Of a stretch of DNA of 64,000 nt, positions 1 to 64,000 are shown piece after piece (within the stretch, counting starts at the first letter, position 1; each line of letters opens with the position of its first letter). The notes under the pieces are model-generated. The model saw only the letters and a list, made by a program, of their open reading frames with translations, was not told the origin of the DNA and searched no databases. The DNA comes from Lepidodermella squamata (lineage: Eukaryota > Animalia > Gastrotricha), in contig JBLDXI010000024.1 in assembly GCA_047495785.1 (NCBI GenBank), positions 2,170,001-2,234,000 of the forward strand. The letters are read 5' to 3'. Both the position numbers and the translations under genes were made by a program.

Positions 1-520
1 ATAGACGGCGATGATGGCGCCTCTGTCGCTGAACTGATACGACTTAGGCGTCGATTCGACGAAGCTAGCCGGCTATCAGCTGATGTTACAACGTAACACG
101 TCGGCGGCTTCAATGAACTGCCATCACTAGGCGGTGTGTAGTGCAGCAAATGTCGATTCGCTCCACTTGACAAAGTACCATTACTGGTAAGGGACACTTG
201 CCTTTGATGAGACAACGGCATTTGCTGCTGGCAAAAAAAACAGGATCGGGTGTGAAATTATTGCTAATAATAACGCCGCTGTTATTATTACTATTATTGC
301 TATTGCTCACCTGCTGCTGTTGTAATAAGTTTGACTCGTTCTGCACGTCCGACGCCCAATGCACGTTGCGACGGGTTATTTTCGGGCTACTTGCGCTGTC
401 AATTGACAGGCGACTAGCCGCCGTAGCCAGCCAGTCGTTGATATAGCCGCTATTATTAGCCGCGTAATAACCAGTCGCTATGACATCTCTCGAATCTGCT
501 GCTACCTCCATTTTATGCAT
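1..520 (-). CDS. 5' part of an uncharacterised Ser-rich protein gene running off the left edge (exon ~520-311, intron ~310-229, exon ~228-1)
   Basis: ORF MHKMEVAADSRD...RRNVHWASD...QQQQ ends at a CAG|GTGAGC donor. After a TTTTTGCCAG acceptor the frame stays open to base 1 (QQMPLSHQRQ...SSPS). RRNVHW fits an RVxF/W PP1-docking motif. Confidence 0.5.
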
Positions 521-1119
521 GACTGGATGCGAAGGCACACAATAAATCGCACGCTCTAAAGAGGCTGTAAAAATCTTATCTTTTATAACACCGCGATGAG
601 AGCTATGCGAGAATATCGTATTTTTGCGCCTTTTAATAAGAAAGCGGCCGCGTCATACGCCGGATGTGACTCGGTAGGTTATTTATTTCTACATACTTTT
701 TATTTGCGCAGACATCTCTATTATTATTTCTGAGTCATCATCATCATGTTGTCTTATAACGGCCATAGCAGGGTGACTAAAATAGCTCACTTCAGTAGGT
801 GCCGCATTCACACGGTAAAGCGAAAAAAAATCCGAACAAATATTGTTTTTTTTCAAGAAAAACATTTTATTTTTCAAGAAAATACGCAAAAATTCACCGA
901 GCTGTTGTGTTTTTCTGCGGGTCATCTTTGGATCCCTCCTATATCAGATAATAATAACATGGAATAACGTGCACGAAAAATTATTATTATTATTCAAGGT
1001 TAGCGCAATATTAAAACCGGGTATTACAAGACTCACGATTTTTCGAAAGAAAAAAAATTGAAATATTTCGAAAAAAACTATCAAAAAAAATTGATCATCA
1101 GTCATTCGTGGCAGGTAGG

Positions 1120-1698
1120 CTATTTTTTGATGCCGTCGTGATAACCGAACATAAATTTCACGAATTCTGCAAAAAAAATTGAAATAAATAAAAATTAACG
1201 AAATTAATGAGAGATTAACCGTCGAAATTAATTTGCCCATCACCGTCAAGATCGGCTTCGGTAATTAGAGCTTCGACCTCTTCGTCTGACATTCGTTCGC
1301 CGAGCATGTTGCCGATAACTTGCTTCATCTCGACGGACGTAATAAAACCATTCCCGTCCTTGAAAAAATTAGTTAATGAAAGAAATTAATTTATCAAATT
1401 TTCGCATTTTTACCTTGTCGAAAATTTTGAAGCATTGCCGAATGTCGCGAAGAAAGTCCTTTTTACGACGTTGTTGAGCCATGACCTTGAGAAATTCGGG
1501 GAAATCGATGCCGGACGTGCTGTTAGTCGTGTCGATTGTCTGCAGCATTTCACAAACCTCCTGCTCGGACGCGGCTTGCCCTGACGAAATGAGCACCTGG
1601 GCAATTTCATGCGTGCTTATCGTGCCGCTTCGGTCACGGTCGAAGAAGCAGAAAGCGTCGTAATACTCTGATATTTGATCTTCAGTCAACTCTTTGCT
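1120..1698 (-). CDS. Calmodulin-like EF-hand protein (3 exons here: 1698-1414, 1358-1220, 1166-1120; start exon lies upstream)
   Basis: Spliced translation [31 protein letters not shown]...FKIFDK|[14 protein letters not shown]...[13 protein letters not shown]|[17 protein letters not shown]1, EF3 and EF4 loops are canonical and EF2 is degenerate. Intron phases are consistent. Confidence 0.9.
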
Positions 1699-2024
1699 CT
1701 ATTTAAAAAATGTCAAAAAATTTCATTTTACAATTTTTTAAATTATTATTATTTTTCTGGAGAGAATTCGAAAATCTCAGCAAAATCTTTTTCGATTTAA
1801 TTTGAGCTGGTTTTAATTAATTTAATTAAATAAAAAATTTACAAAAAATGGAAATTCCACCTTAATTTCTTGTACAAGTAATTTTTTGTTAACAAAAATA
1901 GTTTTTCGTGATTTCTCAAAGGGCTATTTTTCAAATAACTCGGCGGTTTTTCTACGAAGAGGCAATATATCATCGATTTTATAGTATTATGGAGTCCTTG
2001 CTTGAAACAAATTGAGGAAAAAAC

Positions 2025-2068
2025 GCGCCTTTTCCCAGCCGATCCGGGTTCAACTCCCGCCTGGCGCA
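2025..2068 (+). pseudogene. Internally deleted tRNA remnant (Gly-like), with acceptor ends and T-arm/B-box only
   Basis: GCGCC...TTCCCA...GATCCGGGTTCAACTCCCGCCTGGCGCA followed by TTTT. The 5' GCGCC pairs with the 3' GGCGC. There is no D-arm. Confidence 0.45.
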
Positions 2069-2174
2069 CATTTTCAAATTTTTTTTTATATTGGTTCGCA
2101 TATACAAATGAAATAACAAGTTGAGAACCTTTCGAGTCCCCGGTCGGCAATTTTCCGGCCTACTCCCCTTCTTT

Positions 2175-2367
2175 ATCGCTTCTCGGCCTTTTTGGCTATG
2201 ATCAAAGTGTAGTATCTGTTCTTTGTAGTTTAATATCTACAACGGCCTCCATGTGGGGCCTACGATATTAGCCCGATTTTTGGCTAACCGGGCAGGTGGC
2301 GCCAGCTTGCTGGACCCTGCCCAAGAGTCGGCCCGGTATTGCAGTGCCTCCGGGATTCGGCTCACCC
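2175..2367 (+). ncRNA. RNU2: U2 spliceosomal snRNA
   Basis: ATCGCTTCTCGGCCTTTTTGGCTATGATCAAAGTGTAGTATCTGTTCTT 5' end with the branch-point pairing region GTAGTA, Sm site GATTTTTGG, and stem IV loop TATTGCAGT. Confidence 0.97.
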
Positions 2368-2416
2368 CCAAAAGTGGGGGCATGAAAACAAAAACACGAT
2401 CTTACTATGTACTTAC

Positions 2417-2660
2417 AGCGTGTCCCAAAACTTGAGCAACTATTTTTAATTTGGCAAATTTTTGCAGGAAATTCCAGTAATTTTTCAAATAAACCTACCG
2501 AAAGAAAAGTCTATCCTTCCTCGCGATTTACCAGAAGAAATGAAAACTTTACCGAAAAAAACCTGGAAAAGCCCGATGGTAACGGGTTCGGTAAATTTCG
2601 GTATTTTACTCGGTTGAAACAAATTTCTCCGGACTTTTTTGATCCCATTTAAAAGTGACA
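2417..2660. repeat. Dispersed ~240-bp repeat, copy 1 (Tc1/mariner-like MITE end CAGCGTGTCCC)
   Basis: Colinear similarity to 3830-4048, e.g. CCCGATGG..GGTTCGGTAA(A)TTTCGGTATTTTAC and CCCATT..AA.GTGAC. Confidence 0.6.
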
Positions 2661-2981
2661 CACTTAATTTCTATTCTCATGATTTTTTGAATTTTGGATT
2701 TTAAATTTTTCTGGCCATGAGATGTGAGACAGTTCCATCCCATCCAGCACTCTCTACTTGGTGTGGTCGTAAAAAAATTCCAGTTAATTTATTCGAGCAA
2801 GGCTCCCTTATACAATCGATGAAGAATTGTCTGAACTTCATTTTGTTATCAAAACCGCCAAATCATTCGAAAGTAGCCCTTTGATATCATCGAAATTTTC
2901 CAGAGAGCTGCATTTTTTTATGTTTTCTACACTGCTCAACATCTTAAATTTTTGAATTTTAACGAAAAGCTGAAAACCTAC

Positions 2982-3673
2982 CCAATCCATACCAGCATGT
3001 CGATCACGAGTATTGCTAGTTTTCGCGAACGGATCCTCCCTTGGCTTGTTGCTTTCGTCGTAGTAGTACTCGGGATCGTCCTCGTCTGGCTCATCGCCCT
3101 TATCAGAGAAAGACGATGAAAAAGCTGACAAAACACTGCTAACACCGCACTGTTCCAGGGCGAGAAAATGATTGTTATTTAAGTGATTTTTACTGAATTT
3201 ATCCCGCGACTAACCTGCGCCAGGTAATCAGCATGCGCCTTCTGTTCCGGGCTCTTGAAATGACGGCTGAATTTTCGCCTCGACGCTGACGTTCCGGGTG
3301 TAGCCGGCGTTGCCATGCTATTGTAAGCATTCTCCGTGTAGAAGCCCAACGCAGCCGCTTGCCGTTGGAACTCGTCTACGTCGAAGTAGTCGAAGACAAA
3401 AGGCTGGCCGTCGGCGCTCATGAGGATCGACGGCGATGAGGGCCCGATTTCAGAGCTGAGCAGCGACGCGCAGTCGATGGTGCGCGGGACGTCTCGGCGG
3501 ATCTCCCACGGCGTTGGCGGTACCGTCGCCGGCTCGGCGGACATGTTCTCGATGACGATGCTACAGCCCGAGTCCGCCATCATATCACCGCCGGGCTGCT
3601 GATCGTCGCGGATGTAGCCGTCGAGGATGTCGCTCGACGCTTGGATGTTGATGACAGACGATACGACCGACAT
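2982..3673 (-). CDS. Uncharacterised acidic/low-complexity protein exons (3673-3215, 3149-2982); 3' end uncertain, possibly the N-terminal extension of the calmodulin-like gene
   Basis: Two ORFs are joined by a phase-0 GT-AG intron (CAG|GTTAG...AACAG|TGC). The second exon ends at a TGG|GTAGGT donor. Confidence 0.6.
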
Positions 3674-3829
3674 AATATATGTACAAGCCCTGTTCAAGTG
3701 GCTGTAATACCCTATTATGTTGCCGATGCGGATAATAGAATGTCAAGTGTTTGGTAAACATGCGGCACCGGATATGAGACATGCCGCAAGATAGCGACAA
3801 TAATTTAGGTCAAAGTAATAAGATAACTG

Positions 3830-4048
3830 CAGCGTGTCCCATTTTTAATTTTGCATATTTTTTGGGAAATTGACCTAATTTTTTTCAAAAGTTGAATCCA
3901 AAGGGACAATCCTATACCCAAGAATTTACTGACGAAAATAATCGGAAAATAACCCGCAAAACCCCGATGGCAGCTGGTTCGGTAATTTCGGTATTTTACC
4001 TGGTTAGGCCAAATTTCTACGCATTCTTTAACCCCATTGAAAGGTGAC
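3830..4048. repeat. Dispersed ~220-bp repeat, copy 2
   Basis: Similar to 2417-2660. Confidence 0.6.
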
Positions 4049-5792
4049 CTAATTCATGGCATTTTTTAATAATTTTTCTAGCCTAAAATTATAGGATTTT
4101 TCATAAAATGCGCCAATTTTTTTCGGAATCGAATTTGACCTAATCGTAAACGGAATCCTTAATTTTAGCTTTGTAGGACTTTTAAGATTATAGGCTTTAA
4201 ATTTATCAGAATTTTCGAAATTATTAAAATTTGAATCGAACCAATATATTATCGAATTTTCTAGAATCGAAAAAAATGCAAAAAGCAAAAAGCAATGCCA
4301 AAAAAATCGCTGAAATCATTAGGTGAAAAATATTTATTTTTGTCGATATTCAGCGCTGATTGCTGAAATCAGAGTTGTGCTGTGAGAACATGGCGGAAAA
4401 GTGTACGTTGGTTCAACCTAATCATCAGACCGTTGTGCGTCGAACAAATAAAACAGAACGGGCGTGGGGCTCATCGCGCTCGAAATCTTACATAATAAAA
4501 ACTCATCGAGCAATAATTTCCCGCGGGCTATATATCATAACAACAACAGAATATGCGAAAGGTTATAAGGATTCACGTGGACGCAAAATGAGGTGGATGG
4601 AAGAGAGGCGAGGGCGGGTTAGAATCGACGGTCTGATGTAATCATCGCAAGTTGCGTATTATAGGCCTGGGAATAAAAAAAAGCTGGCATTTGTTCCGAG
4701 CACACGAGAAGTGCTGCGCTAAACTTCCTTCATTTTCAGCAGCTCTGGCCTTATTCCGACCGCCGGCGTTTCTTCTAGACACCACCACACATGCACATGC
4801 TGCTCATCACCAGTTGGCGCAAATATCCGGACTTAGCGGGTTTTCTCCACCGTCTAATCTCTTTCTACCTTTTTACGCACCCTGTTGTATATACATTCCA
4901 CGCCACTTTCATCGGCTCGCCCTCTCACGGCCGGTTTTTTTTGCGCGCACAGACATCGCCTGCTCATCGCCCTATTACCTACTATAACATACACCATCGA
5001 CTCATTTTTTATCGATAAAATATTATTGGGATGAACGTTCTCGTGCCGTTTTTTTTATGACGTGGCGCGATTTTATTTGTTTTATTGCTATTTATATTAT
5101 CATTTCATTATTTATTTCTCGCAAAACATTGCGGTTTTTTTATAATCGAGGCCCATCTCTCTTAAGACCATGTTCCGCAGATGTTGCAGCGCAACTTGAT
5201 TGATTTCAAGATAGGTATAGCGTCTTTCGCGCTATTTATAACACATGCCAATATAAATAGATTTGGCAAGTAAAAGAAATAGGGCGCATCTAATTTGGGG
5301 AAAATATAAACAAAACTCGGGACAATTCTTCACGATTTGGGAAAATCCTCCTTAAAGCCTTGAATCGAAAATAATTCTTTGGCCTCGATATAGAATATAG
5401 ACACTTCATCGCTCAATCGATTTTTCAGCCGATTCAAGATTGAATAAATATTGAACTCTGTAATTTTGGAAAATTTGAAAAAGAGAAAGCTCTTCACAAA
5501 AGGATTTTGCATTAAGCTGGACTTTTTCAAATGCAATAATCATGTGCATAAACCTGTATAATATTTATTTCACAACAAAATGGTGAATAAAGGGAAAACA
5601 AAAATAATATCCTTCTGGAGCAAAAAAATAATTTCTTCAGATCGTCATTCAAACATCAGATCACAGATATTTTTTCGAAGAAGGTCAACAATAACTTCAT
5701 AAGCTATAAGTATTGCACAAGCTATCACGAATTTAGTCAAGTATAGCCAGTTATTTGTTTGTCACATTGGCTGAAATTTCAGCTGAAGATAG

Positions 5793-6968
5793 TCAAAAGA
5801 CGGCAATGCAACAAAGAATCATCATCAGCGTAATTGAAAAAAATTGACGAGGCTCAGCTGAGTTATTCTGCGGCGTCGTTGATGTTCCATTCTCGGCAAG
5901 TAATGCATTCGATTCGGCAGTTGGACCGGCCTTTGTTTCGAGCGTCGATGCTTTATCAGTGGTCGCAGTAGTAACAGGCGTAGTAGCTGCAGTAGTAACA
6001 GATCGGGATTTGGTATTCGATGCTTTATCAGTGGTCGTAGTACTGACAGTCGTAGTAGCTGCAGTAGTAACATATGAGGGCTTGGTACGTTTAGTAGCAA
6101 TCGGACTTTCTTGACCGGGTTGAGCTGGGATCTTCTTCGGCGTCGTTGATGTTCCATTCCCAGCAGCTAAAGCATTCGATTCGGCAGTTGGACCGGCCTT
6201 TGTAACGAGCGTCGATGCTTTAGAAGTGGCCGTAATACTGGCAATAGTAGTAGCTGCAGTAGTAACTGATGAAGATTTGGTAGTTTTTATAGTGGTAGCA
6301 ATCGGATTTTTTTTCCCGGCATCTGCATGGATGGGCTCAGGTGTAGAAATAGTTGACGACTTGGCAGTGGAATTCGATTGAGTTGTGTTTCCCTTCGCAG
6401 CAATTGAAGAAGTTGAAGCTACTGAATCAAGTTTCGTCGAATTCGCAGCATTCGCAGTAACATTGCTAGTTGTTGCAACAACAAATGAAGATGAGGTAGA
6501 ATTCGATTCAGTTTTGTTTCCATTTTCAGACTTCGAAAATATCTGATTACTGGTCTTCGTAGTTAGCCCATCCTTTGCCGTGTGATTCGAGAAATTACCA
6601 CCAGTTTTCAAACCAGCATTCGGCTCAGATGAAGAAAAACCCAAGTACCTAGACCCAGTTGTGAAATTCGATTGAGTAATGTTTTCATTTTCGAAGGCGG
6701 AGAAATTTGTCGTCGTAGCTTCTGGAATCACAGCACTGGTGGTGAAAGCCTGCTTCGCCGCAGTTGTAGTAGCAGGCTCAAAGGAAGAAATTGTCGCAGT
6801 GGTAGTAGTCGGCTGCGAGGAAAACTCGGCAGTAGTCGACGAATTTTTGGGTGAAACGAAATCACCCATAAAATTTAAAGCCGAATCAAGCCAATTAGCG
6901 GAAACGCTATCAATAGGCAGCATAGCAGACCAAGCGGCAGATACAATTAACACCAAAGCTGGTTTCAT
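5793..6968 (-). CDS. Secreted, probably GPI-anchored Ser/Thr-rich mucin-like protein (391 aa)
   Basis: Signal peptide MKPALVLIVSAAWSAML..VSA, T/S/A-rich body with many NxS/T sites and an internal duplication, and a C-terminal NSA + hydrophobic tail. Confidence 0.85.
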   Translation of the reverse strand: MKPALVLIVSAAWSAMLPIDSVSANWLDSALNFMGDFVSPKNSSTTAEFSSQPTTTTATISSFEPATTTAAKQAFTTSAVIPEATTTNFSAFENENITQSNFTTGSRYLGFSSSEPNAGLKTGGNFSNHTAKDGLTTKTSNQIFSKSENGNKTESNSTSSSFVVATTSNVTANAANSTKLDSVASTSSIAAKGNTTQSNSTAKSSTISTPEPIHADAGKKNPIATTIKTTKSSSVTTAATTIASITATSKASTLVTKAGPTAESNALAAGNGTSTTPKKIPAQPGQESPIATKRTKPSYVTTAATTTVSTTTTDKASNTKSRSVTTAATTPVTTATTDKASTLETKAGPTAESNALLAENGTSTTPQNNSAEPRQFFSITLMMILCCIAVF

Positions 6969-7239
6969 CCTTCCCGAAAATCAGACGATAAAGATGGCTA
7001 AAGAAAAATAAATTTTTAAATTAAAAAAAAAACCCAGAGATGTCTTCATTTTTTCGAATGAATTTCGAGTTAATTCCAAAACAGCAATAATACAATCGTC
7101 ATCTTACAAGAACTCAGTGACTGAAAACTAGCACTAATTCATGTCATATTCGCATTGAAGATTGATTTTTCAGCCCTAACCGATTAGAGGTAACATTAAG
7201 GCAAAAATATGCCAAAGATTTTGATAGACTAAAAAGCTC

Positions 7240-7660
7240 AGATAACTATAAACAAAACAAAACAAAGCAACGTAACAGTCAAAGAGGAAAAAACCAGAAA
7301 TTCAGCGGAATAAAATCGAGAGAAATGACGATTTCGAATTATTACTGCGAGTGGCGTGTTTGCTGCCACGCGGTCGAAGAAAAAAGCTTGACCTCAAGCA
7401 CGCGATGCGCGTTTTATTGCCAAAAGTGTGATGATAATTGGCGAAAGTGCGTCCAAGAAAAAGTTGGCCATGTTATCTCTCTCGCCGTCGTCGTCGTCGT
7501 CGTCGTCGTTCAACATTATTATTGCTATACATGGTCAAGTCGCAATTGACAATTAATTGGCGAGACTGATAAAAGAACACCGGAAATGATAAAGCGATAA
7601 AAATTAATTTCAAAATTAATAGATTGAATTAATGATCGAAAACAACGCAAATTGTCGTCC
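7240..7660. repeat. Duplicated upstream/promoter block (copy of 13190-13595)
   Basis: Near-identical stretch GGAATAAAATCGAGAGAAATGACGATTTCG...GAAATGATAAAGCGATAAAA at both sites. It includes a remnant of the ankyrin gene start (ATGATCGAAAACAACGCAAATTG vs ATGACCCAAAACAACGCTAATTG). Confidence 0.9.
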
Positions 7661-8314
7661 ACCACAATTGCCGCTCAGAATTTTTCAAATTTACTGAAAA
7701 AATCAAACGAAATAATTTCGTCGCTGATGATTTTCCATAATTTTTAAATAATTTCGTTTGATTTTTTCTGTAAATTTGAAAAATTCTGAGCGGCAATTGG
7801 AATTGAATAGGGACTTTGCTTGACCAATGAAAGTCGCGTTGCCACCGATGTAGGTTTGCATCTAATGAGGACCACTGTCTATTATTGGGCTTTTCGGCCG
7901 GGGTTTTCAAGATTTGACATCATGTTGCATATCGGGTTAATATTAGTGTCTCAGCCGCTTAATTCAAACGTTTTAATTCTGGAGCTGCCACCATAAGTTT
8001 GGAATTTTTAATCTTCCAAGTCTAATGGAATGGCCGAATTTTCAATCTGCTGTCTGCTTACAGAAATCTCCCAAAGCCGCGAACACAAATTAACACGAAA
8101 AAACAACAGATACCGCATTATTCCATGCTTCATTATTGTATTTTTATTATGATAAATAATGGGAAAACGAAAACATAACAGATATTTCACATATTTCAGG
8201 AGCAATAAATAATTTCTTCTGATCATCATTTTAAACATCAGATCACACGAATACGTATTGCCAATTGTATACAGTCATTTTTTGTCACTTCGGCTGAAAA
8301 TTAGCTGAAGATAT

Positions 8315-11284
8315 TCAAAAGGCTTTGATGCAAATGGCCGAAGCTAGAGCCATCATCAGTGTAATCAAAGAAAATTGACCCGGTTGAGCTGAATTTTTCA
8401 TATCATCAAACGTATCCGAATCAGCTAAGGCGGCCTGCAATACGAGCTTCGAGGATTCAGCAGCAGTCGTTCTAGTAGCATTCATCCAAGGAACGGGCTT
8501 CAAAACCGGTTTAGCAGTAGTAGCTTTTTTAATTTCGATCCATAGATCTATCCATCCTTTAATCCGAACAGGTTGAGTTGAGTTTCTCTTTGACATCGCT
8601 TCGGCTAACACATTCGATTCAGCAGCAGCAGCCTTCAGTACCAGCTTCAATAGTTCAGCGGAAGTCGTATTAGAAGAATTCATCCAATCGATGAAAGGAT
8701 CGAACAATTCATCAATTGGGTACCATCGACCCGTTACATTCCCTTTAGATAATTCATCCGAGTCAGTAACGGGCTTCGGAACCGGTTTGGCAGTAGTAGC
8801 TTTTTTCATTTCGATCCAATGATCTATCCATCCTTTAATCCGACCAGGTTGAGTTAAGTTTCTCTTTGACATCGCTTCAGCTAACACATCCGATTCAGCA
8901 GCAGCAGCCTTCAGTACCAGCTTGAATGGTTCAGCGGAAGTCGTATTAGAAGAATTCATCCAAGGATCGAACAATTCATCAATTGGGTACCATCGACCCG
9001 TTACGTTCCCTTTAGATAATTCATCCGAGTCAGTAACGAGCTTCAAAACCGGTTTAGCAGTAGTAGCTTTTTTAATTTCGATCCATAGATCTACCCATCC
9101 TTTAATCCGCCCAGGTTGAGTTAAGTTTCTTTTTGACATCGCTTCAGCTAACACATCCGATTCAGCAGCAGGAGCCTTCAGTACCAGCTTCAATGGTTCA
9201 GCTGATGTCGTATTAGAAGCATTCATCCAAGGATCGAACAATTCATGAATTGAATACCCTCGACCCGATACATTCTCTTTAGCCAATTCATCCGAGTCAG
9301 TAACGGGCTTTAAAACCGGTTTAGCAGTAGTAGCTTTTTTACTTTCGATCAATAGACCTATCCATCCTTTAATCCGACCAGGTTGAGTTGAGTTTCTCTT
9401 TGACATCGCTTCAGCTAACACATCCGATTCAGCAGCAGCAGCCTTCAGTACCAGCTTCAATAGTTCAGCGGAAGTCGTATTAGAAGAATTCATCCAAGGA
9501 TCGAACAATTCATCAATTGGATACCCTCGACCCTTTGCATTCCCTTTAGATAATCCATCCGATTCAGTGACGGGCTTCAAAACCGGTTTATCAGTAGTAG
9601 CTTTTTTCATTTCGATCAAATGATCTATCCATCCTTTAATCCGACCAGGTAGAGTTAACTTTCTCTTTGACATCGCTTCAGCAAACACATCCGATTCAGC
9701 AGCAGCAGCCATCAGTACCAGCTTGAATGGTTTAGCGGAAGTCGTATTAGAAGAATTCATCCAAGGATCGAACAATTCACGAATTGGATACCATCGACCC
9801 GTTACGTTCTCTTTAGATAATCCATCCGAGTTAGTATCGGGTTTCAATAACGAAGTCGTATTAGCTGTATCCGACCAATGACCTAACCAGCCAAACCAGC
9901 CCAAACTTTGCAACGATGATGGCCCCTGATGAGCTGAGGTGCTATTCCCAGCCGCTCCATTCTCTTCAACTGAAGCATCCGAGTCAGCAGCAGCGGCCTT
10001 CAATACGAGCTTCGATGGTTCAGCAGTTGTCGTATTAGCTGCAGCCAACCAAGGATCGGCCCAGTTATTAATCGGGAACCGTTGGCCGGGTTGAGCTGTT
10101 TTGCTATTAGACGTCGCTTCAATCTCTTCAGATAATTCAACCGAGTCAGCAGTGGGAGTCAATAACGGTGCAGCCGGAGTCGTAGTAACTGGATTCAACC
10201 AATGATCTTGCCACCATGGATTACTCATCGTAACCCATCGACTCGCTTCATTCTCTTCATCCGAGTCAGTAGTCGCTGGAGCCGCTGGAGGAGTCCACCA
10301 TTCATCTAAATTAAAAAATCGACCCGTTTTTTTTTCTCCAAATAATTCATCCGAGTCAGTAGTGGTCTTCAATACCGGTTTAGCAGTAGTAGCTTTTTTC
10401 ATTTCGACAGGCTCCGTCCAACCAATCCATACAGGAGCTGCAGGTGAAAACCTTGTACTCGCTTCCATCGAATCATCATCGAACGTCGGATAACGTCGAC
10501 CCGGTTTAGCAGTAGTAGCAGGTAGGGACTTTTCACCCGTGTGAGCGGTCACAAACGCACCTCTTCCCTCGGCGATCCATAGATCTATCCATCCTTTCCG
10601 AGCAGGCTGAGTTAAGTTTCTCTTTGACATCGCTTCATCCTCTTCAGTTAACTCATCCGAGTTGGCAGCGGCCTTCGACACGAGCTTAAATGATTTAGTA
10701 GTAGTTGTGGTGAATGAAGGCCTTTTCTTTGTCATAAATTTCGCAATCGCCTTTCTTCTCTCAGCAGGTTTCATCCGTGCTATCCTTTTAAAAATGACAG
10801 ACGTAGTGGCTGCAGTAGTAACGGGTGAGGACGTTTTACTTGTGATAGACGTCGCAAGCGCACTGCTTCCGTCAACATTTTCAATCCATAGATCTATCCA
10901 ACCATAAATCCGCAGAGAAAAAAATTTGGGAGCTGAGGGCCCATCGGTTGTGCTTTCCTTCGCAGCAATCGAGGAGGTTCCAGTTACTGAATCAAATTTT
11001 TTCGACTTTTCAGCATCCATACTGACAGGTTTCGTACTTGTATAGGCAGGGGTTGGGCTGGTCTTCGTCGCAGCTTTCACGATCAAAGTTCTGAGGATAA
11101 ATGGACGCTTCCTCGTAGTAGATGGCAGTGAAGAAAAATTGGCAGAAGTCGGCGGTTTTTTTGTTGAATAAAACCAATCACCGACTAATTTAGCTTTCCA
11201 TTCAAACCAATTAGCGGAAACGTAATCAATTGACAGCCAAGTAGACACAGCGGCTAAAACAATCAACACCAAGACGTGATTCAT
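8315..11284 (-). CDS. Secreted/GPI-type repeat protein (989 aa) with ~5 tandem 89-aa Trp-containing repeats
   Basis: Signal peptide paralogous to its neighbours, a 267-bp repeat period (markers at 8521, 8797, 9064, 9331, 9598), and a C-terminal NSAQPGQFSLITLMMALASAICIKAF tail. Confidence 0.85.
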   Translation of the reverse strand: MNHVLVLIVLAAVSTWLSIDYVSANWFEWKAKLVGDWFYSTKKPPTSANFSSLPSTTRKRPFILRTLIVKAATKTSPTPAYTSTKPVSMDAEKSKKFDSVTGTSSIAAKESTTDGPSAPKFFSLRIYGWIDLWIENVDGSSALATSITSKTSSPVTTAATTSVIFKRIARMKPAERRKAIAKFMTKKRPSFTTTTTKSFKLVSKAAANSDELTEEDEAMSKRNLTQPARKGWIDLWIAEGRGAFVTAHTGEKSLPATTAKPGRRYPTFDDDSMEASTRFSPAAPVWIGWTEPVEMKKATTAKPVLKTTTDSDELFGEKKTGRFFNLDEWWTPPAAPATTDSDEENEASRWVTMSNPWWQDHWLNPVTTTPAAPLLTPTADSVELSEEIEATSNSKTAQPGQRFPINNWADPWLAAANTTTAEPSKLVLKAAAADSDASVEENGAAGNSTSAHQGPSSLQSLGWFGWLGHWSDTANTTSLLKPDTNSDGLSKENVTGRWYPIRELFDPWMNSSNTTSAKPFKLVLMAAAAESDVFAEAMSKRKLTLPGRIKGWIDHLIEMKKATTDKPVLKPVTESDGLSKGNAKGRGYPIDELFDPWMNSSNTTSAELLKLVLKAAAAESDVLAEAMSKRNSTQPGRIKGWIGLLIESKKATTAKPVLKPVTDSDELAKENVSGRGYSIHELFDPWMNASNTTSAEPLKLVLKAPAAESDVLAEAMSKRNLTQPGRIKGWVDLWIEIKKATTAKPVLKLVTDSDELSKGNVTGRWYPIDELFDPWMNSSNTTSAEPFKLVLKAAAAESDVLAEAMSKRNLTQPGRIKGWIDHWIEMKKATTAKPVPKPVTDSDELSKGNVTGRWYPIDELFDPFIDWMNSSNTTSAELLKLVLKAAAAESNVLAEAMSKRNSTQPVRIKGWIDLWIEIKKATTAKPVLKPVPWMNATRTTAAESSKLVLQAALADSDTFDDMKNSAQPGQFSLITLMMALASAICIKAF

Positions 11285-11448
11285 TTTTTGAAGAAAATCA
11301 GCCGGTTAAAACGGCTAAAAAAATTGATTTGAAAAAATTAACAAAAAAAACCAAGATATTTCAATTTTTCAACGGCGAATTTCATTTTTCAAAAAATAAT
11401 CAGATAATGAGCGCAAGTTTATTTAAAAGCAGCAAAAAATATAGGTCG

Positions 11449-11811
11449 TCATTTTGACATCAGGTTACTTGATAATTTACTGAAAATTGGCACGGGTTCA
11501 CGCCATTTTTGCATTGAAATTGAAGATTGGCTGCCAGAAAGACCGATTACTGAAAATATCGCTAACAGGCCAAAGAAGTTGATAGACGAAAATTGAAAAG
11601 CCGAATAAGCCGAATTCTTCACAGTTGGGGGCTGCGTGGTTGCAGTTGTAGTAGAAGGCTCAATCGTAGTAGTCGACGATTCCTTGGTTGAATTCGTCGC
11701 ATAGTCAAGCCAATTAGAAAGCGAATTCCAGACACCATAAGCGGAAACGCCAATAATTGAGAGCAAACTAGACCAAGCGGCTAAAACAATCAACACCAAA
11801 ATGTGGTTCAT
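11449..11811 (-). CDS. Short secreted Thr-rich paralogue (120 aa)
   Basis: Signal peptide MNHILVLIVLAAWSS, poly-Thr stalk, and NSA..QFSSINFFGLLAIF hydrophobic segment. Confidence 0.75.
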   Translation of the reverse strand: MNHILVLIVLAAWSSLLSIIGVSAYGVWNSLSNWLDYATNSTKESSTTTIEPSTTTATTQPPTVKNSAYSAFQFSSINFFGLLAIFSVIGLSGSQSSISMQKWREPVPIFSKLSSNLMSK

Positions 11812-12009
11812 TTTCCCCCCAAAAAACCAGCTAAAGACAATTGATTTGAAAATATTAAAAAAAAATTAAAAATATTTTTATTTTTCAACGGAGATTTTAA
11901 TTTTCAAATTAACAGATGATGCGTGCAAAAAACAAAAAATACAAAGATCGTCATTTTTACATCAGATGGTTGCATTGAAACTGGCTCAAATTCATGTCAT
12001 TTTTGCTGC

Positions 12010-12336
12010 TCAGCCCGAACGGTCGATTATCGAACGTATCGCCAACAAGCCAAAGAAGTTGATGGACGAAAATTGATGAGCCGAGTTCTCCGCAGTTGGA
12101 GACACCATGGTTGTAAATGAAGTAGGAGGCCCAGTAGAAGAAACCAGTAAACTTCGTGTAGTATCTGCATTGGTAGTAGTCGGCTGTGATGAAACATCGG
12201 CAGGAGTCGACCATTTTTTGTTTAAATTTCTTGGACCGTCGTAAGACCAAAAATCGACCCAATCAAAGAAATAGGAAGAAACGCCATCAATGGACAGCAT
12301 AGCAGCTGAAGCAATTAACACCAAAACTTGCCTCAT
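12010..12336 (-). CDS. Short secreted Thr-rich paralogue (108 aa)
   Basis: Signal peptide MRQVLVLIASAAML and NSAHQFSSINFFGLLAI tail shared with 11449-11811. Confidence 0.75.
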   Translation of the reverse strand: MRQVLVLIASAAMLSIDGVSSYFFDWVDFWSYDGPRNLNKKWSTPADVSSQPTTTNADTTRSLLVSSTGPPTSFTTMVSPTAENSAHQFSSINFFGLLAIRSIIDRSG

Positions 12337-12876
12337 TTCTTCTCGGAAAAATCAGACGGTAAAAAAATGACTAAAAAATCGAAAAAAGAAGTTGATAGGC
12401 GAGAGTTGATGAATCCAATCAGCAGGCGTTGGTTGCTTTGAATCGACGCTGTTGTTGCGGATTTTTCAGCAGCAACGATCAGCGATGTCTTCATTTCAGT
12501 CTATTTAAAACTTAAAAGTTGAAATTATGCTAAAAAGAGCGAAAAATTAGGCCAACAAATTGTCATGACGAAAATTAAATTCTTAAAATTTTATTACGGA
12601 ATTAATTTCAACAACAAATTCAGATCGTCATTTAAGAACATCAGATCTGACATTGAGCAATATAGTAATGTATAATTGGTATTTCAAGGTAACTATGAAT
12701 TAGAGATTCGGTTTCCAACAACAATTGTAGAAGACTTTTCGACAACAAAATTTCAGCACACCATCAACAAGAAATTTGTTTTGCGAAAACGAAAACATCA
12801 GTTAAAATGAGGCCTAAAATTCTAAAACTGTTCGATCAGTTGAAATAATTGAGTCATTTTTTCACTCCAGTTTAGT

Positions 12877-13167
12877 TCACAGGGCGAGAACAGTGACTGG
12901 CAGGAGGCAGATCAGACTGGCCGTAGCAACTGACAGCAATTGAACGGACGGCGCTGCGGATTTTGTTTGGTTGGTTGCAGCAGTGGTTACGCTGGCAGTT
13001 GTTGTAGACGACAGATGCGAATCATCGGTGCTACTCTGACCGGCGCCATTGATAGGTGTTGTAGACGTGGGATTCGAGGCTTGGGTCGTGCTACTCTGAT
13101 CGGCGCCCATGACAAGAGTGATCGCCAGCAATAGAACAGCGAAACCGAGAAAGCAGGTCGACTTCAT
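12877..13167 (-). CDS. Small GPI-anchored Ser/Thr-rich protein (96 aa)
   Basis: Signal peptide, S/T-rich core, and a C-terminal SAA + hydrophobic tail with no cytoplasmic residues. Confidence 0.8.
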   Translation of the reverse strand: MKSTCFLGFAVLLLAITLVMGADQSSTTQASNPTSTTPINGAGQSSTDDSHLSSTTTASVTTAATNQTKSAAPSVQLLSVATASLICLLPVTVLAL

Positions 13168-13568
13168 GATGATTGAAACGATGCAAAATTCAGATAACGA
13201 AACAACCTAAAAGTCAAAAGAAATAATCAGAAAATTCAGTGGAATAAAATCGAGAGAAATGACGATTTCGAATTATTACTGCGAGTGGCGTGTTTGCTGC
13301 CACGCGGTCGAAGAAAAAAAGCTTGACCTCAAGCACGCGATGCGCGTTTTATTGCCAAAAGAGTGCGTCCAACGAAAAAGTCGGCCGCGTTATCTCTCTC
13401 GTCGTCGCCGTCGTCGTCGTTCAACATTATTATTATTATTACTACACAAGGCCAAGCCGCACTTGAAAATTAATTGGCGAGACTGATAAAAGAACACCGG
13501 AAATGATAAAGCGATAAAATTAATTTTACGCTTGATAGTAAGTAAATTCAAGGCATTAACTCGAAATA

Positions 13569-14334
13569 ATGACCCAAAACAACGCTAATTGCGTTTATTG
13601 CGGAAAATCAGCGACGAAATTTCGACGATATTCTTGCCATGATATCAAAGGTAGGAAGAATTTTTTTATTTTTCAACAATTTTTCCATCATTTTATTTCA
13701 AGATTTAAAACCCTTCCGGGCACGAGCGTTTTCTGATTTTGGCCGATCGCCGTTTTTGAACGCGGCGGTGAATGGCAATCTCGATGTCATGAAGCGGCTC
13801 TTGCAACTCTGGCCAGTCGAAAGTTTAATCAACTCAGCAGATCGAACAGGGAAAACTGCTCTGCATTATTCGCTACTCCGGCTCAATTTTAGCCTTGAAA
13901 TGGTCGAATTTCTGCTAAATCAGCCTGGAATCGACGTGAATCAAGCGGATTTTTTCGGAGAAACGCCGCTGATGATTGCAGCCCGGCGAGGTTTTCTACC
14001 AGCTGTTGTCGTTTTAGTCAATTCAGGCGCCAATATTTCCCTTCGAAACCTTCACGGCAAAACAGCGACAATGATAGCGGCGGAGGTCGGCCTGGTGAAA
14101 ATCGTCAAATTTCTGCTGAAATCGAGTTCAAACCGCGAAGATTTAGCGACTGACGACAACGGGGAAGATGCGTTCATTCATGCGATTAGAAATCGTCACT
14201 TTCGATTAGCAAATTATTTGGCCAGAAAATCGAGCGATTTTCGCAAATTTCGAGCTAATCCACGCGATCTCGGACGATCAGCTTTAAAGATCACGTTATT
14301 GTTTCGAGCGCGTGGCTTGTTTGGCTTATTTTAA
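13569..14334 (+). CDS. Ankyrin-repeat protein (exons 13569-13650, 13702-14334)
   Basis: GRSPFLNAA, GKTALHYS, GETPLMIAA, GKTATMIAA and GEDAFIHAI ankyrin motifs. A phase-1 intron joins MTQNNANCVYC...IK to DLKPF. Confidence 0.88.
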
Positions 14335-15663
14335 TTTTTTGAATCGAGGTTAATTTATCGTAATAAAATTCGAATTATTTTATTTTCGGCTTTTTCGCAT
14401 GAATTTCATCGATTGTTTTTTCAGCTTTTGTGCCAATAATGTTGTAAATTGAGACAAATTCGAATTCCACATGGGATGAGTTTTTTCTTAGCTTTCTTGT
14501 TTACGCATTCGATCGCTTTTTTTCGTTCAGAAATTCACTCACGCAGTATTTATTGCATTTAACCAGCTCAATAAAAACGCGTAAAATGCCAGTTTCATTC
14601 ACTCTTTCATCGCTTCACGCTCAATTCGAACTGCGCTTAACCAGAATCAATCATTTTTGTATATAAGATGCGTAGTGTAGAGGTAATGAGTGGCTGGCTA
14701 TCCGGGGATTTTGTTAGAAATTTCTTCCGGCTACGTCGAAAGGTACAAGCTAATACACTCGTGATAGCTATTACAAGATATTGCACTAATGCTGAGAATA
14801 ACTTCCGGCAAAGCGTCAGCCTCTTCTTTTCGCGCAAAAATTTTCTTTAATGCGTTCAATTATTAAAAAAAAACGAGTTTATAATTATTTTAAGGTAGAT
14901 TTTTTATTTCTGATTTTTCGCCATATTTTCAGCGTAGTTAATGACTATTGTGGCCTTTTTATGACCATCGTCCAGCAATTCGGCGATCATTAAGTGGTGT
15001 TATTTCGGTGTGACAATTGATTTTACAAGTCTCGCTTGGCGACGATATATTTTATTAAGTATCATCATAATCAACGCCGGCCAGCGCTACATTTTTCGGG
15101 GTATACGCGCGCGCGAATCTCTCGGGAATTTAGGCCGCAAGCGAGAGCTCTTCGTCACTGCTCTAAAAATTCAACCGCAGCCTTGTCATGTGATACTGCG
15201 GCGCGCTGAATTCCTACATCATCATCGTCATCATCACCATCATTATCATTACTCCACATAGAAAAGGATAAAAATGCGCGAGTATTAAATAGTATAAGAA
15301 ATATTTATTCCTATATAAATACAGAAATTTCGCGCTATATGACAAATGACAAATGACAAAAAAGTGCGATGAAGCGACTCATCATTATATTTCGCGCGCC
15401 GGCTTTCCAGTACGCGGCGCGAAGAAAAATGATAATTATTATTATTATAATAATCCGCGCATTTTGATAATATTTCACACGCATCGCCATCATCATATTG
15501 CACCAAAGGGCGTTGAAATAAAAACTACTTTTTGTCGCCTTTGTTTTTTCTTCTGTTTTATAGATTGAAGTAAATACCGCTGCGAGGCAAGATGAAAATT
15601 CGCAGGCGGTATTATTATTTTTACTTAATTTCTCGAAATTACCTAATACTTTGAAAATATATT

Positions 15664-16248
15664 ATGCACCTTGCGTTAATTTCGGCGATTTGTTTCTGGC
15701 TCGATTTCTTTTGGTTCTCGTCGGCTGAAAATTACTACACGCGCTTGCCGAGGCGAATCCTACTGCCATCCGAGGCATTTGTGACCAGCGACGACCACGA
15801 GGGCGACGCGACCGAGGCGCCTAAATTAAGGCGCGCCCAGGCGCCGGTGTCGACGTTCGGCCGCGGCCGCGACATGGCGTGTTACTTTTGCAGTGATTGC
15901 CGAAATAACGCGCCGATGATGGCATCGGTGAACTGCACGCGGTTCGGCGTCGCCAATGCCATCGGCTGTACGACCATCACGATGACGTATGCAAACGGGC
16001 GCCAGTCGACGCGCCGCCGGTGTATCAACGAGGCTGATACGTGGCTGTGCAAGGCCGCGGTCACGCATGACCGCAGTGACGTGCGCGTCGAACACGCCTG
16101 CTGTTACGAGCCGTTTTGCAACCGCGTCGGCGTCAGGTCGTCGTCAACTTCAGTTATTCTATCACTGCACCACCCGCCGTTTCGAATAATAATGCCCAGC
16201 TTAATTTCATCAGCGATATTTTCACTCGTAATATCGCGTGATTTTTGA
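15664..16248 (+). CDS. Ly6/uPAR (three-finger, quiver/sleepless-like) GPI-anchored protein
   Basis: Signal peptide, CYFC...C...C...C...C...CCYEPFCN three-finger Cys pattern, and a hydrophobic C-terminus. Confidence 0.85.
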   Translation: MHLALISAICFWLDFFWFSSAENYYTRLPRRILLPSEAFVTSDDHEGDATEAPKLRRAQAPVSTFGRGRDMACYFCSDCRNNAPMMASVNCTRFGVANAIGCTTITMTYANGRQSTRRRCINEADTWLCKAAVTHDRSDVRVEHACCYEPFCNRVGVRSSSTSVILSLHHPPFRIIMPSLISSAIFSLVISRDF

Positions 16249-17886
16249 AGAAGAATTCTATGAGATTCATGTCCCAATAATCGGCAATTATACCTCAAAT
16301 TATTACCTTTTCGGCATGTTTCTAAAGTTTCATAAATGAAATTTACCGCCATATTTTTGCCGCAAAACCGCTCTGCTAATTGTACGCAAATTATATTACA
16401 CGATTTGATGTTTTTTCGATGAGACAGTTGGAATAAAGTGCTGGAAAGAATCATGCAATCTGAAGTGGTCTCATGTTACGCCTCGCAGGTTAAGGTCAGC
16501 AGTCAGCAATCAGTTAGCCCTAATCTTGTCGGCTGCAATCGATTTCCTGTATTCCGAATGTTAAACTTGTATCACAAATCGCAAGTAACAATGAACGGCG
16601 CACTTTTATAAAAGAAAAATCAGTTCTCAGAGTTTCTACCGTAGCGATGGTTAACATGCTTTTTAAGGTTGAAATTCCGAAAATTAAAGCAAAGGTGTGC
16701 AAGGCGATTCCTGAATTTAGTTGAAATCGAAAGAATTTTGGTATTTTTTCCTGATTTTTGGCAATTTAAAACATTTTTTGCTGATCTTGATAAATGAGCG
16801 GTAATTTCGCACGCTCATTAGCATATTCGATGGCCCCAAGATTCGCCGTTGAAATGTTGGCATAATCTCTGAGATTGTTTTCGATTTTAAGTTTGTCCTC
16901 CATTTCAAAGAGATTATGGACACCTAATATGTTGCCTAATTTTATTCAGACATATTTGATCATTTTTTGATAATTGCAAAGATTTTTTAAGGATCGAGTA
17001 AAAGGATCCCCAGAGCTTGCAATTTTCCTTTGAAATTTCAGTTTTTGCGAATTGGGAATTTTATTCAATCACAAGCCAAGAGTATCTACTGTGTCCATAA
17101 TTACCTCGCGTATAACGAAGCTATAAAAAAAATTCAGAATTTCAGGAGCAACAATGATGCCAAGGGTGATTCGCCTAATTAAGGCTGACACTTTGATGAA
17201 TCGTGAAAAGCAAAAAAATAAATGTTGATAATTATTAACATAGCATGCAAAGCGAATTATTACAGGATTTAACACACCCATTACCAGTAGTCAAATATAA
17301 ATGAGAGCCACCTTAATACGTAGAGCACATTTTTATCAGGACTATACAACATTATTTTTCCATTATTAACGCAAGAACGCAAAGACTGCGATAACACATT
17401 AAAATCATTGTAATTCACGCGGCTGTTTTACATAATAATATTATTAGGCGAATACGTATAGTAAAAAGTACCAGACTGGTACCACCACACTGATGCTTAG
17501 CTCTCTCTACCCACCCAGCTGAATGTACGCATGCCATTTTTCAACTGAGTTGTAGTATATTGTAAAGGGTGTTTACTGACTAGTATAGTATCAGTCGATG
17601 TTTGTAGCCCTGAATATTATTCAATGCCTCGGCAAATTAGCAAAATTTACACGTTGCAAACTACGTGTTGATTACCTGAATGCTTTTCGTAAAACAAGGA
17701 CTGAAATACACTATACACGCGCTAGCCTAGTTATACTATATAGGAAACACAATGAATTTAGGAAAAAATGCTCATTTTTTATTTGCTATTACGTGAATTT
17801 TTTTCCTATAATCAATTTTTTAATTGAGTGAACTCACACCGGGTCATTTTCTCAATTTCCCAGAATTTTTCCAGAATTATTAAATC

Positions 17887-20388
17887 ATGCCACAAGATAT
17901 TCCTATACCTCGTTGCATCGTGCTGAACAACGCCGAAAATGAAAAATGTATCAGGATGATGTCTCAACCGAAATCCGCTGTATGTTTTATTTTTCGTTCA
18001 TTTTAAGGAAAAAATCTAATTTTATCTTGTAATTCAAGGCTCTTGCAATAGGCGTTGTCCAGCTGATGGTCACTGACCCTCCGAAACACGACGCATGGCG
18101 CAAAAAAGCCGCCGGTGTCGTCGGCTTCATCAAAGACTGGACTCGCAAGTCTTTCTTCATTCGCTTGTTCGATTTCGATGCTGAACGAGTCATTTGGGAA
18201 CAAGAATTGTTCGAAGAGTTGACAGAAATCAAGCTCGACTACGACATTCCATTCCTGTTTTTTGAGGCTGAAGTAAAAAAATTGCGATTTAATTCTTAAT
18301 TAATTTAATTCTATTTCCCCTCAGGATTGTAATGCCGGTCTTCTATTCGTGAACCCAGACGACTGCGCCAATTTTAAAACTGCTGTTGAATCTAAGCTGA
18401 AAAATCGAAAACCTGCTACCGGCGAGCCATCGGAGAAAAAGCGGAATAGTGTTAAGCGGCGCAATTCGAAAGCCGTTGAGCCTATCGTAGTTCAAGAGAC
18501 TGTTGTTGAAGAAGTTCAGGTTTCTAAATCCTCTCCGCCTGCAGCCGCTGCTACCCCAACCGAAAGTGATGCGAAAGATTCTGGCAAAAGTAGCGGATTT
18601 TTCGGGTTTCTTCATCTCAGTGAGTCACATTAAAAATAATCTGCCTTAAAAAATTAGCTTTTCAACATTTTTACAGAAACAAAAGAGCTTGTCATGGGGA
18701 GTGGATCTTCCGAACTGCAGAATCGACTGACAATGGAACAAGCGTTAGCACAAGGGCAAAAACAGAGCGAAAAAGGCGGGAAAAAATCGAAAGGGAAAAA
18801 GGGCAAAGGTGAAGAGAGGAGGCTAGAAATTTCAGCCCCAATTATGGAAACCTTCCGCGTTGAATCCCATTTCGGCAGCGACACAGCAAGCACCATCGAC
18901 GTAAGAAATTATTTTTGTAAATTTGTTAAAAGGGAATTATGTTAATTTTTTTTAGTTTAATGACCCCGCTCTCATCAACATGTTGCAAGGTGTCGGAATA
19001 AAGACTGTTAATGAGAAAAATGCTCAATTCATCGAAGATTTCGTCAAACAAAACGGCGGTATGGATGAAGTTAGGAAGCAGTACGCCGTTGTACCCGGCC
19101 CGGGTAGTAACCAATCAGGCCCGCAAATACCGAACCACCGGCCGCCGCCTGCCCCGTCAAAACCTACCCCGGCTCAGTTCGACCCGCAAAACCCGCCAGC
19201 TTTGCCGCCTCGACAGCCTAATAATAACAATCAAAAGCCGCCAATTAGCCAGGGCCCGCCGGCTAATCGCGGCCCATTGCCGCCGCTACCGCCTCGAACT
19301 CGAAGTCCGACTAGTGATTCATTTGGAAGTTCGGGTAATTTGAGCCTAAGTTCAGCTCCTCCACCACCTCCCCCGCCTCCCCCGCCATACCAAGGCAAGT
19401 TTTTTTTATTTTTTTTTTATTGCAGATTTGTATTTTAATGGATGATTTTTGAATATGTTGATGTTATTAATTATAATTAATTAAAAAAAATTATCAAATT
19501 AAAAATTTAAATTAATTAATTTAAATTATTTAACTAATAATTTTTTAATTTTTCAATCCAGGGAAAAATAATAACGGAGCTCCTGCACCTCCTCCACCGC
19601 CGCCTCCTCCCCCACCCCCACCACCACCACCACCTCATGCAGGTGGAACCCCGCCGCCGCCCCCACCGCCGCCACCAGGTGGGGCGCCTCCGGGTGCCGG
19701 ACGGGCGCCACCTCCGAAACCAGCACACACTGCAGCACCAGAGGGTAAAAATGCGCTGCTAGACTCAATTCGAAACCATGGCGGTGTAAATGGCCTTCGA
19801 AAAGTTCAATCTGACGACGGCGATGAAAATAGCAGCTCGGCCGGTGAGCGGAAGCCTTCGCTACCTGCCGGTGGTGGCGATCCGCGAAACCAGCTTTTGT
19901 CCCTTATTCAGCAGGGTGTCAAGTTGAAATCGGTGGGTCCGCCGGGTACGAACAAGCCGACCGGGCCGAAACCTGCCCGGCAATCGGCTGGCAATAAGGA
20001 TGAAGACGGCGATTTCACTCCGAGGCCGTCGGTTGGCAACGATTTGGCTTCTTCTCTCCGGAACGCTCTCACTTTGCGACGTGACTTGCTTGAACAATGT
20101 AATTTTTGAATATTTTTCTGTTCTTAAAATATTCAGCATTTTCCCAGATATTTAGCAAGATTTCTGTACTTCAAAATAATTATCAAGAAATTTTTCAAAA
20201 TAATTTAGCGCCGCTTAATTTGAGGTTCAAATTCCGATACCGAAAATCACTGATTTTTAAAATCGATACTTTGAATCGATATCGGAAAATTTTGCTGTGC
20301 TTTAAATTAATGTTAATCATTTATTTCCTTTTCAGCATCGGATGACGAATCAGATTCTGACGACGATGACGACGAATGGGACGATTAG
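17887..20388 (+). CDS. WASp: WASP/N-WASP actin nucleation-promoting factor (7 exons)
   Basis: WH1 domain (W..KAAGVVGFIKD...IWEQEL...FEAEDCNAGLLF), basic region, CRIB (EISAPIMETFRVESHFG), polyproline, two WH2 (ALLDSIRNHGGVNGLRKV, QLLSLIQQGVKLKSV), central helix, and acidic DDDDEWDD* end. All splice phases are consistent. Confidence 0.95.
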
Positions 20389-20598
20389 AAAATTCCAGAA
20401 TGACCATCAGCGCTTTGATAATCAAAAAATTGCTCGCCGATATTTTTTCGTTGCAATATTCCAAAAAATACTGCTAAAGATATTTTTACTTGATTCCTTT
20501 ACCAGATACTATAATTTGTCATTCTTGATTATTTTATTTCACCTTATATATTGAAGAAATCGAACAAAAAATGATGACGAATAAAATTGACTGCAATT

Positions 20599-22121
20599 TT
20601 ATCGAACAAGAACAGCAGCCACGGTAGAATATCCAGCATCAAAAACGTCCTTAATTTTGTTTTTATCCCAAACGAAGGGCTCCAAATCATTGATAGCTAA
20701 AACCGTTTGCGGTGAGATTCAAGGGCGGCTGATTGATTCTTGATTTTTATGAACGACTCGAAGCGCCATTCATGGACATTAACCGAATCATTGCGATGAG
20801 AACCGATTTCTTTCTCGCATTTATGCGGCCGATCAGTGTGATTTTCCGGCATTGAATAGCAGATACCGAACGTAAGGACGTCCATCATCGCGTTTGGTTG
20901 GTCTTTGAAATTTTCATAGGACCAATGAATGGCGACATGGGGTGTTAGAGACCGATTCGCAATTTCAGGCGAAATCCCGGCATCCTCAGGAGTCAGTGAT
21001 ATTTTGTCAGAATTGCCGAAAGATTGCGGCGAATTTCTTTCGCCGATCTCCCAGTAGTAGTTATCGCGCTGGTGGTACCACAAATAGGCGCAAATTATGT
21101 TGAACTGGGAGTAGGGCTTATTCGCAACAATCCAAGCCATCGCTTCGTCGAATGTGGCAGTTTTCAGCTGTTGGCGAATGTGTTCGCGAATTAGAGGCAA
21201 ATGAGCGATTTTTATCACAACAGGAAAGTAGGTCATGCAGTTGAAAGGCTCTGAAAAGTTTGGTTAATTTATTAACAATTAATAAAAATTATTAATAAAT
21301 TAATTTTAATTATTTATTAATTTTTTGCATTTTTAAGAAATTGTATTCAGTTGAATTTTGAATTTAATTTTTTGGGATATTTTACCTTTTCTTCCTATTG
21401 CAGCGTAAGTCATTTCGGGAACTTTAGCCCACCACGCATCTCTCGGTTGACCTTGAAGTGGCCTGATAATTGGCCTATTTAGGTCATCAAACAAATCTCG
21501 CCGGCCAACTCGAGTGACAAAAACCGTATCCGAATCGACAAAGCCAACAAATTCAGCCGATTGAGTCGTAAAATTATCCGCCCAGAACATCATCCATTGC
21601 TGCCGGTCGTGGCCTTTCATCTCAAACAGCACTGGTGGGACTGAGTTGAAGTCCAGCTTAAAAATCGAATTATTCGAGCAATCGATATTGAAAGAATCGA
21701 TAGCTGCTAGTTTCATGTTATCAACAGCTTGATTTGGATATAATTCCGAATCAGTCACGACCAGCAGGGTAGTACCGGCTGATTTTAAGGGCAAAAATAG
21801 GCTGAAAGATGGCAAAAATAGGTGTTGAAACTCTTGAACACTGCTCTCGATCGGCGCTAAGGGTAGGAAAATATCGATTTTCGGCCAATTTGAACTGCTG
21901 TCATGTCGAAAATTATCAACAAATTCGCATGTGATATTAAGGGGGATGTAGGATCGTGTGAATAGGGCGCCATAGAGCCATTCGGTTTTGTAAACTATCA
22001 AATAGCTCAAGGTCAGAAAAATCGAGAGTAAAACCGCTGTTGTGGCGAAAAAGCAGCCTGACAACGAGCAGCGCGCTTTTCGATTTCGCGGAGTTGTAAT
22101 AAAAGGTGCTTCAGCGTCCAT
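20599..22121 (-). CDS. Type II membrane DxD glycosyltransferase-like protein (exons 22121-21386, 21250-20697/20599; apparent 1-nt frameshift near 20700)
   Basis: N-terminal TM anchor, QQWMMFWAD and VGFVDSDTVF (DxD) motifs, and a phase-1 intron joining GRK|EPFNCMTYFP. Confidence 0.7.
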
Positions 22122-23038
22122 AATTATAGATAAATATCATACTCTCTGATGGAAAAAATAGGAGATCGAGATGATTTTAATTAGCAATTTTTTTCTGTCC
22201 TAATCATTCTCGCAGCATGCAATAATTGATAAGCCGGAATCAAAAAGTAATTCTCGCCAAATTAATTGAAGAGATATGCCGCGGTTGATAGGCTTCAAGC
22301 GAGGTGTCTCTAGGTGAGGATTAACATCATCCCCTTTTAATTAGATTCAAATCGTTTGCGGCTGATTGATTAAACCCTAAAAAACGGTATACTACCTTTA
22401 ATGAAATGACTCTTAAAGCAAATAAATATAACGATGAAAAGCTTGTCTTCAATTATTTGATAATTAATGATTGGAGAACGCCTAATAATAGAAATCATTT
22501 TCTAATCAAACATGACATTTTGAATTTATTGATTATTTTTGTTAAAATATATAGAAATTGAGTGATTTTTTTTCAATATTATTTTGAGACGATGCACGCA
22601 CTCAGTGATTAATCCTTCAGGAAAATAAGCAGGAGATCGCCGGACATGTGAATTAGAAAAAACTAGGGCAGCCATTCGATGTGACTATGGGGACATGAAG
22701 AAACAAGTTAATAATTACTCCTATAGCGCTGAGGACAATGTAAGGATGCTCTACAGTGGGAATGATAATACAGTTGAAGGCGAATTTACTATTATTATCA
22801 GCATTTTCTTGTTATTCAATTGTTTGGTCACCTGTTATAGCAGCAGATAGAACTAGCTTTGTAAGCTTGGCTCCTCTCTCTTTCTCTCTCCTCTAGCACA
22901 CGAAGAGATCATCCTTAAAAAAATTGGCTAGAAAGTGGGAACGTTTTCATGAATAATTGAAAAAAATATTCATGTTTCAAAATCAACAATTTTTTTATTT
23001 ATTTGAAAACAACAACAAACAGGCTGAATTTTTGATCA

Positions 23039-26000
23039 TCAATCTTGCTCGACATTTTTCAAATCAGCCGCATGAGTGTGAATGAAGCTTAGCATAGCAG
23101 ATGTTCGCGTGTAAACACCCGGCGTGAACTTCTGAGCGCACCCGAATCCGAACGAAACAACGCCACTCAGCACCCAGGCATCGCTCTTTCGACCGCCTAT
23201 TTTACAGGCCAACGGGCCGCCAGAGTCGCCCTGGCAGGCGTCCTTGCCTCCACTTTTATCGCCAGCGCACAGCGTGTTCATCGTAATTAGTTCCTATAAT
23301 AAAAATAAAAATATTCATAAAATTCTATGATTAAAAAAATATCCAGAAAATTTTAAGGAAATAATAAATTAAATAAATACTATTTAATACTAAATTAAAG
23401 TCAAAATTAATTATTAAATGATCATTTTTTTAATTTTTAATCAAGGTAATTTTGAATGTCGATTTGTGGGGCCTTTTCATAAATTAAAAAATTGAATAAA
23501 CCATAAATTTTCGCATATGAGCATTCTCCCAGGCGTCCAGACTTAGGGTCACAAGTCTTATATTAAGAGAATAGGATATTCCTAACTCATCGAAAATATT
23601 TGACCAACATTTAATTTGAAAACCCACTAATTATGCGAAAAATTAGGAAAATAATGAAGAAATTCTCATAATTTGCTAGAAAATCAGGATTCACCTTGCC
23701 AAAATTGGTTTCAAATTTCAGAATTATTACATCAAAACCTGACTTTTTCCAACTTCAGAAAACAGGATTCTGTCCTGGTCATGTACATACCTTATAGCGA
23801 TTATCTATTGCCCTGCATTCGGATATTTTGATGATTGGCAACGTGACTTGCCTCAGCACGCTATTTTCACCCGTTCCATGCGTTTCGCCGAATCCTGTCG
23901 CCGTGCAATTTTGGTCATGCTTCGGGCTGTCAATGCTTCCAGTTTTCGGCAAGCAAATCGGCGACACGTAATTGTTAAAAATCGCACCAGGCCGCTTCAA
24001 CCGGATTACGGCTATGTCGAACTCGAATTCATGGACGCCCTTCTCGTACTTTTCATGCAAGTAAATTCGTTCCGCTTTCAAAACTTGCAGACTATGGTCG
24101 GTTTTCTTGTCTTTCGTAACTCGGCCGGCGTGAAATTCATAGCTGTCAACTTTGCGATTACCCCTCTTGAAGTCTTTAAAGCAATGGGCGGCTGTTACGA
24201 TATGCCTCGGCGAAATTAGACTGCCACCGCAAATGTGGATGCCACCTTCACGTTGGTCCCGGATCGAGATTTGCCACGGCCACGAATTATTGACAGCTGC
24301 CATGCCGCCAACAATTTTAGCTTGAATGCCTTCTGGGGTAAAGGTTGAGTCGTCGTAGTCATCGCTGCTTTCTGAATCAACATTTTCATCAAAACTTTGC
24401 GGCGAATCTTGTGGCGAAGAAGGTTCAGAGAGGTCCGATTCAGCTGGCTCGATCGCCGCTTCACCATCGCCAACGTCCGGGCTCTCGGTTGGCTCGACGT
24501 CTCCTTCATTCTCCTCATCTTGAGTGTCTGACGGAGGATCTTCGGTAGGATCTTCGGGTGGATTATCAGAGTCTTCTACCGTTGAAAGGTATTCTTGGGT
24601 TTCGTAGAAATCCTCGAGTTCTTCTTCATCCTCCGACGTAACATCACTTCGAAGCGAGGATGCTAGTATACTGTTAACTTCGAAGGGCGGATAATACGGC
24701 CGGCCACATTTGAACTTGACTGCGGACAAAAAAATGTGAATAAATTTAATAAAGAGGGAATGAAATAATGGTCTATACGAAAAGTAACTACAAAATTAGC
24801 TTGACTGATTTTTAGGAACATTTAGAAGTAACGTAGTAAAAAGCTTGCGATATTTTCGAAAATAAAAATTCCGAAATTACCGGAAAACAAAATTCTTACG
24901 GTAGCTAAAGGCTCAATTCCTGCCAGGTAAAAATTAAAAAAAATTACGTCTCTCTCATCAGTTTCATCGGTCATGTTTATTACTTTTAATAAAATTATTA
25001 CTAATTTACAATAATAGATAAACAATTAGAATTTCACAAATTTCACACAACATTTATTATTGGGGCTGTTTTAAATTTGGATTTTTCCAAAAATTCCGAA
25101 AATTTTCGAAAAATGACCAGGAGAGTTAAAAAACCCATTTAACTCATTAAAGCCTAGACTTTCTTTTGAGAAAACCCTTTTACTTTTTTTCCTTATCGAC
25201 ACGTGCTATTTCGAAAGAGAAATAACTGGGGAACAAGTATTCGAAAACCCCATATTTCTATCACTTGAGGTTACAGGGAAATTCCAGCGTCAAGTTGGTC
25301 ACGTGACCTTACCTGATGTCACACCTGAGTGGTTATCTCGAGACCGGTGATAGCTAGGAAGCCGCTCTCAAAAAAAAGTTTATCAGCGTAGTAAGATCTA
25401 CCTAGAAATGCATTCAGTTTGGTCACAGGTGACTCTTCGTGCAAAATCGATTTTGATGACACTTTATTAGTGCAGTTTAGGCTAAATTGGCGCTAGCTCA
25501 TCGCCAAGCCGACGAGACACTAATGGTCATTTATCTGTTTTCACCGAATTTTTATACGATTTCCTAGCGTTCCCAGATTTCCCTTTTAGACACCCTGGGG
25601 TTGTAGTAACCCTACGGGATTATTTTTGGATATAGGGTGGTCGAAAAAGTCCCGGGGTCTTGTCTTTACTTGAGGGGTTTTTTTTTATTCGCAACAAAAA
25701 ATTCAGCTACAGCTACAGTTTTATGCATTCGAAAATTCGCTACAGAAATACTGTATTTCTCCTGTATTTTCTACGGATTCGAATAAAAAATACAGAAAAT
25801 ACAGCCTTATTTTTCCTACAAAAACTACAGCCAGAAAAAGTGTGCAAAGTGTAGAAATGGGGCTGTTTGTGCGCATAAAAAGTGCCGGGGCAAAAATTAA
25901 AACAAAAAATGGCTTGACCCCACAAGGAGTCGAACCCTCCACATCGATTTCGCCTATTAAACAAAGTCACATTTGCGAATAGTTTACAATTTCTGTATTT

Positions 26001-26841
26001 TGTACAGATTCAAAAATCAAGTGCTGGATAAATACTATTTATACTGTATAAAATATAGCGAATTTTCGAACGTGTAGAAAGTTATTGCATTTTTTGTAGA
26101 GAGTGCTATTTTCGAACGATAATACACAAAATACAGTATATACTGTTCGAAGTGTTGCGAATAAAAAAAAACCCCTCCTGTGCCTTTTCCTTCCCTTGTC
26201 TTTACTCTGTGGGCGCACCCATATTTTGTTAGGTAGGTTAAAAAATGTTCATAAGAATCTACGAAAATTTCCGGTCAATTTGGAAACTTACTGATAATTT
26301 TTGCAGTTCAACTACTCACAGGCTCAATCTACACGTTTCAAGTACAGACCTGGAGGATCTTCGCATTCCACGATTTTCAATGCCGCAACAAAGCCAGTTC
26401 CCTTGTCCTTATTGCCATTGCTTTTGAAGCGCATCAGCAATTTGTTAGCCTTCGATGTGAATACTTTTCGCTCGGTGGGCAGCTTCTTGCCGCAAATCTT
26501 GAAAAGCGTCGGCGCAGCGATTGAATCACCGTCATAAGCTGACCAGAAGTCGCTGTTACAGCCAATGCTCATTTCCATGTTAATGCCTACAACAAAAACG
26601 CATTGTTTAATTGGTTAGAATAAGTTCTGTATATATAAAGCCACTTACTTATCATTTCTACTTTGATGCATTTGTCTTCCTTGCTGGTAAATAGGATTCC
26701 AATATCGGAGTTAGGCGAATATTTGCCCTTTTTCGGAAACGAGAAGCTAACATCTTTAGCTAATTGGTAGCTAATAAGACGTATTGCCGATGCCAATTCA
26801 ATGATAAAACTTAGTATGGCGATAACATAAATTAGCTTCAT
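23039..26841 (-). CDS. Secreted CUB-domain trypsin-like serine protease (exons 26841-26649, 26586-26350, 24719-23791, 23293-23039)
   Basis: Signal peptide, CUB motifs (YSPNSD, AYDG, ICG, FKSN..GTGF), activation site K|IVGG, catalytic TAAHC, DIAV and GDSGGP, and S1 Asp (GKDAC). Splice phases are consistent. Confidence 0.93.
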
Positions 26842-27553
26842 AGTGGAATAGCTCAACTGACTAATAAGATTTGGTCGAGAAGTGAGAAGTTAAGAGCGTG
26901 TCAGGTGTCGAGGCACAGATGCAGAGTTACGTGGAGAAATGTACGTAATTAACCGAAATATCGAGACATTTGTTTACCCTTCAGGTTAGGAACAGCCATG
27001 GCACAGCTATCTATTCAAGTAAATAATGAGAGACGACTTGGCGGGAGTCCCACCTGAGACATTCTGAGACATTCTAGTCATAAACCATGGAAAGTTTCCT
27101 TTTAAAAATATTTCAATTCTCAAGAAAGTCGCCATATACCGTAATTCGGGGTAATTTTAGTGAGAACCCTTTTTAAGGATAATGAATTATTTTCAATGGG
27201 TAATTCCAGGTCAATTCGAGCGACGACCAAACCCATGTTTTCAAAACGGCCCCAATCTATTTTTAGATCGGATAGAGCATAAAAAACTACACCTTTTTTC
27301 AATTGCAATTGCGGAAAATTCAAAACAGTTTGCAGGCACGTGGTTTATGTGTGACGGTTGTTTATCTGAAAATTTAAATTTAAATCACGTGCTCACGCCA
27401 CCATTTCGTGTCATGTTTTGAGGCCAGAGACAACTCTTTCATGAACTTTCGAGAAAAGAAGAACGAAAAATGCTCTCAATATTCATCTCATGAAAAAAAT
27501 TTATTTCCGAAATTTCTACAAAATTTTTGTTCAAAAAAATTATTCTCAAATTA

Positions 27554-28662
27554 ATGCCTTACAACAGAACATCAAACGTAGATCGGTTAAGGTTGATACG
27601 GGCTTTCAATGACGGTACTGATTACGTTAATTTCGGTAGGATGCTCGGCATCAAAGAGCGAACGATTTATAACATCATAAGTACTTATAGAGAAGAAAAT
27701 CGCTCGGAAAGTTTGCATCGAGGGGGGCGACCAAAGGCTTGGCGGGAGGATTTTACCCATTTCGTTATTGAGAGGCTTGAGGACAATAGCCAGCTTACCC
27801 TGGAACAAATTCAGACAATGCTGCTTGTCGAGTTCGGCGCTGGCCTCTCCATTTCCACTATCCATCGTCACCTTGAGTATATCGGCTTTACTGTTAAGAA
27901 GGTCTACGCTTGTCCAGCGGATAGAAATCGACCTGATGTCATAGCCCTAAGAATTGTTTACGCGAATTGGTTCAACGGGTTTCGTCTGCATAACAGGTAT
28001 TACTATCAGGACGAGTTCGGGGTCTGCCTTTGGACTCGTCGATCTTGTGGCCGAGCTCGTCGTGGTCAGCGGGCTGTTGTGCAAAATCCGATGTCCCATG
28101 GTGGCAAAAATGTGTCTGTTTCGGTCGTCGTTTCGAGGCATGAGGGGTTGGTCTATTATCGATTGTACGATGAAGGTATGAAAAACAACATGTTTCGTGA
28201 GTTTATGCTCCAGGTATGAGCGGAAAAATTCATCAAATTGACGATTTTTCTGAAAAATTTGATTTATAGGCGTCAGCAGTGGTTGGCGTTAATAACCCGG
28301 CGACTTTCATCATCGACAATTGCCGCTCTCACAATGGCGCCGTCGGTGAACTGCCGCAAGGCCATACCATACACTTTTTACCGCCGTACTCACCATTTCT
28401 AAACCCAATAGAAAATGTTTTCTCTGCTGTCAAGTCTGGCATCAAAAGAGAAATTGCGGCGAGACGTGTCGAGCTGTTTGAGCTTCTAGCCGCTGCCCGA
28501 GAACTTGGTCAACCGATGACGCCAATTTGTCGAAACTTTCTGCACGAAATTGTCGAGCGTAATCTTCGATCGATCGTTACTCCGGCATTGGTGCGAGCCT
28601 GTGACGATCATGTACTGAATTATCTTCCAGCTTGTGCTGCTGGGCAACCGATTATTTATTAA
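27554..28662 (+). CDS. Tc1/IS630-type DDE transposase, 350 aa (exons 27554-28213, 28270-28662)
   Basis: N-terminal HTH with GGRPK, catalytic YQDE, IIDNCRSH and LPPYSPFLNPIE motifs, and a phase-0 56-bp intron. Confidence 0.93.
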
Positions 28663-28780
28663 GAAATTTTTGCAGGAAAAATTGAAGAACCGAAAAAAGA
28701 TGAATGAAATAAAAGAAACGTTTAATCGCGTGCTTCGCTTTATTTACGCTAATTCAAAAATTACGAATAAAAATCAGTGT

Positions 28781-29264
28781 TCATTGAAGTGAAGAATACG
28801 CCTGCCAAATAGGCTTTTCAATCAGCTCAATCGCCTTAGCAACAATCGATCCTTCCGAGCGGCGAAGACGTCTCATTAAGTCCGGGTCGAACAACAGATA
28901 ATCACGAAGGCTTCCTCTTGAAGGTGCAAACTTGTGCTTTTGCAAATATTGAACAAAAGACAGTTGTAGCTCGTTTTCTTCGGCTTTAGTCCACTTTCGC
29001 CGTGATCGATCTAAATGAAATGAAATTGAACACAGCTCGTTGCGCATTACATTAATTACCAATATTTGCCATGACAATGTGACGTGGCGGCAGTTCTGGC
29101 CGCGGTCGAGGGAGATTCGTCGGCACAATCAAGGGCAAGCCCAAGTCTTTCCAGGTTACCTTCTTGCTCGGTGGTTCCGAGACCGAGGCTGATCTTTCTA
29201 AAGTGGCCCCACGCTTTCGGCCACTACGATTTCGATTCGGCGACGGATCGGTTGAACTTGACAT
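28781..29264 (-). CDS. Transposon accessory protein (~145 aa) with a basic NLS-like N-terminus and a Myb/SANT-like helical domain (exons 29264-29060, 29010-28781)
   Basis: A phase-1 49-bp GT-AG intron joins two ORFs. The product contains RRKWTKAEENEL...RRSEGSIVAK, a Myb-like W-T-x-x-E-E pattern. The gene lies inside the TIRs. Confidence 0.7.
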
Positions 29265-30164
29265 TTTTATTTGCTTTTCTCACGAAGAATTTGAAGAAAC
29301 TGAAGGGCTGGACAGACATTTAAACTAGTGCAATGCTATTAATAAATGAGTTCAATCCTAGCCAAGATGATACAAGCAAATAAACAAAAAGCACGCGATT
29401 GCAATTAGTTTTGAATTTTCTGCAATTGCAAATGAAAAAATGTGTAAGAAACTTTAGTTCTTGTGATTTTTTCCTACGACGCTATGGCGAGGCTGTAAAA
29501 TTCAAAAACTGAAACCCACGCCAAATCATAGCAACAGTAGTCAAGGTGCTTGCTCTCGTTACCAGTAGCGTTTACTGGCGTGATATTTTTACTGGAGGTA
29601 CATCTCAATAGTCCCAGTATGTACGCATAGTCTCGGCCTGTAGTCGTCGATTTTGGATTTTCTAGAATTAGGATACCCCTAAAAGTGGATATTTTTGGAC
29701 AGGTGAAACATGCATTCTACTCAATTTTTTTCTCCAAATGATTTGCACTATCGTATTCAGCGTAAAAAGTTGTATAACATATGTCGGAATCAAGGTGGTG
29801 TTCCTCCGTTTCTTGTCATTCAAAGAAACGGAGGAACATGCAAATTTTCGTACCAAAATGATGGTTTGTTCTCTGTGTATTTTCGCGGAGAACTGATAAC
29901 TGATATGTAACAAAATGCCTTCTGCTAGAGGAAAACAGACCGAACAAAATCTGAAACATCATAAAATGACAAGATAGAATTCATCCATCATCGTTGTTTA
30001 TTTACTAATCTTGTTGATTGTTGAAGCAAGCAAAATCAATATATTAGCAGGAAACATGAAGAAGCAAGGAGCCTAGTTAAAACCTGGATTTAAGTTGGAA
30101 AGACAAAATCAAAACACTTTGCTTGAATAAATTGTTAGTCAAAATGGCAGTAATGTTCTGTTAA

Positions 30165-33100
30165 TTAGGAATTCATAGCTGTGAGCTCAGCGTCTTCAAT
30201 AGCTCGGCAAGCTATGTCGGCAGCCACACTTGGCAGCTCAATGGCGCTCGAGAGCGTTTTCTTGGTAACCTCAATATGCTCCTGGAATACTTGCATCATT
30301 TTGTTGACATGCGTCGTCAGTGGCATGACGTAATACTTGATCCCTTTGTCCTTTATCATCCTCAAAACATCCGACTCTTTCCTACCACATGGGCATCCAT
30401 CTGGGTGATCGTCACTGCCAGTGCCGAATTGGCGCCCATGAGGCGGGGCGTCTAGGATGTGAATCAAAACCTTGGCGCAACCCTCGCGCCAACTCAACAT
30501 AGCCGACCGTTCAAGACCATCTAACACAGCCTCGGCTCCATCCCCGCCCCCTTCAGCTCCAACCCCGCCAATAAACCGAATCACATCATCTGCATTGGTC
30601 AAATTAGTGCTCTGTAGTAGCTTTGCCCCATCGCAGTGGTCACGGTACGCAACCATTGCGAACTGCATGCAGGATGATGTCTTATCCAGTTCTTGAAGTT
30701 GAGGCATGGACGCCTCGATGATTCGTTTGATAGCGTTCTTACACTCCGTTATGTAGGAAGACATCGAGCCAGTTGCGTCAATGCAAAAGGCCATATCCAC
30801 TCCGATGAAATCCACCTTGTTGAAATCGTGACAGTCAAACTGATGCTCCTTAGCTATAAGGGAGTCAGAATGCCAGGCAGGCAGGTCGCAGAATTTCTTA
30901 TCCGACTCGCTGTGAGAGCCATGCGGGCAGTAGCAGTTGCATTTGTGGACATCCTCGTCGTCAGTTGGCATTGCCCAGTTTTGGTGGCTCCAGTAATCGC
31001 GGCACAAGTATTTGTCGTAAACAACGCCCAAGTTAGGGTAGAATCGTTCATCCTCATCGCAGTGAACGACCCCTGATCCCCAGAGCTCCTCGCCACACTC
31101 GTCTCCGCCTTTACATGGGATCAAATGGTAGTGAGCGCGGCCTTTGCGTTTGCACTGCTGGACGCAGGTTTCCGCGATCAGCATGTCGCCAGGCTCGTAA
31201 ACTTTTTTCACCTTCTTACCAGCTACAGTGTCTTCAACGGTGATAGACCCGTCGCTGGTCTTCGCGACACAGTAGCAAAACTCCATGTTGCGATGTGTGA
31301 CTGTCAGATGCTCCCCGTCGTGGCCCATCTTCTCGCGGCAGAAGCTGCCACACTGCGGACACTGCTCGCTACACTTGTGTTCTTTCAGGCAATTGTGCGG
31401 CTCATCATGAGTCCATTCGCCACTTGGCAGTACACGCTGACACGTGTTGATGTTGCGCTCCGGTCTGATGTAGATGTACTCCAACGGATTGCGAGGGTGT
31501 TCGAGATAACGTTCTTCCTCAACGTAGTGAACCTCGCAAATTCCGTCCATCTCACATTTAACCGGACAGTTGTGTGCCGTCTCGCAAAGATGCAGTTTGA
31601 TGGGGATGCCTTTGCCTTCAGGCCTAGGGTCTGGAATCATCATGGTGACATCGTCGTGATTATGCGGGCCAGTGCATGGATTGCCGCAAAAAATACACCG
31701 CCTTGGGCAGTGTGTCTCGTTACACCTGTGCAAGTCATGGCTTTCTGTCATTGATTTCGTGCAGGTGTTCGGGCAGTATTGGCACGGTGAAGTGCATTGA
31801 TGGCTCGACGAGCATTTGTGCCTTGCTGGGTTGATGTGATCCGCCGCATACGTGCAGGGGTTATCGCCGCAGATTTCACATAGGAAAGGGCAATCGTGTT
31901 GCTCTTTACTACATGTGTGACTGCCATCGTGACCGGCCGGGTTTTTGCAAGGCAGCGCTTCACCTTTACAAATGCTGCATCCCTCGTCGCATCGATGGTT
32001 CGTACCACAACCACACTCAAGAGTTCTCTCCAAGTCTTCGAGCTCTTTCTTCAGCGTCACGAATTCCTTATTCCGTTCGATTAACCCGGACAATGCGTAC
32101 ACCTCATTAGCCAAACGGGTTTCGTTGCCTTCGGCAGCTTTCAGTTCAAGTTCAATTGTTGAGGCATCCCTAGCAGTGGCATTTACACCAGACAATTGCA
32201 GTTTCACCTCATTCAAGTTCATCTTTATGGTAGCCAGGTCAGCTTGAACCGACTGGCAATTAGCGTCAATCTCTGCGATTAATTTGAATTCGGATAGATC
32301 AGCGAACAGTTTTTGGGAGTCGGTTTTCAAGTTCTGTAAAGCTGAACTCATCATTTCAAGCCGCATTTCAGCATCGTTGATGAATGCAAGTAGCTTTCCC
32401 GCCGAGGAACGTTTCTCCCTTAACACGGCGATTTCGGACTCGAGCCTCGTAATTTCGCTTTGGTTGGAGGCCTGCTTTGAGCAGACCACTGCTAGATCAG
32501 CCGCGCATTTCTGATGTGTTGCATTCAGCTCAGTTACCAGCACATGAATCCGTAGAAAATCATCACGTAACTTTGCTAGTCGGTTTTCCAGCAGCTTCAA
32601 CTCGGCCAGATTCGATTCGCGATCAGCATATGCAGCTTTCAATCTCTCCATCTCTTGCAGCATGCTTGCATCAGAAACGGGCCCAGCGTAAGGCCGTAAC
32701 TGCTCCTCTGCTTCCAGCTTCTTCTTTTCAACAAAATTCACTCTTTAATTAAAAGCGAGACCATGAAATAAGGTTCAAATAGAAACACATTTAATACTTA
32801 CTTTTCCTTGGCCGCAACAATCGCTGCTTCATCAACTGGCAAGCCGTCTTCATCAAAGCCGGTCTCCTCCATTTTCTTTACCTGCTGGGTGAACTTGGCC
32901 GTGAGCATGCTGAAGCGTTTAACAGCATCCTCGAGCTCCCTGATGTTTTCCGGAGAGGATTCAGCGGGAGGATCGGATCTAACGGGCAGAGCGGCCATTG
33001 ATGAAGTTTCAACGGTTCCAGCCATCGATTGATAGGTCTCGATCAATTGAGCCATTTGATCAATTGTGCCGAACTGCTTTTGACAAGTCTCCTCCTTATC

Positions 33101-36100
33101 TTTTCGTTCACGGACCTTCAACTCTGTTTCCGCACTTTCCGAATTCACCTTCGTCATCTCATCTCTGTTTGCCTGAAGAGAGTCATTGGCGGTATGAGAA
33201 AGGTTTTCCAAACGCGATCTCTCATCACCAAGGGCAATTGCTTCTTTTTTGCGAGCATCGAGGAGGCTTTCAGCTTCTCCCAAATTTGTATGTCCGCCGG
33301 AGCTATCCTTCTGCAAAGCTTTCAGTTCACCTTCAGCTGAACTCAGCAATGCCTCCATTACGACCAACTGAGACAAGCATTCCTGCCACTGCGCATATTC
33401 TGCTTTCAGTGCCTCAATAGAGGACGTTAGTGGCGAATCGCTGGAGCATTTTCGGATTTGTTCTTCGATGAATTCACAAACTTGACCAAGTTTTCTTTCA
33501 ATGGCAGCTGATTGCTCGTCTGCGTCACCCGACTCATCCATCGCATCGGCTGAGGGAGTGTCACGCGTCGGAAGAATCTGCGTAGTTCGGAATGCGGATG
33601 ACAATGCTGATGCAAGGGCCGCTTTCTTAGAGTTAAAAACTTCGAAAAATGATTTCGAATCGAGGGAAAGTCGAGTCTTAGAAATCAGTTCCTGTCGCTT
33701 TCCCTTAAAATTAGCCTCCTCGACTTCCTTTTCCGTAAGCAACTGTTGTAGACGGCCTTGTTGGGAGTGATATTCTTGCTTGGCTCTAACATCCGATAGC
33801 TCATTTTCCAGCGCAATTCGAGTCGCTTTCACAGTTTCATATTCCGTCTTGGTTAGTAGCAATTTTTGCTCGTAGCCACTTATGGCTGCCTGGTCCTCAG
33901 CGGCTAGACTAGCCTTCAGTTCCTGAAGCCGCTCTTGCTTCTCACGCCGATACTCCCCAGTAGCTTCTTTATGGCCTTTACGCTCGGCACATTTCAAAAA
34001 GCATGAATTGCACTTGTTCAAGCATAGAGAGAATCGACTTCCCAAAGCGCTAATTTTGCTTTGAATCCCAGTGTGAAAGGCCTTCTTTTCCTCCTGATTA
34101 AGAATCTGGTCAAGAGCAGCGAGCTCCTGAGCGGCGAAGGCCCTAACGATTTCCAGACGTTTGGTTGTGAAGTCAACCAAAAGGTCGTTGAACGAGCCCC
34201 ACATTTGATTGAAGTCAACCTTGCTAAACTTGGGATCTTGGTCGCTGAAGAGATGCTGCTTCAAGGCGGCAGTGATAGCTGAATACCCACCATCGTCAAC
34301 CTCACCCGGATAAACGAAAGCAACGCTACTCTGACTTATCTCAAGCTCTTCGTTTTCACTTTCCGGTTCTTCTTCACGCCCAGCGCGACTTTTGGGTCGC
34401 TTCGACTTCGAAGTTGAGACTTGCTCCGCTTTTGAAGTATCTCCCCATAGTGACAGGATGCGGCTCTCCGTTTGCATCATTTTGACACGTTTTATGTGCT
34501 CATCCCCAGCCTGCTCGTCGTCACGATTGACTTGGAGCATGACAACCTTCAATGATTGGAGCAGGGTCATCGAATCAGCCCAGCGATTCCTTTGCAGGCC
34601 AAGGTCCTCGTTGTTTTCATCGAAAAAGGACATGCGAAGGTCGTTCAGTTCGCCAACAAAAATGTCTCGGTTCGTGTAGTTGTTCAGACACTGGAAAACC
34701 AAGGCACCACTGAAAAGTCGCTTCAGAAAGTGATGGTCGCCTTTCTGATTCAACACTTGGATGTTGCGCTGGAATTCCTGCTGAGCTTTCTCACGCTCCT
34801 CTGACGCCACATCACGAACAGCCATCATCAGCAGGCCCTTGAAGTAGTTGTTACCCTTCACACGGTCAACGGCGCTGTTCAAATCACTGAAAAGACGATT
34901 CAGATACCGGTTGAAGTTCAAATCTTGGTTAAGGATGGTCACGTCACACACGGCTGCTAAAATGGTCAGCAGTTTGACTTCTTCCAGTTCATTACGACTG
35001 ATACTGAAAAGACCTTCGCAGTCAAGAATGACGAAATCCCGCTCAGCGCCATCGGACTCACGGACTAGCCTTGCGTAGCTCATCCATATTCCATCCGTAC
35101 ATCGCGTTGCAGCAACACTGAATCTCGTACCGAACAGCCGATTGAGCAGGTAGCTTTTACCAGAAGATTGCCGCCCGATGATACCGATGATTTTGACTGG
35201 GCGACCACCTGCCATGGATCCGAGCACACTTTCGAGATGACCGAGCGTAACGCGATCCGCCAGCTCAGCAATCTGACTTGCTTTTTCGGTGCCAAAGCGA
35301 TGTCGTTTCCCGTCGATCAGTGGCACCAAGTTGTTCTCCTCAATTGTGCAAATGTGAACAGGGACGCGTGTCAGAAGAATGCAGCCGAGTTGTTCATTCG
35401 TAATCGGCGATTCCTTCATCGCCACGGCATCGCAGGGTTTGATACCGACTGACAATTTGTAGGGGAAAGTTCTCAAATAACTCTCCAGTTGAGTTGGTTT
35501 GAAATTGGCATTCTCCTCCGGCAACACTAGGTCGTAGGAAATGTTTTCAGAGGAACCGATGAAATGGGCGATGGGACCATACTTCATGGAACTTGCGTAG
35601 ATAATGTCAACAACAGGGTTACCCCGAACTTTCTCACGCTTTACTTCGTCGCCCATAGCCTTGAGAGAAACGTCAGAAGCCAACCCTGGCAATATAGCAC
35701 TGTTGACTGATTTCGCCTCCATAATCGAGAGATAGATGTTTGCACTGTCGCAAAATAACTTCAAGCCCCACGATCGATCGCTTCTGAATGAATGGATGAT
35801 TTCGAAATTCATGTCATAAATATCGGTGTAGCTTTCATTTCGCATGATGAAGAATGACAGGTTTTTTGTCACATGGACGCTTTTGTAAAGCTCTCCATTT
35901 TTCGTGAGGAGCCGCTTCTTCACACTTTCGCGACCGGTATTGCTGCGATGGCACCACTCTTCTGCCTCCTTTGTCGTGAAGCTGTACAAATACAGATTAC
36001 CCCGTTCATTCAAAAGCAGAGCCTCGCGGCGGCCACCCATCATTGCCATAGAGACGATTCTACCATCCACTTTATTCGGAATGAGACTACTGCCTTTGCT

Positions 36101-37831
36101 GGTGTATTTCAAAGACTCATTTTCCGCTATCTCTTGAAGAGATAATGATTTCGATTCGTTATCGAGAACCGCAATCAAAACGGATGTAGTCGATTTATCG
36201 CCAGGTTCATAGGCCATCAGACAATCTCGAATATTCCAAACCGCGATTCGCTTGATCTCGCTGGCCGAAACTCGAACAAGAAGGGTATAAGGAAGCTTGT
36301 TGCTTCCTATGGCTACAATGAACAGTTTCCCATTCCACATCGGGTAGCATGAACGAACGAAACAAGTTCTCAGAATTTCAGTAATATCGTGAGAGACAGC
36401 AGGCTTTGGAGGCAGCAAGTCTCGCAAAATCTCCGGCGTGATTTGAACCGACCATGTTGAAGGGGCGAACGTAATAGCGTCGTACTCGCCTTCGTTTTTC
36501 TGAACAGCATTCACCATGCAAGGTATCAATTTGAGGGCTGTAGAACTGGTCCGTTTGGTCTGTGATGTATTGAAAATGACAGAGCATGCGTTTGAAAACG
36601 TGCTGATGGGCCGCGTTAATTCGCGACCTCTTCGATAAACAAGCTCCTCGAGGTTTTCTGCGCGAAGAATTTCCTCGATATCACGAAGCGCCTCATGGAC
36701 CTGTCCATACATGTTACGAGCGAAGAAATTCGCTATTTCGTCACTGAAATCCTTCGTAATAACACGGTAGTCGAAATTAAAGCGGTCTGTGCTGAAACTG
36801 TAGCTGTCAACAATTTTATAGGCCAGCTGTTCGGTCAAGAAGTCGACAAAGGCTGGGTAGTTCTTCTTCATGGTACCGTGCTTGTGCAAAAATGCATAAG
36901 GTCGATCGGCAAAATTGAGCCAAGTTGACTTTTTTTGCCGCAATGTATCCTCAATTCGAGGCAGCCATGATCCAAGCTCAAGAGAAAAAGATTTCCCGAC
37001 TTCGGCAAGGTCCTTGGCATATCGTTTATGCTCAACTGTGACTTTGTTAGCTATAGCATCGGTGGCTAAGTCACTGCCTAATCTTCGGACTTCAGAAGTT
37101 ACCGTAGGTGGGCTGTGATTCATCAGCCGGAGGAGTGAATATTTAAGGTCATGAACTTTCATGCCAATATCTTCTTTAGCCGGGCCTTTCGAGTCATCTA
37201 GGTCGGTGTAGAGAACATATCGGCTACCATTGTCGTTTAGCAAGAGCCCTCGTAGTGCGTGGTCTCCTAAATCCCGCGTCAGAAGCTCTGTCGAAGTGCT
37301 TACATTGATGACTTTAATCTCGTTGTTTTTGTGCTCTTCCAACCTGAACCTCGCCCTACCAACTACACTCGTGTCGACGAACGGATTTTTCGGCCCAGGG
37401 TAGAACTGGGAAATCCCTTCCGAGCCAAGGCAAAGAAAGATCGTCGGGGAAATATCTTCCAAGTAACGAAACAAGGTTACCAGAATGTTTTCCTTGTTGA
37501 AACTATCTTGCTTCAAGAATGACTCCTCAGCAACCAGAAGAAAGAGGATGTTATTATCTTTGACAGCGGCAAACAACTTTTTGTCAACATTATTGCCCGG
37601 AGGCAGGTCAAACTCAGGCTCAGCCAAGAGTTGCCTCGCCGTCGCAATCGCTTGATCACGCTGACCGAAACACGCTGCAACACTGCTGTTGTTGTTCATG
37701 GTAATCTGCAGATTTAGTTGATGCAAATCACGCAGATTGACGGCGACCTGCTCGATTGAAGCCATCTCAGCTGCGCCAGCTACTTCGCCGTAGAAAGGCG
37801 TATACAAGCGGCAGCGAGATGATGATGCCAT
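30165..37831 (-). CDS. Giant (2535 aa) GB1/RHD3/VLIG-type GTPase + coiled coil + Cys/His-rich zinc-binding repeats + C-terminal VWA domain; copy 1 (exons 37831-32802, 32742-30165)
   Basis: G1 GRQSSGKS, G2 RCTDGIW, G3 DCEG, and GBP-type G4 VRD. A long heptad region is followed by many C-x3-C-x2-C...H..C repeats and a VWA domain with DATGSM and GGGDGAEAV. A 59-bp phase-2 intron (AA|GTAAGT...TTAAAG|A) joins the two long ORFs in frame. Confidence 0.9.
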
Positions 37832-37876
37832 GAGTAAGCAAAAATTAGGTAAATACCTAAATGTAAAAGGAAACTT

Positions 37877-40830
37877 TTATAAAGTATAATCGAATATTCG
37901 TCGTCTTTTTAGCTGCTCATCCTCTGATTCAACTATCTGGGAGATGTCACTATTAGCAAAGCAAGCATTTAAAGCAAAGTTTTCTTGTGTCTTGCTGAGC
38001 ATGTTTCCACGATATAGTTGGATAATACCAATGTTCCTTTGGCTCTGAGAGCGGGTTCTGAATATCGGCAGTAACCGCATTTTTGTCCAATTTTCTCGCC
38101 ATGTCATTGAAGCCTCTATTGACAGCAATGTGAAGTGCAGTTTTATCTGAAGTTCGGCTATTATTCAATATCTGCACTTTGCACATCGAGTAGCACCAGC
38201 TCAAATCAAATTACTAACGTTCTTCCGCCGAACGGGTCGAGGTAATAGGCGGCGATATAGTGTTCACGGTACTGAAAACCTCACGACAGGCCACAATAAA
38301 TTTGTCGACAGGTACCTTTAACTTGCGACCCATATCGTAAACCAGTCCTTCTAGTCCTTCAGAACGAAGAAGTTCTTGGATGTCACTGTGAGCTACATGG
38401 ACCTGCCCATTCATGTTTTCAGTGAAGAAACTTGCCAGTTGGTCACTCAACATCTTTGCAACTACAATGAATTCGAAATTGAACTGGTCTGAGCTGATGC
38501 TGTAGCTGTTAATCACCGTCAAGGTCAATTCGTCAGCCAATTTGTTGACGATAGCTGGGTATTTATTTCTCATGGCGACTTGCTCGAGGATAAACATATA
38601 AGGCCGATCAAGCCAACAGCCATTAAAGCTTTGCTTTTGACCCCGCAATTTATCATCGATTCGAGGCAGCAAGGTCCCAAGATCCGTGGTAAACTTGACG
38701 CTGACACTTTCCAAATCTCTTGTGTACTTCTTATATGCTCAATGACGATGCCATTTACAAGGGATGCAGCCGATACCGTGATGATGTTGTTGACGTGGGC
38801 AACTATGGCCTCGACAGCAATGGAGCTATGCTTGCTTATCTTCAATAGTGATTCAATCAACGGGTTCACGATGGGGGCCATGTTGATATCAGGTTCCACC
38901 GGCACGATTTCTGCTGCTAAATAATACATACCAATTATTCCATACCATTTTTCGTCATCCTTGCCATTAACAATTAGGTATGGGACGAGAAAAGGAACTA
39001 ATTCATCAAACTCGAAAGATGAGGCTTTGGATAGCATTAGAGAAAAAATGACCAGGTCCAAAGCCTCATCTATGTTGGATGGGTAATGATTGGCTCGATT
39101 TTTTTCGGTAAAATCCCCATTTCAGATGAAACGTTGATAAGGGGTCGTTCATAAAGACTTTTTCCATTTTTTTCGACCCTACCCTACCTCTTGTGTTTCT
39201 TTCGAGCACCCCTTCTTTCTCTTGCTATTTAGATGGAACCCCCTCATCATTACCCTGAGAAACTTGGAAATTATTTTTTGACCTGCTGTGTGCGGCTTGA
39301 GAGTATATAGTCATTACTACAGCTGTTAGCCGCCAGCAGTCATTGCATGAGGACTCCTAGGTGTTTCCTTATTGGGCGCTGGGGAGCTGACAGCACTAAC
39401 TGATTGGTTCTGTATAACTACCAATCCTAGTGCTGACTCACGGGGACTTATTGACGTTCAATTAAACTCGCTCTCTGGTTGGTTGAAAGACACGGGAGCG
39501 GCAATGTTGGCGTGCGCAGACGCGAGGCTATTGGTTGCGTAACAGGATGCTGAGCGTGTGCGCAGCGCGGACTAATGCCACAGCTCAACAGCGCACTAAT
39601 GCTGTTGCAGCTGTGTACTGTGTCGTGCGTCGTGCGACTTGGTGAGTACCGAGTACCCCCTAGAAGCCGTTCTGTCCGAATTTCGAGACCCCACCTCCCA
39701 CCCCCTCCTCCCTCAAGTCTCGGACGTCTTTGGTGAACGATCCCTAATAACAACTGGAATTATCTCTATAGCTCACATTTGCCACGCAATTTAGGTTTCC
39801 TATTTCCTATCCCAATTTGTAGCTAGTGAGCAAAAGAAGCTACCTGGAATGACTGCTGGCGGGACTGGAGACGGTCTAGACTCTAAAACCATCTCCATGT
39901 TTTCCGTGCTGAATTCCAAATGAATGCAAATTTCATGGAACTTTGGTCTGTTTTCAGGTGACTGTTCCAAGCACATCGATATCATTGATGCCAACGCTTT
40001 GCAAAGCTTATTCTTCGGCAACGCACCCTCCTTCCCCTGGGAAATTCTAGGTTATTAATTAGTCGTATTACGTAACCTCAACTTACCGGGTACTCGAAAA
40101 AGGCTAAGCGAAACGCAACCACTCCAAAAGCCCAGACATCAGTCATTTCGGAGGGCCGGCGGCTTCTCTGTAGTTCAGGCGCTTGAAATCTGGCATCAAC
40201 CTGACCCACACTCATCCTAAACACTTCATTGCGAAAATTCGTAGATTAGTGATGAAAAGTGTCTCACAAGTGGAATGGCCTGAGTAAACCGAGTTTCAAT
40301 AGCTTATGAGCTTCATCGCAGAAATAGATAGTATCTGTCGTTATATTCCCGCTTATGAGTTTTTGCGAATGCAAGTATGATGCAGCTGATGCTAGTTGCG
40401 TTAGAAGTGACATTACTTCATCCACTGTCAGAGGCTCCTTGCTCTCTGCCTTCCTTACAACGTGCTGTTCGAGAGTCCCAAACGGGCAGAATTCACTTAT
40501 TAAGTGGTACTCTTCCGACATGGTTAATACTGAATTGAGTTTGACGATATGCTGATGCTCGAGGGTGGTGAGTATTTTTGAAGCCTGAAAAATTGCGAGT
40601 TACGAAATTAAATATTTCAAAACAAAAGCCTTTACGTCACTTAGCGCATCTTGAACGGATTTTTTTACTTGACTGCCGAGTTTTCGGCCGATTTTAGCGA
40701 TAGATATCGTTTTGAGAACCACATAACTTTCCGATTCGCCTTTTTGCTTAAGCAGGATTGTTGCGTTGACATCGCCCTGCTTTTTGAGTTCTCGAGCTGC
40801 TTCCAAACTATCAAAAGGAGCTGGCAGCAT
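37877..40830 (-). pseudogene. Disrupted pseudokinase + GTPase-N-like helical domain + ankyrin-fragment gene
   Basis: Kinase subdomains VVLKTI, HQHIVKL, LISEFCPFGTL, FQAPE, TDVWAFGV and CLEQSPENRPKF are present, but HRD is replaced by SGN and there is no DFG. The gene is interrupted by a MITE (39141-39744), a TGA (39122-39124) and a 2-nt frameshift (~38733). Ankyrin remnant DKTALHIAVNRGF. Confidence 0.75.
39141..39744. mobile_element. PIF/Harbinger-like MITE
   Basis: TIRs GGGGTCGTTCATAAAGAC / GTCTTTGGTGAACGATCCC with a TAA target-site duplication at 39138-39140 and 39745-39747. Confidence 0.8.
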
Positions 40831-41437
40831 TTTTAAATTACAATAAACGCCTTTCTATGCTACGTTTATCGCCAACGAAAATGATAACTTGACCGCTGCA
40901 TGGGTATCAGCTGAGGATCGGCATTTCCATGGTAATTCAAGCCTACGCACCGCTCGTTTTTGCGGCAAAGTACGTAGATATTAATGTCTCCAACAAGACT
41001 TATCTCATGATGATTACTCTTACGCTTTGTATTTTAATCCTCGATGCCAGAGATAAGGTCGAGTCAAAAAAATGAAAAAGTGCTAATTTCAGATGGATTG
41101 TTCGCAACGTACCTCATGACAACCAGATAAGCCGCTTGAGTCCTTTTTGAAGATATATATCACTTTTCGTCTACCCTGTTTTCACGCAACACAATCATTA
41201 TCATCGTACGATTAGAAATTTCACAGTTATCAAGGAACCGAACGTCGTTTATCGCAGCGTTGCTAGGAATAGCACAGGATGTCGTGCAATTTTAATCACA
41301 TAGGTATCATATGAGGAAATTATTTCATGGTAATTTAAGCGCAAGGTGCGATCTTGGATCCCAGGGCTGCGCCAGGGATGCACTCTAACCATGACACTGT
41401 TTTCGCCTATATTAAACCTCGTCTGTAACCCGTCTCC

Positions 41438-41534
41438 TTTTCGCACGAGACCCGTTACGTAAGGCGAGACTAACTAAACCGGTAGTCTCGGCTTTCTACC
41501 CGGCGTCCTGCCTTACGTAACGGTTGTGCGAAAA
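41438..41534. repeat. Short inverted repeat / small MITE-like hairpin
   Basis: TTTTCGCAC..CCGTTACGTAAGGC ... GCCTTACGTAACGG..GTGCGAAAA. Confidence 0.5.
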
Positions 41535-42278
41535 TGACACGAGTTTGCCCCGGCCAGTCCCGGTTCTGGCCCGGTTTACACCCCGATTTCTGTATCCTTT
41601 CATCCTTTTTATCTTTTCATTATTTCAAACTTGGCATTCACCAATAAGTGGCCGCAGCCAATAAGTGCAAGCCTTTAGTTCGAGAGTTTAGAGAGCAAGT
41701 AGAAACAGCCGGGAACAAGCGAGAATACGCGGTGAGAAAAACTGCTGGATGGGAGAGCTATCCCAGGCCGATTGAAACCAAAATTGTTAAAATATCTCTT
41801 ATAGAACACAAATAAATTAGCATTGCACATTTTAAAGGGTCAAGCTATTCGTACATAGTTTTTCGCGATTTTTTGAGTTATTCAAACGGACGATGATAAC
41901 ATGGAATTTCACAGGGAGATGCAGCAAAGTGAGTATCTAGTGGTAAAATTCTGTCAGATTATCTTGCAAAGTATTCATGCTAGGGTCGTGAAAAACAATT
42001 CAAATAATGCCATTTTGTGACTCTACCACAGGGTGGCCAATGATGATTTTTTGAGGGGAGATAGGCCTGATGGTCAGCTATCAGCGCACAAAAAATTAGA
42101 TTGATGGGATGAAAATTGAGCGAGTCATTCACCTTAGCAAAAAGCATATCGAAACTATGTACGAATAGCAATTTCTGCGTACATACTGTAAACGAATAGA
42201 CGTTCCGTTTATTAAAAGCGATTTGTGGAGAACGATTATAAATTATAAAGACGTGTGGGCCCTCTCGCGGCCATTATC

Positions 42279-43184
42279 GGACGATACTTCTTTCCGCAGC
42301 AATTTTTTTCTTTTCGCAGCAAATTTGTTCTTTCCGCAGCAATTTATTTTTCTCGTAGTATCGCTTTATTTTCGCAGCAAATGAACGTTTTTTCCGCAGC
42401 AGTTTATTTTTATTTGCTAAAATGAGAAAAGAACGGGGAATATAAATATTAGTAAACGAAAATGAAAATCTAGGACGGCTTAGAGCCTTGAAATATCCTC
42501 ATACCATAATATACCAATTCGTTCAAAGTCCCCGATTTTAAGACCCAGCATCTAACCCTAACCTAACCCTAACCCTAACCCTAACCAGTTGAATAACCGA
42601 CTAAACTGGTTAGGTATTGAATTAAATGAAATTTCGTACCGCATTAAGATTTGCCCAACGAGAAACATTGTGGGGCTATTTCTTAAAGGTTTTTGGGGCA
42701 TTTCTTCACGGGATACATGTACATGTACGGAGACATACGGGATACATATACGGGGTACATGTGGTAAGATACATTTGACCCTCGAGCCTTCGCTGCCTCC
42801 CGTAGGAAGAGCTTACAATTGTTGATGGAGGCGGCATAAATATATCATATATTTTAGTAATTGATGGCAGTTAGTCAAGTCGCGATGTTTAAAATGTGAA
42901 AAACAATTTGTTAACGACCTTAAGCCGTCGTTCCACTCGCTCAAGTCGCGTCAAATTTTGGGCGCGTGCTCGCTACAGTCACCTGGCGTGATTTTAAATA
43001 TTGAATAGCCTTAATATAGTTCGGTGGCTATATTATTTCAATTAGTTATTCAATTAGCATTTACTGCGGAAAAAACGTTGATTTGCTGCAAAAAGAAAGT
43101 GATACTGCGAGAAAAAAAATTGCTGCGGAAAGAACAAATTTGCTGCGAAAAGAAAAAAATTGCTGCGGATTAAAGTATTTTTCC
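42279..43184. mobile_element. Non-autonomous DNA transposon with ~120-bp modular TIRs and an internal (CTAACC)n tract
   Basis: Left arm of repeated TT(C/T)CGCAGCAA units is mirrored by TTGCTGCG(G/A)AA units on the right. The element is flanked by a CATTATC (or CCATTATC) direct repeat. Confidence 0.8.
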
Positions 43185-43879
43185 CATTATCTGATTAAAT
43201 ACGCAAAATAAGAATAGCTATAGGTACAAGGTTCGGCTTAGTTGAAGGTTGAAATTAGGTTGAACTTAGGTAGAGTTGCGCAATTGAGGGCTGAGAAAGA
43301 GCACCTAAGAATACAAATAATGCATGCTAAAATTGCACTCTAATTAGTCTAAATAATTCCTAAATAATTAACGTAGACTGAGGGCTGAGGGGAGAGTCAC
43401 TGGTTACAGCTGCATCCCGGTTCATGTTCCAGGTTTACCAGGTTTGACTAAACTTGAATGAAAAGGCCGAAAGCCGTTTATAGTTGTTGAGCGCGGGAAA
43501 ATTTGTCATTTCTACTAAAAAATCGAGCGAAGCGAGGAAATTTCGAAGTTTCGAAGTCATTAAAGCATGCTCCAAAATCTCTCAAAATTAACGGAATTAA
43601 CGAAACGGTGCGGGATGAATTCTCATTTTGTTGTCTGACCCGGCCGAGCCGGGGGGATGAAACGGACGGAAGAAGCACAGAAAGACCTTATAACATTTTT
43701 TGTTGCCGTTTAGAGATAAACCAAATTGGCTTTTAGCGCACAACTCGCGCTGGAGCGAGTAGAAACTTTGAGACACCTCAAGTGACCGAGAACTGATCAG
43801 AGTCATGTATAAATAAATAAATAAATAAATAAATAAAGAGTCATGTGTCATGTATGATCAGTTGTTCTGATCAAGTACG

Positions 43880-44370
43880 CGCCTAATTTTCCCAGGTGGT
43901 TTTATTCTCCACCTTCATGGCCACCGCTCAAAGTCGCTCTGCTGTTTATGCCGTTAGACGTGTTTTGCGTTTGTCTCTCCCCGTCGCCACCCCTGACGTC
44001 GTCAGTGTTTTTTCTGAATTCTCGTCTGCCACATGGCCCGCTTCCTGCTCCCATGTGATTCTAGTCATCTGTCTCAGCGTTCCGTCATTCCTCTTCTACC
44101 TCTCTCTGTTCTCAGCCTCGTCGCTGCCCCATAATTTGCCGTGTCTCTCAAGCGCCCTTCTTTGTCATCCCCTTTCTTTTGACAGATAAATTCTCCAATG
44201 TGCCACCTCAAAAGCCTCGCCTGCTCACCCTCCGCTACTCGAACCATTATCTTTTCCTATTGTTATCTTTTTTTATTTTGCCGTTATGATTTGATTGATG
44301 TTGGTTGCCTCCTAATTATTGCGGAGAATATGTGAAGGAAAGTACAAAGGACAAATAAAAAGATTTTCGT
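43880..44370. repeat. Dispersed repeat, copy 1 (similar to 49485-50010); unclassified
   Basis: Shared blocks GCTCAAAGTCGCT, GAATTCTCGTCTGCCACA, GCTCCCATG and ATGTTGGTTGCCTC in the same order. Confidence 0.65.
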
Positions 44371-44614
44371 TTTCGAGTGGTGTTATCAGATAATTTTATA
44401 TCATTTGGCAGCATATCATTTGTAAGCATAGGCGCGCGGTGAATACATAGGCGATAATGTCAGCTTTATCGTACATCGACTAAAATGACAAGGAAAATAA
44501 GCGGAAGAAAGATGTTGCGATGAGGATCGGTGTTCGGTGCTGGGTGTCAATTTTTTCTTTGGCAAAATCTTTGGCATCTTAAGAATTTCTTTCTTCCCCA
44601 ATGTCATCAAACGA

Positions 44615-44938
44615 TCTATCAGTCTTGGTTTACCAGCAAAAATCATAATCATAGAAAATGCGCGATTATAAATTTTGAATTTCGAATTAATTGGTACTTA
44701 TAACAATTCGCAACACTGAACATTTCGAAAAAAGAATTCCTGATTATTTTCGATTTTTTTTCGGGTTATTCTGAGGTGAGGAGTGATTCCTCACCTCAGA
44801 ATAACCCGAAAATAAAACCGGGCACTTTTCGGAAACTGAAGAAGGATATAACTAAGTACCAATTAATTCGAAATTCAAAATTTATAATCGCGCATTTTCT
44901 ATGGTTATGATTTTTGCTGGTAAACCAAGACTGATAGA
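44615..44938. repeat. Nested inverted repeat (fold-back)
   Basis: ~85-bp near-perfect outer arms (44615-44700 / 44853-44938) around an inner ~25-bp palindrome TTTCGGGTTATTCTGAGGTGAGGA-GTGAT-TCCTCACCTCAGAATAACCCGAAA. Confidence 0.85.
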
Positions 44939-45081
44939 CTGATAGCTAGGTATTCAGAATTATTATTAGAATGATGCTATAGTCTCCACTTTTCGAAAAC
45001 TGAAGAAGGATATAATCGATCCCAAGGGTCTATTTTCTTCAATTTTAACCTTTTTGCATTTAGTGTGTAAATAATTGTTTG

Positions 45082-48000
45082 ATGACGCCGGCAGCTCACG
45101 TAATAACGTATTCGACCCTGCTGCTTAGCAACCTAACGGCTTTGCCGCACGATGTGCCGCCGCAATATGTGACTCTCTGCTACTGGTGTGCCCCTAATGT
45201 AACGCACGACTGTTTTTCTCACGATTATGACAAGCTAGCGGAATGCAAGCAAGGCGATGATTACGGGTGTTATGTTTCCAACAACGAGTAAGTTACGCTA
45301 AAAGGCTGTAGCACCGACTAATATATATCGACTAGATCCCCAATTTCCAAATTAATTCCACAAGATACGTTCTCAGCTTGACATCTTCGAAGTTTACCTC
45401 TAATTATTCTCAAATCATGTATTTTCAAGCCAATTAATTCCCGAGAGTCATAACCCGGGCAGCAATATTTGCAAAAATTCGAGTTCACAAATCACGAATT
45501 ACAGTGCGTCTCATTAGTAAAACCGAAGCGATTATCAATCCGATGGGCTTGGGTGTGATAAAACGTAAAAAGCCATTGAATGCTAATCTGCTAATTTTAT
45601 CGTATTATCTTATCTGCTTATCTGCTTATCGTAGATAAAGATTTCCGAAACCCGTTTCTACACCACCTAAGACTGTGCGAATAGTGGCCGAAATCGCCCA
45701 GAGTTGGCTCCCGGTCGAAAAAGTCGGACGAAAGCCCGACCCGACCCAGGCTGGTCGAACCATGGGTCGAACCATAACTAGAAAAACCTGTATATAGGCC
45801 AAGGCTATTGCCGCTCTCAGAAAACGGATTATGAATAATTCTTCAGCGATATAAAATTTCAGTCTCAGACGATTGCTTTTTATTAACTCAACAGTGAAAT
45901 CGTAGCACGCATTACGCTCGCTAGTTAACTGGCGATTAAGAGGGTCAGGGTGTTCAAAGTCCGAGTCAATTTTGTGTCTAAGTTATGGGGCATAAATGTT
46001 GTGCCCACGTAATTATGGCACAGTCATTTCGGCTCCAGTCCTTACACATCTTATACTGTTGGAAAGCCCATAAAAATAGTTTACTACCCAACAGTTTCGC
46101 CAAAGGGTCGAATCCAAATGATGCCATACTGTATTTTAGGCATCAAGCTGAGATCAAGCTGACGACGCTCTCATCTGACTACTACCTACGCGTTTCGGCG
46201 CTTATAATATTTCTCGTCTCAAGCCAAAATACTAGGCTGGGTTTTCTGCATGTTTTTATTTCCCGCTACGTAACGCCTGCGATGGCCGTCTTCATTAGCT
46301 TACCAGTGAAACAACAATAGTTGGTTCATTTTTTCAGATTAGGTACCTAGTCTTTTCGCCGTTAAATGACGTTACAAATGAAATTGTATTATAAGAAATC
46401 AATTTTCTGCGAACAGCATAGAGAACAGACGAGCCGAAAAGTTAGACATCTAGTTTTTCGAGATATTATTTGAGAATTACGGCACCTACATACTTGTATT
46501 TTATCAATTCAAATTAAAGTTGACAAACTATAACGAAAAAATAACGAATTTATTTAGGCACAGGTACGCACGAGGTTGTTGCGATGAATATGACTGCAAG
46601 TCACCGCATCGCCGTTGCTGCCACACAAATGCTTGTAACACGAAGCAATTCGCTGCGGAGAAGCTGGTCGAAATACCTAATTTCACAGTTCAACTAAACA
46701 TCGAAAACGCTAGTAACGCAACGCCATTCGCTGAGGAAGAGCAGGCCGAAATACTGATTTTCAGATTTCAATTTCATATCGTCATGTTCGCCATCGGCTT
46801 TATCGCTGCTGCAACCCTCCTGATTGCAAGGGGCTGTCTGCATAGACGAAAGATAAACACCAAGCTCGCATTCATTTTCCGCCTTCTAGCCTCTACTTGG
46901 GGAGTAACTTTCGTCGTTCCCTACATCGCATATGCATTATTTGACACCCACACCTTTTTCTCACATTTCGCCATAAAGCTGACAACGAAGGCTGGATGGA
47001 AAATCATAATTGTCAAAGTCATCAGGGCTTTAGCTCAGCTGTACTGTCTGTCGTCAGTAACAATCTTACATCCAGTTTGGGAATATATCATCATCGGGAA
47101 AAGAGAAAGCAGTTTCACCTTACTTGATTTTTTCATCGCATTCAACGAGGCGTTCTTGGTCTGCTTCATGTGTTACTCTCTGTTTGATATAATTCGGAAA
47201 TTCATTGACGCGAAGCGTGTATACGCCACGGACGGTCTCCCTGAATCTTCCCTACTACTCGATCAAACTTGCAACGTGGATATGCAACAGCGTGTCAATG
47301 GATATGGATATTCGAACGTAAGTGAGAAAATTGCGATTCACATTGAATGTAAGATTTATCAAAGCTCGAAATCAAATATTGACCAATGTCAACGTTTATC
47401 ACCTTTAACACTTAACAACGCGTTTAACAACGATTAATATTTTTCATAGTATGGATTGAGTGCTATTGATCCAGACCCTCGTGACGTTCAGGTATTGTTT
47501 AAATTGAGCTCCTCAGTGATGCATGGTGAAAAACAAATGCAATTCATAGGAGCTTATCAACTGCGTGGTGGCGAAGAAAGATCTGTCTAAATTGGTACAG
47601 CTGTTGTCTAAAAAAGAACTCGGGTTGAGCGCAAACTGCAGGGACAAGGATGGCAATACCCTACTGTACCTTGCCGCGAGCAAAGGCTTCAACGACGTCG
47701 TAGAAAAACTACTTGCTTGCCAGTTGGATATAGATGTTAACGCTCGGAACGAGTATGGCGAAACTCCTTTGTACATCGCCTCTCGATTTGGCTACACCAA
47801 GCTAGTGCAAACGCTGGTTCACTCCGGCGCAAATGTTAACACTGCCGATAGAAATGGCTGGACTCCATTATTTATAGCCGCCCAGAACGGCTTCGACGAC
47901 ACTGTGAAGACATTGGTTAGTGAATGTCGGGCAGACGTTGACGCTGCCAACAATGATGGCGAAACTCCCTTGATGACAGCAGCGCTTTATGGCCATCCCA

Positions 48001-48161
48001 GGGTGGTCGATGTGCTGATCAATGATTTAGGAGCAAAACTCGATGTCGTCGACAAGAGTGGTTATACCGCTTTGTACCACGCTAACAACCCCTGCAGCCA
48101 TGTTTCAGATGAGAACAAGAGGAAAGTACTCGACATTATTCAAGAACCCAGGGCTCAGTAG
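45082..48161 (+). CDS. Receptor-like protein: three-finger (Ly6/uPAR-like) ectodomain + multi-pass TM region + ankyrin repeats (exons 45082-45287, 46558-47317, 47450-47491, 47550-48161)
   Basis: CYWC...GCC...CCHTNACN across a phase-2 intron, followed by about 4 hydrophobic helices. AAC|GTAAGT, CATAG|TAT...CAG|GTATT and CATAG|GAG junctions are all phase 0 and link to ankyrin repeats (GNTLLYLAA, GETPLYIAS, GWTPLFIAA, GETPLMTAA, GYTALYHA). The ankyrin ORF has no in-frame ATG near its 5' end. Confidence 0.72.
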
Positions 48162-48659
48162 TTTTCTTTAATTCTAAAATTATGTAGCAGCGGCGAATTT
48201 ATTCACTGAATAAAAACAAAAACTGCGCTTCCCTCTCACTGAATTAAATATGCTTGAAGCCTAATTTATTTCAATGTTGCCTGATCCCATGGAAAAATTT
48301 GAAAATTCAATATATCGCCATTTTTATCACCATTTTCTTCCAGTTTGTTCATGGAATTTTGCTCTATATTTAGAGCTTCACTCATCTAGATCATTAGCGT
48401 ATAAATATTCCTCATTGGTTACTTGTACTTGGAATCATTCAGAAATGTCTGAAAATCGCAACGCAGATAGCGCACAACGGGAGTGTGCAATTGGGTGAAG
48501 CAAATACAGTGTGCAAATAATCGATGTTTCGATATTGATTTTCCCGATAATGAAGCCGATTCGGGCGACAGGGTTTGGTCAAAAATGACCGCGAAAAATG
48601 CCTGATTTTTTGATATTTTTCCAAGAATTTATGAGATATGCTTCTTTTCGGCTAAAGTT

Positions 48660-49140
48660 ATAATGGCCGATCCACGGTACAAAGTTCATATTTACCTAAG
48701 TTTCAATGCGAAGTGTGTGAGTGTCCGATCTGTAACATTATTGTCTATGCGTCGCTTTCTCTCGCCAGCCCTCAGTCCTTCCAGTCGAACTAAGCGGCAT
48801 CACTGCCGTTCTCCACGTGATAGCGTTGCGCATCCTCGGGCTCATTCTCGATGAAAAGCTCACTTGGAAGCCTCACATAGACGACGTCCTCCAATGGCAT
48901 GGGCATAATTAACCCTGGTTTCACACGGTCGTGCATCGTCAGGGCCTGTCTCTGAGGTGGCGCCGCGCTTCTTAACTTTCACTCGCCCGCTCCATTGCGA
49001 CCTTCAGGGGCTGTTGTGTTCGCTTCTGAGCCGCCAAAACTCAGGTCCGCCGTCTGGAAGTACTTCAGAACAACTGCCATCGAGCCATTCTCCACGTCCG
49101 ACTGGACGACCGTGTCCGAATTTCTGCCCTGTAGCAGCGA
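48660..49140 (+). mobile_element. Degenerate non-LTR retrotransposon (LINE) RT fragment
   Basis: Frame-broken translation includes FNAKC and LRILGLILDEKLTWKPHIDDV, the typical LG..LD.KL.W..HI motif at the RT C-terminus. Confidence 0.75.
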
Positions 49141-49484
49141 TGTCCAGTGTGGTATACGGTTATAACCACGGTTTTAACTAGCCGGTTGTAACCGAGTTTT
49201 AACCGGTCATTTCAGAATTCGTTTTAGCCAACTGTGTTTTAACCTCCCTAAATTCACAGCTAATTTTGATTTGAAAACTTGAATTTGAATTTTGAATTTC
49301 GATCGCCATGTTGATCGGCTTTTATAAATCCAGCATAATACGTGGCAGATTTCAACACCAGCAGTGGACCCCGGCGAAAATCTTAATGAGAAAGGAGAGT
49401 CTGTTTGCTCACGATGGTCTTCTCGCATCTGGTCTCGCACCATGTTCCGTTCGGCGTGACACTGGCGATGTCGCGTGCCAAGCA

Positions 49485-50010
49485 TCACTTCATTCCTGGC
49501 CATTGCTCAAAGTCGCTATGATGACATTGCCGTTCGACATGTTCTGCCTCTGCGCGATGACGTCGAATGCGTTCGTCTCTTCCCGTCGCCGCCCCTGAAG
49601 TCACCAGTGTTTCTACCGAATTCTCGTCTGCCACAGGGCCAGCTTCCCGCTCCCATGGAATTCTTGTCATCTGTGTCTATTCTGCTTTCTGCCTTCCGTC
49701 AGTCTTCTCCAGCCCCTCTCACACTACTGTGGTTCTAAACCTTTCGCCGTCTCCTACCTCGCTGTGTCTGTCAAGTTCCTCTTTGTCGTCCCTTTTCCTA
49801 ATTTGTCTGATAAATCTCCCGTTTCGTAATAAATTCTTCCATTTGCATCCTCAATAGTGCCGTCTGTGGCAATCAACTGTTCACCCTCTGCTCTTTTCCA
49901 ATTAATAACGATTTTTTATTTTACCTTTGATATGTTAATGTTGGTTGCCTCTAAATTAGTGATAGAAAAATGGCGCCAGCAGGAAAGAGAAGGACAATGA
50001 AAAATCTTTT
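49485..50010. repeat. Dispersed repeat, copy 2 (similar to 43880-44370)
   Basis: See copy 1. Confidence 0.65.
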
Positions 50011-50570
50011 CGTTCGTTCGCTAAAATCCCATGCAGCATTTTCATATTCTATAATTCTATAACTTTGTTTCTTCTTCTACAACACTTTTCCTGTCCTAAA
50101 TGTGATCCTGTCCTGCAATTATATGTTGTTTTTCATATACTTTGTCAAGCTTCCCTCTTTGGGTGTAATAGCTTCTAAATAAATTCACCACCAGTTTTTC
50201 TGCTCGGATCCGATTCCATCGCGAATTGCAGACAAATTTTATTTCTCATGGTTGGAGAGATAATGAAATATTGCGAGGCAAATACAATATTGTCCGTATT
50301 TGTTAACATCTTTACTTTAAGCTCAATTCCGGATCCCCTTAGTTTCTTGGCTTATTCCCAGACTTGGCTTATTGAGAGAACAACTGCACCCTGTTGGTCT
50401 CAAAAGATCTTATTCTTCACCCGACTTAGGACAGGGTGATCTAACTTGCCATTCAAGCTCGTCAAATTGACTTTGGGCGGATCTCACAAGCAAAAAACTA
50501 AAGGGGATTCGGAATTGAGCTTACATGAATGCTATTTTTCATTTGTTCATCTTTTTCATTGTTCTGTTAA

Positions 50571-53500
50571 CTAGGAATTCATAGCTGTGAGCTCAGCGTC
50601 TTCAATAGCTCGGCAATGTATATCGGCAGCCGCACTTGGCAGCTCAATAGCGCTAGAGAGCGTTATCTTGGTGACGTCAATATGCTCCTGGAATACTTGC
50701 ACCATTTTGTTGACATGCGTCGTCAGTGGCATGACGTAATACTTGATCCCTTTGTCCTTTATCATCCTCAAAACATCCGACTCTGTCCTACCACATGGAC
50801 ATCCATCTGGGTGATCGTCACCGCCAGAGCCGAATTGGCGCCCATGAGGCGGGGCATCTAGGATGTGAATCAAAACCTTGGCGCAACCCTCGCGCCAGCT
50901 CAACCTAGCCGCCCGTTCAAGACCATCTAACACAGCCTCGGCTCCATCCCCACCCCCGTGAGCTCCAACCCCGTCGATGAACCGAATCACTTCATCTGCA
51001 TTGGTCAAATTAGTGCTCTGTAGCAGCTTTGGCCCATCGCAGTGGTCACGGTACGCAACAATTGCGAACTGCATGCAGGATGATGTCTTATCCAGTTCTG
51101 GAAGTTGAAGCATGAAAGCCTCGATGATTCGCTTGATAGCGTTTTTACACTCGACTATGTAGGGAAGCATCGAGCCAGTTGCGGCAATGCAAAAGACCAT
51201 ATCCACTCCGATGAAATCCACCTTGTTGAAATCGTGACATTCAAACTGATGCTCCTTAGCTATAACGGAGTCCGAATGCCAGGCAGGCAGGTCGCAGAAT
51301 TTCTTATCCGACTCGCTGTGAGAGCCATGCGGGCAGTAGCAATTGCATTTATGGATATCCTCGTCGTCAGTTGGCACCGCCCAGTTTTGGTGGCTCCAGT
51401 AATCGCGGCACAGGTATTTGTCGTAAACAACGGCCAGATTAGGGTCCTTCTCATCGCAATGACGGACCCCTGATGCCCGAAGCTTTTCATCACACTCCTC
51501 GCCCCCCTTACATGGGATCAAATGGTAGTGAGCACGTCCTTTACGTTGGCACTGCAATGCGCAGGTTTCCTCAAAACTATCGTATTCTACGACTGTTGTT
51601 TTCTTATCTATGTTACGGTGGAATGCTCGATGCTTCCCATCATGGCCGATTTTCTCGCGGCAGAAGCTGCCACATTGCAGGCACTGTTCGATGCACTTGT
51701 GTTCCTTCAAGCAGTCATGCGACTCATCGTGGGTCCATTCGCCACTTGGCAGTACACGCTGACACATGTTGATATTGTGCTCCTGTCTGATGTAGATGTA
51801 CTCCAACGAATTACGTGGAGGGTCGAGATAACGGGTTTCTTCAGTATAGAGAACCTCGCATATTCCGTCCCTCTCACATTTAACAGGGCAGATGTGTTCC
51901 TTCTTGCAAAGGTGCATTTTGACCGGGGCTCCTCGACTCTCAGCCCTAGGGTCTGGAATTGTCATTGCTATATCCTCATGATCATGCAGGCCAGTGCAAG
52001 GGCCACCACAGAAAATGCACCGCCTTGGGCAGTAGGTCTCGTTACACGCGTGCAAGTCATGGCTTTCTGTCATCGATTTCGTGCAGGTGTTTGGGCAGTA
52101 CTTGCAAGGTGAAGTGCACTGATGGCTGAACGAGCATTCTGGAAGCTCTCCGCTGTCGCTCCCTGGCTCTTCTTCAAGGCTAGCGCTGCTTTTCTGTCGC
52201 TTTGACATCGATTTTGAGGTTTGCTTCTCTTTTCCTCCGCACAGGCTGCGGCTCTCCGTTTGCATCATTTTGACACGATTTATATGCTCATCACCAGCCT
52301 GCTTATCGTCAAGAATGACTTGGAGCATGGCAACTTTTAGTAATTGAAGCAGGGTCATCGAATCAGCCCAGCGATTTTTTTGTAGGCCAAGGTCTTCGTC
52401 GTTCTCATCTAAAAGTAACATGCGAAGGTCGTTCAGCTCGCTAACGAAGGCTTGGTTCGTGTACCTGTTCAGACACCGGAAAACCAAGGCGCCACTGAAA
52501 AGCCGCTTCAAAAAGTGATGGTCGCCTTTTTGGTTCAACGCTTGGATGTTGCGCTGAAAATCCTGTTGAGCTCTTTCTTGCTCGTATGGCTCCACGTCTC
52601 GAACAGCCGTCATTAGCAGGCCCTTGAAGTAGTTTTTACCCTTCACACGGTCAACGGCGCTGTTATAATCACTGAAAAGATGATTCAGATACCGGTTGAA
52701 GTTCAAATCCTGGTTAAGGATGGTCACGTCACACACGGCTGCTAAAATGGTCAGCAGTTTGACTTCTTCCAGTTCATTACGACTGATACTGAAAAGACCT
52801 TCGCAGTCAAGAATGACAAAATCCCGCTCAGCGCCATCTGACTCGCGGACTAGCCTTGCGTAGCTCATCCAGATTCCGTCCGTGCATCGTGTTGCAGCAA
52901 CACTGAATCTCGTACCGAACAGTCGATTGAGCAGGTAGCTTTTACCAGACGATTGCCGCCCGATGATACCGATGATTTTGATTGGGCGACCACCTGCCAT
53001 GGATCCAAGCACACTTTCGAGATGACCGAGGGTAACGCGATCCGCTAGCTCAGTAATCTGACTTGCCTTTTCCGTGCCAAAGCGATGACGTTTCCCGTCG
53101 ATCAGTGGCACCAAGTTGTTCTCCTCAATCGTGCAAATGTGAACAGGGACGCGTGTCAGAAGTATGCAGCTGAGTTGTTCATTCGTAATCGGCGATTCCT
53201 TCATCGCCACAGCATCGCAGGGTTTGATTCCTACAGACAATTTGTACGGGAAGGTTCTCAAATAGCTCTCCAGTTGAGTTGGTTTGAAACTGGCGTTCTC
53301 CTCCGGCAACACTAGGTCGTAGGAAATGTTTTCAGAGGAACCGATGAAATGGGCGATGGGACCATACTTCATGGAACTTGCGTAGATAATGTCAACAACA
53401 GGGTTACCCCGAACTTTCTCACGCTTCACTTCGTCGCCCATGGCCTTGAGAGAAACGTCAGAAGCCAAGCCAGGCAATATAAAGCTTTTGACTGATTTCG

Positions 53501-55616
53501 CCTCCATAATCGACAGATAGATGTTCGCGCTGTCACAAAATAACTTCAAGCCCCACGATCGATCGCTTCGGAAGGAATGGATGATTTCGAAATTCAGGTC
53601 GTAAATATCAGTGTAGCTTTCATTTCGCATGGCGAAGAATGACAGGTTTTTTGTCACGTGGACGCTTTTGTAGAGCTCCTTATTTTGCGAGAGGAGCCGT
53701 TTCTTCACGCTTTCACGACCGGTATTGCTGCGATGGCACCACTCTTCTGCTTCCTTTGTCGTGAAGTTGTACAGATACAGATTACCTCGATCATTCAAAA
53801 GCAGGGCCTCGCGGCGACCGCCCATCATTGCCATGGAGACGATTTTACCATCCACGTTATTCGGAATAGGACTACTGCCTTTGCTCGTGTATTTTAAAGA
53901 CTCATTTTCTGCTATCTCTTGGAGAGATATTAACTTTGATTCGTTATCGAGAACCGCAATCAAAACGGATGTAGTCGATTTATCGCCAGGTTCATATGCC
54001 ATAAGACAATCTCGAATATTCCAAACAGTGATTCGCTTGATCTCGCTGGCCGAAATTCGAAGAAGGAGGGTATAGGGCAGCTTGTTGCTTCCTATGGCTA
54101 CAATGAAGAGTTTCCCATTCCACATCGGGTAGCTTGAACGAACGAAACAAGTTCTCAGAATTTCAGTTATGTCGTAAGAGACAACAGGCTTTGAAGGTAG
54201 CAAGTCTCGCAAAATCTCAGGCGTGATTTGAACCGACCACGTGGACGGGGCGAATGTGATAGCGTCGGACTCGCCTTTGTTCTTCTGAACAGCATTCACC
54301 ATGCAAGGTATCAATTTGAGGGCTGTAGAACTGGTCCGTTTGGTCTGTGATGTATTGAAAATGACAGAGCATGCGTTTGAAAACGTGCTGATGGGCCGCG
54401 TTAATTCGCGACTTCTGCGATAAACAAGCTCCTCGAGGTTTTCTGCGCGAAGTATTTCCTCGATATCACGAAATGCCTCGTCGACCTGTCCATACATGTT
54501 ACGAGTGAAGAAATTGGCTATTTCGTCACTGAAATCCTTCGTAATAACACGGTAGTCGAAATTAAAGCGGTCTGCGCTGAAACTGTAGCTGTCAACAATT
54601 TTATAGGCCAGCTGTTCGGTCAAGAAGTCGACAAAGGCTGGATAGTTCTTCTTCATGGTACCGTGCTTGTGCAAAAATGCATAAGGTCGATCGGCAAAAT
54701 TGAGCCAAGTTGACTTTTTTTGCCGCAATGTATCCTCAATTCGAGGCAGCCATGATCCAAGCTCAAGAGAAAAAGATTTCCCGACTTCGGCAAGGTCCTT
54801 GGCATATCGTTTATGCTCAACTGTGACTTTGTTAGCTATAGCATCGGTGGCTAAGTCACTGCCTAATCTTCGGACTTCAGAAGTTACCGTAGGTGGGCTG
54901 TGATACATCAGCCGGAGGAGTGAATATTTAAGGTCATGAACTTTCATGCCAATATCTTCCTTAGCCGGACCTTTCGACTCGTCCATCTCGTGGTAGAGAA
55001 CATAACGGCTGCCATTATCGTTTAGCAAGAGGCCTCGTAGTGCGTGGTCTCCCAAATCCCGCGTCAACAGCTCTGTTGAAGTGCTCACAGTGATGACTTT
55101 GATGTCGTTGTTTTTGTGCTCTTCTAGCCTGAACCTCGCCCTACCAGCTACACTCGTGTCGATGAACGGATTTTTCGGCCCAGGATAAAACTGAGTAATC
55201 CCTTCTGAACCAGGGCAAAGAAATATCGACGGGGAAATATCTTCCAAGTAACGAAACAAGGTTACCAGAATGTTTTCCTTGTTGAAACTATCTTGCTTCA
55301 AGAATGACTCCTCAGCAACAAGAAGAAAGAGGATGCTGCTATCTTTGATAGCGGCGAACAACTTTTTGTCAGCATTCTTGCCCGTTGGGAGGTCAAACTC
55401 AGGCTCAGCCAAGAGTTGCCTCGCCGTCGCAATCACTTGATCACGCTGACCGAAACACGCTGCAACACTGCCGTTGTTGTTCATGGTAATCTGCAGATGT
55501 AGTTGATGCAAATCACGCAGACTGACGGCGACCTGCTCAATCGAAGCCATCTCAGCCGCGCCCGCTACTTCGCCGTAGAAAGGCGTGTACAAGCGGCATC
55601 GAGATGGCAATGCCAT
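50571..55616 (-). CDS. Giant GTPase-Cys/His-VWA gene, copy 2 (1681 aa, intronless, coiled coil deleted, MIDAS Asp lost)
   Basis: Highly similar to copy 1 over the N-terminus and GTPase. The junction ...GSDSGELPECSFSHQC skips the coiled-coil region in frame. The VWA domain reads CIAATGSM. Confidence 0.88.
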   Translation of the reverse strand: MALPSRCRLYTPFYGEVAGAAEMASIEQVAVSLRDLHQLHLQITMNNNGSVAACFGQRDQVIATARQLLAEPEFDLPTGKNADKKLFAAIKDSSILFLLVAEESFLKQDSFNKENILVTLFRYLEDISPSIFLCPGSEGITQFYPGPKNPFIDTSVAGRARFRLEEHKNNDIKVITVSTSTELLTRDLGDHALRGLLLNDNGSRYVLYHEMDESKGPAKEDIGMKVHDLKYSLLRLMYHSPPTVTSEVRRLGSDLATDAIANKVTVEHKRYAKDLAEVGKSFSLELGSWLPRIEDTLRQKKSTWLNFADRPYAFLHKHGTMKKNYPAFVDFLTEQLAYKIVDSYSFSADRFNFDYRVITKDFSDEIANFFTRNMYGQVDEAFRDIEEILRAENLEELVYRRSRELTRPISTFSNACSVIFNTSQTKRTSSTALKLIPCMVNAVQKNKGESDAITFAPSTWSVQITPEILRDLLPSKPVVSYDITEILRTCFVRSSYPMWNGKLFIVAIGSNKLPYTLLLRISASEIKRITVWNIRDCLMAYEPGDKSTTSVLIAVLDNESKLISLQEIAENESLKYTSKGSSPIPNNVDGKIVSMAMMGGRREALLLNDRGNLYLYNFTTKEAEEWCHRSNTGRESVKKRLLSQNKELYKSVHVTKNLSFFAMRNESYTDIYDLNFEIIHSFRSDRSWGLKLFCDSANIYLSIMEAKSVKSFILPGLASDVSLKAMGDEVKREKVRGNPVVDIIYASSMKYGPIAHFIGSSENISYDLVLPEENASFKPTQLESYLRTFPYKLSVGIKPCDAVAMKESPITNEQLSCILLTRVPVHICTIEENNLVPLIDGKRHRFGTEKASQITELADRVTLGHLESVLGSMAGGRPIKIIGIIGRQSSGKSYLLNRLFGTRFSVAATRCTDGIWMSYARLVRESDGAERDFVILDCEGLFSISRNELEEVKLLTILAAVCDVTILNQDLNFNRYLNHLFSDYNSAVDRVKGKNYFKGLLMTAVRDVEPYEQERAQQDFQRNIQALNQKGDHHFLKRLFSGALVFRCLNRYTNQAFVSELNDLRMLLLDENDEDLGLQKNRWADSMTLLQLLKVAMLQVILDDKQAGDEHINRVKMMQTESRSLCGGKEKQTSKSMSKRQKSSASLEEEPGSDSGELPECSFSHQCTSPCKYCPNTCTKSMTESHDLHACNETYCPRRCIFCGGPCTGLHDHEDIAMTIPDPRAESRGAPVKMHLCKKEHICPVKCERDGICEVLYTEETRYLDPPRNSLEYIYIRQEHNINMCQRVLPSGEWTHDESHDCLKEHKCIEQCLQCGSFCREKIGHDGKHRAFHRNIDKKTTVVEYDSFEETCALQCQRKGRAHYHLIPCKGGEECDEKLRASGVRHCDEKDPNLAVVYDKYLCRDYWSHQNWAVPTDDEDIHKCNCYCPHGSHSESDKKFCDLPAWHSDSVIAKEHQFECHDFNKVDFIGVDMVFCIAATGSMLPYIVECKNAIKRIIEAFMLQLPELDKTSSCMQFAIVAYRDHCDGPKLLQSTNLTNADEVIRFIDGVGAHGGGDGAEAVLDGLERAARLSWREGCAKVLIHILDAPPHGRQFGSGGDDHPDGCPCGRTESDVLRMIKDKGIKYYVMPLTTHVNKMVQVFQEHIDVTKITLSSAIELPSAAADIHCRAIEDAELTAMNS

Positions 55617-55839
55617 GAGTAAGCTCAAGATTTAAATTTCTAAACTTGAAATGCAACGTTTTTTGATAAATGATGCAGCTTATAGGATCTAGCGTGATAT
55701 TGTACTGCAATTCCAGTTTTATGATGAATCGCTCTTTTCAGTTTATATTACTTTTCGATGTTGGCTACAAGAATTGAAACCGTTTTGAAATTTTGGCTAT
55801 TTTAAAATTGGTAGGTAACCGAGGTGCGAAAAGTGACTC

Positions 55840-56378
55840 ACAGATGAACTGGCCTGAGTAAGCCGAGTTTCACTTGGGTATGAGCAGAAATATATCGGTC
55901 GTGATATTCCCGCTAATGAATTTTCGCGAATGTAAGTATGCTGCAGCTGATGCAATTTGCGTTAGAAGGGAGAGGACTTTACAACGTGCTCTGCCTACAT
56001 TACAACGTGCTGTTCGAGGGTCCCAGAATTCACTCAAAAAGTGATATTCTTCCATTATCGCGAATACGGAATTAAGCTTCACAGTATATATTGATGCTCG
56101 ATGGTAGCGAGCGATTTAGAAGCCTGAAAAATTGGTTTTAAAATAAAAGTATTCACAACAAAGGCATTTACGTCATTTAACGGCACTTGAACTTATTTTT
56201 TGCTTGGCTGTTGATTTTTCGGCCGATTTCAGCGATTTTAGCAATGGTTCGTTTCAAGAACCATGTTACATGTCCCTTTCGATTCGCCTTTTTGTTTGAG
56301 GAGGATTGTTGCGTTGACATCGCCCTGCTTTTTGAGTACTCGAGCTGTTTCGAAACTATCAAAAGGAGCTGGCAGCAT
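55840..56378 (-). pseudogene. Second, more degraded and truncated copy of the pseudokinase gene
   Basis: MLPAPFDSFETARVLKKQGDVNATILLKQKGES and LLTQIASAAAYLHSRKFISGNITTD match 40264-40830, with frameshifts. The upstream flank is also similar (56380-56840 vs 40830-41290). Confidence 0.8.
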
Positions 56379-56920
56379 TTTGGAACCCTTTATCTCTACT
56401 ATGCAACGTTTATTGCCAACGAAAATGATAACGAAATGCATTTTGAATCACCTTGTTATCATCTGAGGATCTGCATTTTCATGGAAATTCAAGCCTACGC
56501 AACTCTCTTTTATGCGGCGAAGTACGTAGCAGATAGTAATTTCTCAAACAAAAGACGTATCTTATACTGATTACTACTTACGCTTTGAATTTTAATCGTT
56601 GCTGGTGTAGATAGGGTCGAGACAAAAGGACGGAAGGTTCGCAATGCACCTCATGACAGATAGGCCGCTTGGGTCATTTTTCCATAGATATATCAGATAT
56701 CACTCTATTTTATCATCCACGTTTAATCTGAGTTTAGCTGTTTTCATGCGCCAGTAATCAGTCGCATCATAGAAATTTCCGAGTTATCAGCGCCCCCTAG
56801 CCCACTTTATCAGCTTTACTAGGATTAGCCCTGGATGTCGTCATGCAAATGGGTAATTCCATGACTTTGTTGCAGATGTCTCTCTGCAACATAGAGCTGA
56901 TAGAGTGCTCACTCGCCATC

Positions 56921-57081
56921 GAATAACCTCGATTTAGGCTTGTTTACTTCCACTTCAAGAAGATAGCTGGCAAGTCAAAATTCCTGTTGTTTTTGTCCCT
57001 TCATTCACGTTAAAAAGCCGGTTTTTACTTGTCACCCGTGACCTTGAAAAGGATGCAAACAAGCCTAAATCCGAGTTATTC
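56921..57081. mobile_element. ~160-bp MITE; a diverged inverted copy lies at 58816-58982
   Basis: Ends GAATAACCTCGATTTAGGCTTGTTT / AAACAAGCCTAAATCCGAGTTATTC. The internal ATTCACGTTAAAAA is present in reverse orientation in the second copy. Confidence 0.7.
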
Positions 57082-57094
57082 AACGTCACTAACG

Positions 57095-57197
57095 ATATCG
57101 TTCGTGGCGCGGAAGAATCAATACTTCAAGCAAAAAACGTAGTGCTAGATAGCATTTTTTGCTTGAAGTGCTGGTTCTTCCGCGCCACGAACGATAT
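57095..57197. repeat. Near-perfect ~100-nt hairpin
   Basis: ATATCGTTCGTGGCGCGGAAGAA..ACTTCAAGCAAAAAA ... TTTTTTGCTTGAAGT..TTCTTCCGCGCCACGAACGATAT. Confidence 0.8.
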
Positions 57198-58519
57198 GGC
57201 AGGGGATTAACTCATTGTCCTCGATCCTGGAGTGAGAAACTGAACTAATTACAAATCGATCTATCACATAAATCGCTGGCGCCAGCGCTTCAATTATCGG
57301 TTACAGCGCCAACATCCAGAAAATAGCGAACCAATTGCGCGGCCAGGGATATAACGTCACTGAAAAAAGATATTGTGTAGCTAGCAACGGCTCTTCTCGA
57401 CGCTTTGATATCCTGCTGGCCCTGCGAAACGAGAATAATTATTGATCCCGCACTATCAAATGCAAGTCTTCGGAAAACGCGCAATATTAGCCGTTAAAAT
57501 ATCTTCGCCATAGACACGCAGCCGCACCCTAGCCCTGCCTTGACAAGGCTATTGCGCAATTAAGGCTATGCAGCTTGGTGGTAGATTTACCCAGAGTAGA
57601 TTGTAAATGGCTGTGCATTTCTACGGAGCGGTATTATGTATCCCAAATAGATGAAACTTTTCAAACCTTTCGAATTCTCCGCAACGGTGAGGACAAATGG
57701 GCACTCGTTTTAAGGTACAGTGCTACCTCCATAAATGCAACCTTCATAAAAAGAAAACCTCCGTATTTCAATTATTTTTCATCAAACTAAAATTTTTAGT
57801 TTGATAATTTTTATTTACTGTGAAAAAACAGGCGTCGTTAGCAACAAAATTTCAGCGCTGCGGGCGGATTTCTCGCTTTTAAAATTGGCGGCCGCGCGGT
57901 TGTTTCTCGCCGAACACCCAACTTCTCGATCTTTAAAAATCGTTGTTTTTTATAAGCTCATTGAGATTGCGAATCAACAAAATCGTGCGCACGCGATTTT
58001 TCGAGTTTTTGCTTTTACAAATTCTACAACCCATTCAAATCAACAAATTTGACTGAATTCGTTCCGGGTTATTTAAAAATATGGCTAACCACTAAAATCA
58101 TCGTCGCCTTAGAAACTAAGATAAAAACTTAGCGACGCACTTATGATTCATCGCTAGCTATTTAACAGCCCTCTATAAATGCAACCCTCCGTAAAAGCTA
58201 ACGCGTGTCTCCCGACCCTTTGCATGTGTGGAGGTCGTACTGTAATTTCATTGGCTACAAGGGGTTGTTGACTATGCCAAAAGCTCGTTTGATCTGCGTT
58301 TGGTTGGCATCGGCGGCATAATACTGTGCGAAAGTGAAAGGTGTCAGAAACTATGCAGAAATAACAGCTCTTACCGTAGCACATCTACGGTGATCACTTT
58401 CAGCAATAAGAATCAGTCGACAACTCCAAATGTCTTGACTTTTATTCAGTCATATTCAGGGTAAGCTTTGAGCTTTGGGTACGTATTACCTGCTTTGTCA
58501 CCAATCGACATTAGATACA

Positions 58520-58766
58520 CACCAGAAAAAAAATCACCCTAATTTGGGTGATAAGAAATCGGACTTTTAGCTTGTGAAACCCCCTCAATTAGGGCCCTGT
58601 GAGTATCCTAATTCACGGATTTTCAACATTTATCTGATTTCATGCCCAAAATCACCCTAATTCATGTAGAAAAATTCAGTTCTTTATCTGCGAAAAGCAT
58701 GAATTCAGATACCGAAACTAAATTCATGCTTTCGGTAGATGAATTAGGGTGTTATTTTTTCTGGTG
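58520..58766. mobile_element. CMC/EnSpm-like (CAC-terminated) MITE
   Basis: TIRs CACCAGAAAAAAAATCACCCTAATT / AATTAGGGTGTTATTTTTTCTGGTG with a 2-bp CA direct repeat. Confidence 0.7.
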
Positions 58767-59596
58767 CAGTATAAAATATCTGGTTGTGCTTCATTGATGG
58801 ATATAGTTCATCTTTGAAATACTCGGATTTAGGCTTTTTCATTTCCGTTTGAAGGTGGCGGGACAGAAGTAAGAAGCACGGTTTTTTAACGTGAATGAGA
58901 ATGCAAAAACAAAAGACGCTTTACTTGTAGCCTCCGGCCTTCAAACTGATGTAGACAACCGTAAATCCGAGCCGAGTTATTCAACAATATTGGCGAAAGG
59001 CGAATTTCCTTAGCTGTCCTCGATAAGAACCGGAAACATGTATCGCTGTTATATATGGCGCCGAAAAAACATCAATGTTTTTCAATTGCGTCAATGCAAA
59101 ATGCTTCAATGCGTCAATGCTACTCCGATAAATCCACCTTGTTGAAATCGTGACAATCAAACTGATGCTCCTTAGCTATAACGGAGTCCGAATGCCAGGC
59201 AGGCAGGTCGCAGAATTTCTTATCCGACTCACTCTGATACCATCGCGAATTTCAGACAAATTTTATTCCTCGTGGTTAGAGAGATAATGAAATATTGCGA
59301 GGCAAATACAATATTGTCCGTATTTGTTAACATCTTTACTTTAAGCTCAATTCCGGATCCCCTTAGATTCTTGGCTTATTGCCAGACTTGGCTTATTGAG
59401 AGAACAACTGCACCCTGTTGGTCTCAAAAGATCTTATTCTTCACCCGACTTAGGACAGGGTGACCTAACTTCCATTCAAGCTCGTCAAATTGACGGTTAT
59501 GATCTCCACTTGCAAGCAAAAAACTAAAGGGGATTCGGAATTGAGCTTACATGAATGCTATTTTTCATTTGTTCATCTTTTTCATTGTTCTGTTAA

Positions 59597-62174
59597 CTAG
59601 GAAATCATAGCTGTGAGCTCAGCGTCTTCAATAGCTCGGCAATGTATATCGGCAGCCGCACTTGGCAGCTCAATAGCGCTAGAGAGCGTTATCTTGGTGA
59701 CGTCAATATGCTCCTGGAATACTTGCACCATTTTGTTGACATGCGTCGTCAGTGGCATGACGTAATACTTGATCCCTTTGTCCTTTATCATCCTCAAAAC
59801 ATCCGACTCTGTCCTACCACATGGACATCCATCTGGGTGATCGTCACCGCCAGAGCCGAATTGGCGCCCATGAGGCGGGGCATCTAGGATGTGAATCAAA
59901 ACCTTGGCGCAACCCTCGCGCCAGCTCAACCTAGCCGCCCGTTCAAGACCATCTAACACAGCCTCGGCTCCATCCCCACCCCCGTGAGCTCCAACCCCGT
60001 CGATGAACCGAATCACTTCATCTGCATTGGTCAAATTAGTGCTCTGTAGCAGCTTTGGCCCATCGCAGTGGTCACGGTACGCAACAATTGCGAACTGCAT
60101 GCAGGATGATGTCTTATCCAGTTCTGGAAGTTGAAGCATGAAAGCCTCGATGATTCGCTTGATAGCGTTTTTACACTCGACTATGTAGGGAAGCATCGAG
60201 CCAGTTGCGGCAATGCAAAAGACCATATCCACTCCGATGAAATCCACCTTGTTGAAATCGTGACATTCAAACTGATGCTCCTTAGCTATAACGGAGTCCG
60301 AATGCCAGGCAGGCAGGTCGCAGAATTTCTTATCCGACTCGCTGTGAGAGCCATGCGGGCAGTAGCAATTGCATTTATGGATATCCTCGTCGTCAGTTGG
60401 CACCGCCCAGTTTTGGTGGCTCCAGTAATCGCGGCACAGGTATTTGTCGTAAACAACGTCCAAGTTAGGGTAGAATCGTTCATCCTCATCGCAGTGAACG
60501 ACCCCTGATCCCCAGAGCTCCTCGCCACACTCGTCTCCGCCTTTACATGGGATCAAATGGTAGTGAGCGCGGCCTTTGCGTTTGCACTGCTGGACGCAGG
60601 TTTCCGCGATCAGCATGTCGCCAGGTTCGTAAACCTTGTTCACTTTCTTGCCAGCCACAGTGTCTTCAACGGTGATAGAACCGTCGCTGGTCTTCGCGAC
60701 ACAGTAGCAAAACTCCATGTAGCGATGTGTGACTGTCAGATGATCACCGCCGTGGCCGATTTTCTCGCGGCAGAAGCTGCCACATTGCAGGCACTGTTCG
60801 ATGCACTTGTGTTCCTTCAAGCAGTCATGCGACTCATCGTGGGTCCATTCGCCACTTGGCAGTACACGCTGACACATGTTGATATTGTGCTCCTGTCTGA
60901 TGTAGATGTACTCCAACGGATTTCGAGGGTGTTCGAGATAACGTTCTTCCTCAATGTAGCGAACCTCGCAAATTCCGTCCATCTCACATTTAACCGGGCA
61001 GTTGTGTGCCGTCTCGCAAAGATGCAGTTTGATAGGGGCTCCTCGACTCTTAGCCCTAGGGTCTGGAATCATCATGGTGACATCGTCGTGATCGTGCGGG
61101 CCAGTGCATGGGCTACCGCAGAAAATACACCGCTCTGGGCAGTGGGTCTCGTTACACCTGTGCAAATCGTGGCTTTCTGTCCAAGATTTTATGCAGGTGT
61201 TCGGGCAGTACTGGCACGATGAAGTGCATTGATGGCTCGACGAGCATTTGTGCATTTTTGGGTTGATGTGATCCACCGGGTACGTACAGACATTTACGAC
61301 GCAGATTTCACATAGGAAAGGGCAATCGTGTTGCTCTTTACTACATGTGTGACTGCCATCGTGACCGGCCGGGTTTTTGCAAGGCAGCGCTTCACCTTTA
61401 CAAATGCTGCATCCCTCGTCGCATCGATGGTTCGTACCACAACCACACTCAAGAGTTCGCTCTAAGTCTTCGAGCTCTTTCTTCAGCATCACGAATTCCT
61501 TATTCCGTTCGATTAGCCCGATCAATGCGTACACCTCATTAGCCAAACGGATTTCGTTGCCTTCGGCAGCTTTCAGTTCAAGTTCAATTGTTGAAGCATC
61601 CCTAGCTGTGGCATTCAGACCGGACAACTGCTGTTTCACCTCATGCAAGTTCATCTTTATGATAGCCAGGTCAGCTTGAACCGACTGCCAATTAGCGTCA
61701 ATCTCTACGATTGATTTGAATTCGGATAGATCAGCGAACAGTTTCTGAGAGTCTGTTTTCAAGTTCCGTAAAGCCGCACTAATCCTCGACATCCGCATTT
61801 CAGCATCGTTGATGAATGCAAGTAGCTTTCCCGCCGAGAAACTGTTCTCCCTTAACACGGCGATTTCGGACTCGAGCCTCGTAATTTCGCTTTGGTTGGA
61901 GGCCTGCTTTGAGCAGACCACTGCTAGATCAGCCGCGCATTTCTGATGTGTTGCATTCAGCTCAGTTCCCAGCAGATGAATCCGTAGAAAATCATCACGT
62001 AACTTTGCTAGTCGGTTTTCCAGCAGCTTCAACTCGGCCAGATTCGATTCGCGATCAGCATATGCTGCTTTCAATCTCTCCATCTCTTGCAGCATGCTTG
62101 CATCAGAAACGGGCCCAGCGAAAGCCCGTAACTGCTCCTCTGCTTGCAGCTTCTTCGTTTCAGCCAAATTCGCC
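59597..62174 (-). CDS. Giant GTPase-family gene, copy 3: terminal exon only (coiled coil + Cys/His repeats + VWA); the upstream exon is not in the window
   Basis: Same acceptor position and phase as copy 1 (TTAAAG|G GCG AAT TTG) and an 856-aa open frame. Sequence 5' of the acceptor is replaced by repeat DNA. Confidence 0.8.
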
Positions 62175-62234
62175 CTTTAAATAAAAGTGAGGCAATTAAA
62201 TTATTGGGTGTTGGGTGTTGCTATTGACACGGAC

Positions 62235-64000
62235 CTAGATGGTTGCGCACCAAAGGTCCCACAGGAGTCCCCAATACAAAATGCCGCATGGCGATTTAGC
62301 TATCGCTGCCAAGCGTATGAGGTATATGGCGGTACCACATTTTTCGCATAGGGAAACGAATATTACGGTTACAAAAATTAAAAAAATACCGAAAAATCGG
62401 CGAGCCTTTCAAGTCTCATGTAAAAACTTTCCAGTATAACCGCAATTATTTCTGATTTTTAACTCTCATTTTTTCATTCAGCGAACTTACGCTGGTATAT
62501 TAATGATTCTAACGCTTAGAGCATTGTCAGCTAATAATTTTGAGATCAGGCTGGTTTTTGTGGCTGCCGTATTTAAGACGATATTAACCGCGCGGTAAAA
62601 CTTGGTATTGCATATTTTTAGTGCGCGCACTCACAGTCAGGCTTTCTCACTTGCATTTTTGACCTGTATGCAATTGCGCGCAAGATGAATTGCAACCATC
62701 CTGTGCAGAACAATGCGAGGAATCGAACGAGACTACGCCCATCATCGTAGCACTCATAGTTTTGTGCCTATATGAGGCGCGGCCGATCCACCTTAAAATT
62801 TCGAAATTTCGTTGTTTTTGTGAATTTTTTCGCGACGGTTTGGAAGAGACCCGGTGTATTATAATAACCATTTCAAGTACAGAATTCGACGGGCTTTCGA
62901 TCGGTGAAAACCGCATGCAAATACCTATTACAGTTTTTTGCCAATAGGCCACGCGGTATAATATGAGATAAAAGACAAACCTAATAAATTTCGAAATATC
63001 GCTTCTTTAAATCTAGGTGTTATTAAACCGCGACTTTATGTACGAATATTCATTAGAATTAGGTAATTCGAGGCGCCCTTTCAAATGGTATAAGCCTCAC
63101 ATTTACCGGACGCACCAATTTGACGCCACATTTGTCTGAGTCAAAAAATTTTAATGGTGTTGACCAACTTTGCACTCTCATTTTTTTATTCACCGAATTC
63201 CCGCTGATATATTAATGATTCGAACTCGTAGCGCATAGTCAGCTAACAATTTTGAGACCAGGCTGATCGTTGTAGCCGCCGTAGTTATGGCGTCTTTCAC
63301 CGCGCGGAAGAACTCTTAACAGACATCTTGTTAGTGCGCGCTGCGCGCACTCACAGTTATAGGCTTTCTCACTTAAATTTTCGACCTGTATGCAATATTT
63401 CCCTGAGCAGCAAGTGCACGTTTTTTGCGAAATACTGCTAAGTTCCAGTGGGAATTGCAGGAAACTGCCTTAAAACGCCGTTTACTGTCATTTTTCATCT
63501 TTTCTCGAAACTAACTGCAGTTTTTGGAAAAAACTGGAAGTTAAAGCTGGAAACCAGTCACTTCGCGAAATTGACACAGTTTTTTCAAGAAACTTGGGAA
63601 TTTCGGTTTTACGACCCGAAGTTAACTGCCAGTTGAAATATTTCTACGTCACCGTTAACAAAACTTTCGAATTTTCTCTATTTCGAAGTGAGAACTGAGA
63701 AGTAGTGAACGAAAGTGAAATTCGATCCTCGACCTCTAGTTTTCATTGCTGAAAATTCCCTGGCTCGAAAAACTGCCTCCTACCTATCCGGATCAAACTG
63801 TTTTTATTTATCATGAAATTCCTCGTTTTTTTCCCGATTTTCTCTAATTTTTACTGATTATTTACCTGGATCCTAAACATACCCGAATTTTTATCGTTTT
63901 CAGCCTGAACCATTAAGAAAATAAGGAGGCTAGAAAAATTCGATAATTTTGATTTTTCGTAAAAGCAACATTTTTAATGACTGAAAATTGTCGTTCTAAA
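62235..64000. mobile_element. Transposon-like sequence with ~210-bp internal direct repeats (62462-62672 and 63174-63394) occupying the copy-3 intron position
   Basis: Two diverged copies of ACTCTCATTTTTT..ATTAATGATTC..GTCAGCTAA.AATTTTGAGA.CAGGCTG..GCGCGCACTCACAGT..GGCTTTCTCACTT..GACCTGTATGCAAT. No long ORF. Confidence 0.5.

What the first reader, a model, noticed from the sequence alone, without database searches (positions are those of the whole stretch)
30165..62174. Tandemly amplified pseudokinase + giant GTPase-zinc-VWA module: candidate undescribed defence/signalling system
Seen in the sequence: a unit of [pseudokinase gene] followed head-to-tail by [giant G-domain/Cys-His/VWA gene] occurs twice (30.1-41.3 kb, 50.5-56.8 kb), and a third GTPase-family copy starts at 59.6 kb. 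The copies show deletion, mosaicism and TE insertions. Established knowledge: GB1/RHD3-superfamily GTPases (GBP, VLIG/GVIN) are cell-autonomous immunity proteins, and birth-and-death tandem arrays are typical of immune loci. Inference: this is a coupled sensor/effector pair, with a very large GTPase bearing a VWA target-binding domain and a catalytically dead kinase adaptor. I do not recognise this pairing as a described animal system.
Basis: partly seen in the sequence, partly recalled or inferred. Interest (0 to 1): 0.85.

Follow-up and report, generated by a model that had tools for sequence, protein, structure and literature searches.

The report
Giant GTPase array with decaying pseudokinases
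A small animal carries repeated copies of a giant, probably protist-derived GTP-switch protein, each next to a dead-kinase gene that once picked up a piece of that protein; the repeats are real, but the kinase copies are decaying while the giant protein is kept, so a working partnership is possible but not shown.

Summary
The repeat is real. Copy A encodes an intact 2535-aa protein (one 59-nt intron). Copy B lost about 820 codons in frame. Copy C is a last exon running off the window. Folding suggests the order: N-terminal GBP-like fold with no P-loop (new; moderate support), helical bundle, propeller, intact GB1/RHD3 G domain and stalk, coiled coil, Cys/His array, VWA. The family is unstudied but occurs in ciliates, bdelloids and conifers. 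The window copies group with a compost-metagenome sequence, not with rotifers (AU p=0.00055). The upstream gene is a true pseudokinase that captured the GTPase's first helical bundle (47% identity, dN/dS 0.34). Coupling is not supported. Kinase A is frameshifted. Kinase B is destroyed, while GTPase B shows purifying selection (0.19). No foreign locus tested has such a neighbour, and no positive selection was seen. Best reading: birth-and-death co-duplication of an independently acting, probably defensive GTPase and a locally born chimeric neighbour (0.55); a non-obligate regulator or decoy is possible (0.22). The scan noted this GTPase family and the shared domain before, elsewhere in this genome.

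The parts
30165..37831 (-). Giant GTPase copy A, intact, 2535 aa; exons 37831-32802 and 32742-30165, 59-nt phase-2 intron
37346..37822 (-). N-terminal domain (aa 4-162) with a GB1/RHD3-like G fold but no P-loop: predicted pseudo-GTPase, conserved in ciliate and rotifer homologues
   Evidence: AlphaFold pLDDT 70-95 over aa 1-140; best matches hGBP2 Z 7.5, GBP1 7.2, atlastin-1 7.1, RNF112 6.7, SMG8/9 6.4; 0 of 27 rows with GxxxxGK[ST]; sequence register consistent but not significant; Foldseek not significant
36557..37183 (-). Helical bundle (aa ~217-425) after the pseudo-G domain; the segment copied into the kinase gene
   Evidence: (low pLDDT)
35681..36388 (-). Beta-propeller-like domain (aa ~482-717)
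   Evidence: Z 13-15 to propeller proteins
34511..35380 (-). Active-looking GB1/RHD3 G domain (aa ~818-1107): G1 GRQSSGKS, G2 RCT, G3 DCEG, G4 RD
   Evidence: E 4e-11; Sey1 Z 21.0, GBP1 19.8, atlastin 19.8
34037..34291 (-). Three-helix stalk of the active G domain (aa ~1181-1265), followed by a half zinc motif (aa 1270-1287) and a ~630-aa coiled coil
   Evidence: Cryptomeria homologue runs straight across without the coiled coil
30828..32015 (-). Cys/His array, about 44 Cys and 32 His in ~400 aa; probable zinc-binding repeats
   Evidence: no solved relative
30207..30800 (-). VWA domain; MIDAS-type DxTGS intact in copy A
39844..40830 (-). Pseudokinase A exons 1-4 (40830-40636, 40584-40268, 40216-40087, 40036-39844): no Gly loop, HRD to SGN, DFG to LLR; beta-3 Lys, APE, DVW and NRP kept
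38219..39069 (-). Pseudokinase A exon 5: captured copy of the GTPase helical bundle, with a frameshift near 38735
37956..38146 (-). Putative last exon of kinase A (after a predicted 72-nt intron): single ankyrin-repeat remnant ending ~125 nt before the GTPase start
   Evidence: (Ank E 0.008); splicing inferred
50571..55616 (-). Giant GTPase copy B, open 1681-aa frame; in-frame loss of ~820 codons plus the intron (junction near 52140) removes stalk, coiled coil and first zinc modules; MIDAS Asp replaced by Ala
55841..56378 (-). Pseudokinase B wreck: exons 1-2 only, 10 indels (7 frameshifting), 2 stops; ends ~225 nt before the GTPase B start; ~500 nt of 5' flank still homologous to unit A
59597..62174 (-). 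Giant GTPase copy C, last exon (859 codons, acceptor intact, MIDAS Asp replaced by Ala); intron runs past the window end
59083..59237 (-). Decayed 155-nt fragment of a further GTPase copy (zinc array/VWA boundary)
56921..58971 (.). Nested inverted-repeat (DNA-transposon-like) insertions between copy C and kinase B
42284..43178 (.). MITE-like element with 67-nt terminal inverted repeats and a short CTAACC run, between units A and B

Best explanation
A birth-and-death tandem array in which a two-gene block was copied together. The working part is the giant GTPase, a member of an unstudied protist-type GB1/RHD3 family probably acquired by horizontal transfer, separately from bdelloid rotifers. 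Most likely mechanism (inferred from GBP1, atlastin and GVIN1, not shown): the VWA/MIDAS end and the propeller bind a target surface. GTP binding dimerises the central G domains, and the P-loop-less N-terminal G fold serves as a scaffold or second pairing surface. The protein then polymerises on the target, with a zinc-clamped coiled-coil arm holding the Cys/His array and VWA away from the motor. A defence role is about even odds; membrane remodelling is the alternative. The upstream gene is a locally born chimera: a pseudokinase-ankyrin gene that captured the GTPase's first helical bundle, was kept by selection for a long time, rode along in the duplications, and is now decaying. The GTPase does not depend on it.
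For: Shown: domain order and intact G motifs. Full-length homologues in ciliates, rotifers, Anaeramoeba and conifers. Sister to compost contig P0001 at 100/99 support; window-plus-rotifer clade rejected, p-AU 0.00055. Intron position differs from Rotaria, and P0001 has none. Similar neutral divergence of GTPase, kinase intron and flank (0.21-0.24). GTPase A vs B dN/dS 0.185 over 1135 codons, while kinase B is destroyed. No pseudokinase upstream at 7 annotated foreign loci or in 10 flanking ORFs of 6 more. The family also forms tandem pairs in Adineta, without a kinase. Captured domain has no outside match. Literature: GVIN1 has two predicted large-GTPase domains joined by a helical linker and coats bacteria (10.1101/2025.03.24.645074).
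Against: The captured bundle stayed open and constrained (dS 1.2, dN 0.41; chance of no stop under neutrality 0.002-0.02), which needs a function, and binding the GTPase is the obvious one. Kinase A vs B dN/dS is 0.33 (bootstrap 0.20-0.55), so selection acted on the kinase after the duplication on at least one branch. GTPase B's constraint may predate its own deletion, so B may now be dying along with its kinase. Kinase A's single frameshift could be an assembly error. Unchecked notes report several expressed kinase-immune GTPase fusions in this genome.
Confidence: 0.55

Rival explanations
1. Non-obligate coupled pair. The pseudokinase uses its captured helical bundle to co-assemble with the giant GTPase (homotypic stalk contact), acting as adaptor, inhibitor or decoy, with ankyrin repeats as the variable binding part.
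For: Captured piece ends exactly at the helical-domain boundary. Long purifying selection on it. Kinase fold residues kept while catalytic ones are lost. Stalk contacts drive assembly in GBP and atlastin (established knowledge). A third kinase-GTPase unit is reported beyond the window (s1-422681, unchecked).
Against: No intact kinase copy in the window. GTPase B is constrained beside a destroyed kinase. All units come from one array. No conservation outside. No interaction or expression data.
Confidence: 0.22
2. Shared transcription unit. The kinase gene travels with the GTPase because its 5' region is the GTPase's promoter, or the two form one spliced or trans-spliced message; the kinase protein itself is dispensable.
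For: Only ~125 nt (A) and ~225 nt (B) separate the genes. The flanks of A and B differ beyond ~50 nt of the ATG, yet both keep an acceptor-like TTTAG 23-25 nt upstream. Kinase B keeps its 5' flank and splice sites despite coding decay.
Against: 5' flank divergence (0.21) is no lower than the neutral level. Does not explain selection on the captured domain. No RNA evidence.
Confidence: 0.12
3. Part of the pattern is an assembly artefact: the B/C identical tract, the B deletion or the kinase A frameshift come from chimeric amplification, haplotype mixing or indel errors.
For: B and C are 100% identical over ~750 nt. The frameshift sits in a short AT run. Reads could not be checked.
Against: A, B and C differ by 7-10% over most of their length with codon-structured changes. 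B has its own diverged sequence at the junction and private in-frame deletions. Flanks and insertions differ between units.
Confidence: 0.08

Closest known systems
Human GVIN1 / VLIG and URGCP very large GTPases
   Same: Best Pfam hit is URGCP_GTPase; similar size; two large-GTPase folds joined by a helical linker (GVIN1 AlphaFold model, 10.1101/2025.03.24.645074); weak direct hits (E 1e-4).
   Different: Score below the Pfam cut-off (51-53 vs 55 bits). Very long branch in the tree. GVIN hits carry none of the VWA Pfam labels, and no propeller or Cys/His array is described for GVIN1. No kinase partner described.
GBP1/2, atlastin, Sey1/RHD3, RNF112 (GB1/RHD3 superfamily)
   Same: G-domain fold, DxEG G3, RD G4, following three-helix stalk. 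GBP genes also expand in clusters (PMC6400534).
   Different: No transmembrane anchor or CaaX seen at the C-terminus; about four times larger; extra pseudo-G, propeller, zinc array and VWA domains.
Unnamed 'VLIG-type G domain / VWFA domain-containing protein' family of ciliates, bdelloid rotifers, Anaeramoeba and Cryptomeria
   Same: Same full-length domain order; 31-43% identity to P0001 along the whole protein; tandem copies in Adineta and, by locus tags, Tetrahymena.
   Different: No pseudokinase neighbour found there; the window copies form a separate lineage from rotifer copies. No paper on the family was found.
SMG8-SMG9 G-domain pair
   Same: Both G folds of the giant protein match SMG8/9 structurally; it is a precedent for a G-fold pair regulating a kinase (own knowledge).
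   Different: Separate chains and an active PIKK kinase; no sequence evidence of orthology.
JAK JH2-type pseudokinases; pseudokinase-ankyrin genes of this genome
   Same: Degenerate catalytic loop (SGN vs HGN) with fold residues kept; JAK and TYK2 are top PDB sequence hits.
   Different: Fused to a captured GTPase helical bundle; subfamily (TKL, NEK or other) not resolved here.
Paired plant NLRs with integrated decoy domains (own knowledge)
   Same: Adjacent genes, one carrying a domain captured from another protein.
   Different: No NLR domains; head-to-tail, not head-to-head; the captured domain comes from the neighbour itself; the pair is not co-maintained.

Membership tests
GB1/RHD3 GTPase superfamily | Large G-domain fold with G1 GxxxxGKS, G3 DxEG and G4 RD | tested here: met
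GB1/RHD3 GTPase superfamily | Helical stalk after the G domain | tested here: met
   copy A; deleted in copy B
GB1/RHD3 GTPase superfamily | GTP hydrolysis and nucleotide-driven dimer or polymer formation | not testable with these tools
   needs biochemistry
GVIN/VLIG/URGCP family | URGCP_GTPase profile above gathering score and grouping with GVIN | tested here: not met
   51.2 and 52.9 bits vs cut-off 55; GVIN rows on a long separate branch
GVIN/VLIG/URGCP family | Two large-GTPase folds in one chain | tested here: inconclusive
   N-terminal fold matches GBP, atlastin and SMG8/9 in the top 7 rows, but Z is only 6.3-7.5; Foldseek and hhalign not significant
GVIN/VLIG/URGCP family | Infection-inducible expression and coating of microbes | not testable with these tools
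Protist/rotifer G-Cys/His-VWA family (unnamed) | Full-length colinear homology: N-domain, propeller, G domain, Cys/His array, VWA | tested here: met
Protist/rotifer G-Cys/His-VWA family (unnamed) | MIDAS-type DxT[GS]S motif in the VWA domain | tested here: met
   copy A has DATGS; Asp in 50 of 51 homologue motifs; lost in B and C
Pseudokinase | Kinase fold with loss of catalytic HRD and DFG | tested here: met
Coupled sensor/effector gene pair | Both partners intact and co-maintained in each unit | tested here: not met
   kinase A frameshifted, kinase B destroyed; GTPase A intact, GTPase B constrained
Coupled sensor/effector gene pair | Adjacency conserved in independent lineages | tested here: not met
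   none at foreign loci; no close relative of this animal was available, and the BLAST part of the test is insensitive
Coupled sensor/effector gene pair | Diversifying selection on recognition surfaces | tested here: inconclusive
   pairwise windows mostly 0.08-0.6, VWA windows 0.4-0.8, conversion obscures the signal; only three copies
Coupled sensor/effector gene pair | Physical interaction or co-induction | not testable with these tools
   needs experiments or RNA

The most novel reading that the evidence does not exclude
An animal acquired a giant double-G-fold GTPase from a protist and then evolved its own regulator for it: a pseudokinase-ankyrin protein that captured the GTPase's stalk-like bundle and uses it to dock onto, restrain or target the GTPase in an intracellular defence system.
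Probability: 0.2. Interest if true: 0.78.

Novelty: new variant of a known kind. Interest (0 to 1): 0.5.

Why it matters
GVIN1 was only recently shown to coat bacteria, and the deeper origins of very large GB1/RHD3 GTPases are unstudied. This family gives an intact, nearly intronless, clonable relative with a predicted dead G fold, a propeller, a zinc array and a VWA end. It appears to have entered two microscopic animal lineages separately and to expand in arrays in both. The kinase chimera is a clear case of a new gene built from its neighbour and held by selection. If it binds the GTPase, it would show how a host adds a regulator to a foreign gene; if not, it is a warning that repeated adjacency in a tandem array is not evidence of a system.

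Tried and rejected
Searches for the captured helical domain found nothing outside this genome: word-indexed search (length-limited), full phmmer (four hits, all to the N-terminal domain), Atlas, local HMM (P0001 E 0.07 only). Kinase exon 2 found no homologue (the length limit makes this uninformative). tblastn for kinase neighbours in 55 foreign loci was blank, but the control failed: active kinases do not detect the window pseudokinase by BLAST, so I rely on the Pfam annotations. Two active kinases near homologues (Paramecium L005, convergent; L045, two genes downstream) are separate genes and look incidental. Kinase-GTPase fusion by splicing was considered: the acceptor-like site before ATG A is in frame only with the donor after kinase exon 2, which would cut the kinase in half, B has an in-frame stop there, and homologues start at the same ATG; rejected. 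Copy C as a mere remnant was dropped after seeing its intact acceptor and note s1-422931. Prokaryotic origin: one MAG contig only. GC3 shows no foreign signature. hhalign did not support homology of the first 55 aa of kinase exon 5; the next 55 aa do match (1 of 2000 shuffles). Literature searches found no paper on this family or pairing.
Full report
Setting. The window is from an animal with short introns. Earlier scan notes suggest a gastrotrich (s1-384322) or a rotifer (s1-421468); I did not test this. All genes of the finding lie on the minus strand. 

Observation. Self-comparison confirms two kinase-GTPase units and a third GTPase copy. Copy A has two exons and a 59-nt GT-AG intron and gives 2535 aa. 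Copy B is one open frame of 1681 aa that has lost about 820 codons and the intron. Copy C is the last exon only, with its acceptor intact and its intron running off the window; an unchecked note places the first exon in the next window (s1-422931). B and C are identical over about 750 nt covering the VWA domain and share the loss of the MIDAS aspartate, which A and 50 of 51 homologue motifs keep. A 155-nt fragment of a fourth copy and several inverted-repeat insertions lie between units.

The giant protein. Pfam gives a URGCP/RHD3/GBP-like G domain and a VWA domain. A model of aa 471-1300 (mean pLDDT 78) shows a propeller, a G domain matching Sey1, GBP1 and atlastin at Z 20-21, and a three-helix stalk. 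G1 to G4 are intact in A and B. A half zinc motif precedes a ~630-aa coiled coil, and the Cys/His array follows it; a conifer homologue runs straight across without the coil, so the coil looks like an insertion into a zinc module (inference). A model of aa 1-460 shows a confident N-terminal domain whose seven best matches among 48,161 chains are all GBP, atlastin, RNF112 or SMG8/9 G domains (Z 6.3-7.5). Its P-loop is reduced to one glycine in every homologue aligned. Sequence-profile and Foldseek scores are not significant, so 'pseudo-GTPase' has moderate support. It implies a duplicated G-fold plus helical bundle design, like the two large-GTPase domains predicted for GVIN1 (10.1101/2025.03.24.645074). 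The deletion in B removes the active domain's stalk, the coil and the first zinc modules.

Origin. The family is widespread in ciliates and also present in bdelloids, Anaeramoeba and Cryptomeria, and is essentially absent from prokaryotic genomes. The window copies are sister to P0001 from a compost metagenome (100/99). That contig is gene-dense and looks protist-like to me (inference). Forcing the window copies together with rotifer copies is rejected (p-AU 0.00055). The single introns of the window and Rotaria genes are at different places, and P0001 has none. A transfer separate from the bdelloid one is the simplest reading, but the tree is unrooted and invertebrate sampling is thin.

The kinase. 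Kinase A has four clean exons with a kinase fold but no Gly loop, HRD or DFG. Exon 5 carries a copy of GTPase residues about 217-425, the helical bundle after the pseudo-G fold, ending at its boundary with the propeller. Over 154 codons identity is 47%, dS 1.2, dN 0.41; neutral decay would leave the frame open with probability 0.002-0.02. Ciliate and rotifer homologues have a diverged helical segment at the same position, so the GTPase is the likely donor. A frameshift near 38735 breaks exon 5, and only one ankyrin remnant follows. Kinase B stops after exon 2 and has 10 indels and 2 stops. Kinase A vs B dN/dS is 0.33 (0.20-0.55), so the kinase was under selection on at least one branch after the duplication.

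Is it a coupled pair? For: the retained captured domain, close spacing, and unchecked notes of a third unit and of expressed kinase-GIMAP and kinase-IRG fusions elsewhere in this genome. Against: neutral divergence of GTPase, kinase intron and flank is similar (0.21-0.24; kinase exon 2 is higher at 0.56), which fits one block duplication. GTPase A vs B shows dN/dS 0.185 while kinase B is wrecked, although that constraint may predate B's own deletion. No kinase copy in the window is intact. No pseudokinase lies upstream at seven annotated foreign loci or among ten flanking ORFs of six more, and Adineta has a tandem GTPase pair without one. The captured domain has no outside match. Unchecked notes describe two other loci of this GTPase family without mentioning a kinase partner, many pseudokinase-ankyrin genes without the GTPase, and a parallel co-duplicated NmrA-pseudokinase block. 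No positive selection was seen.

Verdict. Best reading: an independently acting, probably transferred giant GB1/RHD3 GTPase in a turning-over array, with a locally born and now decaying chimeric neighbour (0.55). Rivals: non-obligate regulator or decoy (0.22), shared promoter (0.12), partial artefact (0.08). The target-coating mechanism and the defence role are inferred from GBP1 and GVIN1, not shown. The scan had noted this GTPase family on two other pieces of this genome and the shared domain in the next window. New here are the family-wide pseudo-G fold, the identity of the captured piece, the selection contrast in unit B and the test against a shared origin with rotifers. No paper on the family or the pairing was found.

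Noticed in passing
window 46454-48158 (+): Cys-rich three-finger-like start, several hydrophobic segments, then an ankyrin ORF (Ank_2 E 6e-34), lying between units A and B; possibly one fusion gene (also note s1-394253).
   Followed up: partly
window 43914-44196 and 49493-49819: A 71-83% identical duplicated stretch on both sides of the 45-48 kb gene; no long ORF recognised.
   Followed up: partly
window ~48700-49300 (+): Broken fragment resembling the end of a non-LTR retrotransposon reverse transcriptase, judged by eye from the translation.
   Followed up: no
window 27288-29446: Element with 63-nt terminal inverted repeats and Tc1/IS630-like transposase ORFs, just downstream of GTPase A (also note s1-394154).
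   Followed up: no
window 5793-6968, 8315-11284, 11449-12378 (-): Tandem family of secreted Thr/Ala-rich mucin-like genes with hydrophobic C-termini; one has five 89-aa repeats rich in Trp motifs.
   Followed up: no
window 37857-37861 and 55640-55644 (-): Acceptor-like TTTAG 23-25 nt upstream of both GTPase start codons, although the flanks differ further upstream; possible 5'-UTR intron or trans-splice site.
   Followed up: partly
window 44615-44938: Near-perfect nested inverted repeat (86-nt arms, 99%), probably a young MITE.
   Followed up: no
L045:6300-7691 (+): Active kinase-RING gene two genes downstream of a homologous GTPase in a freshwater metagenome contig; separate gene, probably incidental.
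   Followed up: partly
L046:3-2015 (-): A dynamin-family gene next to a homologous giant GTPase.
   Followed up: no
L002:1-17752: Adineta steineri also has a tandem pair of these GTPase-VWA genes, with no kinase between them.
   Followed up: yes
window 13639-14334, 15664-16248, 18980-19438, 23779-24729: Ordinary animal neighbours: ankyrin gene, three-finger/Ly6-like gene, WASP-like exon, trypsin-like protease.
   Followed up: no

What the first reader, a model, noticed from the sequence alone, without database searches (positions are those of the whole stretch)
38214..38990. Pseudokinase carries a ~250-aa domain paralogous to the N-terminus of its neighbouring giant GTPase
After repairing a 2-nt frameshift, the kinase gene encodes ...SLLKISKHS...IVIEHKKYTRDLESVSVKFTTDLGTLLPRIDDKLR...DRPYMF...YPAIV...SYSISSDQFNFEF...FFTENMNGQVH...DIQELLRSEGLEGLVY. 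This aligns by eye with GTPase residues SLLRLMNHS...VTVEHKRYAKDLAEVGKSFSLELGSWLPRIEDTLR...DRPYAF...YPAFV...SYSFSTDRFNFDY...FFARNMYGQVH...DIEEILRAENLEELVY (~36570-37250). It is far more diverged than the GTPase copies are from each other, so the sharing is old. Inference: a homotypic coupling domain or decoy linking the two partners, analogous to death-fold pairings.
Basis: partly seen in the sequence, partly recalled or inferred. Interest (0 to 1): 0.78.

Follow-up and report, generated by a model that had tools for sequence, protein, structure and literature searches.

The report
GTPase helical domain copied into neighbouring pseudokinase
A dead-kinase gene next to a giant immune-type GTPase gene carries an old, diverged copy of one helical domain of that GTPase, but the copy here is frameshifted, its sister copy is deleted, and nothing shows that it links the two proteins.

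Summary
On the minus strand, about 210 codons (38259-38902) in the last coding exon of a five-exon pseudokinase gene match residues 217-425 of the giant GTPase gene just downstream. BLASTP gives E=4e-43 at 45% identity for the part after the break and E=7e-5 at 30% for the part before it. A real 2-nt frameshift at 38733-38734 interrupts the match.

The domain is native to the GTPase. A distant family member (P0003) is collinear over the whole N-terminal region. A structure model places a separate all-helical block at about residues 229-425.

The kinase gene therefore captured a whole domain long ago. Flank synonymous sites are saturated. The roughly 111-codon core is younger (dS 0.85), which suggests later gene conversion. 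The open frames and dN/dS of about 0.4 argue that the copy coded for protein for a long time.

This copy is now broken, its ankyrin tail has decayed, and the second unit in the window has lost the domain. A profile search of 1.84 billion proteins found no other architecture. Three related loci have no kinase partner. The fold is not a death fold. The coupling or decoy idea stays untested.

The scan already noted the same thing about 7 kb beyond this window (s1-422681).

The parts
40636..40830 (-). Pseudokinase gene K1, exon 1 (N-lobe; beta3 Lys kept, Gly-loop degenerate)
   Evidence: ATG at 40830, GTAAAG donor
40268..40584 (-). K1 exon 2 (alphaC to activation segment; HRD reads SGN, DFG reads LLR)
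   Evidence: Pfam PK_Tyr_Ser-Thr E=3e-13; alignment to MELK and to JAK-family pseudokinase domains
40087..40216 (-). K1 exon 3 (APE region)
   Evidence: Pfam kinase E=1.6e-4; 51-nt intron upstream
39844..40036 (-). K1 exon 4 (end of C-lobe plus linker)
   Evidence: Pfam kinase E=4e-3; ends in phase 1 with a GTAGCT donor
39070..39843 (-). Unusually long intron 4 (774 nt; the others are 50-51 nt)
   Evidence: The acceptor 'catag' joins phase 1 in frame to exon 5; no Rfam match
38217..39069 (-). K1 exon 5: 56 non-homologous codons, then the GTPase-derived helical domain (38259-38902), ending at stop 38214-38216
38733..38734 (-). 2-nt frame break inside the domain
   Evidence: Read directly from the sequence. 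The alignment to the GTPase continues across it, so it is not an intron
38318..38684 (-). Less diverged core of the captured domain (68% nt identity to 36616-36979); probable older gene-conversion patch
   Evidence: blastn; third-position identity 0.5-0.64 against 0.2-0.36 in the flanks; dS 0.85 against saturated
37877..38204 (-). Decayed ankyrin tail (about 2.5 repeats spread over three frames, with stops)
   Evidence: Three-frame translation; Pfam Ank E=0.011
36557..37183 (-). Source-type domain in giant GTPase GT1 (residues 217-425), an all-helical block
30165..37831 (-). GT1 gene: 1677-aa GTPase ORF (32798-37831), 59-nt intron (32743-32801), 858-aa VWA ORF; about 2535 aa in all
   Evidence: GTAAGT...AG intron, in frame; Pfam GBP/URGCP/RHD3 and VWA_4; family hits of 2000-2600 aa
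54342..54968 (-). The same domain in GTPase copy GT2 (96-97% identical to GT1)
55828..56695 (-). K2: remnant of a second pseudokinase copy (promoter region, exons 1-2 only; 7 frame-breaking indels). Everything from intron 2 to 47 nt before the GT2 start codon is deleted, domain included

Best explanation
This is a lineage-specific chimeric gene. A whole helical domain of the giant VLIG-type GTPase-VWA gene (residues about 217-425) was copied at the DNA level into the pseudokinase-ankyrin gene lying directly upstream in the same tandem array. It landed after the kinase exons. It brought or acquired its own stop, so the ankyrin tail became untranslated and decayed.

The kinase-plus-helical-domain protein (about 560 aa) was kept as coding sequence for a long time. 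Its roughly 111-codon core was later overwritten at least once by gene conversion from a neighbouring GTPase copy.

In this unit the gene is now disabled by a 2-nt frameshift. In the next unit the whole segment is deleted.

Shown: the homology, the GTPase-to-kinase direction, the domain boundaries, the in-frame splice, the mosaic age and the damage. Inferred: past function of the chimera, and gene conversion as the cause of the younger core. Any present role as a coupling module is unproven.
For: - Homology: E=4e-43 and E=7e-5, continuous across the break.
- Direction: the metagenomic family member P0003 (2646 aa) is collinear with GT1 residues 8-848 (E=2e-66). It shares the HK+Y+KD and NFF motifs within the domain. 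So the domain belongs to the GTPase family.
- Discrete unit: in the AF2 model of GT1 residues 100-600, a helical block at about 229-425 (pLDDT 70-87) lies between a low-confidence region and a disordered linker, followed by beta-rich structure. The 216-aa model has 8 helices, pLDDT 72.8.
- Gene model: exon phases and GT..AG sites join kinase exon 4 to exon 5 in frame.
- Long coding life: there are no stops in the 111 and 172 coding-frame codons, although flank synonymous sites are saturated. Neutral simulation gives P(no stop) of 0.02 or less. Composition alone gives 0.0015 for 111 codons. dN/dS is 0.33-0.40.
- What neutral decay looks like here: K2 differs from K1 about equally in exons (80-85% identity) and non-coding DNA (78-79%), and has 7 frame-breaking indels in about 500 nt.
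- Mosaic age: core dS is 0.85, flanks are saturated.
- Damage: frameshift and broken ankyrin tail; K2 deletion.
Against: - The 2-nt break could be an assembly error, and transcription and splicing of exon 4 to exon 5 are unverified.
- dN/dS between a constrained GTPase and a neutral copy would also fall below 1, so 0.4 is weak on its own.
- Repeated gene conversion from an intact donor could keep the core open without selection. The open-frame argument is therefore strong only for the flanks.
- The younger core could instead reflect locally slower evolution.
- An alternative origin by two deletions within the array, rather than one insertion, cannot be excluded.
Confidence: 0.6

Rival explanations
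1. Working paired system. The pseudokinase's copy of the helical domain is a live homotypic docking or decoy module that binds the same domain of the giant GTPase and so regulates or guards it. The frameshift is an assembly error or a very recent loss in one array member.
For: - Whole-domain capture with matching boundaries.
- In-frame splicing to intact kinase exons.
- Long retention of the open frame and dN/dS below 1.
- A core kept similar to the partner.
- Only one break in about 1700 nt of K1 coding sequence.
- Earlier notes report several kinase-GTPase fusion genes in this genome (not tested here).
Against: - Every copy seen is damaged: K1 frameshift and K2 deletion, and the copies in the next unit according to note s1-422681.
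- No partner kinase or second domain copy at three related loci.
- No other architecture in 1.84 billion proteins.
- No interaction evidence of any kind.
- No resemblance to a known pairing fold.
Confidence: 0.15
2. Pure duplication debris. A fragment of an old GTPase copy was left between a kinase remnant and an ankyrin remnant by deletions in an unstable tandem array, and it never made a functional protein.
For: - The array is visibly unstable. GT2 is an in-frame deletion fusing GTPase residues 1-1163 to VWA residues 309-858.
- K2 has lost 2.2 kb.
- The ankyrin tail is broken.
- The K1 domain is frameshifted.
Against: - Both coding frames are open over sequence that is saturated at synonymous sites (P between 0.0015 and 0.02 under neutrality).
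- All alignment gaps other than the single break are multiples of three.
- The acceptor is phase-compatible with kinase exon 4.
- The captured piece matches the domain boundaries.
- K2 shows that true debris of much younger age is already full of indels.
Confidence: 0.17
3. Reverse direction. The domain is native to the kinase-ankyrin family and was acquired by the GTPase.
For: None found.
Against: - The distant GTPase relative P0003 carries the region collinearly and has no kinase nearby.
- Both GTPase copies here carry it.
- K2 and, by earlier notes, the wider pseudokinase-ankyrin family are described without it (not tested here).
Confidence: 0.03

Closest known systems
Chimeric genes made by partial tandem duplication or exon capture, with ectopic gene conversion between array members
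   Same: A piece of one gene is copied into its neighbour, spliced in frame, and later patched by conversion. The array also shows deletions and fusions (GT2, K2).
   Different: What was captured here is one complete, otherwise unknown helical domain of a giant GTPase. The recipient is a pseudokinase.
VLIG-type / URGCP / GBP-Sey1-like giant GTPases with a C-terminal VWA domain (unnamed family in ciliates, bdelloid rotifers, Anaeramoeba and some plants)
   Same: GT1 has the P-loop GRQSSGKS and Pfam GBP, URGCP_GTPase, RHD3_GTPase and VWA_4 hits. It gave 91 family hits of 1000-2800 aa. N-terminal residues 10-175 and 590-850 are conserved across the family.
   Different: The 200-500 region that holds the shared domain is the variable part. 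It is alignable only to the closest relative, P0003. No family member outside this genome was seen with a kinase neighbour.
JAK-type JH2 and other Asp-to-Asn pseudokinases; the pseudokinase-ankyrin family of this genome
   Same: Kinase fold with the catalytic Asp replaced by Asn (SGN, against HGN in JH2). The best PDB matches include the TYK2 and JAK pseudokinase domains. An ankyrin tail remnant is present.
   Different: DFG is also lost, only about 2.5 decayed ankyrin repeats remain, and a foreign helical domain is inserted.
Death-fold homotypic pairings and plant NLR integrated decoys
   Same: Only the logic: two neighbouring genes share one domain.
   Different: The fold is a bundle of about 210 aa with eight helices and no death-fold match. 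No interaction, no intact partner and no conservation of the pairing were found.

Membership tests
Protein kinase superfamily (fold) | Significant match to kinase profiles across the N- and C-lobes | tested here: met
   Searched exon by exon. Exon 2: PK_Tyr_Ser-Thr E=3e-13, Pkinase E=1.5e-9. Exon 3: E=1.6e-4. Exon 4: E=4e-3. PDB kinases down to E=3e-10.
Active protein kinase | Catalytic Asp of HRD and Mg-binding Asp of DFG | tested here: not met
   HRD position reads SGN in the alignment to MELK 'HRDLKPEN' and to JAK JH2 'HGN'. The DFG position reads LLR. It is therefore a pseudokinase. K2 keeps the same SGN.
GBP / Sey1 / URGCP (VLIG-type) GTPases | P-loop G domain matching the family profiles | tested here: met
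   GBP 32.9 bits (cutoff 21.1). URGCP_GTPase 51.2 bits (just under its cutoff of 55). RHD3_GTPase 37.6 bits. PDB GBP2 and Sey1 at E=1e-6. Family hits named 'VLIG-type G domain-containing protein'.
Giant GTPase-VWA family | GTPase and C-terminal VWA in one polypeptide of about 2000-2600 aa | tested here: met
   A 59-nt GTAAGT..AG intron joins the two ORFs in frame. GT2 is an in-frame GTPase-VWA deletion fusion. Relatives carry both Pfam domains. There is no RNA evidence.
Death-fold domains (DD/DED/CARD/PYD) | Six-helix bundle of about 90 aa, detectable by profile or fold search | tested here: not met
   No Pfam hit. The model is an eight-helix bundle of about 210 aa. Foldseek PDB best E=0.02 with TM of 0.3 or less. 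VIA best Z=7.4, within the noise for helical bundles. Atlas TM below 0.5 by the query. No death fold appears among the matches.
Homotypic coupling or integrated-decoy pair | Both partners intact and expressed; physical interaction of the shared domains; pairing conserved | tested here: inconclusive
   The intactness requirement is not met in either unit of the window. Pairing is absent at three related loci.
Ankyrin-repeat protein | Readable ankyrin repeats in frame | tested here: not met
   Only about 2.5 repeat remnants, spread over three frames with stops, downstream of the stop codon. Pfam Ank E=0.011.

The most novel reading that the evidence does not exclude
The pseudokinase-plus-helical-domain chimera is, or recently was, a regulator that docks onto the giant GTPase-VWA protein through like-with-like contacts of the shared helical domain. 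Gene conversion would keep the two interfaces matched. This would be an animal analogue of regulator/effector pairs among immune GTPases, or of integrated decoys, and would fit this genome's apparent habit of fusing kinases to immune-type GTPase parts.
Probability: 0.12. Interest if true: 0.7.

Novelty: new member of a known kind. Interest (0 to 1): 0.3.

Why it matters
The finding defines a discrete, previously unrecognised helical domain in the variable N-terminal region of an unstudied family of giant GTPase-VWA proteins. It also documents how an unstable tandem array moves whole domains between neighbouring genes.

If an intact, expressed kinase-plus-domain gene exists elsewhere in this genome, the shared domain would be a concrete handle for asking how these giant GTPases are regulated. 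As it stands, this copy is best read as a decaying chimera and not as a new signalling system.

Tried and rejected
- Word-index protein search with GT1 residues 215-430: no hit.
- Profile search of 1.84 billion representatives with alignment A2: two hits. Both are bacterial repeat proteins (a cadherin-repeat RTX protein and an HTH-repeat protein), so both are spurious.
- ESM Atlas feature search: best score 0.78, below any useful level.
- Fold searches (Foldseek PDB, VIA wide, Atlas): only generic helical bundles.
- First MAFFT alignment (A1) misplaced the upstream piece. It was redone with the trimmed piece as A2.
- A tiny intron that bypasses the frameshift: rejected. The only frame-correcting GT..AG candidate is 32 nt long and would remove residues that align well to the GTPase.
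- Extending the homology into the first 56 aa of exon 5 or past GTPase residue 425: not significant.
- jackhmmer with the domain against the 91 family proteins: nothing at E of 1e-3 or better. The region is too variable.
- Exact look-up of GT1 in public assemblies: not on record, so the organism could not be confirmed. The gastrotrich attribution in earlier notes is untested.
- Rfam scan of 37500-41500, covering the long intron: no match.
- Literature search for the GTPase-VWA family: nothing specific.
No DNA or RNA reads were laid, and read laying was not used.
- The spliced kinase model was searched exon by exon. The joined protein was never built or searched.

Full report
**Setting**

The window is intron-bearing eukaryotic DNA with about 40-50% G+C and sparse long ORFs. 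The region of interest lies on the minus strand and is a tandem array.

GT1 is a 1677-aa ORF (32798-37831). It has a GBP/Sey1/URGCP-type G domain at residues 876-1072 (Pfam; PDB GBP2 and Sey1 at E=1e-6). A 59-nt GTAAGT...AG intron (32743-32801) spans its stop codon and joins it in frame to the 858-aa VWA ORF (30165-32741). The gene therefore encodes about 2535 aa.

This architecture matches an unstudied family, labelled 'VLIG-type G domain' or 'VWFA domain' proteins of 2000-2800 aa. Members occur in ciliates, bdelloid rotifers, Anaeramoeba and a few plants.

A second unit, GT2 (50571-55616), is an in-frame deletion that fuses GTPase residues 1-1163 to VWA residues 309-858. A third VWA copy lies at 59600-62170, and its GTPase runs off the window.

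**The kinase gene**

Directly upstream of GT1 lies a five-exon gene with canonical splice sites and 50-51-nt introns. The exons are 40830-40636, 40584-40268, 40216-40087 and 40036-39844, followed by a 774-nt intron and exon 5 at 39069-38217.

I searched it exon by exon and did not build or search the joined protein. Exons 2-4 match kinase profiles at E=3e-13, 1.6e-4 and 4e-3.

In the alignment to MELK and to JAK-family pseudokinase domains, the HRD motif reads SGN. The DFG position reads LLR. So the gene is a pseudokinase.

Exon 4 ends in phase 1, and the acceptor at 39070 restores the frame of exon 5 exactly.

**The observation**

Exon 5 holds 56 codons with no GTPase similarity. About 210 codons homologous to GT1 residues 217-425 follow.
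- Downstream piece: E=4e-43, 45% identity over 155 aa.
- Upstream piece: E=7e-5, 30% over 81 aa. Only 1 of 2000 shuffles reached its score.

The two pieces are separated by an extra 'at' at 38733-38734. The alignment to the GTPase continues without interruption across that point, so this is a true frame break and not an intron. A stop follows at 38214-38216.

Downstream, about 2.5 ankyrin repeats survive only as fragments in three frames, with stops. That remnant ORF ends at 37877, 45 nt before the GT1 start codon.

**Whose domain is it?**

The closest family member in the databases is P0003 (2646 aa, from a metagenome contig). It is collinear with GT1 residues 8-848 at 24% identity, E=2e-66. 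Within the shared segment it shows the same small motifs, HK+Y+KD and NFF.

Across the wider family, GT1 residues 10-175 and 590-850 are conserved. Residues 200-500 are variable.

An AlphaFold model of GT1 residues 100-600 is shallow (five sequences, mean pLDDT 56). It shows one reasonably confident helical block at residues about 229-425 (pLDDT 70-87). A low-confidence region precedes it, and a disordered linker and then beta-rich structure follow. The 216-aa segment alone folds as eight helices at pLDDT 72.8, though only one of the five models was good.

The kinase gene therefore carries a copy of one complete structural unit of the GTPase, and the direction of transfer is GTPase to kinase.

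Fold searches found only generic helical bundles:
- Foldseek against the PDB: best E=0.02, TM of 0.3 or less.
- VIA: best Z=7.4.
- Atlas: TM below 0.5 by the query.

This is not a death fold.

**Age and selection**

GT1 and GT2 are 96-97% identical in this domain (dS 0.06). The kinase-borne copy is 33-47% identical to them.

Divergence is mosaic:

| Segment | Third-position identity | dS | dN/dS |
|---|---|---|---|
| Flanks (GT1 217-281 and 396-425) | 0.20-0.44 (random expectation 0.26) | infinite (5' flank), 1.75 (3' flank) | not defined (5'), 0.33 (3') |
| Core, about 111 codons (GT1 282-395; blastn 38318-38684 vs 36616-36979, 68%) | about 0.5-0.64 | 0.85 | 0.40 |

The capture is therefore old. 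The core looks overwritten later, most simply by gene conversion from a neighbouring GTPase. An earlier follow-up (s1-422681) reported a near-identical core of about 115 aa in the next unit, 7 kb beyond this window, and read it the same way. I could not read that DNA.

Despite saturation, the coding frames are open for 111 and 172 codons. All alignment gaps except the single break are multiples of three.
- Neutral simulation of the GTPase segment gives P(no stop) of 0.023 at 85% nt identity, falling to zero in 1000 runs at 57%.
- Base composition alone gives 0.0015 for 111 codons.

K2 serves as a local control for neutral decay. It is the kinase remnant upstream of GT2 (55828-56695). Its identity to K1 is 80-85% in exons and 78-79% in intron and upstream DNA. 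It has 7 frame-breaking indels in about 500 nt. It has also lost everything from intron 2 to 47 nt before the GT2 start codon.

I conclude that the chimera was a coding gene for most of its history, that its ankyrin tail was abandoned early, and that the frameshift is recent or possibly an assembly error.

**Tests of the coupling or decoy idea**

- A profile of the domain (alignment A2) searched against 1.84 billion representative proteins gave two hits. Both are bacterial repeat proteins and spurious. The word search gave none. No other architecture is known.
- The loci of three relatives carry no kinase and no second copy of their own N-terminal region within 10 kb: P0003, P0004 and the Adineta steineri protein P0021.
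- Within this window, neither kinase copy is intact.
- No tool here could test binding.

**Verdict**

The sequence observation is correct and significant, and the shared piece is a real domain of old origin. It is best explained as domain capture and later gene conversion within an unstable tandem array. That produced a kinase-plus-helical-domain chimera which is now decaying.

The scan has already reported the same phenomenon in the adjacent unit. Interest is modest (0.3). It would rise if an intact, expressed copy were found.

Noticed in passing
window 32743-32801 (-): The 1677-aa GTPase ORF and the 858-aa VWA ORF are one gene. A 59-nt GTAAGT...AG intron spans the stop codon and joins them in frame (AA|A = Lys), giving about 2535 aa.
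   Followed up: partly
window 50571-55616 (-): GT2 is an in-frame internal deletion that fuses GTPase residues 1-1163 to VWA residues 309-858 in one 1685-aa ORF. It loses the coiled-coil and Cys-rich middle part.
   Followed up: partly
window 37855-37878 and 55640-55661 (-): Homology between the two units starts only 47 nt upstream of the GTPase start codon. It includes a conserved pyrimidine-rich '...tttag' about 24 nt before 'cttactcATG'. This may be the acceptor of a 5'UTR intron or a trans-splice site. The K1 ankyrin remnant ORF ends 45 nt before the GT1 start, so the two genes may share a transcription unit.
   Followed up: no
window 39070-39843 (-): Intron 4 of the pseudokinase gene is 774 nt long, against about 50 nt for the others. 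It contains a G+C-rich stretch with several CCAAT-like boxes. No Rfam match was found.
   Followed up: partly
window 8315-11284 (-): A 989-aa ORF with internal tandem repeats of about 270 nt (8489-10080, 75-91% identical), with only weak Pfam hits.
   Followed up: no
window 59083-59237: An isolated 150-nt fragment of the VWA gene (78% aa identity to VWA1 residues 611-657) lies between K2 and the third VWA copy. It is further debris of array rearrangement.
   Followed up: no
GT1 residues about 462-580 (window about 36090-36445, -): The structure model shows a run of short beta strands after the helical domain, which may be part of a propeller (low to moderate confidence). The pre-G-domain region 590-850 is the most widely conserved N-terminal part of the family.
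   Followed up: no
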